Part shown: positions 1-64,000 of the stretch, one piece after another
How the letters are laid out: every line of letters begins with the position of its first letter
Numbering within the stretch: position 1 is the stretch's first letter
DNA from: an uncultured delta proteobacterium
Lineage (GTDB): Bacteria > Desulfobacterota > Desulfobulbia > Desulfobulbales > BM004
Reading direction: 5' to 3'
NCBI GenBank assembly: GCA_963783905.1
Contig: CAWAPG010000005.1
Span: 2,820-66,819, forward strand
Length of the DNA: 64,000 bases
Translations under genes and position numbers: made by a program
Notes under the pieces: generated by a model
Told to the model about the DNA's origin: nothing
Databases searched by the model: none
The model's input: only the letters and a program-made list of their open reading frames with translations

Positions 1-1
1 T

Positions 2-847
2 GAGTTTGTGGTCGGAAATTGCCGGGAGAAGAATTCTCTGCAACAGGCTGTGCAGGATGTCGATCATGTGTTTCATCTTGCCGGTGCGACAATGGCCATC
101 AAGGAAAAAACTTTTTTCGAAGTGAATGGACAGGGTACGGAGAACCTCGTCCAGGCCTGTATCGAAAACAATACCCGTCTCAAAAAATTTATCTATATTT
201 CGAGCCAGGCAGCAGCAGGTCCGGGTCGGAGCGAAGGGAAGAAAAACGAATCCGACCCTTGCGAACCGGTTTCGCCCTATGGAAAAAGTAAATTGCTGGG
301 GGAGAAATTGGCCCTGTCCCACTCCCATGAGCTGCCTCTCCTCATCCTGCGGCCCTGTGCCGTCTATGGCCCCAGGGACAAAGGTTTTTATACTATTTTT
401 AAGTGCCTCTCCAGGGGCATTAACCCTTGTCTCTCTGGCCACGATCAACACATCAGTATGTGTTATGTTCAGGATCTTGTCCAGGCGATCCTTCTGGCTG
501 CCGAGACCCGGACAGAGAACGGGGAGATATTTTTTTTGTCTGATGGCCATGACTACCGGATGGGGGAAATTGCTGACACCTTCGCGCAGGCGATGGAGAT
601 AAGGGCGCTGAAGCTCCGACTCCCTAAACAGATGCTGTTCAGCCTGGGCTTTCTGGCGGAAGGTTTCGCCAGACTCACCGGCAAGCCTTCCATCATGAGC
701 AGAGGCAAGGTCGAGGAAATGATCTGTAAGAATTGGCTCTGCGACATTACCAAGGCCAGGGCGGTATTGGGTTTCGAGCCCCGGATTTCTCTAGCTCAGG
801 GAGCGGAATTAACCGTTGCCTGGTACAAAAAAGAAAATTGGCTTTAG
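2..847 (+). CDS. NAD-dependent epimerase/dehydratase-family (extended SDR) reductase; 5' end lies upstream of the window
   Basis: The frame is open from the window edge (codons at 2, 5, 8...). The N-terminal Rossmann GxxGxxG is absent, so roughly 50 codons are missing. Catalytic YxxxK is present (SPYGKSKLLGE), along with HLAG and RPCAVYGPRD motifs typical of the fold. The gene ends 40 nt before the next gene. Confidence 0.75.
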   Translation, partial: EFVVGNCREKNSLQQAVQDVDHVFHLAGATMAIKEKTFFEVNGQGTENLVQACIENNTRLKKFIYISSQAAAGPGRSEGKKNESDPCEPVSPYGKSKLLGEKLALSHSHELPLLILRPCAVYGPRDKGFYTIFKCLSRGINPCLSGHDQHISMCYVQDLVQAILLAAETRTENGEIFFLSDGHDYRMGEIADTFAQAMEIRALKLRLPKQMLFSLGFLAEGFARLTGKPSIMSRGKVEEMICKNWLCDITKARAVLGFEPRISLAQGAELTVAWYKKENWL

Positions 848-887
848 CAATATTCTCGAATAACCATTAAAAGCATAAAGAACAATC

Positions 888-2009
888 ATGGCCGGCATTG
901 AAATCATTACTGTGGAAAGCAGATCGGAGCTTGGGGACTTCATTGACCTGCCGTGGAAAATTTATGCTGATTACCCCCATTGGGTTCCCCCCCTGAAGAA
1001 AGATGTTCGACATTTGCTGGATCCCCTCACCCACCCTTTCTGGGAGTTTTCCGAGCGGATCCTCTTTCTGGCCCGGCGTGGCTCGGAGACAGTGGGGAGG
1101 ATCGCGGGCATCATCGATCGCCGTCATAACGAGTTCCACGTTGAACAGATGGGCATTTGGGGATTCTTCGAATGCGTCGACGATCCGGAGGCCGCGGCAG
1201 CCCTGTTCTCTTCCGTGGAAACGTGGGTTCGCCGGAAGGGGATGACCTTCGTGCGAGGCCCGCTCAATCCCTCCATCAATTACGAGGCGGGCTTGCTCAT
1301 CGACGGGTTTGAGTATCCGCCTGCCTTGATGATGACGTACAATCCGCCTTACTACCTGAGGTTAGTCGAATCGTGCGGCTTCACCAAGGAAAAGGACCTC
1401 TTTTCATTCATGATCGAAGGTGATTACCACCTTCCCGAGTGGATGGATAGTCTTGCTGCACGGTTGGCCCGGAAAAAAACCATCCGCATCAGGCCCTTTC
1501 GGCTCAAGGAACCGGTCCCTGAACTAGCTCTGGTCAGGGAGATATTCAACGACTGCTGGTCCGGCAACTGGGGTTACGTCCCCTTGAGCGATCATGAGAT
1601 ACGGGAGATAGGAAAAGACCTGGTGAAAATCGCGGATCAGGACCTGGCTTTTTTCATCTATTATGAGGATGAACCCGCGGGGGTCTGCGTGATCCTGCCC
1701 GACATCAACCCGTTGCTCAAGCGTCTCAACGGGCGCATCGGCCTGCCGGGTTTGCTGAAGTTTCTCATATATCGGCGGGAGATTACCGGATTGCGGGGAA
1801 TGCTCTTCGGTGTCAAGGAGAAGTACAGGCAACTGGGACTCCCCATTCTGGCTTTCAGTCACGTGTATGAGGCTGTAAGGAAGAAGGGAAATTACCGTTA
1901 TCTGGAGATGGGCTGGACCCTGGAGGACAACGAGTCGATCAACTACCTGGTCGAGGAAGCCGGCGCTAGAATACACAAAAAATACAGTTTGCTGAGAAAA
2001 TCGTTATGA
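888..2009 (+). CDS. GNAT-like N-acyltransferase-fold protein (373 aa), candidate lipid N-acyltransferase
   Basis: Intact ORF starting at ATG 888. The C-terminal part carries an acyl-CoA N-acyltransferase-like motif A (KYRQLGLPILAF) followed by EMGWTLEDNESIN...GARIHKKY. Family assignment is by eye only. Confidence 0.5.
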   Translation: MAGIEIITVESRSELGDFIDLPWKIYADYPHWVPPLKKDVRHLLDPLTHPFWEFSERILFLARRGSETVGRIAGIIDRRHNEFHVEQMGIWGFFECVDDPEAAAALFSSVETWVRRKGMTFVRGPLNPSINYEAGLLIDGFEYPPALMMTYNPPYYLRLVESCGFTKEKDLFSFMIEGDYHLPEWMDSLAARLARKKTIRIRPFRLKEPVPELALVREIFNDCWSGNWGYVPLSDHEIREIGKDLVKIADQDLAFFIYYEDEPAGVCVILPDINPLLKRLNGRIGLPGLLKFLIYRREITGLRGMLFGVKEKYRQLGLPILAFSHVYEAVRKKGNYRYLEMGWTLEDNESINYLVEEAGARIHKKYSLLRKSL

Positions 2010-2045
2010 TGACTGAAGACGGTGGTAACGCGTTGAAACGGAGGG

Positions 2046-5000
2046 ATGGACATGTCGGCTGAACATCGGATTCCAATCATAGCTTTCGTCTGGCGGCCTG
2101 AAGAGATGTGCCTGCCTGTGACCCAAATGGCGCAACGAACCGGGACCAGGGCCATCTTCGATTGTTCCATGCTGAAGGCGGAAGCACTCCGTTCTGTCTT
2201 GCGAAAAACCGGCGGTGCCTGCCCCGTCCGTGATATTAAGATTTCCGCCCCTGCCTTGATGGAACCGTCTCTGGAGCAGTTACTGCAAGAAGCAGGGGTC
2301 CAAAACATCTGGGTCGAATGCCCCAACCGGTTATTCCAGGGGACTTTTTCCGTCTTTCTCCAGAGATTGCGGCAATTGTCGCAAGTCTATTGTTGCTTTC
2401 CAATCCTCGGAGACTTGCATTTTGCGGCAACGATATTGACCGATAACTATGGCATCGGCCGCGTTGTCCTGAAAGGATGCGAGGCATCCGGATTTGTTAG
2501 CGGCGAGACGACCCTGGCGTTTTATGCAGCGGTCAAGGAGATGCTGTCCAACTCACCGCAATCAGTGGACATCCTCATCTGGGGTTCTATCTCCACCCCT
2601 GAGGCGGCAGCGGCATTGCTATGCACCGGGGCCACGGGGATCGTCTTCGAGAGTCTCCATTGGCTGACCGACCTAGTTGCCGTTGATGATGATCAGCGCC
2701 TACGACTCTCCAACCTCCGCCTGGATTCGACCGATCTGGTCGGCCTCGACTTGCAGGTCCCCTGTCGCCTTTTCAACAAGGGCAACTCGACCGCGTTCAA
2801 GGAACTCAAACAGTTCGAAAGTTCGCTGTGCGGAGCAACGATCACGGAGGAAAACCGTCGTTCCTTCGCAGACCGGGTGCGTACCGGGGCCGTCCACCCT
2901 CTTGCAAGCAGCTTCAGCCCGGACGAGGTCATCCCTCTTGGTGTGGAGACCGCCTTTGCTGCGTCCTTTGCCGAACGTTTCGGGACGAAGACCGAGGTAG
3001 CTGTCCAGTCCTTCATGGATGAGACTCGCAGCCTGTGCCGCCTGGCTGAGGTAAAAAAGGATTTCTTTCTGGACAGCCCTGTAGCCGCAGAGATGGGAGT
3101 CACATATCCCTTTATCCAGGGGGCCATGTCCTGGATCTCTGATGTCCCGGAGTTTGCCGCAAGGATTGCCGAGGCCGGTGGACTGCCTACCATTGCCCTT
3201 GGCCTCATGGACGCTCAGGCCCTTGATCAGAGGCTGGGACGCCTGCCGGAGATTATGGCAGGACGCCCTTATGCAGTGAATATCATCTCTCTGGCAGAGA
3301 ATCCTTGCAGGGAGACCCAACTGGCTTGGATAAAGAAACACCCGCCCCGTTTTGTAGTGATCGCAGGCGGTGATCTCTCGCCTTTAAAGGAATTGCTGGA
3401 ATGCGGCCTGGAGGTCATATATATCGCCCCTGATGAGGCCCTGTTGCAGCTCGCCCTTAAAGCCGGCGTCCGCTACTTGATCTGCGAGGGGTATGAGGCC
3501 GGCGGGCACGTGGGGCGCCACAGCACCCTTACCCTGGCGCAAAGGGTGTTGGATCTGAAACGACAAAAACCAGGCCTGTTTCAAAAGTGTCGCATTATTC
3601 TTGCCGGGGGAATCTGCAATCGGGAGACCGCATTCATAGCCGCTATGCTCGGAGCGGATGGTATCCAGATGGGCACCGCGTATCTGGCCACCCGGGAGAT
3701 CGTTGAAACGGACGCCCTGACCGCGCTCTATCAGCACATGATCCTGGAATCGGTTCCGGGCGGAACGGTCGTTTCAGGCCAGGCCACCGGGCTTCGGGTA
3801 CGATCCTTGCGGACCCCGAGAACGGAGGCGGTTTTATCCCTGGAGAGGGAGTTTGCCGCGGGGCACCAGGACGAGCACTCCTTTCGCATGAAAATAGAAG
3901 AAATGACGGCCGGGAGCCTCTTTGCCGCGGCCCACGGCATGAACAGACCTGGCGGGGCGCCTCTCGATGAGTCGGCCTGCCGGGAACGCGGCCAATTCAT
4001 GAGCGGGGCCTGCGCCGGCCTCATCAGTAATGTCCTGGATCTGCCGACCTTCCATCGCGAACTGGCCGTAGGTCCTCTTTTGTTGCATCAGCCATTTGAA
4101 GAGGCAGCCATCGAAAAAATAACGGCAGCTTCATCTGAACCTTCGCACCCCATAAAAACCACATCCCCCGTGTCTGGCCATGGACTGAAGCAGAGAACGG
4201 TGTATAGAGCTGCCCATGAAAGGGTTGCCATCACCGGCATGAGTATTCTCAATACCTTGGGAAAAAGTCCGGATGAGATCTGGACTGCCAGCCTGGCCAT
4301 GAAAAGCGGGATTACCCTGGTCCCGTCTTCCCGGTGGGATCACGAGCGTTTTTATGACCCCCGCCCGTTCGTCCCGGACAAGACTTACTGCAAGGTGGGC
4401 GCCTTCCTGGACTTTCGGATCTCACGCAATGAACTCGGGATCCCCCCCCATGATTTCCGGACCATGACCGAATCCACCAAGACCACCATGTGGCTGGCGG
4501 AAAAAGCTATCCGGGCATCCGGCATCCTGGAGTCAGACATTCCGCGGGAACGAATCGGGGTCCTCATTTCCCAGAATTCGGGAGAAGCGGCGGAGCCCCT
4601 GACCGATTTGATCATAAGGGGATACGTGCATGACATCCTCGCCTGCATCAGAAAGGCCGTTCATCTCACACCGGATCAGTTGAGTGCCATCGAAAGCGAG
4701 GTGAAGTCCGGACGCACGCCCCCGGACGATACTACCCTCCTGGGCAGACTCAACTCCGCAGCGGGCGGCTTTATCTGCAACCGGTACGGGTTCATGGGCC
4801 CCAGTCATTCTGTCTCCGCAGCCTGCGCCACCTCACTGGTTGCACTATACAGCGCTTTCCAGATGATCCAAAACGGCATCATCGATGCAGCCATCGTCGG
4901 CGGGGGCGAAGAGCATCTCACCCACCTTCATTTTGTGGAATTCTCCGCCCTGGGCGCTCTTTACGGGTTGTCAGGACAGGAAAGGCCCGCTCACGAGACC

Positions 5001-8000
5001 TCCCGCCCCTTTGATGCCGAACGAGACGGGATGGTTCTGGGTGAAGGCGGGGGCATGATCGTCATTGAGCGGGAAAGTTTGGCCCGGGAAAGAGGGGCGC
5101 CTGTCCACGCCGTCATCACGGGCATGGGAGCAAGCAACAACCATCTGGGCATGGTAGAGTCTTCCAGTGTCAGCCAGGAGCTCGCCATCCGCGCCTCTTT
5201 CAAAGAGACACCCTATGGGCCTGATGCGGTTGACCTGGTGGAATGCCATGCCACCAGCACCCGGCAAGGCGACGGACAGGAGGTCCAAGCCCTGCGGTCC
5301 TTCTTCAATTCCTCCAAGCGCACAGTCCTTACCTCGCTCAAGTCCCAGATCGGACATACCCTTGGCGCCTCGGGTATCAACAGCCTCATTCGAGGAGTTA
5401 TGTCCATGAAAGCCGGGGTTTTCCCCCCTACACTCAATTATATAAATCCAGACCCGGAAATAGGCCTGGAAGGATCAGGGTTCTTCGTCGCCCCCGAGCC
5501 GTTTGACTGGCAGTGTGGAGCGGGCCGGTTAAGAAGGCTTCAGGTCAACTCTTTCGGGTTTGGAGGTTCCAACTATGTGGTGCAGTTGGAGCAGGCCAGG
5601 GATGAAGAAGCTGCGATCCTGGTATTGCCGGGCGGTGCGCCCGGTCTCGCCCGGGAGCAAGCTGCCGGCACCTCGGATTTACATGAAGAGCCGAATTCCG
5701 CAGGAGATGCAAGTTGTGGGCCTCCTGAGCTTCAGGGCGTCTCTTTCTTCCGGACAGAGGTCGAAGGCCTCCACTGCCGGATGGCCGTTGTGGCGCCATC
5801 CGAAGAGGAGGCGCTCACGGTCATCGAGAGGTCGGCCTCCATTATCAAATCGGGATTTGTCTCACCCAAGGCATTGAGGTCCCTGGCGCAGCAGGGAATT
5901 TTTATTGGCCGCGAGGATCTGCCGGTGCGGCCGCTCGCCTTGGTATTTCCCGGACAGGGATCACAGTATAACGGAATGGGACGGGAACTCTATGAGTCTT
6001 TTTCCGTGATCAGAGAGTGGATGGATAGGGCTGCAGATGCAGCAGAATTTGATCTCCTTCACCTGATGTTTCACGACCAAGAGGAAAATCTTGCAAAAAC
6101 CCGGTGGCAGCAACCGGCCATGTTTGCCATGGAACATGCCATGGCCCGATACCTCATGACCCTTGGTATCCATCCAGTGGCCATGGCCGGCCACAGCCTG
6201 GGCGAGTTGACCGCTTTGTGCCTGGCCGGTGTCTATTCCCCGGAAGACGGGTTTCGCATCGTGAACAAGCGGGCCCTCTGCATGGACAAGGCCGCCGGCA
6301 TGCACGTGGACCCCGGCGTCATGGCGGCCGTGGACGTCCCCCCGGATCTGCTGCAAGAGATGATCAAGGGACGGAACGATGTCCATATCGGCAATATCAA
6401 TGCACCGAACCAGATCGTCCTGAGCGGCAGCACCAAGGCGGTCAAGGATATGTGCAAGAAAATCAAGGAGATGGGATGCCGGGCCACCCTCCTGCGGGTC
6501 AGCATGGCCTTCCATTCTCCTATCATGAAGGTCATCCATGATGAGCTCGAGGCGTACATTGCCTCCATTCCATTTCATTCTCCACAGATACCCGTCATCT
6601 CCAACAAGACCATGGCGCCGTATCCAGCAGATCCCAATGAGATCAGGCGCATCCTGATGGCCCACCTGGAATCTACCGTCCATTGGATGAATAATGTCCA
6701 GACCCTTAGCAATGACTATGGAGTCGGGCTCTTCGTGGAGGTGGGCCCCGGCGATGTCTTAAGCAATCTCATCGCCGACACGCTTCCTGAATCGATATGT
6801 ATCCAGACGTCCATTCCTGCTGAAGAGGGTTCTACCTACAGGACCGCCCTGGCGCAGCTCTTTGTGCAAGGGTCTCTGCAGGTTGCAGGAGAACCGAGGC
6901 TTGTTTCCCTGCCTCCATTCAGGAAGGCTGCCGAATCTCACCCTGTGGCCCCAGCACCAGGATCGCGATCGTCAAAACCCGGGATGGTGGGCGTTAACCC
7001 GGTGGAAAGAATCATTCAAAGGGAAATCAACCGATTCGTGATGGAGACCTTCGGCCGCTTTCTCAAGCCCAACATCCTGGAAGCCATCCGCCAGGAACTT
7101 GATCCGACATTCCAGGAGGGCGAGCTCTCATCCCTTATCAATTCCATGCTCGGGGATTCCGGGCTTCTCGAAGACCGGGGGCTGGACTCTTCCGGCAAAT
7201 CGGCATCCCCGCCTCTTGCTCGTACCCCTGCGGTTCCGCAATCGGCCTCACCTCCCCTCGGTGAAACGTCTGCATTCCAAACAGCAGGTACCAGCCTGCA
7301 GCCGGCCACCAAGTCTGTTACTCACGGCCCAGTGGGGGATGGGGCCTCGGATTCCAAGTGGAATGAGGGCCAAGATATTACAGAGAGGCTCATTCACATC
7401 ATCATGGATGCGACAGGATTCAACCGGGACGAAATCCAGCCCGATATGGATCTGAGGCGCGACCTCTCCATCCGCTCCAGCCGTCTGCCCATCATCATGG
7501 ATGCCGCGGAACAGCAATTCGGCATCACCATCGAACTGGAGGATTTTATCGGCGTCCGTACCGTGCGGGAAATTGCTGAGAAGATTTCCGATCTGGTCGC
7601 CGGGAATGAAGGTCCCACCCCTTCAACCGCCAAGGCGGTTCAAGCCGGCACTCCAGTCGCGGAGGGACAGGCCGTCCCTGCCCTTGCCGGGTCGCCCCAG
7701 CATCAGGACCGACCAGGACCATATAGAAACGCTTATTCAAATCATCATGGATGCGACAGGATTCAACCGGGACGAAATCCAACCCGATATGGATCTGAGG
7801 CGCGATCTCTCCATCCGCTCCAGCCGCCTGCCCATCATCATGGATGCCGCGGAACAGCAATTCGGCATCACCATCGAACTGGAGGATTTTATAGGCCTCC
7901 GCACGGTGAGGGAAATTGCTGATAAAATTTCCGATATAGTCGCCGCAAAAACAGGTGCCGGCCTGCCATCGGCCGACAAGGCGGCTGACCCCGGCCCGTG

Positions 8001-8145
8001 CGGCAATGAAACCCTGGAGCCCTCGGAGGAGGCGAGTTTAAAGCGGCTCGTATTCCATTGTGTTCCGGCGGAATTGTCGGCATCGGCGCCGATAGAATTA
8101 GGCCAAGGCGAGGCAGTGGCTCTTGCTCTCACCGGACAGGAATGA
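2046..8145 (+). CDS. Iterative type I PKS/FAS-like subunit: degenerate ER-like domain, NPD/PfaD-type enoyl reductase, KS, AT, ACP, ACP (one internal frame change)
   Basis: ORFs 2046..7922 and 7501..8145 are joined by a frame change at about 7700-7720. ER motifs: YPFIQGAMSWISD (~3100) and EGYEAGGHVG (~3490). KS motifs: VAITGMS (~4220), active-site Cys in SVSAACATSL (codon 4824-4826), ECHATST, GHTLGASG. AT motifs: FPGQGSQY (~5945) and GHSLGE (Ser codon 6195-6197). Two ACP units have putative Ser codons at 7476-7478 and 7819-7821. A GGAGGG RBS precedes ATG 2046, and the stop overlaps the next ATG (ATGA at 8142-8145). Confidence 0.85.
7384..7943 (+). repeat. Tandem direct repeat encoding the two ACP domains (period 343 nt)
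   Basis: 7398-7600 and 7741-7943 align without gaps, with about 12 mismatches in 203 nt (hand count). The encoded peptides are IIMDATGFNRDEIQPDMDLRRDLSIRSSRLPIIMDAAEQQFGITIELEDFIG(V/L)RTVREIA. Confidence 0.9.
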
Positions 8146-9519
8146 CGATATTGCCCAAAATGTCCGGAGAGATATTCCGGCAGGATTACGGGGTTGACAC
8201 CTTCCCACTGCTCTTCATGCCGGCGAAAGGTACCGGACAGGAAGGGTATGATATTTTGACGGATGAAGGGTCTCGCCAGGTATCGGAGAAAATAGCGGGT
8301 TTAACAGCCCTGGCCGGGATGGTTATCACCTTGCCGCAAGGCTGGTCGGGAAAATTAAGAAGCATGGAGGATGTTTCGCGGCTTTTGAGGGGACTCTTTT
8401 TACCTTTGCAGACATTTCTGCAATCACCGGCCAAGAAATTCGTGGTGCTTATTCATTGCAGAGATGATGCCGAAACTCGCGGTCGGCTGCTGGCGGAGGG
8501 GATGCTCGGAATGTTCCTGAGCGCAGCGCAGGAGTATACATCGGTCCAGTTTCGCACCCTGGAAATCGACAAGAAAACCGACCTTCGCGCTGCCTTACGC
8601 GATGCTTTGGACAGAGGATACCCGATGGTGGAGATGATTCATCGTGAGGGCAGGGTTTTTACCTCGGAGGGGCACGTCGCCCCGTTGCTCTGCAGGGATC
8701 TGTCACGTCTTGATCTGAGCCCTGGAGACGTTGTCGTCATGTCCGGGGGCGCAACCGGGATCGGCGCCCACCTGGCCCGCAGTCTGGCGCCCTTTAAGCC
8801 CCGCCTGGTCTTTCTGGGGAGGACGCCTCTCGATCCAGGCATGAATACCGTGAACTCCCTGTTCCACGCATCCGCCTTCGGAGTCTTCCGCTCCCGCGGA
8901 CAGGGCCCTGGAGATTACCCGGACCCTGGCGGATCTGCACGCCGCAGGGATCGAGGCAACGTATCATACCTGCGATGTCGCTGACCCCGAGGCGGTCCGT
9001 GCCGTCATGGACGAGGTGGCGAATCGTTATGGCAAGATCCGTGGGATCATCCATGGCGCCGGGGTCCTCAGGGACGGTTTCCTCAGCCAGATGACCCCGG
9101 ATGATTTCTCCATGGTCACGGACATCAAATTCCTCGGGGCGTGGAATCTCTTCCTGGCTGCCGAGAAGGCCGAGTTGAGGTTTTTCGTGGGCCTTTCCTC
9201 GGTGGCAGCGATCCAGGGGAATCCCGGCCAAACCAACTACGCGGCAGCCAACCGGATGATGTCGGCCTTGATCAGAACCCTCCGGCAGAAAAATGGTGCC
9301 ATCCGGTTCAAGGCCTTGATGCTTCCTCCGATCGAAGGGGCAGGCATGGCCGAGGATCCGGATATGCGGGAGCTGATGAGGAGAAAGGGCGTATCGTACA
9401 TCCATGTCAATGAGCTGGCAGGGCTTTTCTGCCGGGAACTGTTCGTTTCCCCGGACGACGATTGGGTGCTGTTCATGAGGACACTCCCCGCTGTGAAGAC
9501 GGCACGGCTCATGACATGA
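8142..9519 (+). CDS. Free-standing PKS ketoreductase (KR) subunit (one internal frame change)
   Basis: ATG 8142 overlaps the upstream stop (ATGA). Rossmann motif VVVMSGGATGIGAHLARSL lies at ~8735-8790. The frame changes between 8852 and 8905, then continues as ALEITRTLADLHAAGIEATYHTCDVADPEAV...IIHGAGV...SSVAAIQGNPGQTNYAAAN (KR Ser/Tyr/Asn set, ~9190-9260). Stop 9517-9519 overlaps the next ATG. Confidence 0.75.
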
Positions 9520-10500
9520 CCCGTCCTCTGCCCTATGGAGAATTGGATGGAGGCACCGCGGCCTTCAGTCCCGGGGACTTTCCCATGATCGAGGGGATCT
9601 CTAGCCTGGACATCCGGCGGGAACAACTCGAGGCTTTCAGATCCTTCTCCCGGGAAAAGGATCTTTGGATCGAGGATCACAGACCCTTGACGTTCGTCAA
9701 GCATCCCCTGGTCTCAGCCGCCATGTTTCTGGAGACATTCATGGAAGCGGCCCGGATACTGTATCCTTACCTGCAGGTGCGGGGAGTTCGCCAGGTGCGG
9801 TTCATGGACATGATCCAATGTCCGCCCGGGGTTCCGCGGCCTTCCAGGATCTCCTGCCGTCGAGTCGGTACCAATCTTCCGGAGGTATGTGTGCGAGGTC
9901 TCTCTTGCGGCACAGGAGATCTCTCCGACCGGGAGATTGACCGACCGCTTCTCCCCGCACTGTCAGGGCCAGGTGATCCTTGCCGGCGGGGATGGCGGAG
10001 ACGGATATCTCGGGGAGGGGTTTCCGGATTTTCCTGTCCGGCCCGACGAACTGCGGACCAGTGCCCATGGATCAGAAAAGGTACTGCAATGGTACAAGGA
10101 CCACAGCGGCCTTACCGGCAGGTATCGCGTGCTGGAGTCCCTTGACGGTGCAGGTCCGGGAGTGGTGCGGGGACAAACCATATACCGGCAGACAGGTGAT
10201 TTCGCAAATCTGGCCAACGCGCAGTACCAATACTCTCCCTACCTTTTCGAAGCCCTTTTGCAGTTGGCCGGCTTCTACTGCATGGCCATGAAGATGCCGG
10301 AGCAACGATCCCTGATTCCCATGGAGATCGGGGAAATGTGGTTTTGCCGAAAATGCCGGGAGGGGGAGCGGATCACCCTGGAGGCCCGCATGCGGGCAGA
10401 GAACGAGCAAGGCCTCAGCTGGGACGCCAGAGGAGTTGACGAACAGGGTCGCACCATCATGCAGGTTGCCGATATGCGGATGCAATGGGTTTCAGAATGA
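9516..10500 (+). CDS. Free-standing PKS dehydratase (hot-dog DH) subunit (one internal frame change)
   Basis: ATG 9516 sits in an ATGA overlap. DH signature LWIEDHRPLTFVKHPLVSAAMFLE is present (His codon 9678-9680), and the C-terminal half reads YSPYLFEALLQLAGFYCM. The frame changes at about 9886-9893 inside a tgtgtg run. Stop is at 10498-10500. Confidence 0.65.
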
Positions 10501-11289
10501 ATAATGTCGATGGTTGGAGATGTCTTTCTATCTCACCCGATGAACGATTACCAGAGAGTGGATGTGGCGAAGAATATGCCAAAATATAACCGTCCATGCC
10601 GTGAGTTTTGATCGGCAAGGGGGGCAGGCATTCTATGCCTCCTTGCCGGGCCGATGCCGAAACCTGCAAACAGTACCGGGCCAACGGGGCAGGAGACAGG
10701 AATCATCTGGCCTCCGTCCTCCTGGACCACGTTGCGGCGATGGAAAATCCCTCTCTGGAAAAGCCGGCTTTCCTTCGATAAAGCGGCTTTCCCGATTCAC
10801 GTGGTCCACGGCCCGCTCGGCCGGCCCCATCTCCTCTTGGGAGAATATCGGGTCCCGGCCATCTCCTTCAGCGAGGGTGGCGGGAGAGTCTGGGCCGCTC
10901 TTTGCGGGGATGAGTCCGATATCGGCATTGATGTGGCAGCGGCCGATGAATTCCAGGGAGAATATCCCTTGCACCGAGTTTTTCATGACCAGGAGCTGCA
11001 GCATGCATTGAGGTTGACAGGCGGAGATCGGGAAAAAGCAGCAGCCCTGCTCTGGTCCATCAAGGAAGCGGTGGTCAAGGCCCTGGGATGCGCGTTCCAC
11101 CTGGTGGCGCCCCGACAAGTCCTTGTCTATCCAGCCCTGAGCGGAAACGGGGGGTATACTTTTCCAGTGGGCTTATCAAGGCAGGCCCTGGTGCGGTCTC
11201 CCTCCGCTGCCGGCAGCTCCATCCGGGTGCGTTCGTTTCCCCGGGAAAAGTTGTGGCTTTCCATCGCCTTTTTGAAGGTCAATTCATGA
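10497..11289 (+). CDS. Sfp-type 4'-phosphopantetheinyl transferase; N-terminal ~100 codons cannot be read in one frame
   Basis: The C-terminal two thirds (ORF 10654..11289) carry GPLGRPHL...ISFSEGGG...IGIDV and WSIKEAVVKALG (PPTase motifs). An ATGA-coupled ATG at 10497 gives MNNVDGWRCLSISPDERLPE (typical W...LSPDE start) but stops at 10587. All three frames contain stops between 10497 and 10780. Stop 11287-11289 overlaps the next ATG. Confidence 0.7.
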
Positions 11290-12239
11290 CAAAAGAAGCT
11301 GAATACGCCATCGAAGTCGAAAAACTGACGAAGCGCTACGGGGATTTGGAGGCGGTTAATGACATTTCGTTCAATGTCAGGCAAGGCGAGGTTTTCGCCT
11401 TGCTGGGCCCCAACGGAGCCGGTAAGACCACTACCGTCGAGATAATCGAAACCACCCGCAGGCCAACCTCGGGGATCGTTCGTCTGCTCGGGATGGACGT
11501 CACAAAGGAAAAGCGCAACATCGTCCCCCGCATCGGGGTCCTGCCCCAGGGGTTCAGCTCGTTTGACCGGATAACGGTCAGGGAGACCTTGCAGTATTAC
11601 TCGCGGCTCTTCAGTAGCAGAAACGCCGATATCGACGGGCTGATAGAGCTCGTGAAGCTCACGGATAAGGCCCGGGAGCAGTACATGAGCCTCTCCGGGG
11701 GGTTAAAGCAGCGACTCGGAATCGCCATTGCCCTGGTCAACGACCCCGAGGTGGTGTTTCTCGACGAGCCGACCACCGGACTCGACCCGCGCGCCAGGCA
11801 CGAGGTGTGGGATGTCCTGGTGGGCCTGAAAAAGCAGGGAAAGACGGTATTTCTCACCACGCACTACATGGAGGAAGCCGAGCTGCTGGCAGACACGGTA
11901 GCCATTATCTCCAAGGGCAGGATAATCGCCATGGACTCTCCCGAGCATCTCATGGCAAGCAATGCGGATTACCTGATCCTCACGCTCCAGGGCGTTGATG
12001 AAAAAGCTTTTGAGGTCGTTGGGAAGATGGGCTTTGATCCGCAACTTAGCAACCACAAGAACATTACGGTGAGGATCAATCGCATGGACGACATCCGCAA
12101 TATATTGAACGCCATGGACGATGCCGGGGCGCCGGTGCTCAGCATGGACGTTCGCAAGCCCAACCTCGAACAGGTTTTCCTGAAGCTCACCGGCGAGGCG
12201 CTCCACGAAGGCGCCGCCGAGGAAAAGGGGGCAGTATGA
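11286..12239 (+). CDS. ABC transporter ATP-binding protein
   Basis: Walker A GPNGAGKTTT, signature LSGGLKQRL, Walker B VVFLDEPTTGLD. ATG 11286 overlaps the PPTase stop (ATGA), and the stop overlaps the permease ATG at 12236. Confidence 0.9.
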   Translation: MTKEAEYAIEVEKLTKRYGDLEAVNDISFNVRQGEVFALLGPNGAGKTTTVEIIETTRRPTSGIVRLLGMDVTKEKRNIVPRIGVLPQGFSSFDRITVRETLQYYSRLFSSRNADIDGLIELVKLTDKAREQYMSLSGGLKQRLGIAIALVNDPEVVFLDEPTTGLDPRARHEVWDVLVGLKKQGKTVFLTTHYMEEAELLADTVAIISKGRIIAMDSPEHLMASNADYLILTLQGVDEKAFEVVGKMGFDPQLSNHKNITVRINRMDDIRNILNAMDDAGAPVLSMDVRKPNLEQVFLKLTGEALHEGAAEEKGAV

Positions 12240-13352
12240 ATTTGCGCGTTGTTGCCGCAAGTCTGGTCATAAGCTTCAAGAGCTTTTACCGCGAAAAGAC
12301 CACCATGTTCTTTACCTTGACCTTCCCGATCATGCTGATCCTGGTGTTCGGCACCATTTTCATGGATGACGACAAGATCAACTTCAACCTGTGCGTGCAG
12401 GACCTCGATCAAACCGCCACCTCGGCGGAGATCTCCCAGGCCCTTGACTATACCGGCAAGCTCCAGATAACCCAGGTTGATCCGGCCATCGACGCCACCC
12501 AGTACGCCAAGGACAACCAGGTCAACCTTGTCCTCGTGATTCCCAAAGGCTACGAAGAAGCTTACGGACGAATATCTGCAATCAGACTATCCCAGCGCCT
12601 TCGTTACCTTCACGTATATCTACGACCCCAGCTCAGTCTCGGTGGTTGATAAGATGCAGATCCTGGAGATGGTGTTTGCCAGGCTGAACCAGGGGCTGAC
12701 CGCAATGCCGCCGTTCATCAGGACGAAGACCGTATCGATACACACCCGGAAATACCGGTTCATCGAGTTCTTCATCCCCGGCATCATCGCCATGATGGTC
12801 ATGACCGAGAGCATGTTCGGCACGGTGAACGTGAATACGGAGCTGCGGCAGAAAGGCATCATCAGGAAGCTGGCCACCACCCCCATCACCCGTACCGACT
12901 GGATCGTGTCGAACATTCTGTACCAGTTCATGCTCGCGGTCATCGCCACCACGGCCATGCTGCTGGTGGGCTATGGTGTGTTTGACGTCAAATTGCAGAT
13001 AAACGCCTGGCTGCCGTTGTTCATTGTGCTTGACGTCTTCATGTTCGTCGGCATCGGCATGCTGCTCACCCGCGTCGTGCGGGAGGCGCAGAGCGCCGCC
13101 GCCGCCGCCAACGCCGTTGCCTTTCCGATGATGTTTCTCTCCGGCAGTTTCTTTCCCCTGGAGATGATGCCGCGCTTCCTGCAGACCTTCGCCAAAGTGC
13201 TGCCTCTGTACTATGTCAACGAGGGCCTCCGGGCCTCCATGGTGTTTCACGACAACATGGCCTCCCTGCGTTACGCCGCTATCTTAGGAGCTCTCGCTAC
13301 CGCGGTCTTCATCGTGGGCATAACGGCCACTCGATGGGAGGAGAGCAAGTAA
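12236..13352 (+). CDS. ABC-2 type transporter permease (one internal frame change)
   Basis: ORFs 12236..12649 and 12642..13352 are joined by an indel near 12565-12570 (KGYEEAYG then EYLQSDYPSAFVTFTYIYDPSSVSVVDKMQ in the next frame). The protein has an N-terminal TM helix, a periplasmic loop, and a C-terminal multi-TM ABC-2 domain (FFIPGIIAMMVM..., AFPMMFLSGSFFPLEMMP). Confidence 0.8.
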
Positions 13353-13603
13353 TGGGATTAGCACTCACAGAGCACCGAATCTGCTTTGTTATTGCCCTGT
13401 TCGCATACGGATGTATAGCGCGAACAGAACGATGTCGCGCATCTCCGGCACCCTGCGAGTGCTGCTTACAGGGTGCCGAGCAAGCGGCAACGAGGCAAGC
13501 GCTTCTCCCCACGTCGATAAACGGTTAGAGGGTACTACAGGTAAGCGAGCCTGCGAGACTCCGAAGGAGACGCGGTGCCCTTTTGTGACAGCTTACGGTC
13601 AGT

Positions 13604-14605
13604 CTACCGCCGGCGCACCCAATCGCAGCTGAGGCAGGTCGGAAACCCGCGATAGTCGAGCTTGCCGAAGTTCCTCCTGATTGCGGCCAACGTCGGCCCA
13701 TTCCAGATTTCCCTTAGACTCTGGGAATTCACATCTCCTACGCCCTGAACGCCATTGTAATCTACGCAACAGGTAACGGCCCTGCCGTTGCAGAGCACCG
13801 ACAGGGCTGACCAGGGGTAAAAACAGACAGACACAATCCTTTTTCCCAGAACGTTGTACGACTTCCCGCCGCCAAAGTTGTCCAAAGAGCTGATATTCAT
13901 GCAGTCGCCGCTATTTTTATCCGGCAGAGAACGGTACAGAGCTTGAAACTCCTCGCTTCTGGCCCCATTGGCTTCCTGGGGCAGGTATTGCAGGATCAGC
14001 TTCGGGGTCTTTTCCCCCAGTTCCTTCCTTATTCTCATAAAGTCTTTGATGTTTTGCAGCGTCACCTTGAAATCCAGCCTTCTCATGGTGGCGTTATATG
14101 ATTGTTCATCGGTGCCGTAAAAACTGATCTTCATCCTATCCAATCCCGCATGAATGATCTTTCTCGATGTCTCGGGGAACAGTAACGATCCATTGGTCAC
14201 GATATAGGTATGCTTTATCCCGCAGGCCTTGGCGAGCGCGATTCTTTCAGGCAATAATGGATCCAGAAGCGGTTCGCCGAACCCGTGCAGATGGACGACG
14301 GGTTTTCGGCGCGCACTGGAGAGTTCTGCCATGATCTTTTCGAATAAGCCAAACTCCATGAAGCCGTGTTTTCGGGTCAGCGTGTCGCGAGGGCACATAA
14401 CACACTGCGCGTTGCAGCAGTTGGTATTCTCGATCAGTAGCACCGAGGGCAAGGGGAGGTGGTGTCGGTAATATGGATAATAAAGCAGGGGGGTCCGGGC
14501 CAATGACGTCAACAGGCACTTTGTTATCTTGTCCCGGATGTTCAGAATCATGTTGCCTGCTTCGTTTAGTCGTAACCGTTCGGGGAAAATGCAACTCTTT
14601 CTCAT
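13604..14605 (-). CDS. Radical SAM enzyme with C-terminal SPASM/twitch-like Cys-rich domain
   Basis: CxxxCxxC cluster motif CNAQCVMCP lies at ~14400-14430 on the minus strand, followed by GFGEPLLDP. The C-terminal Cys-rich stretch is CFYPWSALSVLCNGRAVTCCVDYNG...FPTCLSCDW. The gene starts 20 nt downstream of the FAAL-ACP-AOS stop. An alternative start is at 14551. Confidence 0.8.
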   Translation of the reverse strand: MRKSCIFPERLRLNEAGNMILNIRDKITKCLLTSLARTPLLYYPYYRHHLPLPSVLLIENTNCCNAQCVMCPRDTLTRKHGFMEFGLFEKIMAELSSARRKPVVHLHGFGEPLLDPLLPERIALAKACGIKHTYIVTNGSLLFPETSRKIIHAGLDRMKISFYGTDEQSYNATMRRLDFKVTLQNIKDFMRIRKELGEKTPKLILQYLPQEANGARSEEFQALYRSLPDKNSGDCMNISSLDNFGGGKSYNVLGKRIVSVCFYPWSALSVLCNGRAVTCCVDYNGVQGVGDVNSQSLREIWNGPTLAAIRRNFGKLDYRGFPTCLSCDWVRRR

Positions 14606-14625
14606 TGCCGGTAAACGGTTACCGT

Positions 14626-17600
14626 TTAGTCATGCTGCAAGGCTTCCAGCTCCGCAACGACAACATCCAGGGTAAAACGAATCTGTTCGGGCGTATGGGT
14701 GCAGTTGACAAAAAAGCGCAGCCGGGCAAAGTTGTCAGGAACTGCCGGATAGACCATGGGCAAGACATCGATCCCCTGCTGGGAGAGGGATTGCGAGAGT
14801 CTTGTCGCCTTCAGGGAATCTCCCACGATCAACGGAATTATAGCGGAATCGCAACTGCCGGCGCCGGTATTGAGACCCCTTTCCCGAGCCAGCAGATGAA
14901 AAAGCCCGGCGAGTTCATGGAGGTGCGTCACCCGCTGCGGCTCCTTCCGCAACAAGCGAATGGCGGCCAGGGCTGATGCGACATTCGGCGGCGATATGCC
15001 CACGCTGTAGACGAAGCCCGGCGCCGTGTATTTCAGGTATTCGATGAGGGCCCGGGAGCCGGCGATGTAACCTCCGCAACTGGCAAAGGATTTGCTCAAG
15101 GTGCCCATCCAAAGTTCCACATCGGCGGGATTGACACCAAAGTGCTCGCCAATCCCCCTGCCTCTTTTCCCCAATGCCCCGATGGAATGGGCCTCGTCCA
15201 CCATGAGAAGGGCACCGTACCGTTTCTTTATCTTGATAAACTCCGGAAGTTCAGGGATATCACCATCCATACTGTAAAGGCCTTCGATAACCACGAGGGC
15301 CCGTCGGAAACGGGGTCGCGACTCCTTGAGAATCGTGTCCAGGGCTCGCCAGTTGTTGTGCGGAAAAGAAAGAGACGTTGCCTGGGAGAGCCGGCATCCC
15401 TGGAGAACACTGTTGTGGATCAGGGCATCATGAATGATGAGGTCGGATTTGCCGAAAAGATGGCCGATAGTGGTCACGTTGGTGGCATGGCCGCTCACAA
15501 ATACCAGGCTGTCCTCGGTACCAATCAAATCGGCGATTTCTTGCTCAAGCTCCCGATGCAGGGGCCTTTCGCCTGAGGCAATACGGCTTGCCGAAACGGA
15601 CGTGCCGTAGCGGTCGATGGCGTCTTTGGCGGCTTGCGATACGACCGGATCTCCGGACATACCCAGGTAATTGTACCTGGAAAATGAAATGAACTCTCGA
15701 CCTGCGGCAATGGCGCAATTGAAGTCGACCCCTTCGTGCACCCGGAAGTAAGGATTGTCGATACCCCGCGCCTTCATTCCCTGGATGATCCGCTGCAGAT
15801 TCCGGTATTCGGGGTAGTCCGCAAACGGCAGGTACTCCGGTTGTATCTTAGGGGCCTTGCCATGGACGTCAGCCTTTTCCGCCGGCTCTCCGGATTGACG
15901 GCCGGATGAAAGCAGCTTTCCCAAAGGTCCGTCTTTGGCTTCAAGTCCTCTTCCCGACGTCCTTTGCCAGAGAACATGCGCTGTCAGGTCGGAAATACCA
16001 GCCCCCAGAAAGAGCGCCTCAAAGGGAAACTCGATTCCCATCTCTTCTTCAATGTCCGTCTTCATCTCCATTGCCATCAAAGAATCAATGCCCATCATAT
16101 TCAGGGGACAGTGCACATCCACCCTGGAGAACGGGATCTTCAGGAGGTCCGCCACCTTTTTGGTAATATAATGCTCAATGGCACGGAAGAACTCCGACGT
16201 ATCTTTTGTCTCCATGTCATCCGATTCCAACAAGTCGAGCTTAAGTGCACGGCCATCCGGAAGGCTTGCAGCCGACGTGTCCGTTCTCATGTGGCCCGGT
16301 TTCCATTCGTCCCATGCCTCGTCGCGGGGTATCCTCGGCTCAACTTCCCAGGAAGGGACCGGACACTTGGCAACAACCTGCAAGTTGCCCTGGATGAAAT
16401 GTTCCCGACAAAGGCGACGTTGGACCTTGCCACTGGTCGTTTTGGGAAGACTTGCGGTCTTGATGAGCGCCACCGCGTAAACCCCGATTCCATGCTCTCT
16501 TGATACACTTTGGCAAATGGATTTGACCACCGCCACTGCGTCAAGTTTTCTGAGGTGTAGTCGCTCGATCTCCTGCACCACCACCAACCGTTCATCACCC
16601 CCGACTTCAACGGCGAACGCCACCCCGCAGCCTGGCCGCAAGGCCTCATGGCTTCTCTCCACGGTCCCCTCAATGTCTTGCGGATAGTAATTGAGGCCCC
16701 GGATGATAATGAGGTCCTTCAGACGACCGGTGACAATGAGCTGGCCGGCATGGATGAACCCGAGGTCTCCCGTACGCAGAAAGGGACCTTCTCCCGTATC
16801 AGCAAGCCTTGCCCGGAAGGTCTGCTCCGAATCTTCGGGCCGATTCCAATATCCTTGGGCAACACTTGGTCCAGAGATCCATATTTCTCCGATCTTATCG
16901 CGCTCGCAGAGAGTTTGCGTCTCCGGGTCGACGATCACAATCTCATGGCCCGGCAACACTTCCCCGGTTCCAACCAGCTCGAAATCGTGCTCGCTGTCTT
17001 CTGCCGCCAGGGAAAAGCGGCCGGCTATCAACGCCTGCGCGTCCACCTGCAGGAATGTCGGTTTGGCGCTTTTGTCGCATCCGGTGGCGATAAGGGTCAT
17101 TTCCGAGAGACCATAACAGGGCAGAAATGCTTTTTGCCGAAAGCCGCAGGGTTCGAACGCCGCGGTAAAGCGCTGGAGCGTCTCCCACCTGACCGGCTCG
17201 GCACCGTTAAAAGCGACATCCCAACTGCTCAGATCAAGCTCTGACTTCTGCTCCGGCGTGATCTTTTGCACACAAAGATCGTAGGCGAAATTCGGCCCGC
17301 CGCTGCTCGTGCCCTTATAGCGTGAGATGGCCATAAGCCAGCGGAGCGGTTTTTGGATGAAATGCACTGGCGATATCAGGATCGCATCTCCACCTGCGTA
17401 AAGGGGCTGGATGATCCCACCGACCAACCCCATGTCGTGGTAAGGCGGCAGCCAGATTATGCCGCGCATACTCGATGAATGCCCAAAAACTGTTTGGATG
17501 GCGGCTGAATTATGGAGGATGTTTCCATGGCTGACCATTATGCCCTTGGGATTTCCCGTGGAACCGGAGGTGTATTGGAAGACAGCGGAGGAATCAGCAC

Positions 17601-18141
17601 CTAGGGGGGGTTCCTGCCAACCATCTGCCAGGTCGTCGGCAATGGTGTCGGTTGCTATCCAGTTGAGGGTCGCCAGCCCGGGAGTCTGACCTATTTGGTG
17701 TCCGTACTTCTCCAGGGTTGAGGCGGTGGAGAGAGCCGCTGCTGGTTCTGCGTCGGCTGCCGTTGCGGCGAGGCTGGCCAGGAACCGGTTGGAATACGGG
17801 AGATTGACCGGCACGGCGACCATGCCCGCACACAGGCACCCGAAGAATGCCGCGGGAAACTCGATGCCCGTAGGGTAAAGCAAAAGGACTCTTTCCCCCG
17901 GAGAGAAACGAGATTGAAGATGTGCGGCAATGGCAAGCGCCCTCTGTTCCAGCTCACAATATGTCAGTCCGGTTTCTTGTGATTCTCCATCGTTGAGATA
18001 GGTGTAGATGGTTTTCTCTCCATGGACTTGAGCCCTTCGGCGCAGCAGGTGGATCAGGTTCGTAACTCCTGGCGTGCAACTCCTGGGGACCGGGGAGAAG
18101 TGAGCCGTATGGCTTGAATCGTCTTCCAGACTATTATACAT
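14626..18141 (-). CDS. Tri-domain fusion: fatty acyl-AMP ligase (FAAL) - ACP - PLP-dependent alpha-oxoamine synthase (Spt/BioF/Kbl family)
   Basis: Intact 1171-aa ORF. FAAL motifs are FQYTSGSTGNPKGIMVSHGNILHN, YGLSE, TGDLGF and PKTTSGKVQR. The ACP motif is MGIDSLMAMEM (Ser codon 16081-16083). The AOS domain has YNYLGMS, SGHATN, DEAHSIG and the PLP-lysine in GTLSKSFASCGGY (Lys codon 15091-15093). Confidence 0.85.
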   Translation of the reverse strand: MYNSLEDDSSHTAHFSPVPRSCTPGVTNLIHLLRRRAQVHGEKTIYTYLNDGESQETGLTYCELEQRALAIAAHLQSRFSPGERVLLLYPTGIEFPAAFFGCLCAGMVAVPVNLPYSNRFLASLAATAADAEPAAALSTASTLEKYGHQIGQTPGLATLNWIATDTIADDLADGWQEPPLGADSSAVFQYTSGSTGNPKGIMVSHGNILHNSAAIQTVFGHSSSMRGIIWLPPYHDMGLVGGIIQPLYAGGDAILISPVHFIQKPLRWLMAISRYKGTSSGGPNFAYDLCVQKITPEQKSELDLSSWDVAFNGAEPVRWETLQRFTAAFEPCGFRQKAFLPCYGLSEMTLIATGCDKSAKPTFLQVDAQALIAGRFSLAAEDSEHDFELVGTGEVLPGHEIVIVDPETQTLCERDKIGEIWISGPSVAQGYWNRPEDSEQTFRARLADTGEGPFLRTGDLGFIHAGQLIVTGRLKDLIIIRGLNYYPQDIEGTVERSHEALRPGCGVAFAVEVGGDERLVVVQEIERLHLRKLDAVAVVKSICQSVSREHGIGVYAVALIKTASLPKTTSGKVQRRLCREHFIQGNLQVVAKCPVPSWEVEPRIPRDEAWDEWKPGHMRTDTSAASLPDGRALKLDLLESDDMETKDTSEFFRAIEHYITKKVADLLKIPFSRVDVHCPLNMMGIDSLMAMEMKTDIEEEMGIEFPFEALFLGAGISDLTAHVLWQRTSGRGLEAKDGPLGKLLSSGRQSGEPAEKADVHGKAPKIQPEYLPFADYPEYRNLQRIIQGMKARGIDNPYFRVHEGVDFNCAIAAGREFISFSRYNYLGMSGDPVVSQAAKDAIDRYGTSVSASRIASGERPLHRELEQEIADLIGTEDSLVFVSGHATNVTTIGHLFGKSDLIIHDALIHNSVLQGCRLSQATSLSFPHNNWRALDTILKESRPRFRRALVVIEGLYSMDGDIPELPEFIKIKKRYGALLMVDEAHSIGALGKRGRGIGEHFGVNPADVELWMGTLSKSFASCGGYIAGSRALIEYLKYTAPGFVYSVGISPPNVASALAAIRLLRKEPQRVTHLHELAGLFHLLARERGLNTGAGSCDSAIIPLIVGDSLKATRLSQSLSQQGIDVLPMVYPAVPDNFARLRFFVNCTHTPEQIRFTLDVVVAELEALQHD

Positions 18142-18471
18142 TTCTTCCTTTTCGGTCGAAGAAACTTTTTTTGTTTCAAGATAATCCTGTCGTATATTCG
18201 CAACAAGATGTGTTTCATGTCCTTACTATTTGAAACATATAATAAATCTTTAGAGTAGTGCAACTAAAAGAATGGGGAAAGCAAGGCGTAAAGGGATAAA
18301 TATTCGAGGGGCCAGACTACTTGAGAGGTTTCTCTCTAAACCTTTTTCACAACAAGTAATATAAGTTTTCATTACGATAGTTAAATCTAAAACTCACATT
18401 TTTTCAAATGAAGATAAAAGGTATTTCGGGGCAGACCATGTATTTTTATCCACCAGCTTTCATTGCAGAGC

Positions 18472-18520
18472 AAAAAGAAATGAGCGCCTTTCCATGTACT
18501 GGAAAGGCGCTCATTTTTAT
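18472..18520 (-). terminator. Rho-independent terminator (bidirectional architecture) after the ZraP/CpxP-like gene
   Basis: A perfect 13-14 bp stem pairs 18481-18493 (tgagcgcctttcc) with 18501-18513 (ggaaaggcgctca) around a 7-nt loop. It is flanked by an A-run on the left (a T-run on the minus strand) and ttttt on the right. Confidence 0.65.
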
Positions 18521-18561
18521 AGGGGTATGAGAAAGTAGGCAGGAAAAACTAAGATCAAATA

Positions 18562-18993
18562 TTACCAGCCCATCATGTGCCCGCCACGACCGGGGCCGTA
18601 ACCTCGCATCGTGCCCGGGCCATGTTCATATACGGAGGGGTTGTCAATCTCGGCGGCTTCCGCTTTTTTATCAAGATCTGTTTCCAGGTCAAATAGTTCT
18701 CCGGTGAGCTTTGCCACCTTTATTTCGTCAGGATTATCATTGCGCATCAAGGCGTTTAATTCACTTCTCTTAACAACAATTTCTTTGCGGACCGCACTTG
18801 TATCAACTTTGAATTTTTCCAGTGCAGCCTGGTCTTTTTCCGTTAAACCTTGACTATCTGCGTCATAGCTGCCGCAATAACCCGGTCCGTAATTGTTGTT
18901 GCCGAAATATCTGCCGCCATGGGCGGATACCGTCTGAATACCTGCAAAAGTTAATACACTTAAGAGTGCTGCTGCTGTTACCATTTTTTTCAT
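18562..18993 (-). CDS. Periplasmic CpxP/Spy/ZraP-family protein (LTxxQ-type) with Gly/His/Met-rich termini
   Basis: Signal peptide MKKMVTAAALLSVLTFAGIQTVSA. LTEKDQAALEKF matches the LTxxQ motif, the body is a helical repeat, and the tail is GPGRGGHMMGW. The RBS is GGAGA, 7 nt upstream. Confidence 0.6.
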   Translation of the reverse strand: MKKMVTAAALLSVLTFAGIQTVSAHGGRYFGNNNYGPGYCGSYDADSQGLTEKDQAALEKFKVDTSAVRKEIVVKRSELNALMRNDNPDEIKVAKLTGELFDLETDLDKKAEAAEIDNPSVYEHGPGTMRGYGPGRGGHMMGW

Positions 18994-19467
18994 TTTTATT
19001 TCTCCAGATTAGTTTGTTCGTGTTTTTCATTATTATCATTCACTGCCAATATTGGTAGTTCGCCTTTTGATTATATTATGCATAAGGCGTGCCAGAGTTT
19101 TATTTTGAGCCAGTATGTTTTTTAAAATCCAATTATCTCAAGGTTATGAGAGGGCTGCCAGATTGGAATTTCGGCACGGGATGATATATGAGAACGTATC
19201 GTTCCTATCCAATGGTTGAAGAAAAATAGAGAATACTCTTCACTATTGCTGCTGAAAGAATTTAATATTTTTAAATAATTACCTTTCCGAAAAGATGAAA
19301 TCGTCTAAAAGAAAATTGATGGAAAATGTATTTTGATCAGTTGTTAAAGTTGAAACAAACCAATAGTTCATATTATTTGCACAATAGATGGTTTTGTCAC
19401 CTCCAGGTTTTATTATGTATAAGAAGGTTTGATACCGGATGACATCATGAATTCTCTACGCTTAGCC

Positions 19468-19662
19468 CTAATTGTTAAATGGTTTAAATCTATTAATGTG
19501 TTTCATTTTTACCAGCGCATAATCTATTGATATTTTTAATGATTCTACTGTGCAGGCATTGAAAGGGTATTTGAAATGGGGGGATTCTACTATTTTAGTG
19601 GCTTTAAACATCCACCCTGGGGCTTCAGTTATCATAAATCCTTTGTGTTCCTCTTGTTTCAT
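19468..19662 (-). CDS. Small hypothetical protein (64 aa) in AT-rich spacer
   Basis: ATG at 19662 is preceded by AGGAG at an 8-nt spacing (plus-strand ctcct at 19671-19675). No recognisable motifs. The ORF-track start at 19701 lacks an RBS. Confidence 0.4.
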   Translation of the reverse strand: MKQEEHKGFMITEAPGWMFKATKIVESPHFKYPFNACTVESLKISIDYALVKMKHINRFKPFNN

Positions 19663-19885
19663 AGTAACTACTCCTATAACATTTAAAATATTAAAGCCCA
19701 CAACAACTGATATGGGTGAGTGGGGATATATGTTTTTCCAATACAGATATTATTGTTTTTGCGTTACTATTTTATACAATAAGCACAGTTGAAGTTTTAT
19801 CTACCATAATATTTATCTTGTAACGGATTTTGCCATAATCGTGAATTGCACAGTTGATATTCCAAATCAGGATTACTTGCCACAG

Positions 19886-20330
19886 GTGTGCCACGAACGC
19901 ACCAAAGGGTTTTATACCCCCAAGCGCGGTGCTGTACAAGAGATGAGGGCAGGTTTCTCGAAGCCGTCATACAGGTAGAGGCTTCAAACTACCTTAAGCT
20001 GCGCTGGTAAAGAGCCAGGGTGGTGAGTGTTAAGGAAAAGGCCTCGCAGGACGGGGTCAGGTAGGATTCAAGGAGGCGAGCGCAAGCGAACCACTGATGA
20101 GGTGTCGAAAAGTTAAAGATGACGTCAAAACCGAAGGCTTGTGGTACTCCGGGATAAGTTCAGGGGAGACCTGTTTACTGCCTGGGCGGCGTCCGGCATA
20201 AAGGTGGCGCGACCTTGAAACAGGCTCTTGTATGGAACGTGAGAACCTGTCGTTCCGATGATAACGGGAGACTGTCACGTTTGGAACTGTGAGAGCCAGG
20301 GGGTGAGATTCCCCCAGCTACTCGACTCGA
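19886..20330. ncRNA. Candidate large structured RNA (class unknown; strand not established)
   Basis: A GC-balanced block inside AT-rich spacer, with stops in all six frames. It has many nested complementary segments (coordinates are in the findings), including a three-way junction at 20170-20224 and a G5/C5 hairpin at 20299-20315. Confidence 0.3.
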
Positions 20331-20451
20331 AGGTTTTAATCCCTGCCGTTCTTCTCTCCGGTGTTTGATGGTTATCTCAAATTACGGCAAAAGACATATT
20401 TTCGTCATTCATGCAGGTGTAAAGCAACACTGGGTCAACCCTGACAAAGCG

Positions 20452-20937
20452 TTACTCCAATTTTTTTTTGATTTCCTGCACATTGGGCTTGTTAAGCAAC
20501 TTCACAATCTTCGGATTGGTCATCAAACCGTTAAAGTCGCCGGAGTTGATCGCCTTTATAATGGTTTCGTCCTGGAGGATATCCTGGAAGTCCGGGTCGC
20601 TCTGCAGGGACAGGATCAGCTGCATGATAGAACCATCCGCTATCATTTCTTTTTGGATCGCCATGATTTTCTGTTGGCCCGAAACCTCTCCCGGTTCAGC
20701 CGTTGTTCCTGATATATTACGGATGGTCTTAACCCTCGCATCTTCTACCTTCAAGGTTCCAAGGGCAGCAGTCTTAATGGTGTAAACCCCCTCTGTCAGT
20801 GATACCAGCTCGCCGACGATAACGCTGCCGTCAGCCAGGACGATCTCCCGTATTTCTCCGGCGTGAACTGCCGGGGGGAGAGTCATGCAAAGCAGCAAAA
20901 AAATACCACACAGTGTTTGTTTCATTGTTTTCCTCAT
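20452..20937 (-). CDS. Secreted hypothetical protein (161 aa)
   Basis: The signal peptide ends in PPAVHA. The protein has an N-terminal beta-rich part and a C-terminal helical part, with no recognisable family motif. Confidence 0.6.
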   Translation of the reverse strand: MRKTMKQTLCGIFLLLCMTLPPAVHAGEIREIVLADGSVIVGELVSLTEGVYTIKTAALGTLKVEDARVKTIRNISGTTAEPGEVSGQQKIMAIQKEMIADGSIMQLILSLQSDPDFQDILQDETIIKAINSGDFNGLMTNPKIVKLLNKPNVQEIKKKLE

Positions 20938-21258
20938 ACCGATCCTATCCTTCGCTTTTATGCGTCTCGTCTGAAATCATAGTATTGATAATCTATTTCT
21001 ACCGACCTTAATTGGAGATCGGCAGTTTACATGTACATGTTAACAACATTTCTGCGATTAAGGAGGAAAAAGGTTCTATCTGCCGGGAATTGATACCAAT
21101 GTGCTGTATAGGCTTTTGCAAGCGGTTCATGCTTAAACATCCAGCCCTTTTTGAAAACCTGATGCCGCGGATTGATCTCGTTTGGTTACCCTGACAAGAG
21201 CCGATTATTCATTTAAAAATCTTAACATCTAAAATATCATTGGCGAAGAAATGCAGCA

Positions 21259-21894
21259 TCAGGGGACGTAACGCACTGTGAGCAGCGGAGCGGTAATGGA
21301 GACGGAAGGAAGATCCTCAATGCCTACAAACCCCACATCTGTAGAGAAATCGAGAATAAACCGCACCTGGAAATCCGGGAGACCGAGGCGTTGCGCTTCC
21401 CGCATTAATGGCGTAACGTCAATCGATACAAAAGTCCCAAGATCCACATCAAAAAAATTTAACGATTGAGACATCCACGGGTCAGAATCGAAGTCTTGCA
21501 CCCGCAAGCCGGCAACAGGGAAAGAGACAAGATCGAGGAGCGTGGGGACAATGGAAGAAAAATTCACTTCGTTAATGAATACTTCCAGGGTTGCGGAAAC
21601 TATTCTGGCGTTAATAGGTATAACATTCCCGCCGGTGGAATCGTCGAGTGGAAAATCCAGAAAAGCACGGTATTCCGGTAGATTTTGGTCAAGATCATCA
21701 ATACCGAAAAACAGAGTTCCCGGTCCGTTGGTAATAGTGTAGGATTGCAGGGCAGGATCAAAGGCGATATCACCATCCGCCGGCTGATCGCTTAAGATGT
21801 CGGCCACGATTGCTGGCCGCGGACTGCTCCCGCCGTTGCAGGAAAGGGTCAACAGCATTATAGCCAAAATCCCGAGTAGTGATAGTTTACGCAT
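21259..21894 (-). CDS. Lipoprotein, possibly with a DNRLRE-like beta-sandwich domain
   Basis: Lipobox LLTLSC follows the signal peptide, and a strong RBS AGGAGG lies 6 nt upstream. The pattern RAFLDFPLDD...IPINARIVSATLEVFIN resembles the R-x-L-L-x-F-D-L ... I-x-S-A-x-L signature of DNRLRE-type domains. The call is by eye only. Confidence 0.6.
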   Translation of the reverse strand: MRKLSLLGILAIMLLTLSCNGGSSPRPAIVADILSDQPADGDIAFDPALQSYTITNGPGTLFFGIDDLDQNLPEYRAFLDFPLDDSTGGNVIPINARIVSATLEVFINEVNFSSIVPTLLDLVSFPVAGLRVQDFDSDPWMSQSLNFFDVDLGTFVSIDVTPLMREAQRLGLPDFQVRFILDFSTDVGFVGIEDLPSVSITAPLLTVRYVP

Positions 21895-22442
21895 TGTGTA
21901 CCTCCTGAAGTAAACCCGTGATTGAACTTTACTAGGGTTATTCGGTTCTCAAGGTCTGTCGTGTTGTCATTTGCATCTTTGCGCCTGTCTCAATTTAACG
22001 CCTAAGCAAGCAAAGCCATACCCAGAGTATAACCCGGTTATGGGGTAAGTGGCAAGGAGGTTATCCTGATAAGACCTTTGCTGTAGCTGGTGCTATATAT
22101 TGCAAATACAGCTTGCCACAACCGCTGGTTTTTAATGCCTGCCGGGTTTAGTCAAGCCATCGGGAGGTGCAGGGTTGACGCCCGATCCGCAACCCGGAAT
22201 AAAGGAAGTTTGGCGAAAGAGTAGACGTCCTGCCCGGATAAACGGGACGGACAATCTTACAACCGGAGAAAAATACGGTATATTGTAAAAAAGGTTTGTA
22301 AGTTGGCCGGGCTCGGGGTAAGAAACCCGCACGATTGGCAACATACATAGGCAACGATCCCAAGGACGCGGCGGATTGGATGAAGCACTGGGTGGGAAAG
22401 TAGAGCGAAAAAGGGATGCAAAATGCATATTTTCGCATATCG

Positions 22443-22478
22443 AAAAAAGAAAAAGCTGTAACCATTTAAGATTACAGC
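22443..22478 (-). terminator. Putative terminator downstream of tRNA-Leu
   Basis: A 7-bp stem pairs gctgtaa (22455-22461) with ttacagc (22472-22478). On the minus strand it is followed by ctttttctttttt. The stem is short and AT-rich. Confidence 0.35.
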
Positions 22479-22491
22479 AATCTTGAATTGT

Positions 22492-22578
22492 TGGTGCCGA
22501 AGGGGAGATTTGAACTCCCACAGGGAAACCCCTACTAGACCCTGAACCTAGCGCGTCTACCAATTCCGCCACTTCGGC
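22492..22578 (-). tRNA. tRNA-Leu (anticodon CAG), CCA encoded
   Basis: The reverse complement reads GCCGAAGTGGCGGAATTGGTAGACGCGCTAGGTTCAGGGTCTAGTAGGGGTTTCCCTGTGGGAGTTCAAATCTCCCCTTCGGCACCA. It has a 7-bp acceptor stem, a long variable arm, and anticodon loop TTCAGGG. Confidence 0.92.
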
Positions 22579-22719
22579 ACGCAGGCAGGAGGCAATATTA
22601 GTACGGGGGTGAAATTTGTCAAGAGGTTCTTCACGCAGCCATTTGAAATTATTTAACGCCTTGGAGAAGAGGTCGGAAAATCGGGAAGCTGCTGTTGATT
22701 TCCGGCAGAAAACGAGTCC

Positions 22720-23694
22720 ATGAAAATATTTAACAACCTTGCAGATATTACCGCCCCCTTTGTCGAGAGCTTCGTTACCATCGGCAACTTTGACGGGGTG
22801 CACCTGGGGCACCAGATGCTCTTTTCCGAGGTGGTCGGCAGGGCCTATCATAAAGGCGGCACCAGTGTTGTGGTTACCTTCGAGCCGCACCCCCTGCAGG
22901 TGATCCGTCCGGAAATCGGCAGCAAGCTCATTTCAACCTATGAGCAGAAGGTGGAAATGATCTCGCATGCCGGCATCGACGTCCTGGTGGTCATTCCTTT
23001 TACCAGGGACTTTGCGGCAATCAGCGCCGAAGCCTTTGTTGATGATGTTTTGATCAAAACCATAGGGGTGAAGGAGCTGGTGGTTGGCTATGATTATGCC
23101 TTTGGCCGGGGACGGCAGGGGAATATTGAATTTCTGAAGGAGCAGGGGCGGCTGAAGGGATTTCCGGTCATGGTGGTGGAGCCCTTTTATGTTGAAGATA
23201 TGCTGGTCAGCAGCAGCAAGATCCGTGAACTGGTGCGGGAAGGCCGGATGATGGATGTCAAGAAGCTGCTCGGCCGTTATTACCAGATCAGAGGTACGGT
23301 GCAGGAAGGCCGGAGAAGAGGCGGTCCGGTTGTCGGTTTTAAAACCGCCAACCTGCACCTGTCCGAAGAAGATCTCTGCCCGAAAATAGGAGTGTATGTC
23401 ACCCAGGTCGTCTATGAAGGGAAATGCTACGGCGGCGTCCTGAATATCGGTTATAATCCGACATTCGGCGAAAACCGCCTGTCGGCCGAAACCCATATAT
23501 TCGACTTCAACCAGGATATTTACGGCAAGAAAATTAAGATCAACCTGCTGAAATACCTCCGGAGTGAAAAGAAATTTTCCGGTCCTGAAGAACTCGCTGT
23601 CCAGATACGGGAGGATATCCGCCGGGCCCGGGAGATTCTGGGCCGGGCTCAGAAGGAGCTGCTGCTCTCATGCGAGGAAAAATATAACCGCTGA
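22720..23694 (+). CDS. ribF: Bifunctional riboflavin kinase / FMN adenylyltransferase
   Basis: N-terminal FAD synthetase motifs TIGNFDGVHLGHQ are present. The C-terminal riboflavin kinase region reads GRRRGGPVVGFKTANL...GVLNIGYNPTF...ETHIFDF. Confidence 0.92.
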   Translation: MKIFNNLADITAPFVESFVTIGNFDGVHLGHQMLFSEVVGRAYHKGGTSVVVTFEPHPLQVIRPEIGSKLISTYEQKVEMISHAGIDVLVVIPFTRDFAAISAEAFVDDVLIKTIGVKELVVGYDYAFGRGRQGNIEFLKEQGRLKGFPVMVVEPFYVEDMLVSSSKIRELVREGRMMDVKKLLGRYYQIRGTVQEGRRRGGPVVGFKTANLHLSEEDLCPKIGVYVTQVVYEGKCYGGVLNIGYNPTFGENRLSAETHIFDFNQDIYGKKIKINLLKYLRSEKKFSGPEELAVQIREDIRRAREILGRAQKELLLSCEEKYNR

Positions 23695-24013
23695 GCACGG
23701 GGGGTGCACAACTGAAAACGCATCCGCCGGTAATTTCCTTTTACGGGGAGTTCCGCTGCAGGTTGCACAGCGGGCTGTCAATTGTCCTTCATTTTTCATA
23801 TCGTCCCTTTTTCCCTTGCGTATCCAGCTTTTATGCCTATATTGTAAGAGATTTTCCTGCCTTTACGGCGCAGCCGGGACGGACGGATTTTCGTTGATAT
23901 CCCTTTTGGGCCCTGACAGGCAGCGGGTGAGAATCGATCCAGGGTATCGCCTGAAAATGTAATCGGTTTCAGACAAATAAAAGTCAGACAACAGGAGAGC
24001 AATAAAAGAAATC

Positions 24014-24646
24014 ATGGCAGAACAAAACAAAAAGGAAGACCTGAGTAAGGTCATTGCAGAAATGGAGAAAAAAATCGCCGATAAGCCGGGATCGGTAATG
24101 GCGCACCATCATCTGGGGCTGGTCTACCGCAAGGCGGGCCGTGTTGATGACGCCGTGGCCGCCCTGGAAAAGGCCGTTGAACTTGATCCCTTTTCCGTTG
24201 AAAGCCTCATTAATCTGGGGTCGCTTTACTTTGACCGGGGAAGCATTGACAGAGCCCAGGCAGTTAACGAGCAGGCCCTCAATATAAACCGGGCTTCGGT
24301 CCAGGCCCATGCCAACCTCGGCTTGATCTGGCAGAACCGGGGCGATGCGGTGAAGGCCCTGGAGTATTACCAGGATGCGGTCAAACACGATCCGAAACTG
24401 GTGACCGTCTGGATTAACATGACCTCGGTTCACCTCATGCTCGGCAACGACGTGCAGGCCCTGGAAACCGCCCGACAGGCGGTTAAACTGGAGCCTGATT
24501 TTCCCATGGCCCAGAATAACCTGGCAGTGGCCTTATACTATAACGGCGATTATGAGGCGGCCGGGAAACACGCCGCCAAGGCAAAAGAGCTCGGATATGA
24601 AGTTGATCCGCGGTTCCTTGAAGCCTTAAACAGAGAACTTTCCTGA
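24014..24646 (+). CDS. TPR repeat protein
   Basis: Repeated 34-aa units fit the TPR pattern (HHHLGLVYRKAGRVDDAVAALEKAVELDP, NLGLIWQNRGDAVKALEYYQDAVKHDP, and others). Confidence 0.8.
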   Translation: MAEQNKKEDLSKVIAEMEKKIADKPGSVMAHHHLGLVYRKAGRVDDAVAALEKAVELDPFSVESLINLGSLYFDRGSIDRAQAVNEQALNINRASVQAHANLGLIWQNRGDAVKALEYYQDAVKHDPKLVTVWINMTSVHLMLGNDVQALETARQAVKLEPDFPMAQNNLAVALYYNGDYEAAGKHAAKAKELGYEVDPRFLEALNRELS

Positions 24647-24647
24647 C

Positions 24648-25781
24648 ATGGCCCGAACGACCCTGAAGACCAGGCCCTGGTGTCCATTCTGCGGCCAGGA
24701 TGTTGCCAGGCCGCAATTCCCGGATAAGCGGAAAATGGGGGAGTTTTCCCTGGGCCGCTGTGAGTGCGGCGCGGTTTATGCCAGCGATCCCACGGGATTT
24801 AATGTCGGCGCCGCTCTGGTGGAATGCCTGGTGCATGCCTGTGACGACAACTGGGACCTGGCCTGGGACCTGCTGCCGGAAGAGGACTATCTCACCGGCC
24901 GCATTGAAGATTATGACGAAATAAGCCATCAGGTGGTGGAAACCAGAAATCTGGACGGCAGAATTATCCGGGGCGTCCTCTATTTTGTCCGGCTGCAGGA
25001 AAGTCCGGCGGACCTGAAGGGCATTGCCGGAAAAAAAGATAGACTCCACGCCTCCGTATCCGGAAAACCCCGGCAGGAAACCCGGAGAGAAGAAATCCCG
25101 GATTCAAGGCATCAAAGAAAGAAAGCCAACAAGGACCTTGTACGGCAATTGGTACAGAACAGGGATGCCGACGGCCTGGTGGCTCTGTGCCTGGATGACA
25201 AGAAAACCCTGCGTCTGCTGCAGAGACAGCTCTATGAGCCTGATGAGGCAAAGCGCTGGGCCCTTGCCGCTTTCATCGGTGAGGTGTGCAGTCGGGTTGC
25301 CATGCGCAAGCCCGGCATGGTGAGCGACCTGCTGCACCTGCTCTTCGAGGCCTGCTCCGATTCAGCGTCTTCGAACTGGGGTGCGGTGGAATCAATCGGC
25401 GCCATCATCGCGGCCCGGCCCGATATATACGGCTCTTTCACCCGGCATCTTTTAGCCTATATCGGTGATCCCTCGACCCGGATCCAGGTGTTGTGGGCCC
25501 TGGGCACCATTGCCGACAAGCGGCCGGACCTGGTCAGGAACACCTCTTTTTACCAACTCATCGGACTTCTTGACAGTCCGGTTGCCGCGGTGAAGGGATA
25601 TATGCTGCGGCTGCTGGGCCGCCTGCAGGCCGGAGAGGTGGCGGGCCGGATCAGGGCGCTGCAGGATGATACAACGCCTGTGACCATTTACGAGAACGGG
25701 CTGCCGGTGCAGACAGACATAGGCGGCCTGGCCAAAGAAGCACTGCGGATGATAGAAAAAGAAGGAGAAAACAACAAGTGA
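24648..25781 (+). CDS. Hypothetical protein with an N-terminal Cys4 zinc-ribbon-like motif and a C-terminal HEAT/ARM-like repeat region
   Basis: The start lies 1 nt after the TPR gene stop. CPFCGQ...CECG sits within the first 45 aa. The C-terminal half consists of helical repeats (RWALAAFIGEV..., VESIGAIIAARP..., VLWALGTIADKRP..., LRLLGRLQ). The stop overlaps the next start (GTGA at 25778). Confidence 0.6.
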   Translation: MARTTLKTRPWCPFCGQDVARPQFPDKRKMGEFSLGRCECGAVYASDPTGFNVGAALVECLVHACDDNWDLAWDLLPEEDYLTGRIEDYDEISHQVVETRNLDGRIIRGVLYFVRLQESPADLKGIAGKKDRLHASVSGKPRQETRREEIPDSRHQRKKANKDLVRQLVQNRDADGLVALCLDDKKTLRLLQRQLYEPDEAKRWALAAFIGEVCSRVAMRKPGMVSDLLHLLFEACSDSASSNWGAVESIGAIIAARPDIYGSFTRHLLAYIGDPSTRIQVLWALGTIADKRPDLVRNTSFYQLIGLLDSPVAAVKGYMLRLLGRLQAGEVAGRIRALQDDTTPVTIYENGLPVQTDIGGLAKEALRMIEKEGENNK

Positions 25782-26365
25782 ACGTACAGAAAAAACAACC
25801 GGAGATAACCCAGGAAACCCGGGAGGCGGAAGATCCGGCCCGGGCCGACTTTACCAAGGGAAAAGAACTGCGGGCCGCCGGCGATGATGCCCAGGCCGTT
25901 TCCTGTTTTCATAATGCCCTGGTCGGTTTTGAACAGAAGAAAGATGACAGGGGGGTGGCAAATGCCTCGGATCAGCTGGGCGATATCTGCGCCGGGCGGC
26001 AGGAGCACGAAAAGGCGATTGCCCATTATCAGAGGGCGTATGCCATATGTGACCGGGAAAATGACCGGTTCAGCCTCATCGCCCTGCAGAAAAAGATGGC
26101 CCTCTCCTGCAGGGTTCTGAAACAGTTTGATGAAGCGGTGAAAATTTATCTTAATGTGATAGATATCTATGCAGGGTATAATAACCCGGCCGGCACCGTA
26201 TCCACCATGGAGGAACTGGCTGCTCTCTATCTCGAGATGGGAGACCGGCAAAAGGCGGCTGATACGTACAGGACAATCGCCTCAATTCACAAGAATTTCG
26301 GGCATAATAACCATGCGCAGGAATTCAAGGACAAGGCGGCGCAGGTTGAACAGACCGGGCAATAG
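25778..26365 (+). CDS. TPR-like helical repeat protein
   Basis: GTG start overlaps the upstream stop. The repeats are TPR-like (AQAVSCFHNALVGFEQ, EKAIAHYQRAYAI, DEAVKIYLNVIDIY, QKAADTYRTIASIH). Confidence 0.55.
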   Translation: MNVQKKQPEITQETREAEDPARADFTKGKELRAAGDDAQAVSCFHNALVGFEQKKDDRGVANASDQLGDICAGRQEHEKAIAHYQRAYAICDRENDRFSLIALQKKMALSCRVLKQFDEAVKIYLNVIDIYAGYNNPAGTVSTMEELAALYLEMGDRQKAADTYRTIASIHKNFGHNNHAQEFKDKAAQVEQTGQ

Positions 26366-26425
26366 GATTCCGCAGGCTGTCCGTTGCTGCCGCCGGAACA
26401 GGTCTTTAAACTTCAGGATATTGCA

Positions 26426-27085
26426 ATGTTTACCGGTATAATTCTGGGCAAGGGTACGGTTGTTGAGAAACAATCTGCAGGCAGCGGCATGACCATGGGC
26501 CTTGAGGCGGATTTTGAACTCAGCGATGCAGCAGAGGGTGAGTCCATTGCCGTGAACGGCGTCTGTCTGACCGCCAGAAATATCGGCCTCAGAAAATTTA
26601 CCGTGGACGTATCTCCCGAGAGCCTGACCCGCACCAACCTCGGCAGGCTGTCCGTGGGAAGCAGGGTGAATCTGGAAAGGGCTCTGCGTCTAAGCGACCG
26701 GCTGGGGGGGCACATGGTCAGCGGCCATGTGGATGCAGTGTCCAAAGTTCTGGAACGGCGGCGGGTGGGAGACTTTGTCCAGTTCCGCTTTGCGGTACCA
26801 ACCGGGCTGGGAAAGTATATAATAGAAAAGGGTTCCATTGCCGTCGATGGTACCAGCCTGACCGTCAACAGCTGTGATGCTGAAACATTTTCCATCGTCG
26901 TGATTCCCCACACGCTGGAAGTAACGCTTTTAGGAACACGCCGGGAAGGCGACCCGGTTAATATTGAGGTTGACCTGATCGGCAAGTATGTGGAAAAATT
27001 GCTGCAGGCCGAGCCCGACGGCCGGGAAAAATCAGGCGGCGGGATCAATCCCGAGTTTCTGGCCAACCACGGGTTCATGAAATAA
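26426..27085 (+). CDS. ribE: Riboflavin synthase (alpha chain)
   Basis: MFTGIILGKGTVVEK...GESIAVNGVCLT...GSIAVDGTSLTV shows the duplicated lumazine-binding repeat. ATG 26426 was chosen inside ORF 26384..27085. Confidence 0.92.
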   Translation: MFTGIILGKGTVVEKQSAGSGMTMGLEADFELSDAAEGESIAVNGVCLTARNIGLRKFTVDVSPESLTRTNLGRLSVGSRVNLERALRLSDRLGGHMVSGHVDAVSKVLERRRVGDFVQFRFAVPTGLGKYIIEKGSIAVDGTSLTVNSCDAETFSIVVIPHTLEVTLLGTRREGDPVNIEVDLIGKYVEKLLQAEPDGREKSGGGINPEFLANHGFMK

Positions 27086-27129
27086 TTGCAGGGATATGCA
27101 TCCCTGCCCATGATAAATGGTACGGATTT

Positions 27130-28353
27130 ATGGCAGTCTCCAGAATTGAAGAGGTAATTGAAGATATCCGGGCCGGCAGGATGATCATCCTGGTGGATGA
27201 CGAGGACCGGGAAAATGAAGGTGATCTGTGCATGGCCGCGGAGGCGGTCACCCCGGAAGCTATCAACTTCATGGCCAGGTACGGCCGTGGTCTTATCTGT
27301 CTGACCCTTAATCGGGCCCAGGTAAAAAAGTTGAACCTGCCCATGATGGTTGAGAAAAACAAATCCCCCTTTGAAACCGGTTTCACCATCAGCATTGAGG
27401 CGAGAACCGGAGTGACCACCGGTATATCGGCAGCGGACAGGGCCCGGACGATCCAGGTAGCGGTGAGCCGGGACGCCAGGCCTGAAGATATTGTCAGCCC
27501 GGGGCATATTTTCCCATTGCGGGCCCGGCGGGGCGGTGTTCTTGAACGCACGGGCCAGACGGAAGGTTCGGTTGACCTGGCGCGGCTGGCCGGCATGATG
27601 CCCGCCGGAGTTATCTGCGAAATAATGAAGGATGACGGCACCATGGCCCGCATGCCCGACCTGGAGAAATTCGCCGCTGAGCACAATATGAAGATAGCCA
27701 CCATTGCCGATCTTGTCGCCTACCGCCTGCGGCGTGACACTCTGGTGCACCGCGCTGTTGAAGCCCGTCTTCCCTCGCATTTCGGAGGCGAATTCAAGGC
27801 CATAGTATATACCAATGATGTTGACAAGCATGAACATCTTGCCCTGGTCCGGGGGGTGATCGATCCGGACGAGGAAATCATGGTGCGCGTCCATTCCGAA
27901 TGCCTTACCGGCGATGTATTCGGTTCCGACCGCTGTGATTGCGGCGCCCAGCTGCAGGAGGCCATGGGTATGGTTTCCGAGGCAGGGACCGGGGTAATTC
28001 TTTACATGCGGCAGGAAGGCCGCGGCATCGGTCTGATCAATAAGCTCAAAGCCTATGCCTTGCAGGATAATGAAGGGCTTGATACAGTAGATGCCAACCA
28101 GGCTCTGGGGTTTAAGCCGGATTTGCGGGACTACGGCATCGGGGCCCAGATCTTACGTGACCTGGGCGTGCGCAAGATGTGCCTGCTCACCAATAATCCC
28201 AAGAAGATTGTCGGGCTTGAAGGCTATGATTTGGAAGTAACCAGACGGCTGCCCATCGAGATAAAGCCGGTGGCGGGGAACATTTCGTATCTGAAGTGTA
28301 AAAGGGACAAGATGGGGCATCTTTTGAACCTGCCGGAAAACACCGAGTTATAA
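27130..28353 (+). CDS. ribBA: Bifunctional 3,4-dihydroxy-2-butanone-4-phosphate synthase / GTP cyclohydrolase II
   Basis: The DHBP synthase part reads DDEDRENEGDL...RTGQTEGSVDLARLAG. The GCH II part reads VRVHSECLTGDVFGSDRCDCGAQL...LYMRQEGRGIGL. Confidence 0.93.
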   Translation: MAVSRIEEVIEDIRAGRMIILVDDEDRENEGDLCMAAEAVTPEAINFMARYGRGLICLTLNRAQVKKLNLPMMVEKNKSPFETGFTISIEARTGVTTGISAADRARTIQVAVSRDARPEDIVSPGHIFPLRARRGGVLERTGQTEGSVDLARLAGMMPAGVICEIMKDDGTMARMPDLEKFAAEHNMKIATIADLVAYRLRRDTLVHRAVEARLPSHFGGEFKAIVYTNDVDKHEHLALVRGVIDPDEEIMVRVHSECLTGDVFGSDRCDCGAQLQEAMGMVSEAGTGVILYMRQEGRGIGLINKLKAYALQDNEGLDTVDANQALGFKPDLRDYGIGAQILRDLGVRKMCLLTNNPKKIVGLEGYDLEVTRRLPIEIKPVAGNISYLKCKRDKMGHLLNLPENTEL

Positions 28354-28482
28354 GATAAACTGGTTCGTAAGTGTTCTCAGGTATGGTTGATTTCCGCGCC
28401 GGATGAACAATTCTTTTAAATATACAGGTATATGCAGTGCTTGCGATGTTGACTGCCAGCGAATGGACAAGGAGAAGAATTG

Positions 28483-28947
28483 ATGGCGACTTATATTGAA
28501 GGAGATCTGCAGGCAACAGGGAAGAAGTTTGGCATAATCGTTTCCCGGTTCAATTCGTTTGTTTCGGAAAGGCTGCTTGAGGGGGCGCTGGACACCCTGC
28601 TCAGATCCGGGGCTGAAGATGAGGCGATCGACGTGGTCCGGGTGCCGGGCGCTTTTGAAATACCGCTGATGGCCCAGAGAATGGCAAAATCAGGCAATTA
28701 TGACGCAATCATCTGTCTGGGCGCAGTTATTCGCGGCGCCACCTCCCATTATGACCTGGTTGCCAATGAGGCGGCCAAGGGTATTGCCGGGGTAGGTCTT
28801 GATTCGGGAGTTCCGACAATATTCGGGGTCCTTACGACCGATACCATTGAACAGGCCATTGAAAGGGCGGGTTCCAAGGCCGGTAACAAGGGATGTGATG
28901 CCGCCCTTGCCGCCATTGAGATGATAAACCTGTTGGTCCAGATCTAA
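28483..28947 (+). CDS. ribH: 6,7-dimethyl-8-ribityllumazine synthase
   Basis: [20 protein letters not shown]...VPGAFEIP...[18 protein letters not shown] 28483 follows the RBS AGGAG. Confidence 0.93.
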
Positions 28948-28968
28948 GCGTAAAAATCGGCACCATCC

Positions 28969-29403
28969 ATGGGAACCAGGCGGAAATCCAGGGAACTTGC
29001 CCTGCAGGCTCTGTATCAGGGGGAATTGTCCGGGGATGCCGGAATTCTGGATTTCGCAGAATTCTGTGCCCATTTCCAGGTAAACAAGAAAGCCATTCCC
29101 TACGCCAGAAAGCTCCTGGACGGTGTGCAGGAGAAGAAGGAAGAAATCAACGGGTTGATCAGCAGGTATGCGGAGAACTGGCGTCTGGAGAGGATGTCGG
29201 TGATTGACCGCAATATCCTGCGTCTTGCCGTCTTTGAACTGCACTTTCAGGATGATGTTCCAACCAGGGTGGCGATCAATGAAGCGGTTGAGATTGCCAA
29301 GCGGTTTGCAACCGATGATTCCGGTCCCTTTATCAACGGCATCCTTGATACCATGGTCAAGACGGAAAACCACGATGCCGGGAAAAAAGAAAATACCATA
29401 TGA
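28969..29403 (+). CDS. nusB: Transcription antitermination factor NusB
   Basis: RRKSRELALQALYQ...DRNILRLAVFEL...INEAVEIAKRF...FINGILD. The gene sits in the conserved position after ribH. Confidence 0.92.
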   Translation: MGTRRKSRELALQALYQGELSGDAGILDFAEFCAHFQVNKKAIPYARKLLDGVQEKKEEINGLISRYAENWRLERMSVIDRNILRLAVFELHFQDDVPTRVAINEAVEIAKRFATDDSGPFINGILDTMVKTENHDAGKKENTI

Positions 29404-29545
29404 CCGCCAACCTGCAGAGGTGACGGACTGTTTTTGCCGGTATCGGAAAAAGCGATTGCGGGCAGGTGTTGCAGCCGTAATATATGGTAATAATTTCAGG
29501 CCCCGTTGCTGTTAACGAAACTTTTTACCTTTGCACCTTTATTGC

Positions 29546-31690
29546 ATGGCAAAAAAAAATAACAAGCCGGATGGACCAAGTTTTGGCCAGGAAGCAATAG
29601 CCGTTACCGGGCTTTTTGCCGCTGTCTTTCTGTTTTTGTGTCTGGTAAGCTATTCGCTGCCCATATTAAACGCAGCCTCGTATACGGCGGCATCCAACTG
29701 GTGCGGCACCGTCGGTCATTTCATCGCCTGGGGGCTCATGTCCCTGCTCGGCATCAGTTCCTTCTGGTTTGTCATCCTGCTGATTTTCTTCTCGGTGCAG
29801 TTTTTCTCCAGCAGTTCAGATTTTGCCAGGCTGCCCCTGATCTTTCTGGGCAGTGTCGGCATCCTGATCGCCAGCTGCAGCCTGTTGGGGATACTGTATC
29901 CCGATGCCGGAGACTTTATCGCCATCTTTAACCAATATTATCCTGCGGGCGGCATGGCCGGTACCAAGCTGGCGCATTTTCTCAAATTCTATCTGGGTAC
30001 TCCCGGGGCCCTTCTGCTGCTCATGCTGGTACTAGTTTTCTCCCTCATGCTGGCTGTGCGTTTTTCACCATACTTTGTGGGTAAAAAACTCCTGCGCGCC
30101 GCCTACGGCCGCATCGGTGAAAGTTATTCCCGGAAAAACGGAGCCAGGGAAAAGAAAGAAAAAGCTGCCAGAGAGGCACCCCGGGCGCCGGTGATATCCA
30201 CCGCCGTACCAAGCGTGAACGAGCCGGCGAAGATGGCGGAGGCCCGGGAAGAGGAAGAAGAGGATTTCCAGGTAATTCCTGTCTCCGCAGGCGAATACCG
30301 CCTGCCCGGCATCGGTTTGCTGGACAAGATGGATGCCGCGGACAACGAGGTTGACCTGGAGCATTATTATGAGGTCAGCAAAAAGCTTGAGGATAAGCTG
30401 AGTGATTTCGGCATCGCGGGCAAGGTCGAAGGCATCTCCCCGGGTCCGGTGGTCACCACCTATGAGTTTGCCCCGGCGCCGGGCATTAAGATAACCCGCA
30501 TCGTATCCCTGGCGGATGACCTGGCCATGGGGCTGAAGGCGGAAAGTGTCAGGATTGTGGGTTCCATCCCCGGCAAGGCCGCCCTCGGCATTGAGATCCC
30601 GAATCCGAAGCGGGAGATCGTCTATATCAGGGATATTATCTCCAGTGAGATATTTAAGAACTCGAATGCCAAGTTGACCATCGGCCTGGGCAAGGATGTC
30701 GTGGGCCAGCCGGTGGTTGCCGACCTGGCCAAAATGCCCCATCTGCTGATTGCCGGTGCCACCGGTTCCGGCAAGAGTGTGGGCATCAACGCCATTATCT
30801 GCTCCATCCTGTTCAAGTCCACCCCCGATGAAGTGCGTTTTCTGCTCATCGATCCCAAGCGCATAGAGCTCTCCGGCTACGAGGATATTCCCCACCTGCT
30901 GCATCCAGTGGTGGTTGATCCGAAAATGGCCAACCGGGCCCTGCAGTGGGCGGTGCGTGAAATGGAGCGCCGCTACATATTGCTTGACGAAATGCGGGTC
31001 AAGAGTTTTGCCTCGTATAACAAGGTGGCGGAAGAAAAGCTGCCGCTCATTGTCATCGTGGTTGACGAGCTGGCGGACCTGATGATGGTTTCCTCCCGGG
31101 AGGTCGAGGAATCCATTGCCCGCCTGGCGCAGATGGCCAGGGCGGCCGGCATGCATCTTATACTGGCAACCCAGAGACCGTCGGTTGATGTGCTCACCGG
31201 CCTGATCAAGGCGAATTTTCCCACCAGGATTTCCTTCAAGGTATTTTCCAAGGTTGACTCCAGGACAATTCTTGATATGAGCGGCGCCGAACATTTGCTC
31301 GGAGACGGGGACTCCCTGTTCCTGCCGCCGGGCAAGGCCAGAATGCAGCGTATCCACGGCACCTATATCTCCGAAAAGGAAACGGAGCGGGTCATTGAAT
31401 TTCTGAAAGAGCAGGGCACCGCCCGCTATGACGAATCGGTTCTCGAGGCGGTGGAAGAGGAAAACGGCAGTGACAACTCCATAGGCGATGACGAGTATGA
31501 TGAAAAATACGACGAGGCCGTGGCCCTTGTCTGTGAAAGCGGCCAGGCCTCCATCTCCATGGTGCAGAGACGGTTGCGGGTCGGATATAACCGGGCGGCC
31601 CGCATGATCGAGATCATGGAAAAAGAGGGCATTGTCGGGCCGAGCGACGGCTCCAAGCCTCGGGAGGTTCTGGCCCGCAAGAGCTACTGA
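29546..31690 (+). CDS. ftsK: DNA translocase FtsK/SpoIIIE
   Basis: The protein has N-terminal TM helices and a linker. The motor domain carries Walker A AGATGSGKSV, VVDELADLMM and ATQRPSVDV. The C-terminal gamma winged-helix reads ASISMVQRRLRVGYNRAARMIEIME. Confidence 0.92.
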   Translation: MAKKNNKPDGPSFGQEAIAVTGLFAAVFLFLCLVSYSLPILNAASYTAASNWCGTVGHFIAWGLMSLLGISSFWFVILLIFFSVQFFSSSSDFARLPLIFLGSVGILIASCSLLGILYPDAGDFIAIFNQYYPAGGMAGTKLAHFLKFYLGTPGALLLLMLVLVFSLMLAVRFSPYFVGKKLLRAAYGRIGESYSRKNGAREKKEKAAREAPRAPVISTAVPSVNEPAKMAEAREEEEEDFQVIPVSAGEYRLPGIGLLDKMDAADNEVDLEHYYEVSKKLEDKLSDFGIAGKVEGISPGPVVTTYEFAPAPGIKITRIVSLADDLAMGLKAESVRIVGSIPGKAALGIEIPNPKREIVYIRDIISSEIFKNSNAKLTIGLGKDVVGQPVVADLAKMPHLLIAGATGSGKSVGINAIICSILFKSTPDEVRFLLIDPKRIELSGYEDIPHLLHPVVVDPKMANRALQWAVREMERRYILLDEMRVKSFASYNKVAEEKLPLIVIVVDELADLMMVSSREVEESIARLAQMARAAGMHLILATQRPSVDVLTGLIKANFPTRISFKVFSKVDSRTILDMSGAEHLLGDGDSLFLPPGKARMQRIHGTYISEKETERVIEFLKEQGTARYDESVLEAVEEENGSDNSIGDDEYDEKYDEAVALVCESGQASISMVQRRLRVGYNRAARMIEIMEKEGIVGPSDGSKPREVLARKSY

Positions 31691-31963
31691 AAATCAAATT
31701 CTATCGCGGTATTCGGGTATTTTTAGCCGAAGGCGATTTCCGCGCCGGATGGTCATTGGCTTGTCAGCCACCTTCCGCCTGCATCAGCAGAGATATTGAA
31801 CTGAAATCGTCTACGGATTTTAACTGTATCATTCAGAATACTCCGCAACGGATTTGATCACATTTCAATGTTGTTTTTTCCCGATCGGGCATATGTATTT
31901 TCTGAATCGTGACTCATTTTTTATCTTTTTTCCCTGCAAGGCATCAATTAAAAAGTTTTTTTC

Positions 31964-31992
31964 TTGACATTTAATTGGTGACAAATTATACA
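31964..31992 (+). promoter_or_regulatory. Sigma70-type promoter candidate upstream of aprBA
   Basis: TTGACA at 31964-31969, an exact 17-nt spacer, then TATACA at 31987-31992. The site lies about 355 nt upstream of the aprB ATG in an AT-rich spacer. Confidence 0.4.
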
Positions 31993-32347
31993 TCCGTTGT
32001 CGCAAAAAATGAGTGACGGTTCAGTCAGAATTGCTTCCTGAACACTAAGGATAACAGATAGTTAAAAAATTTCATATAGTTGTGTTCAGGTATACCGGTT
32101 TCCTAGCTGCTCCATGATGTTTTGCTGAACCGGGTGAAATGGCAAATTTACTGCCGGCTGCTGAGAGAAAATACATTTTTCCCTTGACGGAAGGACCGGG
32201 GTGAACATTTTTTGTCTGTTATTCAGGCTTGCTCAGCATGAATAATCACAGAGTTAGAGCTGAGACAACCTGAGTTGGTAAAGAGTAATAAACGGGTTTC
32301 GCGCATGCGGAGCCGTAAAGGTAAATCTTTTTGAGGAGGTAAATTTA

Positions 32348-32776
32348 ATGCCAAGCTACGTAGATCCTGAAAAGTGTGATGGTTGTAAAGGCGGTGACAA
32401 AACGGCCTGTATGTACATCTGCCCCAATGACCTGATGGTCTTGCACAAGGAGTCGATGAAGGCCTACAATCAGGAACCGGATGCCTGCTGGGAATGCTAC
32501 TCATGCGTGAAAATCTGTCCGCAGGGTGCTATCTTTGTCCGGGGTTACAGTGACTTCGTCCCCATGGGCGGCCAAGTACATCCCATGAGGAGCTCAGATT
32601 CCATTATGTGGACCGTCAAGTTCCGTAACGGCAACATGAAACGGTTTAAGTTCCCCATCCGGACAACGGCTGAGGGTGCTGCCAATGCCTATCCTGACCT
32701 GAAAGGGGATAACCTGGACGACCAGAGACTTTCCACCGAGAAAGAACTCCCGAGTCCCAGTAAACTGGCGAAATAA
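32348..32776 (+). CDS. aprB: Adenylylsulfate (APS) reductase beta subunit
   Basis: Ferredoxin-type clusters CDGCKGGDKTACMYICP and CWECYSCVKICP are followed by the AprB-specific tail (WTVKFRNGNMKRFKFPIRTT). A strong RBS GAGGAGG is present. Confidence 0.95.
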   Translation: MPSYVDPEKCDGCKGGDKTACMYICPNDLMVLHKESMKAYNQEPDACWECYSCVKICPQGAIFVRGYSDFVPMGGQVHPMRSSDSIMWTVKFRNGNMKRFKFPIRTTAEGAANAYPDLKGDNLDDQRLSTEKELPSPSKLAK

Positions 32777-32820
32777 TTATTCGAGCAAGAAAACTCATAT
32801 AATTTTAAGGAGGAATAAAT

Positions 32821-34836
32821 ATGGCGTTACCTAATAAGCCGTTGGGCGAACTGCCCGCCGTTGCTAATCCCGAAATTGCTGAACATGAGTGTGATATTCT
32901 CCTCGTCGGCGGTGGTATGGCCGCTTGCGGTGCTGCATTTGAAGTGAAGAAATGGGCCCCTGCCGACATGAAAATTCTGCTGGTGGACAAGGCTGCTATG
33001 GAGCGTTCCGGTGCTGTTGCCCAGGGCCTTTCAGCTATCAACACCTATATCGGCGAAAATCCGATTGAAAATTACGTAAAAATGGTGCGCAACGACCTGA
33101 TGGGCGTGGTGCGCGAAGATCTGATTTACGATCTCGGCCGTCACGTTGACGATTCCGTGCATCTCTTCGAGGAATGGGGTCTGCCGGTCTGGAAGGTAGC
33201 TGAAGACGGCTCCAACCTTGACGGTTCCAAGCCCGCTCCGAAACTGACCGAAGGCGGCAAACCGGTCCGTACCGGTAAATGGCAGATCATGATCAACGGC
33301 GAGTCCTACAAGTGCATCGTTGCCGAGCCGGCCAAAGCCGCCCTTGGCGAAGATAACTGCCTGGAGCGCGTTTTTATCGTGAAACTGCTTCTTGACAAAA
33401 ATAAACCGAATACCATTGCCGGTGCAGTAGGTTTCTCAACCCGCGAGAATAAGGTTCATGTTTTCAAATGCAAGGCCATGCTCGTTGCCTGCGGCGGTGC
33501 CGTTAACATCTTCCGGCCGCGTTCAACCGGTGAGGGTAAAGGCCGCGCCTGGTATCCTGTCTGGAATGCCGGTTCCACCTACACCATGTGCGCCCAGGTC
33601 GGTGCGACCCTGACCATGATGGAAAATCGTTTCACGCCGGCCCGTTTTAAAGACGGCTATGGCCCGGTTGGTGCCTGGTTCCTGCTCTTCAAGGCCAAAG
33701 TACAGAATGGCCTTGGCGAATTCTATGCCAACAGCGATGCAGTCAAGGAGGAGCTTGAAAAATTCATGCCCTACGGTGCCTCTGCCGTTACCCCGACCTG
33801 TCTGCGCAACCACCTGATGATCAACGAGCTCAGGGCCGGCCGCGGTCCCATCTACATGGCAACTGACGTTGCCCTGAACGCCTTCATTGATGCAGCACGC
33901 GCTGAAGGCAAAGATGAAAAAGAAGTGAAGAAATTCTGGAAACACCTCGAGTCTGAGGCCTGGGAAGACTTCCTTGATATGTCCGTCGGCCAGGCCGGTC
34001 TCTGGGCTGGTATGAATATCGAGCCCGAGACCGTCGGCTCCGAGATTATGCCCACCGAACCTTACATGCTGGGCTCCCATTCCGGTTGCTGCGGCATCTG
34101 GGTTTCCGGTCCTGATGAGGATTGGGTTCCGACCGTCGACGGCCCACGTTCGCATCAGTACAAGTGGGGATACAACCGTATGACCACGGTCGACGGCCTC
34201 TTTACTGCCGGCGACGGTGTTGGCGCCTCCGGCCATAAGTTTTCCTCCGGTTCCCATGCTGAGGGCCGTATGGCTGCCAAGCAGATGGTCAAGTTCTGTC
34301 GTGATCATGCAGATTTCCAGCCGGAACTGAAGCAGACCGCTCAGGAATTGACCGATGAGATCTATGCCCCGGTCAAGCGCTATCTGGAGCATGTCGGCAA
34401 ATCAACCGCTGCTGACGTCAACCCCAATTACGTCAAGCCTGCCGGCCTGATGATGCGTTTGATGAAAGCCACGGATGAGTATGGCGGCGGTGTTGCCACC
34501 TACTACATGACCTCCGGCCGTCTGCTCAACATCTGCCTGGATCTTTTGGAGATGATGCGTGAAGATGCCGAGCTGATGGCAGCCGGCGACCTGCATGAAC
34601 TTATGAGGGCCTGGGAGAATTATCACCGCATCTGGTGTGTTGAGACCCATATCCGTCATATTGAATTCCGGAAAGAGAGCCGCTACCCAGGTTTCTATTA
34701 CAGGTCTGACTATCCAAGCTGTGATGATGAAAACTGGAAGGTTTTCGTTAACTCCACTTTTGATCCTGAGACCAAAGAGTGGAAGTGCGAAAAGGTCAAT
34801 TGTATTAATATCTTTGAAACCGATCCGTGGCTCTAA
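32821..34836 (+). CDS. aprA: Adenylylsulfate (APS) reductase alpha subunit
   Basis: The FAD-binding N-terminus is DILLVGGGMAACGAAFE. The 671-aa flavoprotein is of the fumarate-reductase family with typical AprA length, and it lies immediately after aprB. Confidence 0.95.
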   Translation: MALPNKPLGELPAVANPEIAEHECDILLVGGGMAACGAAFEVKKWAPADMKILLVDKAAMERSGAVAQGLSAINTYIGENPIENYVKMVRNDLMGVVREDLIYDLGRHVDDSVHLFEEWGLPVWKVAEDGSNLDGSKPAPKLTEGGKPVRTGKWQIMINGESYKCIVAEPAKAALGEDNCLERVFIVKLLLDKNKPNTIAGAVGFSTRENKVHVFKCKAMLVACGGAVNIFRPRSTGEGKGRAWYPVWNAGSTYTMCAQVGATLTMMENRFTPARFKDGYGPVGAWFLLFKAKVQNGLGEFYANSDAVKEELEKFMPYGASAVTPTCLRNHLMINELRAGRGPIYMATDVALNAFIDAARAEGKDEKEVKKFWKHLESEAWEDFLDMSVGQAGLWAGMNIEPETVGSEIMPTEPYMLGSHSGCCGIWVSGPDEDWVPTVDGPRSHQYKWGYNRMTTVDGLFTAGDGVGASGHKFSSGSHAEGRMAAKQMVKFCRDHADFQPELKQTAQELTDEIYAPVKRYLEHVGKSTAADVNPNYVKPAGLMMRLMKATDEYGGGVATYYMTSGRLLNICLDLLEMMREDAELMAAGDLHELMRAWENYHRIWCVETHIRHIEFRKESRYPGFYYRSDYPSCDDENWKVFVNSTFDPETKEWKCEKVNCINIFETDPWL

Positions 34837-34901
34837 TATCTCTTTGAGGATCAGGTTGCCTGTTCACAGGTGATCCCCTTGTAGAGTCCGCAGAAATCGA
34901 A

Positions 34902-34936
34902 TCTCCAGGCACCGGAAAGGTGCCTGGAGATTTTTC
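34902..34936 (+). terminator. Rho-independent terminator/attenuator after aprA
   Basis: A perfect 12-bp stem pairs tctccaggcacc (34902-34913) with ggtgcctggaga (34919-34930) around the loop ggaaa, followed by ttttt. Confidence 0.75.
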
Positions 34937-35082
34937 TATACTCGGGGGTTTTGTTGGTTGCGTTGGTTGAGATGGCTTGAAATTGCTTGACACCATTGCA
35001 AATAGCCTGTAGGAAGCACAAATCGTTTGAACCAAAATAATCAACCCCTGAATTAAGAAAAAAATATGAATGGAGGAATGGC

Positions 35083-36339
35083 ATGACAGACGAACACACA
35101 CCTGTGAGCGGTGGTATTTTAGTCGTTGGCGGCGGGATAAGCGGCCTGACGACAGCGTTGGAAGCCGCTGAGGTAGGGACCGATGTTTTTCTGGTAGAAA
35201 GGAATCCCTATCTGGGCGGCCGGGTAGCGCAGCTGAATCAGTATTTCCCCAAGCTTTGCCCCCCTTCCTGCGGTCTGGAGATTAACTTCAAACGGATCAA
35301 GAACAACCGGAGAATCCGGGTGTATACCATGACCGAGGTGAAAAATGTTTCCGGATCCGCCGGCAGTTATCAGGTAAGCCTGGAAACCAGGCCGCGGTAT
35401 GTGAACAACAACTGCACCTGCTGCAATGCCTGCGCTGAAGTATGTCCCGAGGAGCGCGATAACGCCTTTAATCTGAATATGGATAAGACCAAGGCCATCT
35501 ATAAACCCCACGACATGGCATTCCCCATGAAATATGTCATTGATATGGAGGCCTGCAGCAAATGCGGCAAATGTGTGGAAGCCTGCAATTATGAAGCCAT
35601 TGACCTCGATATGGAAGGAAAAAGCTTTACCCTTGATGTGGCCTCAATTGTCTGGGCAACAGGCTGGAATCCATACGATGCTGAAAAGATGGAGAACCTG
35701 AAGTTCGGTCAGAGCAACGCTATCATTACCAACATGATGATGGAGAGACTGGCCGCGCCAAACGGTCCCACCGAGGGCAAAATCCTGCGGCTCGGCGACA
35801 ATAAAGAGCCGGAAAGTTTTGCCTTTGTCCAGTGTGCCGGTTCCCGCGACGAGAATCATCTTGAATACTGTTCCTACATCTGTTGTATGGCAAGCATGAA
35901 GCAGATTACCTATATCAGGGAGCGGTATCCGGAAGCGAAAATATCGGTGTATTACATTGATCTGCGCACGCCGGGGAAATATGAGAAGTTCCGTGAAAAA
36001 CTGATGGCTGATGAAAAAATTTCATTCATCAAGGGCAAGGTCGCGGATATCATACCTGAAGCGGACGGCGGTGTGACCGTGGTTGCTGAAAATGCTGTAA
36101 CCGGAGAGAAAATTCATGAAAAAGTGGATATGGCAATCCTTGCTACCGGTATGGCGCCTGCCATCCAGGCGGAGGGCGGTGCCCTCGGCCTGCAGATGGA
36201 CAGCAACGGTTTTCTGCTCGGCAATGACGACGGAGGTATGATAGCCGCCGGATGCGCCAAGAAAGCTGCCGACGTTGTTACCAGTAACCAGAGCGCGACT
36301 GCCGCAGCTCTTAAAGCCATTCAAGTGTTGAGGAGGTAG
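35083..36339 (+). CDS. qmoA: Quinone-interacting membrane-bound oxidoreductase subunit A (HdrA-like flavoprotein)
   Basis: The FAD motif is VVGGGISGLTTALEAAE. It is HdrA-like with Cys clusters (CTCCNACAEVCP, CSKCGKCVEACN). The gene order aprBA-qmoABC supports the call. Confidence 0.9.
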   Translation: MTDEHTPVSGGILVVGGGISGLTTALEAAEVGTDVFLVERNPYLGGRVAQLNQYFPKLCPPSCGLEINFKRIKNNRRIRVYTMTEVKNVSGSAGSYQVSLETRPRYVNNNCTCCNACAEVCPEERDNAFNLNMDKTKAIYKPHDMAFPMKYVIDMEACSKCGKCVEACNYEAIDLDMEGKSFTLDVASIVWATGWNPYDAEKMENLKFGQSNAIITNMMMERLAAPNGPTEGKILRLGDNKEPESFAFVQCAGSRDENHLEYCSYICCMASMKQITYIRERYPEAKISVYYIDLRTPGKYEKFREKLMADEKISFIKGKVADIIPEADGGVTVVAENAVTGEKIHEKVDMAILATGMAPAIQAEGGALGLQMDSNGFLLGNDDGGMIAAGCAKKAADVVTSNQSATAAALKAIQVLRR

Positions 36340-36344
36340 GTTCA

Positions 36345-38612
36345 ATGGATAAAAAATACTGTGCATATGTATGCACCGGTTGCGGCATAGGAGATGCCGT
36401 CGATACAGAGGCCCTTTGCGGGGTGGTCAGCGGTGAAATGGGGATGGAGTGCAAAACACACCAGGCCTTTTGCAGCACTGACGGCCGCGCCCTGATTGAA
36501 GGGGATATTAACGAAAACGGGGTCAACACGGTGGTTATCGGCGCCTGCTCACCCCGGGTCATGCAGGACGAGTTCAATTTCGGCGATGACAAGATTACCA
36601 TCCGGGCCAATCTGCGTGAACAGGTGGCCTGGTCCAATCCCCCGGATGCCGATAAGGAATATATCCAGGAACAGGCCTCCGACTATATGCGGATGGCTTG
36701 CACCCAGGCCAAGAAGACCGAGCTGCCGGAACCCTTTCAGCTGGAAGAGGTCAACCGTAGTATTCTTGTTATGGGCGGCGGCATTGCCGGTCTGACTGCT
36801 GCCAAAGAAGCCGCGGCTGCGGGCTATGATGTAACCGTGGTTGAAAAGATGGATGTCCTCGGCGGCAAAGCGCTGAACTGGCGGCACTCGTTTCCCACCA
36901 AGGCCCCGTGGACGGATATGGAAACCCCTGTTGTCAATGACTTGATCCAGGCGGTCCAGGATTCCGACAAGATCGCAGTGAAAACCGGCACCGAGGTGGC
37001 GCGGATTTCCGGCGCTCCCGGCAAATATAATGTTACCTTCAAACCTGTCGGCACCAAGGGTGAATGGGATGCACCAGCCCGGGTAACCGTGGATCAGCAG
37101 GATAAGATCGCCAAAGGGGATATGGAAGATCCCAATAAGGGCCTGAAAAGCATAATGGAAACAAATCCCGACGGCGAAAACTTCGGGGCTGTTGTATTGG
37201 CTACAGGCTGGGTGCCGGCCGACGTTTCCGAATATGAACATCTCGGGGCCGGAAAATTTCAGAATGTGGTGACCAATGTCGAGTTCGAAAAAATGGCTGC
37301 CAAAGGAAAAATTGTCCGTCCCTCTGACGGCAAGCCCGTGGAAACAGTTGCCTTTGTCCAGAGCCCCGGTGGTGGTGAGCATGACAGGGATTTCCCTTAC
37401 TGCAATTCGGTTACCAGCCTGGTGGCACTGAAGCAGGCCAAGTATGTCCGGGAGGATAATCCCGACGGCCGGGCCTATATTCTCTATCAGCACATGCGAA
37501 CGCCCGGCAACATGGAGCTTTTCTACAAGGCGGCCCAGAATGATGACGGCATCTTTATGACCAAAGCCAAGGTCACAAATGTAGAAGAGGCGGCCGACGG
37601 CTCTCTTAATGTTACGGCGGAAGATACCCTGATCAATGAAAATCTTGACCTGCAGGTTGACATGGTTGTCCTGGCTGCCGGTATGGTCCCGACCACCAAG
37701 GAGTCCCCGGTTGTAAACCTGGCCTACCGCCAGGGTCCCGCCTTTCTCGATCTCGATCTTTTTGACGGGTATGCGGATTCCCATTTTATCTGCTTCCCAT
37801 ACGAAACAAGGCGGACCGGCATTTATGCCTGCGGCGGGGTGCGCAAGGCGACAACCGTTGATGAAACCGTTGATGATGCCGTCGGCGCCGCCCTGAAGGC
37901 GATTCAGTGCATTGAGTCGACGGACCGCGGTGTAGCCGTGCATCCCCGCTCCGGTGATAAGTCCTTTCCGGAATTTTTTATGCAGCGCTGCACCCAGTGT
38001 AAACGCTGCACCGAGGAGTGCCCCTTCGGCGCTATTGATGATGATGCCAAGGGTACTCCGCTGCCGCATCCGACCCGGTGCCGCAGATGCGGAACCTGCA
38101 TGGGGGCCTGTCCTGAACGGATTATCGGTTTCAAGAACTACAATGTCGATATGATCGGTTCCATGGTGAAATCCATCGAGGTGCCGGATGACGATGAAGA
38201 CAAGCTGCGCTTCGTTGCCTTTGTCTGTGAAAACGATGCCTATCCGGCCGTTGATATGGCGGGCATGCGCCGCCTGGGTATAAACAACCTGGTGCGGATC
38301 ATCCCGGTGCGCTGCCTGGGATCCGTCAATATGGTCTGGATCAAGGATGCCATGTCGGCCGGTATGGACGGGGCCATTCTTCTGGGCTGCCAGTATGGGG
38401 ACGACTACCAGTGCCACATGATCAAGGGCAGCGAGATCGCCAGCAAGAGGATGGAAAATATCGGCGAAACCCTAGGAAGCCTGGGCCTTGAAGTGGAACG
38501 GGTTGCAGTAAGACAGGTTGCCATAAACGAATATCATAAAATTCCGGAAATCATAAACGGCTTTGTGGAAGAGATCATTGAACTCGGTCCCAATCCATTC
38601 AAGGGCTTTTAG
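36345..38612 (+). CDS. qmoB: Qmo subunit B (HdrA-like flavoprotein with FeS and MvhD-like C-terminal domain)
   Basis: The FAD motif is VMGGGIAGLTAAKEAA. Ferredoxin motifs are CTQCKRCTEECP and CRRCGTCMGACP. The C-terminal region is MvhD-like (FVCENDAYPAVDMAG...LGCQYGDDYQCH). Confidence 0.9.
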   Translation: MDKKYCAYVCTGCGIGDAVDTEALCGVVSGEMGMECKTHQAFCSTDGRALIEGDINENGVNTVVIGACSPRVMQDEFNFGDDKITIRANLREQVAWSNPPDADKEYIQEQASDYMRMACTQAKKTELPEPFQLEEVNRSILVMGGGIAGLTAAKEAAAAGYDVTVVEKMDVLGGKALNWRHSFPTKAPWTDMETPVVNDLIQAVQDSDKIAVKTGTEVARISGAPGKYNVTFKPVGTKGEWDAPARVTVDQQDKIAKGDMEDPNKGLKSIMETNPDGENFGAVVLATGWVPADVSEYEHLGAGKFQNVVTNVEFEKMAAKGKIVRPSDGKPVETVAFVQSPGGGEHDRDFPYCNSVTSLVALKQAKYVREDNPDGRAYILYQHMRTPGNMELFYKAAQNDDGIFMTKAKVTNVEEAADGSLNVTAEDTLINENLDLQVDMVVLAAGMVPTTKESPVVNLAYRQGPAFLDLDLFDGYADSHFICFPYETRRTGIYACGGVRKATTVDETVDDAVGAALKAIQCIESTDRGVAVHPRSGDKSFPEFFMQRCTQCKRCTEECPFGAIDDDAKGTPLPHPTRCRRCGTCMGACPERIIGFKNYNVDMIGSMVKSIEVPDDDEDKLRFVAFVCENDAYPAVDMAGMRRLGINNLVRIIPVRCLGSVNMVWIKDAMSAGMDGAILLGCQYGDDYQCHMIKGSEIASKRMENIGETLGSLGLEVERVAVRQVAINEYHKIPEIINGFVEEIIELGPNPFKGF

Positions 38613-38779
38613 GGATAAATTCCTATTTACAGTCGATTGGCGGTGTGGTATACGCTGCCAATCGACAAATCCAGAGGATGAGATGCTGCAACCGGTTGAT
38701 GCTTAAGGGATAGGAGGGGGAAATAATCTCCTTGTGGAATTTTAATTGAGGGAATCTGGAGAAAACAGGAGGCTGAAGA

Positions 38780-39970
38780 ATGACAATGAAAGTAGATCCT
38801 GATTTGAGTTTTATAAAATACCTGAAAAGTGCCGGTGGCGATACCTTGAAGAAATGCTACCAGTGTGCCACCTGTTCAGTTGTCTGTCCCTTGTCCAAGG
38901 ACGGCAGTCCTTTCCCCAGGAAGGAGATGATCTGGGCGCAGTGGGGATTGAAGGACAAGCTCATAGGAGATGTGGATACCATGCTGTGCCACAACTGCGG
39001 CGACTGCAATACCTATTGTCCGCGCGGCGCCAAACCGGGTGAGGTGCTCGGCGCCATCCGGGCCTATGCCTATACCCATTTCGGTTATCCCCAGGGGTTG
39101 GCAAAGCTCGCCAGTTCAGGAAAAAACCTGCCGATCCTCATTGGCATTCCAGCTGTTATCGTTCTGGTTCTATGGCTCATTTCAGGTGGTATGCATATAC
39201 CCGAAGGACCGGTTGATTTCGGTATGTTTTTTGGCCACTGGGATTTTTACTGGCTGACCAAAACCACCTTTTTTATTGATATTATCTTCCTGCCGGCGGC
39301 GGCTTTCGCCATTTTTGCTTCCTATAAGGGTGTTTCCGCCATGTGGAGAAAAATGACGGAAAAGATGGAAACAAGTTCCGACTTCCGGCCATCGGCCAAA
39401 CAGTTTACGATTGAGTTTCTCTGGCCGTCCATTAAAGAAACCATCCAGCACAAAAGATTTTATGAATGCGGCACCAACGTTGACCGGGCAAGAGGTCATC
39501 TGCCGCTGCTGCTGGCCTTCATCGGCCTGCTGGCTGTGACAAGTTATTCTTTTATCCGCAAGGACATAGTTGGTTTGCTCAATCCCAACCTGCACGGACC
39601 CATCCCGCTGTACGATCCGTTCAAGATCCTGGCCAACATCAGCGCCATAGCCCTGATTGTCGGTATTGCCATTCTCTGGGTCAACCGCCGGAAGATGGAA
39701 GCTGAGGGCAGGACTTCCCCCACCTTTTACGACTGGTTTCTGATCGGTGAGATCATTGCTGTCGGCATAACCGGTCTTGGGGCGGAGCTCTTTCGGTGGG
39801 CGGACCTCGGGGTCTTGGCATATCTGACCTACTATCTGCACCTGGTAGCCGTTTTTATGCTTTTCTTCTATATGCCGTATACGAAATTCGCTCATATGGT
39901 CTATAGAACATTTGCCATGGCATTTGAAAAATACCGGGAAAGCAGTTACGTCCAGAAGGAAGCTTCATAA
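38780..39970 (+). CDS. qmoC: Qmo subunit C (HdrC-like FeS domain fused to HdrE-like membrane cytochrome b domain)
   Basis: The N-terminus has CYQCATCSVVCP and CHNCGDCNTYCP, followed by about six TM helices. The RBS is AGGAGG. Confidence 0.88.
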   Translation: MTMKVDPDLSFIKYLKSAGGDTLKKCYQCATCSVVCPLSKDGSPFPRKEMIWAQWGLKDKLIGDVDTMLCHNCGDCNTYCPRGAKPGEVLGAIRAYAYTHFGYPQGLAKLASSGKNLPILIGIPAVIVLVLWLISGGMHIPEGPVDFGMFFGHWDFYWLTKTTFFIDIIFLPAAAFAIFASYKGVSAMWRKMTEKMETSSDFRPSAKQFTIEFLWPSIKETIQHKRFYECGTNVDRARGHLPLLLAFIGLLAVTSYSFIRKDIVGLLNPNLHGPIPLYDPFKILANISAIALIVGIAILWVNRRKMEAEGRTSPTFYDWFLIGEIIAVGITGLGAELFRWADLGVLAYLTYYLHLVAVFMLFFYMPYTKFAHMVYRTFAMAFEKYRESSYVQKEAS

Positions 39971-40092
39971 CATAAGCCATACCCCGTGGCAGGATAAAAA
40001 TCCGTAACAGTTTTTCCGGGAAAGGGACTTTTTCCCCTGGAAAAAAAAGGTTGATTTTTGCCAACGAACGGATTATCTTGTCACGCTTTTCT

Positions 40093-40168
40093 GCTGGCGT
40101 AGCTCAATTGGCAGAGCAGCTGATTTGTAATCAGCAGGTTGCGGGTTCAAGTCCCATCGCCAGCTCCA
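40093..40168 (+). tRNA. tRNA-Thr (anticodon UGU), CCA encoded
   Basis: GCTGGCGTAGCTCAATTGGCAGAGCAGCTGATTTGTAATCAGCAGGTTGCGGGTTCAAGTCCCATCGCCAGCTCCA, with anticodon loop TTTGTAA. Confidence 0.93.
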
Positions 40169-40238
40169 GACGAGTAGTCGCAAGTGTCGACCCGGGAAGC
40201 TGTTCATGAGAGTGGGGCGGTATCTGCGAAGGTGAAAT

Positions 40239-40323
40239 GGAGGGGTTCCCGAGCGGTCAAAGGGAACAGACTGTAAATCTGTCGGCGACGCCTTCGGAGG
40301 TTCGAATCCTCCCCCCTCCACCA
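40239..40323 (+). tRNA. tRNA-Tyr (anticodon GUA), CCA encoded
   Basis: Acceptor GGAGGGG pairs with CCCCTCC. The anticodon loop is CTGTAAA, a long variable arm is present, and the T-arm is GGAGGTTCGAATCCTCC. Confidence 0.93.
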
Positions 40324-40463
40324 TAGATCATGTGCGGGACCGGTTGGTTCAGCGCGTTATTTTATTCTGGTTCTGGCGACTCAGTTTATGGATATATTAA
40401 GGATATATATGGTATGGCGGAAACGGTCATTAAAATCCATCAATTCCTAACCGACTGATTGAA

Positions 40464-40539
40464 GCGGGAATAGCTCAATTGGTAGAGCATCAGCCTTCCA
40501 AGCTGAGGGTTGCGGGTTCGAGACCCGTTTCCCGCTCCA
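40464..40539 (+). tRNA. tRNA-Gly (anticodon UCC), CCA encoded
   Basis: Acceptor GCGGGAA pairs with TTCCCGC. The anticodon loop is CTTCCAA, and the T-arm is GCGGGTTCGAGACCCGT. Confidence 0.93.
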
Positions 40540-40617
40540 ATTAATTCTCTGGAATGCATCTGTCCGCCGCACTAAAGAGAATTCAGGCTTATGCCGAGAG
40601 GGGAGGAGGGCTTTTAA

Positions 40618-40693
<76 letters not shown>

Positions 40694-40775
40694 GTACAAG
40701 ACATATTTTCAAGATATTGGAGCCGTTGGATCACTAATACTAAGAAGGATTTATCATTGCACAGGAGAGAATGGC

Positions 40776-41966
40776 ATGGCAAAGGAGAAATTTCAGCGAA
40801 CGAAACCGCATGTAAACGTAGGCACGATTGGTCACATAGATCATGGCAAGACGACGTTGACGGCAGCGATCACGCGTGTATTGGCGACCAAGGGCCAGGC
40901 GCACTTCACCGCCTTTGACGAGATCGACAAGGCTCCTGAGGAGAAGGAGCGCGGCATCACGATTGCCACGGCGCACGTGGAATATGAGACAGCCAAGCGT
41001 CACTATGCGCATGTGGACTGTCCGGGCCATGCCGACTACATCAAGAACATGATCACCGGTGCGGCGCAGATGGACGGAGCGATCCTGGTGGTGGGAGCGG
41101 ACGACGGCCCGATGCCGCAGACGCGGGAGCATATATTGTTGGCCCGCCAGGTAGGTGTGCCCGCCATCGTGGTGTTTTTGAACAAGTGCGACATGGTGGA
41201 CGATCCGGAGCTGATCGAGCTGGTGGACATGGAACTGCGGGAGCTTTTGGACAAGTATGAGTTTCCGGGCGACGACACGCCGATCATCCAGGGCAGCGCC
41301 TTGAAGGCGTTGGAGAATCCGGAGGACGAGGCGGCGACGAAGTGCATCTGGGAGCTTATGGATGCGGTAGATGATTTTATTCCCGAGCCGCAGCGCGATG
41401 TAGACAAGCCGTTTCTGATGCCGGTTGAGGATGTATTCTCGATTTCCGGCCGCGGCACGGTTGCCACGGGCCGGGTAGAGCGCGGCAAGGTCAAGGTGGG
41501 CGAGGAAGTAGAGATAGTAGGAATCAAGGCGACGCAGAAGACAACGGTGACGGGAGTTGAGATGTTCCGCAAGCTTCTGGACCAGGGCCAGGCGGGCGAC
41601 AACATCGGCGCTCTTCTGCGGGGTATAAAGCGTGAGGATATCGAGCGAGGCCAGGTACTGGCGGCGCCTGGTTCGATCACGCCGCATACGAAGTTCAAGG
41701 CGGAGTGCTATATCCTGACGAAAGAGGAGGGCGGCCGTCATACGCCGTTCTTTAACGGCTACCGCCCGCAGTTTTACTTCCGGACCACGGATGTGACCGG
41801 GGTGGTAACGCTGCCTGGCGGGGTGGAGATGGTAATGCCCGGTGACAACGTCACGATCGAAGGCACCCTGATCACGCCGATTGCCATGGAGAAAGAGCTG
41901 CGCTTTGCCATCCGTGAAGGCGGGCGTACGGTCGGCGCCGGCGTTATCAGCGAAATTATCGAATAG
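40776..41966 (+). CDS. tuf: Elongation factor Tu (copy 1)
   Basis: [28 protein letters not shown]..., 396 aa. It follows the Thr-Tyr-Gly-Thr tRNA cluster, the same arrangement as E. coli thrU-tyrU-glyT-thrT-tufB. Confidence 0.97.
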
Positions 41967-41972
41967 GACACC
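40776..41972 (+). repeat. Dispersed direct repeat, copy 1 (tuf duplication; partner at 57931-59127)
   Basis: The sense and antisense ORF translations of the two copies are identical except at three hand-located third-codon-position differences (40973, 40985, 41030 versus 58128, 58140, 58185). Confidence 0.9.
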
Positions 41973-42034
41973 GTATACGCGAGTCCGGTGCCCTTTAACA
42001 TACGGAATGGAACAGATTTTTATCAGGTGCAGTT

Positions 42035-42184
42035 ATGAGAAATATAGTTACTTTAGGGTGTACCGAGTGCAAACAGCGGAATTACACCACGACAAAAAAT
42101 AAGAAGAACACGCCGCATAAACTGGAATTCAAAAAGTATTGCCGGTTCTGTCGGACCCACACCCTACATAAGGAAACAAAATAA
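42035..42184 (+). CDS. rpmG: 50S ribosomal protein L33
   Basis: Not in the ORF track because it is only 49 aa: [49 protein letters not shown]. It has Cys4 zinc-ribbon type L33 features and the conserved position between tuf and secE. Confidence 0.9.
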
Positions 42185-42191
42185 CCGGGGT

Positions 42192-42268
42192 AGGCCAGTA
42201 GCTCTAATTGGTAGAGCACCGGACTCCAAATCCGGGGGTTGGGGGTTCGAGTCCCTCCTGGCCTGCCA
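42192..42268 (+). tRNA. tRNA-Trp (anticodon CCA), CCA encoded
   Basis: Acceptor AGGCCAG pairs with CTGGCCT. The anticodon loop is CTCCAAA, and the T-arm is GGGGGTTCGAGTCCCTC. Confidence 0.92.
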
Positions 42269-42357
42269 TTGAGCAGTATTTGTGAATGAACTGGCCGGGA
42301 GAGGCTAAAAAAAACAGTAACTTCCATGCAACGCAGCTGGAAGAATGGAATTAAAAA

Positions 42358-42618
42358 ATGGCAGCGAAAAAAGGCGAACGTTCCTCCAAGAATAAACCGG
42401 GTGCAGTTGATCAACCGGCTGCGCAGAAATTTTCTCCCACCCGGATTAAAGAATTTTTCGGCGAGGTTAAGTCTGAATTCAAGAAAATTGCCTGGCCTGA
42501 CAAGAAAGTGACCATCGGTTCTACCGGAGTCGTTATTGTCCTGGTTTTCCTGGTCTCCATCTATCTGGGAGCGGTCGATCTTTTTATCGGGAAGCTGGTT
42601 TCGTACATACTTAAATAA
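42358..42618 (+). CDS. secE: Preprotein translocase subunit SecE
   Basis: FFGEVKSEFKKIAWPDKKVTIGSTGVVIVLVFLVSIYLGAVD includes a single C-terminal TM helix. The position before nusG is conserved. Confidence 0.9.
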   Translation: MAAKKGERSSKNKPGAVDQPAAQKFSPTRIKEFFGEVKSEFKKIAWPDKKVTIGSTGVVIVLVFLVSIYLGAVDLFIGKLVSYILK

Positions 42619-42682
42619 ATATATTTCGGCATCGTTGCGGATGGACGGAACAGCCGGCATAAAATAGGGGTTTTTGGGGGTT

Positions 42683-43213
42683 ATGGCAAGGCACTGGTAC
42701 ATTGTACATACATATTCCGGGTTTGAAGAGAAGGTGAAAACCACCCTTCAGGAACGGATAAAAATCGCCGGGCAGGATGACCTTTTCGGGGAGATCCTGG
42801 TTCCGAAAGAACAGGTTCTTGAAATGGTCAAGGGGGCCAAGAAAACTTCGGAAAGAAAGTTTTTTCCCGGCTATATCCTGGTCAACATGGAACTCAATGA
42901 TAATACCTGGCACACGGTGCGCTCCACCCCCAAGGTCACCGGTTTTGTAGGCAATGACCGCAATCCGCCGTCTCTTTCCGATGAGGATGCCATGAAAATC
43001 ATCGGCAGGATTAAAGACGGGGCCCTGAAACCGAAGCCGAAAGTAACCTATGAAGTGGGTGACGCCGTCCGGGTCACTGACGGACCATTTGCCAACTTTC
43101 AGGGAGTTGTCGATGAGGTATATCCTGACAAGGGCAGGGTTCGGGTTATGGTCTCTATTTTTGGCCGTTCAACCCCGGTGGAACTGGAATTTGTCCAGGT
43201 AGCCAGTGACTGA
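42683..43213 (+). CDS. nusG: Transcription termination/antitermination factor NusG
   Basis: The N-terminus is MARHWYIVHTYSGFEEKV, and the KOW motif is VGDAVRVTDGPFANFQGVVDEV. ATG 42683 was chosen inside ORF 42674..43213. Confidence 0.93.
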   Translation: MARHWYIVHTYSGFEEKVKTTLQERIKIAGQDDLFGEILVPKEQVLEMVKGAKKTSERKFFPGYILVNMELNDNTWHTVRSTPKVTGFVGNDRNPPSLSDEDAMKIIGRIKDGALKPKPKVTYEVGDAVRVTDGPFANFQGVVDEVYPDKGRVRVMVSIFGRSTPVELEFVQVASD

Positions 43214-43314
43214 AATGGGGCGGCTGGATATATTTGCATTATAAAAAAAATAAAGGAAGACAGGAAGGTTATTCTCTGTTTTCCCTATATCGGGTTTTGA
43301 TTTAGGAGGCAATA

Positions 43315-43739
43315 ATGGCGAAGAAGATTCAATCATATATAAAACTACAGATTCCCGCCGGGGCAGCTAATCCTTCCCCCCGGTCGGCCCTGCTCTCGGG
43401 CAGCATGGGGTCAATATCATGGAATTCTGCAAGGCATTCAATGCCAAGACCCAGGGGCAGGGGGATACCATTATTCCCGTCATAATCACCGTGTATGCCG
43501 ACCGGTCTTTCAGCTTCATCACCAAGACACCGCCGGCTTCAGTGCTCCTGATGAAGGCGGCCAAGCTCAAAAAGGGATCGAGCAATCCGAAATTGGAGAG
43601 AATCGGCAAGATTTCCCGAGCCAAGATCAAGGAGATCGCCGAGTTGAAAATGCCGGACCTGAACGCCTTTGATGTTGAGGGCGCCATGAAAATAATTGAA
43701 GGAACTGCCAGGAGTATGGGATTGACCGTGGTTGAATAA
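43315..43739 (+). CDS. rplK: 50S ribosomal protein L11 (apparent 1-nt deletion in a C-run)
   Basis: ATG 43315 gives [22 protein letters not shown]. The frame is then lost in the C6 run at 43376-43381. With C7 it would read [22 protein letters not shown] and join ORF 43419..43739. Total length is 425 nt, one short of 142 codons. Confidence 0.93.
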
Positions 43740-43828
43740 GTTTGTTTTTTGCACCGATAACACAAAGAAACTCCCTGTTCATTACGCAAAGCAGCAGAGA
43801 TATTTTTATAGAGATGGAGATTGAAGTC

Positions 43829-44539
43829 ATGTCAAAGAAAGGCAAAAATTACAGAAAAGCAGCAGAGGCTATCGATAACAACAAGATGTACGGTCTCGAG
43901 GAAGGGGTTGAGCTGGCCCTGAAGGGCAGCTATGCCAAGTTTGACGAGTCTGTTGACATAGCCATTCGGCTCGGGGTTGATCCGCGTCATGCAGACCAGA
44001 TGGTACGCAGCAGCGTGGTACTGCCGAACGGCACAGGCAAGGAGATCCGGGTCCTGGTATTTGCCAAGGGCGACAAGGAAAAAGAGGCCCTTGATGCGGG
44101 CGCGAACTATGCCGGCGGCGACGAGTATGTTGAAAAGATCAAGTCCGGCTGGCTTGAATTTGACCGTACGATCGCAACCCCGGATATGATGGCCACCGTG
44201 GGCAAGATAGGCAGGATTCTCGGACCGCGGAATTTGATGCCGAATGCCAAGCTGGGCACCGTAACCTTTGATGTGGGAAGGGTGGTGAACGAAATCAAGT
44301 CCGGCAAGGTTGATTTCAAGGTTGACAAGGCCGGTGTTGTCCATGCCATGCTTGGCAAAGCCTCCTTCGGCACCCAGAAAATGAAGGAAAATGTCTTTGC
44401 CTTTGTTGACAAGATCATTCAGCTGAAACCGTCGACCAGCAAAGGTATTTATTTGAAAAGCATCAGTCTTTCCACCACTATGGGGCCGGGGGTGAAGATT
44501 GATCCACTTGAGATCCGGAACCTGGTGAAACAGGCATAA
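43829..44539 (+). CDS. rplA: 50S ribosomal protein L1
   Basis: [16 protein letters not shown]...[11 protein letters not shown]...LPNGTGK. ATG 43829 was chosen inside ORF 43742..44539. Confidence 0.95.
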
Positions 44540-44852
44540 GGAAAACAGAGCGGCAATCAATTGGGTCCGGATGCCGGTCCCATATAATATAGAGAGAAAT
44601 CCGGTTGGTTGATACATCCGGTTTCACGGTCGGAGACAGCAGGTACATTTTTGTTTAATCCCGTTTACCACGGGACCTGCCGAGACGGAATTTGTGAAAT
44701 GTTTTAGCGGAGAGACAAAGGGCACGGAACCCTCTCGGTCTCCGGCATGAGCTGCAAGAAACAGATAACAAACGCTCGGCGACGTAAAGCCTGTACCTGC
44801 TGAAAACCCTTATCGGTCCTGAATTGTTCCGGGCCATAACAGGAGGAAAAAA
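44540..44852 (+). promoter_or_regulatory. rplJ (L10) leader region, candidate autoregulatory RNA structure
   Basis: A 313-nt untranslated spacer precedes rplJ. It contains a perfect 10-bp long-range helix (44637-44646 with 44793-44802) and a 9-bp helix (44629-44637 with 44748-44756). L10 leaders are known in this position in other bacteria. Confidence 0.45.
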
Positions 44853-45380
44853 GTGAATCGCGAGGAAAAGGTTGCGGAAGTTACGGAACTAAGCGGCAAA
44901 TTTGCAAAAGCAAAAATTGCCATAGTTGCCGACTACAAGGGCCTTACAGTACCGGTTCTGCAGGAATTGCGGCATAGCTTGCGCAGAAATGATGCCGAGT
45001 TCAGGGTAGCCAAAAATACTCTGCTCATAAGAGCTGTTGAGGGCACAGAGTATAAGGATTTGCAGGAACATTTCGTGGGAACTACGGCCTTGACGGTTTC
45101 CTACGGTGATCCCGTATCGCCCGCAAAGATTCTTACGGATTTCAGCAAGGATCACCCTGAACTGAAGATTCGGTCAGCAGCGCTCGGCGGCAAATTGCTG
45201 TCAACGGATGACATTACTGCATTATCTAAGCTGCCTAGCAAGGAAGTCCTGCTGGGCCAGATGCTTTCGGTCATGAATGCTGTACCAACCGGTCTTGTAC
45301 AGGTGCTAAGCGGAGTTCCTAGAACTTTCCTTTATGCACTGCAGGCAATTAAAGAACAGAAAGAACAGGCTGCCCATTAA
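44853..45380 (+). CDS. rplJ: 50S ribosomal protein L10
   Basis: GTG start follows the RBS AGGAGG. The sequence [33 protein letters not shown] is typical of L10. Confidence 0.95.
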
Positions 45381-45420
45381 AGTTTTATACAATAAACAAA
45401 GTCGCCAGGAGGATGAGAAA

Positions 45421-45807
45421 ATGGCTGTAACAAAAGATGATGTTGTAGAATTTATTTCCAATATGAGCGTTCTTGAACTCTCTGAATTTATCAAGGAGCT
45501 GGAAGAGAAATTCGGTGTTTCCGCCGCCGCGCCGGTGGCGGCTGCTGCCGCAGGCGCAGCACCGGCCGACGCCGGCGCCGCTGAGGCAGAGGAGAAAACT
45601 GAATTTGACGTGATTCTTACCGGAGCAGGTGACCAGAAGATCAAGGTGATCAAAGAGATCCGCGCCATTACCTCCCTTGGTCTGAAGGAAGCAAAAGAGC
45701 TGGTTGAATCTGCACCGCAGCCCGTTAAAGAAGGAATAACCAAGGAAGAAGCCGAGCAGATCAAGGAAAAAATCGAGGCTGTCGGCGGATCAGTTGAGCT
45801 TAAATAA
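45421..45807 (+). CDS. rplL: 50S ribosomal protein L7/L12
   Basis: [33 protein letters not shown] is followed by an Ala-rich hinge and then [27 protein letters not shown] 45421 follows the RBS AGGAGG. Confidence 0.95.
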
Positions 45808-45907
45808 ATCGGGTTATAAAAAGTTACGATACAGAAACTTCAATCTCTGCCCTGATATTGCAGGGCAGAAGCCGGTCAGCACGGAACGGCCGGTTTTGAC
45901 AGAATAG

Positions 45908-45937
45908 GACGCTACGGAGATTTTTCTCCGTAGCGTC
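45908..45937 (+). promoter_or_regulatory. Perfect 13-bp hairpin in the rplL-rpoB spacer (attenuator candidate; no U-run)
   Basis: gacgctacggaga (45908-45920) pairs with tctccgtagcgtc (45925-45937) around the loop tttt. A second 9-bp hairpin pairs 45846-45854 with 45861-45869. Confidence 0.35.
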
Positions 45938-46232
45938 GTCGCATTCTCAAGGAACAGAAAAAAATCGGGTGGCGGCCACCCCTTCAAAAGTGTCGTATTT
46001 ATTTAATATCATTAAATAATTTTTAAAGGATCTGCGAAATTTTTTGACCAGATTCTTTGTGGAAGCCAGAGCCTGTGATTCAACAAGGGCTGAACAGGAA
46101 CAGCGAGCGTATTTCCCGCAGCTTTGCTGCCGGAGCGAGCGTATCTGATAAATAGTATATCCTTACCTGGGTTATTCTCCGCAACAGGCGCGGAGGATTC
46201 AAACCGGTTACTTAAGACGAGGGCATTGCTCG

Positions 46233-50333
<4,101 letters not shown>

Positions 50334-50368
50334 GTAAATAAACGGCTATTTGCCCGTTACTTCAATAA

Positions 50369-54447
<4,079 letters not shown>

Positions 54448-54518
54448 ATCGACCGCAATGGAGCGAAAGATTTCCTTCCCTGCTGCGAGCGGCTGGAGGC
54501 AGAACAACAAGATAGTTC

Positions 54519-54547
54519 TTGACAAGTAGGTATGCGTAAGGTATTAA
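54519..54547 (+). promoter_or_regulatory. Sigma70-type promoter candidate for the rpsL-rpsG-fusA-tuf (str) operon
   Basis: TTGACA at 54519-54524, an exact 17-nt spacer, then TATTAA at 54542-54547. The site is about 185 nt upstream of rpsL. Confidence 0.5.
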
Positions 54548-54730
54548 TTTCCGTTTTTTGGGAAGGCGCAACATTTGTCCATGCGTAAAATTTTGGCAGT
54601 CATCACCAGGGCCCGATAAACGTATCGGGTTAAACGGGAGAAAACGGCCCGGGGCTGCTGTACGAGACCGACGGAATCAACAGGTTCGGAAACAGAAAAG
54701 TAATTATATACTGCACAGGAATTGGAATCT

Positions 54731-55102
54731 ATGCCAACCATTAATCAACTTGTAAGACAAGGCCGCAAAGTGGCCAAGAAAAGAAGCGGTACTCCGGCGC
54801 TGAAAGGTTCTCCCCAGAAAAGGGGTGTCTGTGTTCGGGTGTATACCACAACGCCCAAGAAGCCAAACTCCGCCCTGCGAAAAGTTGCCAGGGTAAGGTT
54901 GACCAACGGTATCGAGGTCACCTCGTATATCCCCGGTATCGGCCATAACCTGCAGGAGCATTCGGTCGTCCTGATTCGCGGCGGCAGGGTAAAGGATCTG
55001 CCCGGTGTCCGCTATCATATCGTACGTGGTACGCTTGATGCCCTGGGTGTTTCGGACCGGCGTCAGGGACGTTCCAAATACGGAGCCAAACGGCCGAAAT
55101 AA
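54731..55102 (+). CDS. rpsL: 30S ribosomal protein S12
   Basis: [13 protein letters not shown]...[22 protein letters not shown] 54731 was chosen inside ORF 54722..55102. Confidence 0.96.
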
Positions 55103-55139
55103 TTTAAGGCTAATTGATTTTTCAGGAGGTTAATCGTAG

Positions 55140-55613
55140 ATGCCCAGGCGTAAGATTACAGAAAGGCGGACCATTGAGCCGGATCCCCGCTTTAACAGTG
55201 TACTGGTAAGTAAATTTACCAACGGAATCATGGAGCGCGGCAAAAGAACCGTGGCCCAGAAAATTTTTTATGAGGCCATGGATATTATCGAGCGGCAGGT
55301 CACCGATGCCGACCCGATTGCCGTCTTTGACAAGGCCATGGAGATGGTGCGGCCGAAGGTGGAAGTGAAGTCCCGGCGCGTTGGCGGTGCCACCTACCAG
55401 GTGCCTGTTGAGGTGCGGCCGGAAAGAAGGAATGCTCTGGCCATCAGGTGGATAATCAGCTTTGCCAAGGCCCGTCCGGGCAAGTCAATGTCGGAGAAAC
55501 TGGCAGCCGAGTTTCTTGATGCCTACCATGAGCGAGGCGGTTCGGTAAAGAAGCGTGATGATACCCATCGCATGGCGGAAGCCAATAAGGCCTTTGCCCA
55601 TTACAGGTGGTAA
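55140..55613 (+). CDS. rpsG: 30S ribosomal protein S7
   Basis: [20 protein letters not shown]...[16 protein letters not shown]. Confidence 0.96.
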
Positions 55614-55766
55614 GATATATTTAATTATCTCCAGTTGAATTTAGGGAATTGACAAAAGGTGCACCTTGGGGTAAAAAGGGCCACCTTTTGAATGGTTAAG
55701 GAAACGGTGTCTCGGTTAATCAATCAACTTCAGAAAGGAAATTTAACTTGAGGAAAGAGAGAACCC

Positions 55767-57845
55767 GTGGCAACCGATTCTTCACTTGCCAAGCTTCGGA
55801 ATATAGGGATAATGGCCCATATCGATGCTGGCAAGACCACTACCACAGAAAGGATATTATATTATACCGGTCGCTCTTATAAGATGGGCGAGGTCCATGA
55901 AGGCACTGCCGTCATGGACTGGATGGAGCAGGAGCAGGAACGCGGGATTACCATTACTTCAGCCGCCACAACCTGCACCTGGCATGACCATAAAATAAAT
56001 ATAATAGATACCCCGGGGCATGTGGACTTCACCATTGAGGTGGAACGCAGTCTCAGGGTGCTGGATGGAGCGATAGCCGTCTTTTGTGCGGTTGGCGGGG
56101 TTGAACCCCAGTCGGAAACCGTCTGGCGGCAGGCCGATCATTATCACGTTCCACGCATCGCCTTTGTGAACAAGATGGACCGCATAGGCGCAGATTACTG
56201 GCACTGTGTGGAGATGATGCGGGAACGGCTTGCAGCCAATCCCCTGCCGATTCAGATCCCGGTCGGCAGTGAATCAGGCTTTAGGGGGGTCATTGACCTC
56301 ATTAGGGAGAAAATGCTGGTCTTCGATGAAAAGTCGAAGGGATTGGAATATAGAGAAGAAGATATCCCAGAAGAATTCACCAAGGAATCTTCGGCCGTCC
56401 GTATGACGCTCCTCGAGAAGTTGGCCGACTTCGATGAGGAGGTCATGGAAAAATACTTGGAAGAACAGCCGGTCTCCGCCGATGTGATTCACAAGGCAAT
56501 CAGGAAAGCGACGCTCAAGCTGCAGCTGGTACCCGTACTCTGCGGCTCCGCTTTTAAGAACAAGGGGATTCAACCCCTGCTTGATGCAGTCGTTGCCTAT
56601 TTGCCGTCGCCTTTGGATGTGCCGCCGGTACAGGGACTTAACAGCGACGATGAGCTTGAGACCCGCAAGGCAAGTGAATCGGAAAATTTCTGCGGTTTGG
56701 CCTTTAAAATTGTTTCGGATCCCTTTGTGGGGAACCTGGCGTTTATCAGGGTATATTCCGGAATCCTGAAAGTCGGCAGTCAGGTCTACAATCCGATCAA
56801 ACGGAAAAAAGAGAAAATCGGCCGGATCGTTAAGCTGCATGCCAACAAACGGGAGGAGGTTCAATCAATCTCGGCCGGAGACATCGGCGCTCTCGTAGGA
56901 CCGCGGTTCACCACAACCGGGGATACCCTCTGCCAGTCAGGGGATTCAATTCGGCTCGAAACCATGGATTTTCCGGAACCGGTCATATCCATTGCCATTG
57001 AGCCGAAGAGCAAGGCGGATGAGGAGAAACTCCGAGACAGCCTTGACAAGATAGAAAAAGAAGACCCGTCGTTTCATGTAAAGACGGATGCGGATACCGG
57101 CCAGACAATACTTTCAGGGATGGGCGAACTGCACCTTGAAGTTATCGTCGACCGGCTGATCCGGGAATTTAAGGTGGCGGCCAATATCGGCAAGCCCCAG
57201 GTGGCCTACAAAGAATCAATTGGAGCCACCGCCAGAGCTGAAGGCAAATTTGAAGTGCTGACGGCAGGGAAACAGCAGTACGGCCATGTCTGGCTTGAAC
57301 TTGAGCCGAAGTCGCGGGGAGCGGGATTCGGTTTTGCAAACCGGATAAGCGCTGACAAGATCCCGGCCCAGTTTCTTGATGCCATTCAGCGTGGAGTTAG
57401 GGACAGTCTTGATTCGGGTCCACTGATCGGTTTTCCGCTGGTTGATCTGCAGGTAACGCTGGTAGACGGTTCATACCACGAGGAAGATTCCACGGAAATG
57501 GCCTTTGGGGTCGCGGCGACCATGGCTTTGCGCAAGGCTGCCGCCGAGGCGGATCCCATACTTCTTGAGCCCATAATGGCCCTGGAAGTAATTGTGCCCG
57601 ATGAATATCTTGGCGATGTTATGAGTGATCTCACCGGCAAGCGGGCCAAGATCAACGGCGTTGAGAGCCGGTCTAATTACCAGGTGGCAAAGGCGCATGT
57701 GCCCCTAGCTGAAATGTTCGGCTACTCAACGGATTTACGCTCGGCAACCCAGGGAAGAGCGACGTTCACCATGCAGTTTGCGTCCTATGACAAGGTGCCG
57801 GCGAATAAAGCGGAAGCGATTATCCACCGTATTCGGGGGATTTGA
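55767..57845 (+). CDS. fusA: Elongation factor G
   Basis: GTG start. The G domain reads [20 protein letters not shown]...DTPGHVDF...NKMDR. The protein is 692 aa. Confidence 0.96.
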
Positions 57846-57930
57846 TATAACGATTAGAAATAATAAAGTAAATTCAGGAAGTTTAATAACAGTAAATGAT
57901 ATTTGAGTTTTAGCATGGGGGTATGGAAAA

Positions 57931-59121
57931 ATGGCAAAGGAGAAATTTCAGCGAACGAAACCGCATGTAAACGTAGGCACGATTGGTCACATAGATCATG
58001 GCAAGACGACGTTGACGGCAGCGATCACGCGTGTATTGGCGACCAAGGGCCAGGCGCACTTCACCGCCTTTGACGAGATCGACAAGGCTCCTGAGGAGAA
58101 GGAGCGCGGCATCACGATTGCCACGGCCCACGTGGAATACGAGACAGCCAAGCGTCACTATGCGCATGTGGACTGTCCGGGCCACGCCGACTACATCAAG
58201 AACATGATCACCGGTGCGGCGCAGATGGACGGAGCGATCCTGGTGGTGGGAGCGGACGACGGCCCGATGCCGCAGACGCGGGAGCATATATTGTTGGCCC
58301 GCCAGGTAGGTGTGCCCGCCATCGTGGTGTTTTTGAACAAGTGCGACATGGTGGACGATCCGGAGCTGATCGAGCTGGTGGACATGGAACTGCGGGAGCT
58401 TTTGGACAAGTATGAGTTTCCGGGCGACGACACGCCGATCATCCAGGGCAGCGCCTTGAAGGCGTTGGAGAATCCGGAGGACGAGGCGGCGACGAAGTGC
58501 ATCTGGGAGCTTATGGATGCGGTAGATGATTTTATTCCCGAGCCGCAGCGCGATGTAGACAAGCCGTTTCTGATGCCGGTTGAGGATGTATTCTCGATTT
58601 CCGGCCGCGGCACGGTTGCCACGGGCCGGGTAGAGCGCGGCAAGGTCAAGGTGGGCGAGGAAGTAGAGATAGTAGGAATCAAGGCGACGCAGAAGACAAC
58701 GGTGACGGGAGTTGAGATGTTCCGCAAGCTTCTGGACCAGGGCCAGGCGGGCGACAACATCGGCGCTCTTCTGCGGGGTATAAAGCGTGAGGATATCGAG
58801 CGAGGCCAGGTACTGGCGGCGCCTGGTTCGATCACGCCGCATACGAAGTTCAAGGCGGAGTGCTATATCCTGACGAAAGAGGAGGGCGGCCGTCATACGC
58901 CGTTCTTTAACGGCTACCGCCCGCAGTTTTACTTCCGGACCACGGATGTGACCGGGGTGGTAACGCTGCCTGGCGGGGTGGAGATGGTAATGCCCGGTGA
59001 CAACGTCACGATCGAAGGCACCCTGATCACGCCGATTGCCATGGAGAAAGAGCTGCGCTTTGCCATCCGTGAAGGCGGGCGTACGGTCGGCGCCGGCGTT
59101 ATCAGCGAAATTATCGAATAG
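57931..59121 (+). CDS. tuf: Elongation factor Tu (copy 2)
   Basis: The 396-aa protein is identical to copy 1. It sits in the canonical position after fusA (tufA-like). Confidence 0.97.
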
Positions 59122-59127
59122 GACATA
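57931..59127 (+). repeat. Dispersed direct repeat, copy 2 (tuf duplication; partner at 40776-41972)
   Basis: See copy 1. Identity starts at the ATG and ends a few nt after the stop (gaataggaca). Confidence 0.9.
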
Positions 59128-59133
59128 TCAATC

Positions 59134-59448
59134 ATGGTTACAACCGATAAAATTCGTATAAAACTGAAGGGATATGATCATAAGCTGCTGGATCAATCCA
59201 CTAGGGAAATTGTTGAGACGGCAAAGCGGACCGGTGCTACGGTGGCCGGCCCGATTCCCATGCCGACGTCAATAAATAAGTTCTGTGTTCTGCGTTCACC
59301 GCATGTGGACAAGAAATCCAGGGAGCAGTTTGAAATGCGCACCCATCGGCGGCTGCTTGATATTCTGGAGCCGACCCAGCAGACCATTGACTCTCTGATG
59401 AAGCTGGAGCTGTCAGCCGGTGTTGATGTCGAGATCAAACTGCCGTAG
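59134..59448 (+). CDS. rpsJ: 30S ribosomal protein S10
   Basis: [29 protein letters not shown]...[15 protein letters not shown]. Confidence 0.96.
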
Positions 59449-59526
59449 CCTGGGTGTGATTCCGGGGCGTGAACGGATCCCCGGTTGTTAACCAGTTAAA
59501 TTTTACTGAAATGAGTGGACAGTACA

Positions 59527-60156
59527 ATGCCGAAAACAATGGGATTGCTGGGTAAGAAAATTGGAATGACCAGAATCTATTCTGACATGGGGCAGGCTAT
59601 ACCTGTTACGGTCATCGAGGCAGGTCCGTGCGTGGTTCTGCAGAAAAAGACCGAGGTTAAAGAGGGCTATAACGCCATCCAGATCGGATTTGGGCCCAAG
59701 AAGGAAACACGGCTGAACAAACCGGAGAAGGGACATTGCCGGACTGCCGGGAAAGGTGGATTTTATCATATAAAGGAATTCCGGGTCTCCGATCCCGAGA
59801 CCTATGAGCTGGGACAGGAAATTCAACTGTCCGAGTTGATAAAAATCGGCGATGAAGTCCATATCAGCGGCAAGAGCAAGGGGCGAGGCTTCCAGGGCGT
59901 GGTCAAAAGGTACGGTTTTAAAGGGGGCCGGAAAACCCATGGGTCGATGTTTCATCGGCGTCCGGGGTCTATCGGCTGTTCCGCCTGGCCCAGCCGCGTT
60001 GTAAAAGGCAAAAAACTTCCCGGCCGCATGGGCAACGAACTGTTAACTACAAAAAACTTGACCGTCGTTGATATCCGTCCTGATGAGAATATCATGCTGG
60101 TCAAAGGATCTGTGCCGGGTGCTCCGGAGGGACTCCTGCAGATCTATACAAAATAA
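59527..60156 (+). CDS. rplC: 50S ribosomal protein L3
   Basis: [18 protein letters not shown]...[17 protein letters not shown] 59527 was chosen inside ORF 59515..60156. Confidence 0.95.
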
Positions 60157-60195
60157 ATGGTCAGCCGCGCGGCGGCTGTTTGAGGAGAACTCAAA

Positions 60196-60819
60196 ATGGC
60201 AGTAACCGAGGTATATAATACCGATAATAAAAAAGTCGGAGACGTTGAGTTGAATGACGCCCTCTTCGGCCTAGAGGTCAAAAAGCATATCCTCCATGAT
60301 GTGGTAAAGATGCAGCTGGCCAATCGGCGGGCCGGGACGGCCAGTACCAAGACCAGAACCGAAGTGCGCGGCGGTGGTGCAAAGCCCTATCGCCAGAAGG
60401 GAACCGGCCGGGCCCGCGCCGGCACGCGACGGTCTCCGCTTTGGCGCGGAGGTGGAGTGATTTTCGGCCCCAAACCGAGAGATTACAGTTATAAACTGCC
60501 GAAGAAGGTGCGGAGACTCGGGGTGCGGATGGCACTCAGCGCCAGATTTGCCGAGAATAACATGCTGGTGCTGGACGGCTTTGATCTTGCAGAGATAAAA
60601 ACCAGGCGGTTTGTCGAAATCATGCAAAAGCTTAATATCAACAATGGGCTGATCGTTATTCCGGCAAACAATGAAAATTTGGAAAAATCTTCCCGCAACG
60701 TGCTGGGCTATAAAGTAATTCAGGCCGACGGTCTCAATGTCTACGACATACTGCTGCATCGGAATCTTGTTTTGCTGCAGCCGTGCCTGGATCAACTGGA
60801 GAAGAGGTTGCTGTCATGA
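60196..60819 (+). CDS. rplD: 50S ribosomal protein L4
   Basis: [44 protein letters not shown]. The stop overlaps the rplW ATG (ATGA at 60816-60819). Confidence 0.95.
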
Positions 60820-61100
60820 ATAAATATAATGTTATCAAGGGGCCCTGTCTTACCGAAAAGGGAGATCAACTGCAGGAGAATTACGGCAAAGCGGTAATCA
60901 AGGTCGACAGGAAGGCTAACAAGGTCGAGATCAAGGAAGCGGTAGAGCAGATATTCAAGGTCAAGGTTGCCACGGTCAGAACGTCAAAGGTCCGGGGCAA
61001 ATTGAAAAGGGTCGGAAAACACATGGGCCGTACTCCTGATTGGAAAAAAGCGTATATTACCCTGAAGGAAGGCAAGATCAATTTTCTCGAAGAGTTATAG
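60816..61100 (+). CDS. rplW: 50S ribosomal protein L23
   Basis: [16 protein letters not shown]...KVEIKEAVEQIFKVKVATVRT. The ATG is coupled to the rplD stop. Confidence 0.93.
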   Translation: MNKYNVIKGPCLTEKGDQLQENYGKAVIKVDRKANKVEIKEAVEQIFKVKVATVRTSKVRGKLKRVGKHMGRTPDWKKAYITLKEGKINFLEEL

Positions 61101-61222
61101 GCAATTCCCGGAAAAAAGACGTCCAATCAGGCTGCACCGGCGGAAATCTTCCGGAACGGCTTGACAAACAGCCCCAGCCATGGGGTGAGAATTACAGCAG
61201 TTGAAAATTATCGGGGTTACAA

Positions 61223-62044
61223 ATGGCTATTAAAACATATAAACCAACATCACCAGGAAAGCGGAATCACGTTTCAATCATCAATCCTGAGATTTCCAAG
61301 GCAAGACCTGAGAAAAGTCTGGTCAGCAAATTAAACGGTTCCGGCGGCAGAAATAATAATGGTCGGGTTACCTCGCGCCATATCGGCGGGGGCCACAAGA
61401 GAAAATACCGGATAATCGACTTCAAGCGTAACAAGACGGATATTTCGGCCAAGGTTGCCTCCATTGAATATGATCCGAACCGGTCCGCCAATATTGCTCT
61501 GCTCTTTTACTCGGATGGTGAGAAACGATATATTCTCTCTCCGGCCGGCATTAAAGTCGGTGATATTGTCGAGGCCGGCGACAAAGTAGATATCAAGGCA
61601 GGAAACTGTCTCGCCATGGGTAATATCCCGCTGGGCACCATCATCCATAATGTTGAAATGAAAATAGGCAAGGGCGCCCAGCTGGTACGAAGCGCCGGCG
61701 CTGCCGCCCAGCTGATGGCCAAGGAAGGCGAATATGTTCTGGTAAAACTGCCCTCCGGTGAAGTGCGTCGGTTTCATAAGAAATGCAGGGCCTGTATCGG
61801 CCAGATCGGCAATGCCGAGCATGAAAGCAAGAAACTGGGTAAAGCGGGCCGGACACGATGGCAGGGCAAACGTCCCCATGTTCGCGGTGTGGCCATGAAC
61901 CCGGTTGATCATCCCATGGGCGGCGGTGAAGGCAAGAGTTCCGGCGGGCGGCATCCCTGTACTCCATGGGGTTTTCCGACAAAGGGTTATAAGACGAGAG
62001 GGAGGAAACCCTCCGACAAGGATATTGTGAAAAAGAGGTCATAA
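61223..62044 (+). CDS. rplB: 50S ribosomal protein L2
   Basis: [15 protein letters not shown]...[19 protein letters not shown]...[18 protein letters not shown]. Confidence 0.96.
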
Positions 62045-62067
62045 GACTGTTTTAGGGGGTAGTGAAA

Positions 62068-62343
62068 GTGGCACGATCTGTGAAAAAAGGTCCGTTTGTT
62101 GATGACCATCTCATGAAAAAGGTACAGCAGGCCAGGGAATCCAAATCAAGAAAGGTAATTAAGACCTGGTCAAGACGGTCTGATATCTTACCCGACATGG
62201 TGGGTTTGACCTTTGCGGTACATAACGGCAGAAAGTTTATTCCGGTTTTTGTTACGGAAAATATGGTTGGGCACAAGCTGGGTGAGTTTTCACCGACCAG
62301 AACTTTTTACAGTCATGCCGGTGACCGGAAAATAAAGAAATAA
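62068..62343 (+). CDS. rpsS: 30S ribosomal protein S19
   Basis: (M)[14 protein letters not shown]...[28 protein letters not shown] 62068 is preferred over GTG 62062 because it gives the usual N-terminus and good spacing from the AGGGGG RBS. Confidence 0.93.
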
Positions 62344-62426
62344 TAGAGCTGTCCGGCTCAAGGGAAAGCTGCGGCCGGGAGTTTATCAGTTAAACAGGAT
62401 CGCAAGAAATAAAAGGAATTTACGCC

Positions 62427-62759
62427 ATGGAAGCAAAGGCGGTTGCCCGATTTATCAGGATATCACCCCAGAAAGCCCGTTTAGTGGCGGATGTTGTTCG
62501 GGGGCTTGAAGTTGACAAAGCAATAACTACGTTACGGTTTATGCCAAAAAAGGGAGCGCAGCTGATCCGCAAAGTTATTGAGTCGGCCGTGGCCAATGCA
62601 AGCCAGAGCCAGGAAATTGATGTCGATACCCTGTACGTGAAGAAGATTTATATAGATGGAGGGCCGATGCTGAAAAGAATCAGGCCCAGAGCCATGGGGC
62701 GTGCCAACAGAATATTGAAGAGAACAAGTCACATTACGGTTGTTCTCGATGAACAATAA
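62427..62759 (+). CDS. rplV: 50S ribosomal protein L22
   Basis: MEAKAVARFIRISPQKARLVADVVRG...GPMLKRIRPRAMGRA. Confidence 0.95.
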   Translation: MEAKAVARFIRISPQKARLVADVVRGLEVDKAITTLRFMPKKGAQLIRKVIESAVANASQSQEIDVDTLYVKKIYIDGGPMLKRIRPRAMGRANRILKRTSHITVVLDEQ

Positions 62760-62819
62760 TCAGCGCCTGCTGCTCCAGAGGCATGGTCAAAAATAACCTA
62801 GAGTAAATGGAGGAAGATT

Positions 62820-63461
62820 TTGGGTCAGAAAGTTAATCCTATCGGTTTGCGGCTCAACATTACACGGGGCTGGGAATCCACCTGGTATGCCGATAAAGGT
62901 TATTCCAAGTACCTGCTGGAAGACCTGAAGATCAGGCAGTACCTGAAGAAGAGGCTTTTTCATGCCGGTATCGCGCGCATAAATGTGGAAAGAACCGGTG
63001 AAAAAGTAAGGGTAAAGCTTCATACCGCAAGACCCGGAATCATAATAGGCAAGAAGGGTGTTGAGATTGAGGCCTTGAAGCAGGATCTCGACAAGCTGAC
63101 CAACAGGGAATCGGTGATCGACATCCAGGAGGTGCGTCGGCCTGAGGCGAATGCACAGCTGGTTGCTGAAAATGTAGCCATGCAGCTCGAGAGGCGTGTT
63201 GCTTTTCGCCGGGCCATGAAAAAGGCGGTCAATACCGCTCTGCGTTTCGGGGTCAAGGGCATCAAGATTTCCTGTTCCGGCCGCCTGGGCGGGGCGGAAA
63301 TGGCCAGGCGGGAATGGTATCGCGAAGGCAGAGTACCCCTGCATACGCTGCGGGCAGATATTGATTACGGCTTGGCGGAGGCCAAGACAACATACGGAAT
63401 TATCGGAGTCAAGGTCTGGATCTTCAAGGGCGAAATACTTGAAGGTGCTGAAGAGGAATAA
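62820..63461 (+). CDS. rpsC: 30S ribosomal protein S3
   Basis: TTG start. (M)[23 protein letters not shown], with a KH domain and a C-terminal [28 protein letters not shown]. Confidence 0.95.
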
Positions 63462-63624
63462 AGAGTAGGACAGTGGTTGGCCGCTGCTGGATGCAACCGC
63501 TGTAAATTGTCGGCATCATAAAAGCAAGATGCGGACAGGTATTGTGCCTGTAGATTTCTGATTTTATTAGGCCCTGTTGCTGACTGCGAGACTGTTTATG
63601 ATTGAAAAAAATTGAGGAATATCC

Positions 63625-64000
63625 ATGTTAAGTCCGAAAAAAGTCAAGTATAGAAAACAGATGAAGGGCAACCTGCGGGGCACAGCCTACCGGGGTTCCA
63701 CAATCAACTTTGGCGAATATGCCCTGAAAGCCATGGAATGCGGCCGCATGACCGCCCAGCAGATCGAAGCAGCCCGTATCACCATCAACAGGACGGTAAA
63801 ACGCGGCGGCAAGATGTGGATCAGGGTTTTTCCGGACAAACCTTTAACCAAGAAACCGGCGGAAACCAGGATGGGCAAAGGAAAAGGCAGCCCGGAACAA
63901 TGGGTGGCCCCGATCAAGCCCGGACGTATTCTCTACGAATTGACCGGGGTTGAGGAAGAACTGGCGGTCAAGGCTCTGACCCTGGCCGGCAACAAACTGC
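63625..64000 (+). CDS. rplP: 50S ribosomal protein L16 (3' end beyond window)
   Basis: Not in the ORF track because no stop falls inside the window. ATG 63625 gives [36 protein letters not shown]...[25 protein letters not shown]. Confidence 0.93.

What the first reader, a model, noticed from the sequence alone, without database searches (positions are those of the whole stretch)
2..18141. Ceramide-like amino-lipid pathway logic combined with a private iterative PKS, PPTase, ABC-2 exporter and a radical SAM enzyme
Seen in sequence:
- Two convergent operons fill the first 18 kb.
- Plus strand, with tight or 4-nt overlapping junctions: SDR reductase (2-847), a 373-aa GNAT-like acyltransferase (888-2009), ER-KS-AT-ACP-ACP (2046-8145), KR (8142-9519), DH (9516-10500), Sfp-type PPTase (10497-11289), ABC ATPase (11286-12239) and ABC-2 permease (12236-13352).
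- Minus strand: FAAL-ACP-alpha-oxoamine synthase (18141-14626), then radical SAM/SPASM (14605-13604).

Established knowledge: bacterial ceramide synthesis as worked out in Caulobacter uses these enzyme classes as separate proteins. They are an acyl-ACP synthetase, an ACP, serine palmitoyltransferase (an alpha-oxoamine synthase), a GNAT-type ceramide synthase (bCerS), and an NAD-dependent epimerase/dehydratase-family reductase (CerR).

Inference: this locus encodes a sphingoid or amino-lipid type pathway. Activation, carrier and condensation steps are fused in one polypeptide. A dedicated FAS-like PKS supplies an unusual acyl chain, and the product is exported. The amino-acid substrate, chain length and role of the radical SAM enzyme cannot be read from the sequence.
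Basis: partly seen in the sequence, partly recalled or inferred. Interest (0 to 1): 0.8.

Follow-up and report, generated by a model that had tools for sequence, protein, structure and literature searches.

The report
Ceramide-type lipid cluster with private PKS
This 18-kb locus of a sulfate-reducer-like bacterium carries relatives of all the known bacterial ceramide-synthesis enzymes, joined to its own fatty-acid-type polyketide synthase and an exporter, so it is a testable candidate source of sphingolipid-like lipids in oxygen-free sediments.

Summary
The gene structure is not. Between 7.6 and 12.7 kb about ten single-base indels break the reading frames. "KR" and "DH" are not separate genes. 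In relatives the synthase is one 2,611-2,710-aa protein, ER-KS-AT-ACP-KR-DH. Three quoted 4-nt overlaps (8142, 9516, 10497) are frameshift by-products. rpoC in the same window is broken too, so these are most likely assembly errors, not gene decay.

The 373-aa protein is a full-length homologue of E. coli YghO, the orthologue of Caulobacter ceramide synthase bCerS. The FAAL, AOS and SDR parts match E. coli B AasR, Spt and CerR at 29-34% identity. The AOS domain never groups with BioF or Kbl and scores far from CqsA. It lies in a distinct clade of FAAL- or PKS-fused AOS enzymes.

The layout recurs in four Desulfobacterota assemblies. Phycisphaerales and betaproteobacterial loci keep AOS, exporter and bCerS-like genes but no synthase.

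Most likely product: an exported N-acyl amino-alcohol (ceramide-like) lipid. The synthase probably supplies the N-acyl chain.

It is a new variant of a known kind. No chemistry was shown.

The parts
2..847 (+). CerR-like extended SDR (NAD-dependent epimerase/dehydratase family); 5' end lies outside the window
   Evidence: Pfam Epimerase 92 bits. It covers residues 46-326 of the 326-aa orthologue in L001 at 78% identity. That orthologue is 29% identical to E. coli B CerR, E 1e-38.
888..2009 (+). YghO/bCerS-family tandem-GNAT N-acyltransferase, 373 aa, intact
   Evidence: No Pfam or NCBIfam hit of its own. 34% identity to E. coli YghO over the full length, E 1e-67. Some family members hit GNAT models above cut-off, and natural AOS-YghO fusions exist. 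All top Foldseek hits are GNATs, although the model is of low confidence.
2046..10500 (+). One FAS-like iterative type I PKS gene. Domains: unknown N-terminal ~350 aa; ER (NMO type, ~3093-3906); KS (~4218-5442); AT (~5943-6810); ACP1 (~7383-7581); ACP2 (~7726-7924); KR (~8170-9519); DH (~9530-10497). Six single-base indels interrupt it in this assembly.
   Evidence: Pfam domains. Collinear with the single 2652-aa ORF of L001/L007 in six frame-alternating pieces at 49-81% identity. Indel positions.
10562..11289 (+). Sfp-type phosphopantetheinyl transferase, broken by 2-3 indels (~10576?, 10651, 10752). The start is probably ATG 10562, not 10497.
   Evidence: Pfam ACPS. tblastn with the 241-aa L001 PPTase gives three pieces in frames 2, 3 and 1.
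11286..12239 (+). ABC transporter ATPase, intact; ATGA overlap with the PPTase stop
   Evidence: Pfam ABC_tran 108 bits. 78-80% identical to the ATPase at the same position in four relatives.
12236..13352 (+). ABC-2 permease, one frame break near 12550
   Evidence: Pfam ABC2_membrane and ABC2_membrane_3 hits on the two ORF halves. tblastn gives two pieces in frames 2 and 3 covering residues 1-371 of the L004 orthologue.
13604..14605 (-). Radical SAM/SPASM enzyme, 333 aa, intact; accessory to the cluster
   Evidence: Pfam Radical_SAM plus SPASM. No NCBIfam cut-off is reached. Best solved relatives are BtrN, GDGT-MAS and DesII, all weak. Present in L005, L007 and L009; absent in L004, L015 and L050.
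14626..18141 (-). Tri-domain FAAL (16372-18045), ACP (15973-16170) and alpha-oxoamine synthase (14677-15696), 1171 aa, intact
   Evidence: Pfam AMP-binding, PP-binding and Aminotran_1_2. The FAAL domain is 34% identical to E. coli AasR, E 4e-80. The AOS domain is 34% identical to E. coli B Spt, E 3e-56. The best solved relatives are SPTs. Tree placement.

Best explanation
The locus is a variant of the bacterial ceramide pathway that makes and exports an N-acylated long-chain amino-alcohol (ceramide-like) lipid.

Proposed steps, all inferred from homology and gene order:
1. The FAAL domain adenylates a free fatty acid and loads it on the ACP of the same protein. In Caulobacter and E. coli B this is done by the separate AasR and AcpR proteins.
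2. The AOS domain condenses the acyl-ACP with an amino acid, with loss of CO2, to give a 2-amino-3-keto lipid. This is the role of Spt. Serine or alanine are the likeliest substrates, but the substrate is not determined.
3. The YghO/bCerS-type tandem GNAT N-acylates the amine.
4. The CerR-like SDR reduces the 3-keto group.
5. The FAS-like synthase has all reducing domains (ER-KS-AT-ACP-ACP-KR-DH), a malonyl-type AT and no thioesterase, and its own PPTase activates it. It most likely builds a saturated, possibly very long acyl chain on its ACP. The GNAT encoded just upstream takes this chain as acyl donor.
6. The ABC/ABC-2 pair moves the lipid out of the inner membrane.
7. In relatives, a GT-B-like protein and a HAD phosphatase encoded just upstream of the window may add a head group.
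8. The radical SAM/SPASM enzyme is an optional tailoring step that does not need oxygen.

The frame breaks at 7.6-12.7 kb are assembly errors, not gene decay.
For: Homology:
- Four of the five Caulobacter/E. coli B dihydroceramide components were compared directly and have homologues here: YghO/bCerS, Spt, CerR and AasR. The fifth, AcpR, is represented only by an ACP (PP-binding) domain; it was not compared with AcpR.
- The E. coli locus itself was read. Its functional assignment comes from PMC9386255 and PMC11324152.

AOS placement:
- The best solved relatives are SPTs, at 244 bits. Kbl scores 210, BioF 171 and CqsA 88.
- In the tree the domain never joins BioF or Kbl. It joins eukaryotic SPT subunits with 96.5% support.

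Family links:
- Natural AOS-YghO fusion proteins exist (P0296, P0381).
- Rubrobacter has an AOS-YghO-oxidoreductase operon.

Synteny:
- The layout bCerS-PKS-PPTase-ABC-ABC2, convergent with (rSAM)-FAAL-ACP-AOS, recurs in L004, L005, L007 and L009.
- In L015 and L050 the operon is FAAL-ACP-AOS-ABC-ABC2-GT-B-like-bCerS-like, with no synthase.
- Five further contigs carry both a GNAT and an AOS homologue, judged by matching contig lengths.

Precedents:
- PKS-derived sphingolipids are made by PfSgaAB (PMC12134224).
- Rv1347c, a GNAT, is among the fold hits. From my own knowledge it uses an acyl-ACP donor.

Assembly errors:
- rpoC is split into three ORFs in the same window.
- The pieces between breaks keep 49-81% identity to the orthologue.
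- Related long-read-style assemblies break the gene at other places.
Against: - The AOS domain reaches none of the three curated bacterial SPT models: 245-315 bits against cut-offs of 500-670. E. coli B Spt passes with 600 bits.
- The AOS domain sits outside the bacterial Spt clade, so serine use is not established.
- The node joining all SPT-like enzymes against BioF, Kbl and HemA has only 38% support.
- The tree is a small neighbour-joining tree. It lacks CqsA/LqsA and PfSgaB.
- Nothing shows which enzyme receives the synthase product.
- The SDR is missing next to the cluster in L003 and L015, and the AOS gene was not found within reach in L010 and L014.
- The structure model of the GNAT-like protein is poor (pLDDT 62).
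- No product has been observed.
Confidence: 0.62

Rival explanations
1. The synthase makes the long-chain base, not the N-acyl chain. Its product is released, or handed over in trans, to the FAAL-ACP-AOS protein, as in the PfSgaAB system. The YghO-like enzyme then uses ordinary acyl-CoA or acyl-ACP.
For: PfSgaA (iterative PKS) plus PfSgaB (AOS) make long sphinganines (PMC12134224). A Planktothrix PKS (KS-AT-DH-ER-KR-ACP-AOS) carries an AOS domain 60% identical to this one, so this AOS clade does offload PKS chains.
Against: - The synthase has no thioesterase to free the acid that a FAAL needs.
- The synthase gene follows the bCerS-like gene directly and lies in the opposite operon from the AOS gene.
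- Loci without the synthase keep the FAAL-ACP-AOS protein unchanged in architecture (L015, L050), so that protein is self-sufficient.
Confidence: 0.22
2. The plus-strand operon is a decaying, non-functional pseudogene array. Only the minus-strand FAAL-ACP-AOS and radical SAM genes still work.
For: About ten frame breaks are confined to 7.6-12.7 kb, while 2-7.6 kb and 13.6-18.1 kb have none.
Against: - The essential gene rpoC in the same window is broken into three ORFs.
- No in-frame stops or loss of similarity are seen inside the pieces, which keep 49-81% identity.
- Relatives from similar assemblies break at different positions. Other assemblies have intact 2611-2710-aa ORFs.
Confidence: 0.1
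3. The product is not a membrane ceramide. It is a small amino-ketone or amino-alcohol secondary metabolite or signal, similar in chemistry to CAI-1/LAI-1 or to alkylamine natural products, and the GNAT acts in self-resistance or capping.
For: AOS enzymes fused to PKS parts occur in natural-product pathways. The AOS domain meets no SPT equivalog cut-off. The ABC-2 exporter is of the DrrAB kind (weak DrrA C-terminal hit).
Against: - The AOS domain is far from CqsA.
- The GNAT is a full-length member of the YghO/bCerS family, not a small capping GNAT.
- The CerR-like SDR and the FAAL, which is specific for long chains, are co-conserved.
- The bCerS-like protein is more than 70% identical across Desulfobulbaceae, Syntrophobacteraceae, Aminicenantales and Lentisphaerae. 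That fits a conserved lipid better than a variable metabolite.
Confidence: 0.06

Closest known systems
Bacterial dihydroceramide pathway of Caulobacter crescentus and E. coli B: AasR, AcpR, Spt, bCerS (CC_1154/YghO) and CerR (CC_1164)
   Same: The same five functions are present. Four were compared directly with the E. coli B proteins and are homologous: 34% identity for AasR, Spt and YghO, and 29% for CerR. The ACP domain was not compared with AcpR. The fatty acid is activated onto a dedicated ACP rather than CoA. The genes are clustered with a lipid exporter.
   Different: - Activation, carrier and condensation are fused in one 1171-aa protein.
- The AOS domain lies outside the bacterial Spt clade and fails the curated SPT models.
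- Export is by an ABC-2 pair instead of LptF2/LptG2 plus a flippase.
- A FAS-like PKS, a PPTase and a radical SAM enzyme are added.
- The host is an anaerobe.
PfSgaAB(C), the PKS-derived sphingolipid cluster of Pseudomonas fluorescens MYb115 (PMC12134224)
   Same: An iterative type I PKS is clustered with an alpha-oxoamine synthase and a reductase to make sphingoid lipids.
   Different: - There the AOS stands alone and takes the chain from the PKS, and no bCerS-type enzyme or FAAL is described.
- Here the AOS has its own FAAL-ACP loader.
- Here the PKS has a different build, with an N-terminal NMO-type ER, and it sits next to the N-acyltransferase gene.
- Sequences of SgaA and SgaB were not available for comparison.
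Planktothrix agardhii plasmid p3 PKS, KS-AT-DH-ER-KR-ACP-AOS (uncharacterised)
   Same: Its AOS domain is the closest annotated relative, at 60% identity. It belongs to the same clade of fused AOS enzymes (99.5% bootstrap).
   Different: The AOS domain terminates a canonical reducing PKS module. There is no FAAL and no YghO-like or SDR neighbour. GT39 glycosyltransferases flank the gene.
PUFA-synthase-like 'secondary lipid' synthases (Shulse and Allen 2011; PMC3098273)
   Same: A FAS-like iterative megasynthase with an NMO/PfaD-type ER, tandem ACPs and an adjacent PPTase, found in anaerobic Deltaproteobacteria.
   Different: There is no KS-CLF pair and no FabA-type DH. The PfaA and PfaD models score far below cut-off: 350 against 1010, and 28 against 449. 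The text held did not show whether their single-genome 'Type S' (Desulfobacterium autotrophicum) is this architecture.

Membership tests
Bacterial ceramide pathway (Spt + AasR/AcpR + bCerS + CerR) | A YghO/CC_1154-family N-acyltransferase (bCerS) is present | tested here: met
   End-to-end alignment with E. coli YghO: 34% identity, E 1e-67. YghO is listed as the counterpart of CC_1154 in PMC9386255.
Bacterial ceramide pathway (Spt + AasR/AcpR + bCerS + CerR) | The AOS scores as serine palmitoyltransferase on curated SPT models | tested here: not met
   NF047600 315 bits against cut-off 640; NF047599 274 against 500; NF047603 245 against 670. As a positive control, E. coli B Spt scores 600 against 500.
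Bacterial ceramide pathway (Spt + AasR/AcpR + bCerS + CerR) | The AOS groups with SPTs rather than BioF, Kbl, HemA or CqsA | tested here: inconclusive
   It never groups with BioF or Kbl. It groups with eukaryotic LCB2/SPTLC2 at 96.5%, but outside the bacterial Spt clade (93.5%). The node joining all SPT-like enzymes has only 38% support. This is a small neighbour-joining tree with no CqsA or LqsA sequences.
Bacterial ceramide pathway (Spt + AasR/AcpR + bCerS + CerR) | A dedicated acyl-ACP synthetase and ACP feed the AOS | tested here: met
   The FAAL domain is 34% identical to AasR of E. coli B, E 4e-80. A PP-binding domain lies between the FAAL and AOS domains. Here all three are fused in one protein.
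Bacterial ceramide pathway (Spt + AasR/AcpR + bCerS + CerR) | A CerR-type NAD-dependent epimerase/dehydratase-family reductase is present | tested here: met
   The orthologue in L001 is 29% identical to E. coli B CerR over 312 residues, E 1e-38. Both share the same top NCBIfam hits, HpnA and OleD. The window copy lacks its N-terminus.
Bacterial ceramide pathway (Spt + AasR/AcpR + bCerS + CerR) | The genes are co-localised and co-conserved | tested here: met
   L004, L005, L007, L009, L012, L015 and L050.
Bacterial ceramide pathway (Spt + AasR/AcpR + bCerS + CerR) | The product is a (dihydro)ceramide | not testable with these tools
   Needs lipid chemistry.
PfSgaAB-type PKS-derived sphingolipid clusters | An iterative type I PKS hands its chain to a stand-alone AOS with SPT activity | tested here: not met
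   The AOS is fused to its own FAAL-ACP loader and lies in the opposite operon.
PUFA synthase (Pfa) family | PfaA-type and PfaD-type proteins score above the family cut-offs; KS-CLF pair and FabA-type DH are present | tested here: not met
   TIGR02813 350 bits against cut-off 1010; TIGR02814 28 against 449. The DH is of the PS-DH type and no CLF was found.
BioF (biotin synthesis) | The AOS passes the BioF model and has biotin-gene neighbours | tested here: not met
   TIGR00858 344 bits against cut-off 426. 0 of 200 bootstraps join it to BioF. No bio genes were found among the genes of the locus.
CqsA/LqsA autoinducer synthases | The AOS passes the alpha-hydroxyketone autoinducer synthase model | tested here: not met
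   NF005526 158 bits against cut-off 428. In the PDB search CqsA scores 88 bits against 244 for SPT.

The most novel reading that the evidence does not exclude
A bCerS-type tandem GNAT acts as the release enzyme of a thioesterase-less FAS-like megasynthase. It takes a private, possibly very long acyl chain straight from the synthase ACP onto a sphingoid amine made by a self-loading FAAL-ACP-AOS protein. A radical SAM enzyme supplies oxygen-free tailoring. Together they define a class of sphingolipids specific to anaerobes, and could be the unassigned source of ceramides or 1-deoxyceramides in euxinic waters and sediments.
Probability: 0.3. Interest if true: 0.75.

Novelty: new variant of a known kind. 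Interest (0 to 1): 0.6.

Why it matters
Ceramides and 1-deoxyceramides are abundant in oxygen-free waters and sediments. Desulfobacterota have been proposed as producers on the basis of correlation and Spt-like genes alone (PMC11334938).

This locus gives a concrete, widely distributed gene set to test.
- The bCerS-like protein has more than 1,700 detected homologues. The best 120 are at least 71% identical and come from several phyla.
- The wider family holds 7,353 clusters at 50% identity.

The locus would extend the bacterial ceramide pathway in three ways:
- a fused loader-condensing enzyme;
- a dedicated fatty-acid-type megasynthase coupled to a ceramide-synthase homologue;
- a possible oxygen-independent tailoring step.

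It also warns that this assembly has local clusters of indel errors, so pseudogene calls from it are unsafe.

Tried and rejected
- Exact look-ups of the window's own AOS and GNAT proteins found no contig on record. Context came from relatives instead.
- The pseudogene reading was considered and set aside after rpoC was found broken too.
- I considered that the ATGA at 8142 marks a real split of the synthase in this subclade, because L002, L003 and L005 also have broken genes. This was rejected. Their breaks lie elsewhere, and the true frame at 8142 is a third one.
- AlphaFold2 on 30 close homologues gave a poor model (pLDDT 62). I used it only to note that every top fold hit is a GNAT.
- Direct sequence search of the 373-aa protein against the PDB found nothing.
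- Tandem Repeats Finder missed the ACP duplication; the repeat finder found it.
- The Nat Chem Biol 2022 ceramide paper is not held, so bCerS identity rests on PMC9386255 and PMC11324152.
- Shulse and Allen's 'Type S' could not be matched to this architecture from the text.
- No paper on this particular cluster was found.
- No promoter or terminator consensus was found in the 250-nt convergent gap.
- The SPASM radical SAM gene of L006 gave no match to the window's radical SAM protein.
Full report
OBSERVATION

Open frames and domains.
- On the plus strand: an epimerase-family SDR cut by the window edge (2-847); an intact 373-aa ORF with no family hit (888-2009); then NMO-type ER, KS, AT, ACP, ACP, KR, PS-DH, an ACPS-type PPTase, an ABC ATPase and an ABC-2 permease.
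- On the minus strand: an intact radical SAM/SPASM gene (13604-14605) and an intact 1171-aa FAAL-ACP-AOS gene (14626-18141).

Gene structure.
- tblastn with the orthologous proteins of a relative finds the synthase as six pieces in alternating frames, the PPTase as three and the permease as two.
- Nucleotide alignment with three relatives places single-base indels at about 8119, 8165, 8850, 9511, 9888, 10576, 10651 and 10752.
- The two ACP copies are 87% identical and 343 nt apart. That spacing is 3n+1, so a shift lies between them.
The window reads 'LSPDRNDDIAQNV' in a third frame where the intact relative reads 'LSPDREERRAGKV'.
- The ATGA 'overlaps' at 8142, 9516 and 10497 are therefore by-products of indels.
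- The overlaps at 11286 and 12236 are genuine and are shared with relatives.
- In relatives the synthase is one ORF of 2652, 2710 or 2611 aa with all domains.

Errors or decay. I attribute the breaks to assembly errors, for three reasons.
- The essential gene rpoC in the same window is split into three ORFs. One Pfam domain is divided between two of them.
- The synthase pieces keep 49-81% identity to the orthologue.
- Related assemblies with 'contig_N' names break the same gene at other positions.
The errors are clustered: 2-7.6 kb, 13.6-18.1 kb and rpoB are clean.

WHAT THE PARTS ARE

The 373-aa protein.
- It has more than 1,700 detected homologues. The best 120 are 71-86% identical. Those with names come from Desulfobulbaceae, Syntrophobacteraceae, Aminicenantales and Lentisphaerae.
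- A translated search of annotated plasmids found it to be a full-length homologue of E. coli YghO: 34% identity, E 1e-67.
- The E. coli locus holds a fatty acyl-AMP ligase, an epimerase-family protein, an ACP and a PLP enzyme. These are divergent from yghO and lie next to second copies of lptF and lptG.
- PMC9386255 shows this is the E. coli B sphingolipid locus. AasR is ECD_02851, the epimerase ECD_02852, AcpR ECD_02853, Spt ECD_02854 (assayed as an SPT) and yghO ECD_02850. It lists yghO as the counterpart of Caulobacter CC_1154.
- PMC11324152 names CC_1154 CerS and CC_1164 CerR.
- The family is a GNAT family. Some close homologues hit PF13480 above cut-off and distant members hit PF00583. 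A low-confidence model matches only GNATs, with tandem GNATs best.
- An exhaustive search finds 7,353 clusters at 50% identity. Among them are natural fusions of an AOS with this domain (P0296, P0381).
- A Rubrobacter plasmid has an AOS-YghO-like-oxidoreductase operon.

The other pathway parts.
- The FAAL domain is 34% identical to E. coli AasR, E 4e-80.
- The AOS domain is 34% identical to E. coli B Spt, E 3e-56.
- The full-length SDR orthologue is 29% identical to E. coli CerR, E 1e-38.
- The ACP domain was identified by Pfam only; it was not compared with AcpR.

The AOS domain in detail.
- Against solved structures its best matches are SPTs: Sphingobacterium 244 bits, plant LCB2a 229, human SPTLC2 223. 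Kbl scores 210, ALAS 186, BioF 171-178, cysteate acyltransferase 161 and CqsA 88.
- It reaches no curated equivalog cut-off for SPT, BioF, Kbl, ALAS or CqsA. E. coli B Spt, as a control, passes the SPT model.
- I built a neighbour-joining tree of 26 sequences over 372 columns with 200 bootstraps. References came from E. coli, annotated plasmids and PDB alignments.
- The tree puts the domain in a clade of FAAL- or PKS-fused AOS enzymes (99.5%). That clade joins an Acidisoma AOS (98.5%) and then eukaryotic LCB2/SPTLC2 (96.5%).
- It is separate from the bacterial Spt clade (93.5%). It never joins BioF or Kbl.
- The deeper node has only 38% support.
- The closest annotated relative is the terminal domain of a Planktothrix PKS, KS-AT-DH-ER-KR-ACP-AOS, at 60% identity.

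CONSERVATION

I anchored a search of one genome per species on the ABC ATPase and mapped all cluster proteins onto the loci.
- The same layout as the window occurs in a Desulfobulbus MAG (L007), a Desulfobulbaceae MAG (L009), a Syntrophobacteraceae MAG (L004, without the radical SAM gene) and L005.
- L012 has the GNAT-synthase-PPTase-ABC block with a stand-alone AOS and an SDR nearby.
- A more distant Syntrophobacteraceae locus (L006) combines the synthase, an SDR, the FAAL-ACP-AOS protein, three radical SAM genes and a MacB/HlyD/OEP exporter.
- A Phycisphaerales locus (L015) and a betaproteobacterial locus (L050) have a compact operon: FAAL-ACP-AOS, ABC, ABC-2, a 318-aa protein and the YghO-like gene. 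No synthase lies within 10 kb.
- The conserved core is therefore the AOS protein, the exporter, the 318-aa protein, the bCerS-like enzyme and often the SDR. The synthase with its PPTase, and the radical SAM enzyme, are add-ons.
- The 318-aa protein lies just upstream of the window in relatives, next to a HAD phosphatase. It has only weak GT-B/TagF-like similarity. It may add a head group.

MECHANISM

The best-supported reading is a ceramide-type pathway.
- Inferred from homology to assayed enzymes: the FAAL loads a fatty acid on the in-cis ACP, the AOS condenses it with an amino acid, the YghO-type GNAT N-acylates, and the SDR reduces the ketone.
- Inferred from gene order and domain logic: the synthase, which has no thioesterase, donates its chain to the GNAT encoded directly upstream.
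- Supporting points for the synthase role: loci without the synthase keep a self-sufficient FAAL-ACP-AOS; the KS has the Cys-His-His triad, the AT has malonyl-type motifs and the KR has the YAAAN motif (read from the translation).
- The main rival is that the synthase feeds the long-chain base, as in PfSgaAB (PMC12134224). The Planktothrix fusion supports that rival.
- The amino-acid substrate is open.
- The radical SAM enzyme resembles BtrN, GDGT-MAS and DesII only weakly. It is not always present, so I treat it as optional oxygen-free tailoring.

COMPARISON AND NOVELTY
- The pathway logic is the known bacterial ceramide route.
- PKS-derived sphingolipids were shown in 2025.
- Desulfobacterota were proposed as 1-deoxyceramide producers in 2024 (PMC11334938).
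- I found no paper on this gene set.
- Apparently undescribed features: the fused loader-carrier-condensing protein in its own AOS clade; the coupling of a bCerS homologue to a private FAS-like megasynthase and PPTase; the ABC-2 exporter in place of an Lpt-type system; and the radical SAM gene.
- I rate it a new variant of a known kind, of moderate to good interest because it is abundant in anoxic metagenomes and directly testable.

Noticed in passing
window 50381-54447: rpoC is split into three ORFs (50381-51292, 51234-52685, 52882-54447), and one Pfam domain is divided between the first two. The neighbouring rpoB (46233-50333) is intact. The assembly therefore has local clusters of indel errors.
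   Followed up: partly
window 19945-20062 (+), within the AT-rich stretch 18-20 kb: A complete match to Rfam RF01999 (group II intron D1-D4-2), 93 bits. It lies in a stretch of GC 0.39 directly beyond the cluster. A tRNA lies at 22495-22578 (-).
   Followed up: no
window 7370-7631 and 7713-7974: The ACP is duplicated: two copies, 87% identical at DNA level. The Desulfobulbus orthologue has a single ACP.
   Followed up: partly
window 14677-15696 (AOS domain): In a small neighbour-joining tree the clade of FAAL- or PKS-fused AOS enzymes groups with the eukaryotic SPT catalytic subunits (LCB2, SPTLC2) at 96.5% bootstrap, apart from the bacterial Spt clade. This could bear on the origin of eukaryotic SPT. 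It needs a full maximum-likelihood analysis.
   Followed up: partly
L001 7165-8839; L015 12072-13028; L050 11838-12786: A 318-aa protein with only weak GT-B/TagF-like similarity is 63-65% identical between Desulfobulbus, Phycisphaerales and a betaproteobacterium. That is more conserved than the bCerS-like protein (35-37% between the window's copy and those two loci). A HAD phosphatase sits beside it in Desulfobulbus. It lies just outside the window and may be a head-group transferase.
   Followed up: partly
L089 3566-11164 (Planktothrix agardhii plasmid p3): An uncharacterised PKS (KS-AT-DH-ER-KR-ACP-AOS) whose AOS domain is 60% identical to the window's. GT39 glycosyltransferases flank it. 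It may encode a glycosylated PKS-derived amino lipid in a cyanobacterium.
   Followed up: no
proteins P0296, P0381, P0324: Natural fusions of the YghO/bCerS-like domain: with an N-terminal AOS (P0296 of 780 aa; P0381) and with a PilZ domain (P0324).
   Followed up: no
L006 4153-8602 and 13534-17783: A distant variant of the cluster carries two B12-binding radical SAM genes and a different SPASM radical SAM gene. Its exporter is a MacB/HlyD/OEP tripartite system instead of the ABC-2 pair.
   Followed up: no
window 40776-41966 and 57931-59121: Two 396-aa ORFs of equal length flank the rpoB-rpoC region. By position and length they are probably the usual duplicated tuf genes. This was not checked.
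   Followed up: no

Follow-up and report, generated by a model that had tools for sequence, protein, structure and literature searches.

Fused pfaD-pfaA ('pfaDA') secondary lipid synthases have been described in Ottowia thiooxydans, Aquimarina, and Flavobacterium as well as in the Renibacterium type M cluster (PMC13291983). In these systems an enoyl reductase (ER), described as a pfaD homologue, is fused N-terminal to a PfaA-like multidomain protein, and the clusters retain a pfaBC homologue (PMC13291983). The type J cluster of Planctomyces limnophilus, reported by Shulse and Allen in 2011, is a minimal set of an ER and a PfaA-like protein without PfaC, arranged as pfaD (ER) and then pfaA (KS-MAT-ACP3-KR) (PMC3098273). 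The gene at positions 2046-10500 of the window (the whole 64-kb stretch of DNA that was analysed) shares the N-terminally fused ER with the pfaDA proteins, but its ER is of the FabK type, an extra degenerate copy (psiER) precedes that ER, and there is no pfaBC. It differs from type J in being one gene rather than two, and no DH is listed for type J (PMC3098273). The type S cluster of Desulfobacterium autotrophicum, whose domain order is absent from the text of the 2011 paper (PMC3098273), may be the real counterpart. We consider it about 80% probable that 2046-10500 is a single gene, which encodes a self-contained, iterative type I FAS/PKS-like 'secondary lipid' synthase in one polypeptide of about 2,813 aa, and the frame breaks of which are most probably assembly consensus errors.

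The core of the protein has the same order as PfaA (TIGR02813), KS-AT-tandem ACPs-KR-PKS-type DH. A dedicated Sfp-type phosphopantetheinyl transferase (PPTase; PfaE-like) adjoins it, and PfaA is the second-best NCBIfam match of the orthologue P0003. However, P0003 scores 436.1 bits against a cut-off of 1,010.1, the gene described here has only two ACPs, and two FabK-like domains are fused to its N terminus. No PfaB, PfaC (second KS/CLF, FabA-type DH), or PfaD partner was found within ±10 kb in any related locus. The single KS proposed from the sequence alone is confirmed: unlike in the PUFA synthases (PfaABCD), no further KS accompanies it in the 64-kb window or, bar two exceptions, within ±10 kb in the related loci. 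One exception is a distant KS in L010, 29% identical and encoded on the opposite strand, and the other is an unrelated actinomycete PKS locus, L030. The heading PfaD-PfaA fusion was ruled out for the gene because its ER scores 136.5 bits with FabK (TIGR03151; cut-off, 453.1), the best NCBIfam family, and 30.8 bits with PfaD (TIGR02814; cut-off, 449). FabK (enoyl-ACP reductase II, an FMN TIM barrel; PDB 2z6i and 9pl0) is also the best structural match for psiER. In contrast to FabK itself, the barrel is here a megasynthase domain duplicated in tandem, and the first copy has SGF for GGH.

Positions of the megasynthase gene, its domains, its frame breaks, and the neighbouring genes in the window
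Feature	Position	Strand	Basis
SDR/3beta-HSD/HpnA-like NAD-dependent reductase, 3' part, off the left end of the window	2..847	+	Pfam Epimerase/3Beta_HSD/NAD_binding_4
Conserved 373-aa protein, always directly upstream of the megasynthase	888..2009	+	Related loci
Megasynthase gene, psiER-ER-KS-AT-ACP-ACP-KR-DH, 2,813 codons once repaired; frame broken six times as assembled	2046..10500	+	Single-protein orthologues; colinear tblastn
psiER, degenerate FabK-like TIM barrel	2046..3050	+	hhalign vs ER domain (E 2.9e-4, colinear); AF2; Foldseek
FMN-type enoyl reductase, FabK-like; GYEAGGHVG at 3489-3515	3093..4031	+	Pfam NMO (5.7e-24)
Ketosynthase; Cys in SAACATS (4815-4835), His in ECHATST and IGHTLGASG	4218..5609	+	Pfam ketoacyl-synt, Ketoacyl-synt_C, KAsynt_C_assoc
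Acyltransferase; GHSLGE (6189-6206), MAFHS (6501-6518)	5943..6809	+	Pfam Acyl_transf_1 (1.4e-45)
ACP 1	7383..7580	+	Pfam PP-binding
Frame change 1 (frame 0 to 1), inter-ACP linker; 10-nt near-duplication CAGGACCGAC	7704..7713	+	DNA alignment with 6 orthologous loci
ACP 2	7726..7923	+	Pfam PP-binding
Ketoreductase; structural subdomain from ~8038, catalytic part 8733-9291; GGATGIG (8745-8765), YAAAN (9235-9252)	8038..9500	+	Pfam KR
Two +1 insertions (~8119 and ~8162) flanking 14 codons in frame 2 (LLLSPDRNDDIAQN)	8119..8162	+	DNA alignment with 10 loci
+1 insertion inside KR domain	~8856	+	DNA alignment; repaired translation
1-nt deletion (CAATGAC to CATGAC), KR-DH linker	9510..9519 (~9511)	+	DNA alignment with 10 loci
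PKS-type dehydratase, double hotdog; HxxxTxxxxP variant (9669-9707); true stop 10498-10500	9579..10497	+	Pfam PS-DH
+1 insertion inside DH domain, GTAT[G]TGTGC	~9889	+	DNA alignment
Sfp-type PPTase, two +1 insertions (~10652, ~10747)	10562..11289	+	tblastn with four orthologous PPTases; DNA alignment; Pfam ACPS
ABC transporter ATPase, genuine ATGA overlap with PPTase stop	11286..12239	+	Pfam ABC_tran
ABC-2 permease, +1 insertion (~12570), genuine ATGA overlap with ATPase stop	12236..13352	+	Pfam ABC2_membrane halves in two frames; tblastn; DNA alignment
Radical SAM/SPASM protein, in about half of related clusters	13604..14605	-	Pfam Radical_SAM and SPASM
Fatty acyl-AMP ligase (FAAL)-ACP-alpha-oxoamine synthase fusion	14626..18141	-	Pfam AMP-binding, PP-binding, Aminotran_1_2

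The first-pass annotation had listed the domains as ER-like, ER, KS, AT, ACP, ACP, KR, and DH, and this inventory, the N-terminal 'ER-like' domain included, was confirmed by Pfam, hhalign, and AF2/Foldseek. In psiER, SGF stands in place of the active-site GGH (KGCEASGF, 2472-2495). The same replacement occurs in all 36 orthologues examined, with F150 invariant in 36/36. The AF2 model of psiER has eight beta/alpha units, and its best PDB matches by Foldseek are FabK structures (9pl0/2z6i; E 7e-7). On the raw ORFs, Pfam places NMO/ER, KS, AT, and ACP in the first ORF, the second ACP in 7501-8145, the C-terminal half of KR in 9007-9519, and PS-DH in 9889-10500. After repair, the KR match covers profile positions 3-166 of 180 with 130.7 bits, compared to 92.4 bits for the fragment. 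The two ACPs lie in a 262-nt direct repeat, the copies of which (7370-7631 and 7713-7974) are 87% identical, and the AT of orthologue P0003 is FabD-like by NCBIfam (235 bits). The catalytic motifs are intact (SAACATS, ECHATST, IGHTLGASG, GHSLGE, MAFHS, GGATGIG, YAAAN, the DH His, and EAGGH). Since there is a single KS and these motifs are intact, an iterative FAS-like mode of action would be a reasonable expectation.

Orthologues of this protein number more than 100 (66 to 81% identical), typically with about 2,600 to 2,800 aa in one polypeptide. Among the 120 best homologues, 116 (66 to 81% identity) are proteins of 2,265 to 2,834 aa with NMO, KS, AT, PP-binding, and KR, and nearly all of them also have PS-DH. 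The remaining four are short and are either the window's own ORF or products of fragmented assemblies. P0009, P0012, and P0115 were considered as natural split variants and rejected: P0009 and P0012 fall in 90% clusters with full-length members of 2,662 to 2,701 aa, and the contigs of P0012 and P0115 continue in overlapping shifted ORFs. Uninterrupted frames of 2,569 to 2,739 codons are present in 18 related genomic loci. In tblastn searches, homologues were colinear over 2058-10497, across every junction, with all orthologues ending at 10497. Once the six indels were corrected, the ORF had no internal stop and gave one HSP to the 2,775-aa P0003 (aa 5-2813 versus 2-2775, 77.7%).

The six overlapping ORFs listed in the first-pass annotation (2046..7922, 7501..8145, 8058..8984, 9007..9519, 9462..10145, and 9889..10500) all occur at exactly these coordinates and are explained as the frame pieces produced by six breaks. 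The first, at about 7704-7713, is an insertion of 10 nt or an equivalent +1; single extra bases follow at about 8119, 8162, 8856, and 9889, and one base is missing at about 9511. Those at 7704-7713, 8856, and 9889 had been placed about right as internal indels. The first frame change would, as our best guess from the alignment, be explained by a near-duplication, and the variability of the inter-ACP linker leaves its exact position uncertain. Removal of the 10 nt at 7704-7713 restores ...PQHQDHIETLIQIIMD....

The frame changes at 8142 and 9516 had instead been taken as gene boundaries between three coupled subunits (ER-like-ER-KS-AT-ACP2, KR, and DH), joined by ATGA stop/start overlaps, with only three internal sequencing indels. 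Both sites do carry ATGA, with an ATG that opens the downstream frame, and genuine ATGA coupling is found further downstream at 11286 and 12236. We nevertheless regard three real subunits as very improbable, as homologues are continuous through both sites, the orthologue consensus runs unbroken through them, and the indels there are evident in the DNA alignment. Around 8142, conservation over 14 codons lies in yet another frame, frame 2; the P0003 tblastn segment at 8120-8173 lies in that frame, and the orthologue consensus there reads ...VLLLSPDRDDxIA.... A KR starting at 8142 would be without the conserved segment encoded from about 8038 in other frames. At 9511 the window lacks one nucleotide that all 10 aligned loci have, in a linker with the orthologue consensus ...KTAxLNDxxRPSP.... 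No orthologue is split at the positions of 8142 or 9516, and other fragmented copies break elsewhere. The supposedly free-standing KR and DH are thus carried within one protein in the orthologues, colinear through both supposed boundaries, and correction yields one continuous ORF of 2,813 codons, in which the ATGA junctions are artefacts; the first-pass annotation had itself named this outcome as one that would refute its model.

ATGA at 8142 and 9516 is ordinary in-frame sequence that reads as stop/start only in shifted frames. In the true frame, the codon map resolves 8142-8145 as AAT-GAC (Asn-Asp), and the ATG at 9516 encodes a Met within the protein, one also present in several orthologues, with the TGA at 9517-9519 out of frame. 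The tetramer occurs 55 times in 2046-10500. It is the commonest out-of-frame stop context in the megasynthase gene, accounting for 31% of the out-of-frame stops in the intact 5' part, and the chance that at least two of six frameshift-terminated frames end in ATGA is about 0.6, which also argues against the three-subunit model. The tetramers reported at 8142, 9516, 10497, 11286, and 12236 are all present, and the proposal that they form a recurring stop/start device holds at the last two. At both 11286 (between PPTase and ABC ATPase) and 12236 (between ATPase and permease), the tetramer lies exactly where the homologue of the upstream gene stops and that of the downstream gene has its first residue, and the 4-nt overlap at 12236 is kept in five relatives (L001, L002, L003, L016, and L032). 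Of the tetramer at 10497, just the TGA has a function, as stop codon of the megasynthase; PPTase homology begins at about 10562-10577 in a different frame, and the PPTase start lies 61 nt past that stop.

We infer that the six breaks are most probably assembly consensus errors and not biology. The essential gene rpoC, in the same window, has four frame changes, with canonical rpoC motifs in each frame; therefore, the assembly demonstrably holds clustered indel errors. The PPTase is broken likewise by two shifts (tblastn frame 2 over 10577-10648, frame 0 over 10641-10751, and frame 1 over 10723-11274) and the ABC-2 permease by one. Homologues in other contig_N-style or MFD assemblies are also fragmented, at differing positions. 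Against an error origin, the indels are strongly clustered: nine of the window's 13 fall within 7.7-12.6 kb, another three lie in 260 nt of rpoC, and the megasynthase gene is free of them over its first 5.6 kb. They are mostly +1 insertions outside long homopolymers, and this pattern is not the textbook signature of any single sequencing platform.

This distribution bears on a second possibility, that the indels are real and the cluster is a recently inactivated pseudogene cluster (megasynthase 3' third, PPTase, and permease). Nine indels would then be packed into 4.9 kb of one non-essential operon, with the first 5.6 kb of the gene and most other genes of the window clean, and one lesion resembles a duplication of 10 nt more than a slip in base calling. 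Such an inactivation is unlikely, though it has more in its favour than separate subunits, as rpoC, which cannot be a pseudogene, has four equivalent frame changes in the same window. Selection also appears to be retained across the broken 3' part. The third-position substitution excess there is 1.95 to 2.35x versus 2.03 to 2.37x in the intact 5' part, and identity to orthologues is 77 to 78% versus 74 to 81%. The indels aside, the affected part has no stop codon and no non-synonymous excess, although a very recent inactivation would look identical. Programmed ribosomal frameshifting or other recoding could in principle join the frames in vivo, and the shifts are mostly of one sign (+1-type insertions). 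However, six or more sites in one gene would be unprecedented, the sites have no motif in common, orthologues need no shift at the matching positions, and rpoC would need four as well, so that recoding is hardly credible. Consensus error remains our preferred origin of the breaks.

The gene cluster around the synthase is conserved, and across the family it includes a PPTase, an ABC-2 exporter, an SDR, the 373-aa protein, and often a FAAL-ACP-alpha-oxoamine synthase. The SDR reductase at the left end is about 326 aa in relatives; aa 46-326 of the 326-aa orthologue in L016 match 2-844 with 79% identity (tblastn), and its best NCBIfam matches are HpnA/OleD-like, below cut-off. Among the few upstream flanks annotated, only that of L016 has a squalene-hopene cyclase near the cluster. 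The 373-aa protein has counterparts of 70 to 86% identity in 28 of 31 related loci; a further match, of 54%, is truncated by the end of L023. It has no Pfam, NCBIfam, or PDB sequence match, nor does it resemble the FemAB-like protein of L033. The ABC ATPase matches aa 1-316 of its L001 orthologue over 11286-12233 (84%). Convergent with and directly downstream of the cluster, the FAAL-ACP-alpha-oxoamine synthase is BioF/serine-palmitoyltransferase-like and is found in 13 related loci (70 to 85% identity). NCBIfam gives FAAL and bioF/SPT-like matches, with the alpha-oxoamine synthase part below the SPT and BioF equivalog cut-offs.

As no characterised member was found in the literature searched for the psiER-ER-KS-AT-ACP-ACP-KR-DH architecture, the chemistry of the synthase is deduced from its domains. 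The adjacent Sfp-type PPTase would convert both ACPs to the holo form, the AT (malonyl-type) would load malonyl units, and the single KS would elongate iteratively, with KR, DH, and ER reducing each round fully or partly to give a long acyl chain. There is no TE domain, and release or hand-over would fall to other members of the cluster (the 373-aa protein, the SDR, and the FAAL-ACP-alpha-oxoamine synthase). The last of these could condense the acyl chain with an amino acid, and the ABC-2 transporter would export the product. Bacterial sphingolipid or amino-lipid pathways use an acyl-ACP synthetase, an ACP, a serine palmitoyltransferase, and a reductase. The FAAL-ACP-alpha-oxoamine synthase fusion and the SDR are predicted to give the same set of activities, but here the activities are fused in one protein, with a dedicated type I synthase and an ABC-2 exporter as partners.

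A three-subunit organisation, if true, would have added a new subunit layout to type I FAS/PKS, but the split is artefactual. When an assembly is error-prone, a megasynthase gene that appears as a chain of overlapping ORFs, above all one with ATGA 'junctions', needs an orthologue check before its architecture is deduced; here, the broken rpoC is a warning about assembly quality. Across anaerobic bacteria the intact family is widespread and annotated only generically. Conserved members occur in MAGs of Desulfobacterota, Syntrophorhabdales, Aminicenantes, and Acidobacteriota, and the family comprises about 180 clusters at 50% identity, almost all of which have psiER at the N terminus of proteins of 2,400 to 2,700 aa. 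Tentatively, the fusion of a tandem pseudo-FabK/FabK pair to a PfaA-like core, in a FAS-like synthase that is self-sufficient as a single polypeptide, could represent an undescribed architectural class, and the cluster might produce a sphingoid-like or amino lipid that anaerobes export.

The megasynthase gene (2046 to 10500) had been read in the first-pass annotation as a three-subunit synthase with the KR and DH subunits coupled through ATGA overlaps. Its six ORF coordinates agree exactly with the ORF map of the window, the ATGA motifs occur at 8142, 9516, 10497, 11286, and 12236 as noted there, and the domain inventory is upheld by Pfam. The orthologues, however, are single proteins. Among the 120 best matches to ORF1 (66 to 81% identity), 116 were proteins of 2,265 to 2,834 aa with the NMO, KS, AT, PP-binding, and KR domains on one polypeptide, and nearly all of these also carried PS-DH. 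Four long homologues were colinear with the window by tblastn from 2058 to 10497, through every frame change. In 18 related loci, mostly from Desulfobacterota MAGs together with Syntrophorhabdales and Aminicenantes, the megasynthase is a single open frame of 2,569 to 2,739 codons. A natural split variant found no support among the four short matches: one is an ORF of the window itself, two others (P0009 and P0012) share 90% clusters with members of 2,662 to 2,701 aa, and on the contigs of P0115 and P0012 the remaining protein continues downstream in overlapping, shifted ORFs. The fragmented homologue assemblies have their frame changes at positions other than those of the window.

We aligned positions 7900 to 10500 with ten orthologous loci at the DNA level and located single-nucleotide lesions in this part of the gene (see table). 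The 14 codons between the insertions near 8119 and 8162 (LLLSPDRNDDIAQN) are conserved in frame 2. This stretch is also detected in frame 2 by tblastn with P0003, an orthologue of 2,775 aa, and fits the orthologue consensus VLLLSPDRDDxIA. The ATGA at 8142, previously taken as a gene boundary, reads in the true frame 2 as AAT-GAC (Asn-Asp). The supposed boundary at 9516 fares no better, as its ATG is an internal Met of the restored frame, common to several orthologues, and the TGA at 9517 to 9519 falls out of frame once the deletion near 9511 is mended. The linker between the two ACPs, which is variable, holds the first frame change; judged from the sequence, this change is best explained as a possible 10-nt near-duplication (CAGGACCGAC) at 7704 to 7713. 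The ACP domains themselves form a 262-nt direct repeat (7370 to 7631 and 7713 to 7974; 87% identity), and this frame change sits immediately ahead of the second copy. Mending the six indels yielded an ORF of 8,442 nt (2,813 codons) with zero internal stops, which aligned with P0003 as one HSP (77.7% identity) and in which the Pfam KR match spans profile positions 3 to 166 of 180. The corrected sequence is therefore one continuous ORF, which refutes the reading as three subunits but leaves the inventory of domains and the iterative logic in place.

Features of the megasynthase region and of the split rpoC gene
Feature	Position	Strand	Evidence or remark
ORF1	2046-7922	+	Pfam: NMO-type ER, KS, AT, one ACP
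psiER EASGF motif	2472-2495 (aa 143-150)		Phe where true ER (EAGGH) has active-site His
ORF	7501-8145	+	Pfam: second ACP
+1 insertion	~8119	+	DNA alignment, ten loci
+1 insertion	~8162	+	DNA alignment, ten loci
+1 insertion inside KR	~8856	+	DNA alignment, ten loci
ORF	9007-9519	+	Pfam: KR, C-terminal half
1-nt deletion, CAATGAC to CATGAC	~9511	+	DNA alignment, ten loci
+1 insertion inside DH	~9889	+	DNA alignment, ten loci
ORF	9889-10500	+	Pfam: PS-DH
PPTase +1 insertions	~10652 and ~10747	+	tblastn of orthologues, DNA alignment
Sfp-type PPTase ORF	10654-11289	+	Pfam
ABC-2 permease +1 insertion	~12570, in gene 12236-13352	+	Pfam, tblastn, DNA alignment
Radical SAM/SPASM gene	13604-14605	-	Adjoins cluster
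FAAL-ACP-alpha-oxoamine synthase (BioF/SPT-like) fusion	14626-18141	-	Adjoins cluster
rpoC (beta-prime)	50381-54447		Split inside Pfam Rpb1_1; at least four frames
rpoC frame changes	~51.24 kb (2 to 0); ~52.60 kb (0 to 1); ~52.79 kb (1 to 2); ~52.86 kb (2 to 1)		

The downstream ATGA sites differ in kind. At 10497, proposed as a further coupled junction, only the TGA is functional, as the true megasynthase stop; PPTase homology starts at about 10562 to 10577 in frame 2 and the gene ends at 11289, and relatives have a short intergenic gap between the two genes. Two overlaps are genuine by homologue alignment: at 11286 the PPTase stop meets the start of the ABC ATPase, and at 12236 the ATPase stop meets the start of the ABC-2 permease, an overlap of 4 nt that five relatives share. 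Within the megasynthase gene, where it occurs 55 times, ATGA is no rare signal. Of the stops that lie out of frame in the intact 5' part, 31% are of this kind, so that six shifted frames would be expected to include two or more ATGA ends with a probability of about 0.6.

According to a codon-usage frame tracker, the lipid cluster and rpoC are the only places where the frame changes with no stop/start structure. There are four such changes in rpoC, with canonical beta-prime motifs in every frame. As rpoC is essential yet broken, indel errors must occur in clusters in the assembly. In identity to orthologues and in excess of third-codon-position substitutions, the megasynthase's broken 3' third equals the intact 5' part, and it contains no stops; other genes of the window, where sampled, are intact. 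We therefore attribute the indels to assembly error, with a probability of roughly 80%. A very recent real inactivation of the lipid cluster would agree with the unusual clustering of the indels, with their being mostly insertions outside long homopolymers, and with the one possible 10-nt duplication among them, but it is unlikely given the four frame changes of an essential gene in the same window and a 3' third that is stop-free and as conserved as the 5' part.

The domain order of the megasynthase is psiER-ER-KS-AT-ACP-ACP-KR-DH, where psiER denotes a degenerate FabK-like domain. The N-terminal 335 residues had no Pfam match. Three lines of evidence from sequence and model identify this region as an ER barrel copy that has diverged: it is colinear with the true ER domain in a profile-profile comparison (E, 2.9e-4), its AF2 model has eight beta/alpha units, and the best PDB matches of the model are FabK structures (E, 7e-7). 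PsiER is probably catalytically dead, because GGH is replaced by SGF, with an invariant Phe, in all 36 orthologues examined; this conservation suggests a pseudo-enzyme partner of the active ER. The ER itself matches the FabK family best, at a score under the FabK equivalog cut-off (136.5 bits, versus 30.8 bits for PfaD), and is classed as FabK-type rather than PfaD-type; motifs of the KS, AT, ACP, KR, and DH domains are all preserved. The 64-kb window contains a single KS, and so does the stretch reaching 10 kb to either side in the related loci, except for a distant KS (29% identity) on the opposite strand of L010 and an unrelated actinomycete PKS locus, L030. No TE domain was found in the megasynthase.

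The core of the megasynthase resembles PfaA but falls under the curated PfaA cut-off, and PfaB, PfaC, and PfaD partners are absent, none lying within 10 kb on either side in any related locus. Fused pfaDA genes are known in which the ER is termed a pfaD homologue and a pfaBC partner is kept (PMC13291983), in contrast to the FabK-type ER and missing pfaBC here. The closest layout catalogued by Shulse and Allen (PMC3098273) is type J, an ER with a PfaA-like protein. The megasynthase may instead correspond to their Desulfobacterium autotrophicum cluster, type S, for which the paper's text sets out no domain order. A literature search found no paper characterizing this synthase family.

Nearly every relative whose flanks are long enough retains the block SDR (HpnA/OleD-like), 373-aa protein, megasynthase, PPTase, ABC ATPase, and ABC-2 permease. 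In L016 (the MFD01231 chromosome), alone among the few upstream flanks annotated, a squalene-hopene cyclase (4181 to 6304) is encoded two genes upstream of the cluster's first gene, the HpnA-like SDR. Beyond the adjoining genes, Rfam detected a group II intron D1-D4-2 fragment (19945 to 20062, plus strand; 93 bits) in an apparently noncoding stretch of low GC (about 0.39) at 18.2 to 20.4 kb, with no reverse-transcriptase ORF visible there. Two tuf (EF-Tu) copies with 99.7% identical DNA follow a Thr-Tyr-Gly-Thr tRNA cluster (40093 to 40693) and fusA, at 40776 to 41966 and 57931 to 59121, respectively. An HdrA-like flavoprotein gene with an MvhD/FlpD domain (36345 to 38612) fits an anaerobic, sulfate-reducer-like host.

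The megasynthase is a badly assembled member of a secondary-lipid-type synthase family that is uncharacterized but populated in the databases. An exhaustive search with psiER recovered 182 representatives at 50% clustering, and in full-length representatives the domain almost always occupies residues 2 to 340 of proteins of 2,400 to 2,700 aa. In about half of the relatives, the opposite strand carries the radical SAM/SPASM gene and the FAAL-ACP-alpha-oxoamine-synthase fusion 3' of the block, and this gene content hints that the product is possibly an amino lipid. From the cluster context, the megasynthase would build an acyl chain iteratively, partner enzymes would process it, possibly into an amino lipid, and the finished product would be exported.

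Follow-up and report, generated by a model that had tools for sequence, protein, structure and literature searches.

Organization of the locus

The stretch of DNA analysed here (the window) comprises 64,000 nucleotides from an uncultured delta proteobacterium and contains, on the reverse strand, a gene whose predicted product joins a FAAL (fatty acyl-AMP ligase), an acyl carrier protein (ACP) domain and a PLP-dependent alpha-oxoamine synthase (AOS). The features of the locus are presented in Table 1. The initial annotation had described this gene as a single intact 1171-residue reading frame with recognizable motifs and catalytic codons, and the ORF listing and translation agree with that description throughout. 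The frame runs uninterrupted from an ATG just 3' of a Shine-Dalgarno-like GGAAG, with residue n at 18141-3(n-1), counting downward; FQYTSGSTGNPKGIMVSHGNILHN occupies residues 188-211, PKTTSGKVQR 566-575, GIDS 684-687 and GTLSKSF 1013-1019. Pfam places AMP-binding at 33-432 (5e-65), the AMP C-terminal domain at 476-590, PP-binding at 658-723 (1.3e-12) and Aminotran_1_2 at 816-1155 (5e-42), and the identical trio of Pfam domains is carried by more than 100 full-length homologues with 50-82% identity. This architecture is not a product of chance, because it recurs in those homologues, the nearest relatives match it in length (1171-1173 aa), and the gene is unbroken despite frameshift errors at other places in the assembly. 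Relatives in a scan of the genome collection reached at most 51% identity among the matches listed, and close relatives were taken from the protein database.

Table 1 Features at and around the fusion gene, in window positions
Feature	Position	Strand	Basis or remark
Extended-SDR (epimerase/dehydratase family) gene, CerR-like	8..847	+	30% over 266 aa; cut by window edge
Acyl-CoA N-acyltransferase gene, bCerS-like, 373 aa	888..2009	+	Similarity to E. coli B YghO
Iterative type I PKS/FAS-like gene, ER-KS-AT-ACP-KR-DH	2046..10500	+	Pfam; at least 7 frame segments here
Sfp-type phosphopantetheinyl transferase (PPTase) gene	10577..11289	+	ACPS Pfam match, tblastn with L001 orthologue; two frame changes
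ABC transporter: ATPase 11286-12239, ABC-2 permease 12236-13352	11286..13352	+	Pfam; one frame change
Radical SAM/SPASM gene	13604..14605	-	Pfam Radical_SAM and SPASM; same operon, 20 nt downstream of fusion
FAAL-ACP-AOS fusion gene	14626..18141	-	1171 aa, intact ORF, three Pfam domain types
PLP-dependent AOS domain, residues 779-1162, Lys1017 at 15091-15093	14656..15807	-	PDB matches, residue alignment
Acyl carrier domain, residues 658-723, phosphopantetheine Ser687 at 16081-16083	15973..16170	-	PP-binding 1.3e-12
FAAL domain, residues 28-592	16366..18060	-	NCBIfam FAAL models and identities
FAAL-specific insertion, residues ~355-392	16966..17079	-	Alignment to FadD32
Terminator-like hairpin, strong, 17-bp stem then T-run	18478..18516	-	After upstream ZraP-like gene

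The hairpin, separated from the fusion gene by an AT-rich spacer (18142-18477), marks the upstream boundary of its transcription unit. On the opposite strand, the bCerS-like gene shows 34% full-length identity (E 1.5e-66) to YghO of E. coli B, a homologue of Caulobacter CC_1154/bCerS (PMC9386255); no Pfam or NCBIfam match was found for it, and NCBI labels its homologues 'acyl-CoA N-acyltransferase'. The SDR gene is similar to ECD_02852, the epi/CerR homologue of E. coli B, and both Caulobacter CC_1154 and CC_1164 were compared by way of E. coli B homologues. Among the Pfam domains of the PKS there is no thioesterase, and its orthologue in relatives is a single ORF of 2652-2710 aa. An interpretation of the PKS (at least six frame changes), PPTase and permease as decayed genes was rejected; assembly indel errors are the likelier cause of the frame breaks because the essential rpoC is likewise split into three ORFs. 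The transporter has orthologues with 74-79% identity at three related loci (L001, L094 and L096). The radical SAM/SPASM gene has only generic family matches in NCBIfam and is patchily conserved, being found in the equal position in L084 (83% identical) and L094/L095 and absent in L001 and L096.

Domains of the fusion protein

FAALs carry a specific insertion of ~20-30 residues in the N-terminal domain that acyl-CoA ligases (FACLs) lack. The initial annotation had named its absence as grounds for refutation, and the insertion is present: residues ~355-392 align without gaps to the segment of M. smegmatis FadD32 that holds R368, L371 and N372, the insertion-motif residues of that enzyme (PMC4667280). 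AasR also carries the insertion, whereas E. coli FadD shows a gap of ~25 residues at this site. Two NCBIfam FAAL models, PRK05850 at 430 bits and FadD32 at 394 bits, match the domain without a break, and FAAL models as a group score 360-430 bits over a single stretch versus 124-180 bits for FadD-type models, several of which match in three stretches; no subfamily-specific curated NCBIfam cut-off is reached. All of the best 15 PDB matches are FAALs. Sequence identity is 48% with the olefin-synthase FAAL 7R7F, 34% with the validated acyl-AcpR synthetase AasR of E. coli B (E 7e-78) and 25.5% with FadD. Judged by insertion, profiles and structures, the predicted identity of the N-terminal domain is FAAL rather than FACL, that is, an enzyme class that rejects CoA and passes the acyl group to holo-ACP, with the canonical CoA pocket blocked and an alternative pantetheine pocket in use (PMC8460268). 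In the adjoining carrier domain, D686, S687 and L688 are invariant in an alignment of 12 diverse fusions.

The AOS family consists of fold-type I PLP enzymes in which a lysine binds PLP, one histidine stacks on it, an aspartate contacts the pyridine nitrogen, a second histidine contacts O3' and a C-terminal arginine receives the carboxylate. The C-terminal domain keeps the equivalents of H138, D210, H213, T241 and S243-K244 of S. multivorum SPT (reference residues from PMC10196870) together with the conserved C-terminal arginine. When the domain is aligned with S. multivorum SPT and with Spt, Kbl and BioF of E. coli, no variation occurs in the His, Asp, His, Thr, Lys and Arg columns, and the PLP lysine, Lys1017, sits in GTLSKS. 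All three domain assignments of the initial annotation hold by Pfam and NCBIfam. The best PDB matches of the AOS domain are all serine palmitoyltransferases (244-213 bits), with KBL close behind (211 bits) and cysteate acyltransferase among the weakest (161 bits). The domain and the validated Spt of E. coli B are homologues (34%, E 2e-55), and by BLAST the domain scores 201 bits against E. coli Kbl versus 187 bits against that Spt. The domain stays below the curated SPT cut-offs (NF047600, 315 of 640 bits; NF047599, 274 of 500; NF047603, 245 of 670); the highest-scoring AOS model is bioF, at 344 bits below its cut-off of 426, and the weakest is the CqsA/LqsA type (158 bits against 428). Assignment to SPT or to Kbl/BioF by pairwise similarity was dropped, as the domain is not separated in this way. 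Neighbour joining places the AOS domains of the fusions in a single clade (100% bootstrap). With five reference sequences only, that clade joins three verified SPTs (Ec, Sp and Sm), apart from Kbl and BioF, in 67% of 200 bootstraps.

Structures of S. multivorum SPT reveal that the serine hydroxyl is read via the PLP phosphate and waters (PMC10196870). Serine recognition is largely water-mediated and therefore leaves no sequence signature, and prediction of amino-acid specificity from residues was dropped. Serine or alanine/glycine are plausible candidate substrates. A YNYLG motif in the domain is similar to that of S. paucimobilis SPT, an anecdotal observation.

Conserved cluster and related systems

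The fusion is spread across many phyla, including Desulfobacterota, Planctomycetota, Acidobacteriota and Gemmatimonadota as well as some cyanobacteria and Legionella. In Desulfobacterota relatives (L001, L092, L093, L094/L095 and L096) the fusion gene is faced by the SDR gene, the bCerS-like gene, the iterative PKS, the PPTase and the ABC exporter, and synteny between PKS and fusion extends to all the Desulfobacterota relatives that were examined. Association with bCerS and CerR genes has served as a criterion for 'Spt-like' proteins (PMC11334938); it is present in the window, conserved in L092 and L093, where a 326-aa SDR orthologue lies directly 5' of the bCerS-like gene, and absent from the Planctomycetota loci, in which no bCerS or CerR gene occurs within 8-10 kb. 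A CerR-like gene adjoins a 56%-identical fusion in L085, and a bCerS-like gene stands beside the fusions in L015, L018, L020 and L022 (Gemmatimonadota, Phycisphaerales, Legionella and Acidobacteriota loci). The fusion has no nearby PKS at the loci of Planctomycetota, Nostoc, Legionella, Acidobacteriota and Gemmatimonadota. In Microcystis (L060), an unfused AOS of the same clade, 62% identical, sits immediately after KS-AT-DH-KR-ACP modules and before an SDR.

The unfused counterpart is the AasR/AcpR/Spt system, known from Caulobacter crescentus, E. coli B and Sphingomonas. Its acyl-AMP ligase, which rejects CoA, charges a dedicated ACP, and its PLP condensing enzyme prefers the resulting acyl-ACP as substrate; the path from free fatty acid through acyl-AMP and acyl-ACP to PLP-dependent condensation, bypassing CoA, was shown there by experiment (Padilla-Gomez et al. 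2022, PMC9386255). The three activities and their logical order are alike in the fusion, both systems are accompanied by genes for an N-acyltransferase (bCerS/aca) and for a reductase of the epimerase family (CerR/epi), and homology is detectable in four parts (AasR, Spt and YghO at 34% each, epi at 30%). A 2021 study by Olea-Ozuna and colleagues is reportedly a further source on this system. All five functions of the Caulobacter and E. coli B ceramide pathway (aasR, acpR, spt, epi/cerR and aca/bcerS) have counterparts at the locus, the fusion corresponding to AasR, AcpR and Spt, the gene at 888-2009 to YghO/aca and that at 8-847 to epi. The differences are that AasR, AcpR and Spt are three separate cognate proteins whereas here a single ORF is observed, and that the cluster adds the iterative PKS, PPTase, ABC-2 exporter and sometimes the radical SAM gene. 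The fusion would be expected to work like AasR/AcpR/Spt while not being a member in the strict sense. It is probably an independent assembly rather than joined aasR-acpR-spt genes, because its FAAL is nearer PKS-loading FAALs than AasR and its AOS is no nearer proteobacterial Spt than Kbl.

AOS domains at the end of or inside assembly lines, as in RedL/PigH, SxtA and Fum8-type proteins, act on a tethered or locally made acyl thioester. The natural BioW-BioF fusion (BioWF) is reported to join an acid-activating ligase to an AOS (PMC9544090). RedL has ketosynthase modules, BioWF uses CoA without a carrier domain, and RedL, SxtA, Fum8 and BioWF all take acyl substrates that are short or specialised, as opposed to long-chain fatty acids in free form. 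The SgaA/SgaB/SgaC pathway of Pseudomonas fluorescens MYb115 makes PKS-derived sphingolipids, with sphinganine products, and its cluster combines an iterative type I PKS with an SPT-active AOS and a reductase (PMC12134224); SgaB is a stand-alone AOS without FAAL or ACP, the reductase is of KDSR type rather than CerR type, and a bCerS gene is not part of the cluster as described. The domain order itself was catalogued by Milano et al. (2013) as 'A-CP-PLP2' in Blastopirellula marina (A3ZWL3), Microscilla marina (A1ZVW4) and Synechococcus PCC 7002 (B1XHP8), with the PLP domain modelled on S. multivorum SPT (PMC3870968). That order is identical to the one here, and the Planctomycete example falls in the homologue group recovered in this work, but the 2013 paper is a bioinformatic and structural survey that assigned no function, FAAL class or sphingolipid context. 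In the literature on FAAL/AasR with oxoamine synthase/SPT, this catalogue was the only treatment of the fusion found, and no functional study. A 'putative SPT' of Nostoc punctiforme (PMC8895605) is an unfused BioF-like protein and not relevant. Both PKS-derived bacterial sphingolipids and the three-protein version were in print before, which makes the idea less novel than the initial annotation supposed.

Proposed model for long-chain-base synthesis

We consider it likely that the fusion is a single-polypeptide long-chain-base synthase catalyzing the first step of ceramide-like lipid synthesis, which would make it a plausible variant of a known pathway. In this model, the FAAL would adenylate a free long-chain fatty acid and transfer the acyl group to the phosphopantetheine on its own Ser687 rather than to CoA. 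Flexible, variable linkers would then bring the acyl-ACP to the C-terminal PLP enzyme, presumably an AOS homodimer, which would join the acyl group to an amino acid with loss of CO2 to give a 2-amino-3-keto long-chain base (3-ketosphinganine with serine, or the 1-deoxy analogue with alanine or glycine). The bCerS-like N-acyltransferase and CerR-like reductase would convert this base to a (dihydro)ceramide-type lipid, with the cluster PPTase priming the carrier domains and the ABC-2 transporter possibly moving the lipid. The iterative PKS would most likely supply one of the two acyl chains; its link to the fusion is suggested by conserved synteny, and the candidate recipients are the FAAL, the AOS or the N-acyltransferase. 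We infer each chemical step, the amino-acid substrate and the PKS role from family knowledge and the unfused system. The rationale for this model is the FAAL insertion, the invariant DSL serine of the carrier, the complete set of AOS catalytic residues, the SPT character of the top PDB matches, the grouping of the fusion clade with verified SPTs in the tree, the homology to AasR and Spt, and the bCerS-like and CerR-like genes in the conserved cluster. Against it stand the SPT scores below cut-off with bioF as best model and Kbl as close as Spt, the SPT grouping at only 67% with few references, the lack of a sequence signature for serine recognition, the Planctomycetota fusions lacking both partner genes nearby, and a FAAL nearer a PKS-loading FAAL than AasR. 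Moreover, this AOS clade is also found downstream of modular PKSs in Microcystis, and therefore PKS-bound acyl chains are a possible alternative substrate.

One alternative hypothesis is that the fusion is both the loader and the off-loader of the neighbouring iterative PKS, such that the FAAL-ACP would prime the ketosynthase with a fatty-acid starter, the PKS would elongate it, and the AOS would release the chain onto an amino acid as a PKS-derived sphingoid base, for which Pseudomonas SgaAB and fungal Fum1/Fum8 are precedents. The syntenic PKS without thioesterase, the similarity to the olefin-synthase loading FAAL, the position of the Microcystis AOS and the sphinganine made by PKS plus AOS in P. 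fluorescens MYb115 (PMC12134224) are all consistent with this hypothesis. However, the cis route would be sufficient in the five lineages where the fusion occurs without a nearby PKS, an ACP between FAAL and AOS is most simply a shuttle linking those two, and the PKS is co-oriented with the bCerS-like gene rather than the fusion, so that supply of the N-acyl chain fits equally well; we regard the loader and off-loader role as rather unlikely. The initial annotation had offered either a sphingoid-base precursor or a signalling ketone as the product. Of the two, the genomic context favours the sphingoid-base route, with bCerS-like and CerR-like genes in the same conserved cluster. Although a CqsA/LqsA-like enzyme making a signalling alpha-amino or alpha-hydroxy ketone instead of a membrane-lipid precursor would use identical condensation chemistry, the CqsA-type model is the weakest AOS match, no cognate sensor kinase adjoins the gene, and the genes kept alongside it encode an N-acyltransferase, a reductase, a PKS and an exporter, making such a product very improbable. 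Only slightly less remote is an AOS of cysteate-using (sulfonolipid or capnine) type or of BioF/Kbl type in primary metabolism. The top bioF score and the JGI annotation '8-amino-7-oxononanoate synthase' would imply BioF/Kbl, and in the Black Sea there is a correlation between sulfono-1-deoxyceramides and Desulfobacterota (PMC11334938). Yet that bioF score lies below the curated cut-off, the cysteate acyltransferase match is among the weakest, a long-chain FAAL and ACP are ill-suited to acetyl-CoA or pimeloyl substrates, and the ORFs of the window that were scanned include no bio genes. A joint reading for these anaerobic Desulfobacterota, in which the FAAL-ACP loads a PKS starter, the AOS off-loads the chain with a non-serine amino acid to give a 1-deoxy or very-long-chain base tailored by the radical SAM/SPASM protein, and the system, arisen independently of AasR/AcpR/Spt, is a route to the unexplained deoxy-ceramide classes of euxinic waters, is speculative and a shade less probable than the loader and off-loader role by itself.

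If the fusion is a long-chain-base synthase, then several lineages would carry the committed sphingolipid step, fatty-acid activation and the carrier as one self-contained protein, a compact CoA-independent catalyst for conversion of free fatty acids to aminoketones and sphingoid bases. Surveys for stand-alone Spt, or annotations such as 'BioF' and 'aminotransferase', may mislabel it, and it would offer a simple genomic marker of sphingolipid potential in uncultured anaerobes. The conserved pairing of an iterative PKS with a ceramide synthase in relatives among sulfate reducers and syntrophs points to PKS-tailored ceramides in anoxic settings.

Domain architecture and ligase identity

The fusion gene is unbroken and has the length of its nearest relatives, and the ribosome-binding sequence GGAAG stands a few bases 5' of its start codon. 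Pfam assigns residues 33-432 to AMP-binding, 476-590 to the DIP2-like AMP C-terminal domain, 658-723 to PP-binding and 816-1155 to Aminotran_1_2, four matches in all. When ~5.8 billion proteins were searched, more than 100 homologues matched over the full length at 50-82% identity and shared all three domains; the majority came from Desulfobacterota-type metagenome bins (Syntrophobacteraceae, Desulfobulbus, 'Deltaproteobacteria'). The initial annotation had described an intact ORF joining FAAL (fatty acyl-AMP ligase), carrier (ACP) and alpha-oxoamine synthase (AOS) domains, and this is confirmed by the reading frame, the Pfam matches and the homologues; the motifs it quoted all occur in the translation, and its codon positions for Ser687 and Lys1017 agree with those derived from the ORF coordinates.

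Features of the window and their coordinates
Feature	Position	Strand	Remarks
CerR-like SDR	8-847	+	cut by window edge
bCerS-like ORF	888-2009	+	
PKS	2046-10500	+	
Radical SAM/SPASM gene	13604-14605	-	20 nt downstream of fusion
Fusion ORF	14626-18141	-	uninterrupted; 1171 aa; ATG start
Lys1017 codon	15091-15093		
Ser687 codon	16081-16083		
Strong terminator-like hairpin	18478-18516		parts fusion from upstream ZraP-like gene
Group II intron domains D1-D4	19945-20062	+	Rfam match, 93 bits (gathering score 36)
ORFs near the intron match	20452-22890	-	no Pfam match
HdrA/MvhD-type genes	35083-39970		
tRNA gene cluster	40093-40690		
EF-Tu gene	40776-41966		same length as second copy
rpoB	46233-50333		
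rpoC	50381-54447		three ORFs
fusA	55767-57845		
EF-Tu gene, second copy	57931-59121		

Is the adenylating domain a FAAL or an acyl-CoA ligase? The NCBIfam models that fit it best all describe fatty acyl-AMP ligases (PRK05850, 430 bits; PRK12476, 415; FadD32, 394), each aligned as one continuous stretch, while models of FadD-type acyl-CoA ligases reach 124-180 bits, several of them split into three pieces; the 15 top solved structures are likewise FAALs. In a HMMER alignment, fusion residues ~360-392 run gap-free against the M. smegmatis FadD32 segment '...VDRDQLNSGR...', in which Arg368, Leu371 and Asn372 have been assigned to the insertion motif (PMC4667280). When E. coli FadD was aligned as the contrasting true CoA ligase, a gap of ~25 residues fell exactly at the FAAL insertion site, and the insertion was present in the window fusion, two further fusions and E. 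coli B AasR. The initial annotation had offered this insertion as the test of its own reading, and with the insertion found the ligase domain is predicted to be of the FAAL type.

Across 12 diverse fusions, the carrier domain has an invariant Asp-Ser-Leu (D686/S687/L688), and the linkers flanking the ACP on either side vary in length and sequence, as expected of flexible tethers. Aligned with Spt of E. coli B, Kbl and BioF of E. coli and SPT of S. multivorum, the AOS domain retains the stacking His, the Asp-x-x-His pair, the Thr-x-Ser-Lys and the C-terminal Arg, residues whose roles are taken from PMC10196870.

The AOS domain falls below the threshold of every curated family (score/cut-off: bioF 344/426; SPT models 315/640, 274/500 and 245/670; Kbl 288/460; CqsA 158/428). 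BLAST scores were 201 bits with E. coli Kbl, 187 with E. coli B Spt and 170 with E. coli BioF, and among PDB entries 244-213 bits with bacterial and eukaryotic SPTs, 211 with the best KBL and 161 with cysteate acyltransferase. In a rough neighbour-joining tree, the AOS domains of the fusions are monophyletic (100% bootstrap), and their clade joins three verified SPTs, to the exclusion of Kbl and BioF, with 67% bootstrap support. Given these scores and this grouping, serine would be a plausible amino-acid substrate; alanine or glycine could also be used, which would yield 1-deoxy bases.

Putative ceramide-pathway neighbours and the conserved cluster

The decisive lead for the surroundings came from tblastn comparison of the window's proteins with relatives' loci fetched for this purpose. 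The bCerS-like ORF recurs at distant fusion loci in Gemmatimonadota, Phycisphaerales, Legionella resiliens and Acidobacteriota (L015, L018, L020 and L022, respectively), and the SDR at two of these four. The ORF has no Pfam or NCBIfam match, and NCBI names its homologues 'acyl-CoA N-acyltransferase'. Ceramide synthesis in Caulobacter and E. coli B uses five structural genes: aasR for a CoA-rejecting acyl-ACP synthetase, acpR for a dedicated ACP, spt, epi/cerR for a reductase of the epimerase family, and aca/bcerS (called yghO in E. coli B) for an acyl-CoA N-acyltransferase (PMC9386255, PMC11324152). The E. coli BL21(DE3) locus, where RefSeq labels AasR 'fatty acyl-AMP ligase', served for comparison. 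Blastp of the window features against E. coli B proteins matched the FAAL domain to AasR (34% identity over 537 aa, E 7e-78), the AOS domain to Spt (34% over 331 aa, E 2e-55), the bCerS-like ORF to YghO (34% over its full length, E 1.5e-66) and the SDR to epi (30% over 266 aa, E 9e-31). On this homology, all five bacterial ceramide-pathway functions are predicted to be encoded in the window, three of them within the fusion.

The gene order in two intact relatives, a Syntrophobacteraceae MAG and a 1-Mb 'uncultured Desulfobulbus' contig (loci L092 and L093), is an unknown 318-aa gene, the SDR, the bCerS-like gene, the PKS, a PPTase, an ABC ATPase and an ABC-2 permease, and in L001, L094/L095 and L096, loci of further Desulfobacterota relatives, the fusion gene faces this operon. 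The conserved first protein (318-319 aa, without Pfam match; L092 7919-8878, L093 7883-8839) is encoded immediately upstream of the CerR-like SDR; its gene would fall just beyond the window's left edge and may be a further cluster member. The PKS is one ORF of 2652-2710 aa in both intact relatives, with the domain order ER(NMO)-KS-AT-ACP-KR-DH and no thioesterase among its domains. In another Syntrophobacteraceae MAG (L085), a 56%-identical fusion adjoins a CerR-like SDR near a 50%-identical PKS; there, PKS and fusion gene are separated by three further radical SAM genes, two of which are of the B12-binding kind. The radical SAM/SPASM gene, which has generic family matches only, follows the fusion after 20 nt in the window and in the relatives' loci L084 (83% identity) and L094/L095, and because it is missing from L001 and L096 it is an accessory gene.

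In the stretch 2046-13352, the PKS must be pieced together from at least seven frame segments, and the PPTase and ABC-2 permease contain two frame changes and one, respectively, where relatives have single ORFs. Gene decay would account for such breaks, but the essential rpoC is broken as well, and decay was rejected for this reason; assembly indel errors are most likely the cause, and the window's gene calls should be treated with care. The window covers a chromosomal region of conserved translation and transcription genes, and the HdrA/MvhD-type genes fit an anaerobic Desulfobacterota-like host.

Distribution and probable origin of the fusion, and possible role of the PKS

Among the matches listed, the carriers of full-length fusions at 38-51% identity include Acidobacteriota (Pyrinomonadaceae and others), many Planctomycetota (one a bin labelled Pirellula staleyi), Phycisphaerales, Gemmatimonadota, Nostoc minutum NIES-26 and Legionella resiliens. 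In Planctomycetota the fusion sits amid housekeeping genes, and neither a bCerS nor a CerR gene lies within 8-10 kb of it. At seven of these loci (L005, L007, L011, L023, L048, L067, L070) the housekeeping neighbours are enolase, rRNA dimethylase and a riboflavin synthase domain, BBP7 porin-like and BamB-like genes adjoin the fusion, and bCerS, CerR and PKS genes are all absent within ~8 kb. Longer fusions also exist, one with an extra luciferase-like monooxygenase domain (P0105, 1554 aa, Caldilineaceae; PF00296) and one with acyl-CoA dehydrogenase domains (P0106, 1708 aa; PF02770/PF00441/PF02771). The A-CP-AOS domain order was catalogued, without function, in Blastopirellula, in Microscilla and in Synechococcus PCC 7002 (Milano et al. 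2013, PMC3870968); Ding et al. reported 38 phyla with Spt-like genes and connected Desulfobacterota to 1-deoxyceramides (PMC11334938); and a 2025 study showed PKS-derived sphingolipids in Pseudomonas, where the AOS is unfused (PMC12134224). Full-text literature searches turned up no study of the fused protein's function. The protein is widespread and known as a catalogued architecture but functionally uncharacterised.

Did the fusion arise by joining aasR, acpR and spt? Its ligase domain is 48% identical to an olefin-synthase loading FAAL (7R7F) and just 34% identical to AasR, which suggests that it was built instead from a PKS-type FAAL-ACP didomain. Compared with the unfused AasR/AcpR/Spt system, the fusion would work likewise but, as a single polypeptide, is not a strict member, and its origin was probably independent.

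The initial annotation had proposed that the protein activates a fatty acid, tethers it and condenses it in cis, and this reading is supported as far as sequence analysis reaches. Since the fusion is found without a PKS in many lineages, the cis route from FAAL to ACP to AOS would be its general model. What, then, does the PKS contribute? In Microcystis, an unfused AOS that shares 62% identity with the AOS domain of the window stands directly after KS-AT-DH-KR-ACP modules and before an SDR, and on this arrangement the AOS clade of the fusions would evidently be able to serve PKS-bound chains. At the Microcystis sp. LSC13-02 locus (L060, 69-12636), the 442-aa AOS comes directly after two modular PKS proteins, one KS-AT-KR-ACP and the other KS-AT-DH-KR-ACP, and ahead of the short-chain dehydrogenase, which looks like a pathway from PKS through aminoketone to amino-alcohol; a cyanobacterial ACP-AOS didomain gene (L075, 9905-11542) belongs to the same clade as the Microcystis enzyme. 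For the PKS of the window cluster, possible recipients of its chains are the FAAL, the AOS and the bCerS-like acyltransferase. The condensing chemistry itself is expected; it is the single-protein form, the spread across phyla and, in anaerobes, the conserved association with an iterative PKS and with ceramide genes that make the fusion worth an experiment.

Follow-up and report, generated by a model that had tools for sequence, protein, structure and literature searches.

The locus and its match to group II introns

The window, that is, the whole stretch of 64,000 nucleotides (64 kb) that was analyzed, contains at 18100-19885 a 1.8-kb AT-rich stretch with a GC content of 28-36% in a genome of ~55% GC. 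The sole family-matched ORF of this stretch is the gene of a small Metal_resist (PF13801) periplasmic-type protein (18562-18993, minus strand), and the stretch is possibly horizontally acquired or an insertion hotspot. Between this gene and the one at 14626-18141 lies a near-perfect long hairpin (GAGCGCCUUUCCA...UGGAAAGGCGCUC; 18470-18527) with A/U runs on either side. Both strands of this hairpin give weak ctRNA_pGA1 matches, and it most likely serves as a terminator for both directions. The element described here follows the AT-rich stretch and lies 125 nt from the 3' end of a convergent gene (20452-20937). The window also holds a long-arm tRNA (22495-22578, minus strand), 2.2 kb from the element, and further downstream a cluster of four tRNAs (40093-40690, plus strand) and one more (42192-42265, plus strand).

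The GC content of the DNA switches from 0.28-0.35 over 19200-19900 to 0.45-0.555 over 19800-20300. The initial annotation had seen this switch to a GC-balanced block inside an AT-rich spacer, and had rightly described the block as free of long ORFs: the largest (20057-20278, minus strand) has 73 amino acids and no Pfam match. A decayed protein-coding gene was likewise rejected, as the ORFs of the block and of its flanks are without Pfam matches. Minimum free energy folding of the 441 nt gave uninformative z-scores of -1.37 (plus strand) and -1.30 (minus strand). Since folding of the single sequence shows no unusual structure, the claim of a structured RNA was tested by homology.

An Rfam search, which the initial annotation had proposed as a check, placed the block among group II introns, with a plus-strand match to RF01999 far above the gathering score. 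In BLAST searches, 19919-20272 (element positions 34-387) aligned at 74-82% identity with the domain I sequences of RmInt1-like introns, which came from many phyla. The element matched 401 plasmid records, the best of which span element positions 34-387 at 74-78% identity. Domain I matches were found in Rhizobiales, in Salmonella/Shigella plasmids and at no fewer than 120 genome loci, and a search of a phage collection gave two weak partial matches only. These strong Rfam and BLAST matches rule out a large structured RNA of a new class, the heading under which the block had been annotated. The resemblance to an ORF-less group II intron, which the same annotation had pointed out and left open, is correct as to the family. 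The element is not a complete intron of this kind, as domains II to IV and the 5' strand of domain V are deleted. The features that define its extent are as follows.

19886-20326, plus strand: whole element, read here as an internally deleted group II intron from the Rfam matches, the similarity to RmInt1-like introns, GUGUG, the EBS/IBS pairing and the conserved 3' end CUACUCGAC followed by U
19886-19890, plus strand: 5' terminal GUGUG (consensus GUGYG); over its first 18 nt, GUGUGCCACGAACGCACC, the element is identical to the full-length Sinorhizobium meliloti intron in L001 at the 5' end
19945-20062, plus strand: match to RF01999 (group-II-D1D4-2), 93 bits against a gathering score of 36, E~1e-17, full model 1-118
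20324-20326, plus strand: 3' terminal GAC (consensus AY); in relatives the conserved CUACUCGAC is followed by variable exon sequence

The GUGUG with which the initial annotation began the block is the true start of the element, and the motif GTG[CT]G[CT]CACGA is common to 113 loci. As for the 3' end, the RT reading frame of the host gene at locus L056 picks up directly past CUACUCGAC.

The element is 74.7% identical to the S. meliloti intron in L001. There, an annotated ltrA begins shortly downstream of the matched region; it encodes 419 amino acids with RVT_1 and GIIM domains only, without an endonuclease domain, and is itself followed by a genuine domain V-VI (RF00029, 56.3 bits). This layout indicates the organization of an RmInt1-type intron. 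RmInt1 belongs to IIB3/class D and lacks the endonuclease domain (PMC5894124). Class D/IIB3 (RmInt1-like) is thus the likely lineage of the element, an assignment made from nucleotide similarity to the S. meliloti intron and not from IEP phylogeny.

Domain I and exon recognition

The family was sampled with the invariant motif GGAACGTGRGAACCTGTCG of the 3' end of domain I, which retrieved 6 viral loci and at least 120 genome loci from many phyla, plus metagenome loci. The nearest domain I relatives among the matches listed have 80-82% identity and come mostly from Desulfobacterota or "delta proteobacterium" MAGs; the closest among them is L099, which is ORF-less. Seventy-two relatives, non-redundant below 88% identity, were aligned over ~490 columns. 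Pairs canonical in at least 85% of the 72 aligned sequences were taken as supported, and these show heavy two-sided covariation.

19891-20242, plus strand: domain I, closed by the stem 19891-19895/20238-20242; consensus structure of the 72 relatives with 102 supported pairs
20139-20144, plus strand: EBS1 UUGUGG, in the loop 20137-20146
19879-19885, plus strand: IBS1 GCCACAG, positions -7 to -1, of which CCACAG (-6 to -1) pairs 6/6 with EBS1, including one U-G wobble
20111-20115, plus strand: EBS2 AGUUA, in the loop 20108-20120
19873-19877, plus strand: IBS2-like TTACT at positions -13 to -9 of the 5' flank, which pairs 4/5 with EBS2

The window keeps 98 of the 102 consensus pairs. Four are broken, against a family median of two: 19891-20242 (C.A), 19968-19977 (C.A), 20066-20220 (A.A) and 20134-20149 (A.C). 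The first of these, in the closing stem, and the last, in the EBS1 stem, are canonical in 72/72 relatives, which show covariation between C:G and U:A at 19891-20242. A helix GAG/UUC (20241-20243 with 20253-20255) was considered for domain I and rejected, since CGUGRG pairs instead with the 5' YCACG (stem I), again with C:G to U:A covariation. With 102 covarying pairs, most of them retained in the window, the consensus of the 72 relatives indicates that the block is a real structured RNA domain, even though folding energy alone did not bear out its description as helix-dense.

The individual helices drawn in the initial annotation fared unevenly against this consensus. The helix 19960-19965/19980-19985 is canonical in 97% of the relatives and covaries. 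From the stem 20170-20176/20218-20224, which had been taken to close a three-way junction, only CCUG/CAGG (20170-20173/20221-20224) is conserved. The two hairpins placed within that junction (20179-20198 and 20201-20216) do not belong to the covariation-supported consensus, where their bases pair elsewhere, for example in 20158-20166/20178-20187 and 20102-20107/20194-20199. Pairing of 19920-19927 with 20001-20007 is canonical in only 56%, and that of 20101-20106 with 20121-20126 is beaten by the covarying long-range pairs 20102-20107/20194-20199 and 20121-20126/20188-20193. Finally, the helix 20233-20239/20251-20257 clashes with the conserved stems 20226-20235/19932-19941 and 20238-20242/19891-19895.

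The complementarity between CCUG, in the loop of the hairpin 20158-20187, and CAGG is conserved in ~70 relatives, and both segments are unpaired in the consensus. They may form a long-range tertiary pairing of domain I that resembles alpha-alpha'.

The exon-binding sites were compared with the flanks throughout the family. The EBS1 loop pairs with its own 5' exon at a mean of 5.68 of 6 positions in 110 relatives, versus 4.06 with shuffled exons; for the EBS2 loop and positions -13 to -9 the means are 4.44 of 5 versus 3.61. Both the EBS1/IBS1 and the EBS2/IBS2 pairings covary family-wide. The positions found for the element match those published for RmInt1 (IBS1 at -1 to -7, IBS2 at -9 to -13), which points to insertion by RNA-guided reverse splicing.

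Joining of the flanks gives the insertion site ...TTACTTGCCACAG followed by TCGAAGG.... After this removal of the intron in silico, no ORF longer than 54 amino acids crosses the site, and the ORFs of the flanks have no Pfam match; the site is non-coding. No promoter or terminator signal above shuffled expectation was detected at the element. Within the 64-kb window there is no second copy of the element, and tblastn with eight intron-encoded proteins (IEPs) found no IEP homologue there, in agreement with the initial annotation. By this insertion, the AT-rich spacer can be recognized as a place where mobile elements land.

The 3' part and the internal deletion

Past domain I, alignment with the ORF-less relatives revealed that the 5' strand of domain II runs directly into CGGGAGACUGUCACGU of domain V. 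The following parts can be recognized.

20252-20264, plus strand: remnant of the domain II 5' strand, GUUCCGAUGAUAA; domain II of L105, L057 and L101 starts with the same or nearly the same sequence (GUUCCGAUGAUAAGGGAGAAA)
20264-20271, plus strand: deletion junction and microhomology, ACGGGAGA; in BLAST these 8 nt align with two places in L099, a copy in domain II (AAGGGAGA) and one in domain V (ACGGGAGA)
20265-20287, plus strand: domain V remnant, made up of the upper 5' strand, the GAGA loop and the whole 3' strand (CGGGAGACUGUCACGUUUGGAAC); ACGGGAGACUGUCACGU is identical to domain V of L015, L018, L024, L028 and L049
20252-20287, plus strand: hybrid domain V-like hairpin of the domain II 5' strand and the domain V 3' strand, predicted at -10.8 kcal/mol
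20291-20323, plus strand: domain VI with the bulged branch-point A 20320, aligned to domain VI of 80 relatives and covarying

The two short sequences that the deletion brought together are similar: GAUGAUAA-GGGAGA comes from the start of domain II, GAUGA-CGGGAGA from domain V. The longer sequence across the junction is GATGATAACGGGAGACTGTC. In L099, itself ORF-less, 216 nt more lie between the domain II and domain V copies of the junction. Only 13 nt of domains II to IV, the domain II 5' strand, are left in the window, and the strand with which it pairs in relatives (CGGRRC) is gone. Also missing are the remainder of domain II, domains III and IV, J2/3, the RT gene and the domain V 5' strand GAGCCGKAUG with the AGC triad. 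The distance from the end of domain I to domain V is 1300-1520 nt in 45 relatives, 200-330 nt in 29 (the ORF-less copies), intermediate in 9 and longer in 3. Distances below 100 nt are confined to the window and the metagenomic locus L011.

A complete domain V of 34 nt with AGC triad, 2-nt bulge and GNRA loop is therefore not what the window contains: the GAGA loop and the 3' strand are present, and the basal 5' strand is replaced. At the position of the catalytic triad the window has UUC (GUUC), against AGC (GAGC) in 80 of 86 relatives. The match to RF00029 (Intron_gpII, domains V-VI) at 20250-20326 reaches 26.1 bits, below the gathering score of 40, versus 56.3 bits in L001. The Rfam alignment allowed a complete domain V with the compensatory changes AG>UU and UU>AA; this was rejected, since the ORF-less relatives show that the 5' strand is the start of domain II.

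In the hybrid hairpin, GUUCCG of domain II pairs with UGGAAC of domain V. The domain V 3' strand differs from that of the closest relatives by the change of CCGGAUC to UUGGAAC; of these three substitutions, two allow additional pairing with the domain II strand. Several relatives already carry GGAUC, so that only one change (U>A) is needed for the strand of the window. In this small sample, the pair-creating substitutions could hint at selection for the hybrid hairpin.

The tail of the element (20264-20326) shows 85-88% identity to domains V(3')-VI of L099, L028 and L074. The 33-nt hairpin with G5/C5 stem and AGC/GCU extension noted in the initial annotation is real, and it is domain VI and not a candidate domain V. 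The branch site that had been sought without success is A20320, a canonical bulged adenosine 7 nt from the 3' end; the element ends ...GAC at 20326. This agrees with a domain VI whose branch A lies 7-8 nt from the 3' end and with a 3' AY. Relative to its homologues, the domain VI of the element is short of 1 nt in the 3' strand, and it carries an A.A mismatch at 20298/20316.

The junction is also found in short-read data. Two Logan contigs of run ERR11523667 are 100% identical to the window. One of them (L145) corresponds to 20190-21593, contains the junction and continues without interruption from the 3' exon past the 3' terminus of the element and across the junction. The other (L139; 17841-19915) stops exactly 30 nt (k-1) into the intron. 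The contigs break there, inside the intron 5' end, and a second time within domain I. Logan contigs have k=31 (PMC12424806). An assembly chimera is excluded, given that the joined sites share only 8 nt and the junction was assembled at this k, which leaves no room for a chimera of the de Bruijn graph. The simplest reading of the end of L139 is that the first 30-mer of the intron (GTGTGCCACGAACGCACCAAAGGGTTTTAT) has more than one upstream context in the sample, which would mean that this sample also contains related copies of the intron. The mini form itself, with L145 unbroken through the 3' end and the junction, looks single-copy.

A pattern specific for the junction had no match in the contigs of 185,579 genomes. 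In metagenomes it gave nine matches, eight of which are ordinary introns hit by chance in domain II and the ninth is L011. A looser pattern run against viral contigs returned chance matches only.

Origin, fate and relatives of the element

These data lead us to read the block at 19886-20326 (plus strand, 441 nt) as a dead, internally deleted group II intron of the RmInt1-like lineage, with a probability of about 0.85. It is a degenerate copy within a well-described family, an ordinary mobile-element relic and no new kind of RNA. The candidate for an unknown large RNA can be struck off, as the Rfam domain I-IV model detects the relic directly.

The element shares with RmInt1-like introns the 5' GUGUGCCACGAACGCACC, the sequence (74-82%) and secondary structure of domain I, the geometry of EBS1/EBS2/+1 recognition, the loop and 3' strand of domain V, domain VI with its bulged A, and the 3' end. 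In contrast to these introns of ~1.9 kb, the 441-nt element is without domains II to IV, the IEP and the domain V 5' strand with AGC, and it carries helix-breaking mutations. The ORF-less relatives (L099, L105, L057, L074, L039; ~650-700 nt), which likewise have no RT ORF and are 80-82% identical in domain I and 85-88% in domain VI, keep domains II and III, a short domain IV hairpin and a full domain V with AGC, whereas the element lacks a further 216 nt. HYER ribozymes, as described by Liu et al. in Science in 2024, are reportedly ORF-less DNA/RNA endonucleases derived from group II-C introns in bacterial genomes. They would resemble the element as ORF-less group II derivatives in a bacterial genome, and are said to be class C derived, with an intact domain V core, and multicopy, whereas the element is class-D-like, has lost the core and is single-copy in the 64-kb window.

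The closest counterpart in architecture is L011 (Ga0179593_1076025, 973 to ~1402, ~430 nt), where domain I is fused to a partial domain V and domain VI and the AGC triad is absent. Its breakpoints differ (CCUGUCG followed by UAUGAAUCGAGA..., fused as CCUGUCG followed by UAUGAAUCGAGAGGUUCACGUACAGUUC) and it belongs to another sub-lineage, which makes it an independent event. FRE652 of S. meliloti and S. medicae is also a class D intron leftover, itself non-autonomous, that persists in the genome (PMC5894124, PMC4181065). FRE652 and most described fragments are, however, 3'-truncated (domains I-III and part of IV), while the element keeps both termini and has an internal deletion. The Euglena plastid group III introns, with a domain-I-like part and a domain VI with branch A and no domains II-V (PMC4424553), offer a resemblance only: they are ~100 nt long, genic and spliced, whereas the element has a full domain I of 350 nt, lies in a spacer and is predicted not to splice.

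The history of the locus may be reconstructed as follows. An intron RNA would have reverse-spliced into AT-rich non-coding DNA, guided by pairing of EBS1 and EBS2 with the sequence just upstream, and the RT of another copy would have made DNA of the inserted intron. The inserted form was probably already ORF-less, at ~657 nt, like L099. A deletion of ~216 nt relative to L099, which may have come about by replication slippage, recombination or RT template switching, removed the catalytic center and left domain I, a hairpin that merely mimics domain V, and domain VI. Any transcript of the element would lack the catalytic center and, with no IEP encoded in the window, should be capable neither of self-splicing nor of movement, and the element would now be drifting. 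The loss of the AGC triad, J2/3, domain III and the protein-binding site of domain IV, together with the helix-breaking mutations, argues best for a remnant that is most likely non-functional. The nearly fully paired domain I, with four broken pairs against a median of two, would mean either that the deletion is recent or that some constraint persists.

Could the element instead be a functional, non-autonomous mini-intron, spliced or mobilized in trans by a related full-length intron elsewhere, and so a bacterial analogue of the Euglena group III introns? We consider this unlikely, even though the element retains both ends, EBS1, EBS2, the branch A and the GNRA (GAGA) loop intact, the hybrid hairpin has good pairing that two substitutions improve, and L011 arrived independently at the same architecture. 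In other genomes, ORF-less relatives clearly spread in trans, and the end of L139 k-1 nt into the intron is compatible with related copies in this sample; yet the 3' part and the junction look single-copy there, and the junction pattern occurs in none of the 185,579 genomes and, in metagenomes, only in L011 with other breakpoints. The whole catalytic core (AGC triad, J2/3, domain III) is gone. Domain IVa, the primary binding site of the IEP, is deleted as well, stem I and the EBS1 stem are mismatched at positions invariant in 72 relatives, domain VI is damaged, and the non-coding site provides no selection for splicing. The arrangement of domain I, hybrid hairpin and domain VI, seen twice independently (in the window and in L011), might itself define a "group III-like" trans-assisted mini-intron or record a recurrent RT template jump from domain V to the domain I/II boundary; we hold this pair of ideas to be quite improbable.

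Domestication of the fragment, as a cis-regulatory element or a small-RNA scaffold for the neighboring genes, is very doubtful. It would suit the almost fully kept structure of domain I and the convergent gene whose 3' end is 125 nt away, and domestication has been suggested, though no more than suggested, for the persistent RmInt1 fragment FRE652 (PMC5894124). However, motif and pattern searches of genomes and metagenomes found no conserved orthologous copy, no promoter or terminator signal rises above shuffled expectation, domain I and domain VI show signs of decay, and a recent origin explains the preservation of domain I equally well. A large RNA of a new class, a decayed protein gene or an assembly chimera is scarcely credible: the GC-balanced island in an AT-rich spacer with all frames closed would fit such readings, which are opposed by the strong Rfam and BLAST matches to group II introns, the lack of Pfam matches and the presence of the junction in a Logan contig at k=31.

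The remnant thus gives a natural example of group II intron decay by internal deletion between two short similar sequences, where descriptions usually have the 3' end disappear. This internal position of the loss is the only mildly unusual point about the remnant. At least 12 relatives are plain 3'-truncated fragments, which are frequent in the family, and fragmentation is a described fate of bacterial group II introns (PMC4496777, PMC5894124).

ORF-less copies account for 29 of the 86 family copies with a recognizable domain V; only a short hairpin is left of their domain IV, and 200-330 nt separate domain I from domain V. They are found at loci L015, L019, L020, L028, L036, L039, L042, L044, L047, L056, L057, L064, L067, L068, L072, L074, L097, L099, L101, L102, L104, L105, L114, L130, L132, L135 and L137. 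ORF-less bacterial introns were called rare in a 2015 review (PMC4424553); in the RmInt1-like lineage they are far from rare. Some MAGs hold several ORF-less copies beside one full-length intron, such as Vicinamibacterales 98a3bb7b, with L042, L068, L072 and two at L130 versus L089.

A further observation concerns the insertion sites of the relatives. In 36 of 110 family copies (e.g., L001 at 2981-3000, L004, L009, L019, L056 and L078) the intron lies directly 3' of a YADD-coding sequence (TAYGCNGAYGAY followed by GUGYG), which indicates that the lineage often homes into the RT gene of other group II introns. L001 shows both the interrupted RT coding sequence (2217-3101) and, at 1752-1972, a match to RF02005, a domain I-IV model.
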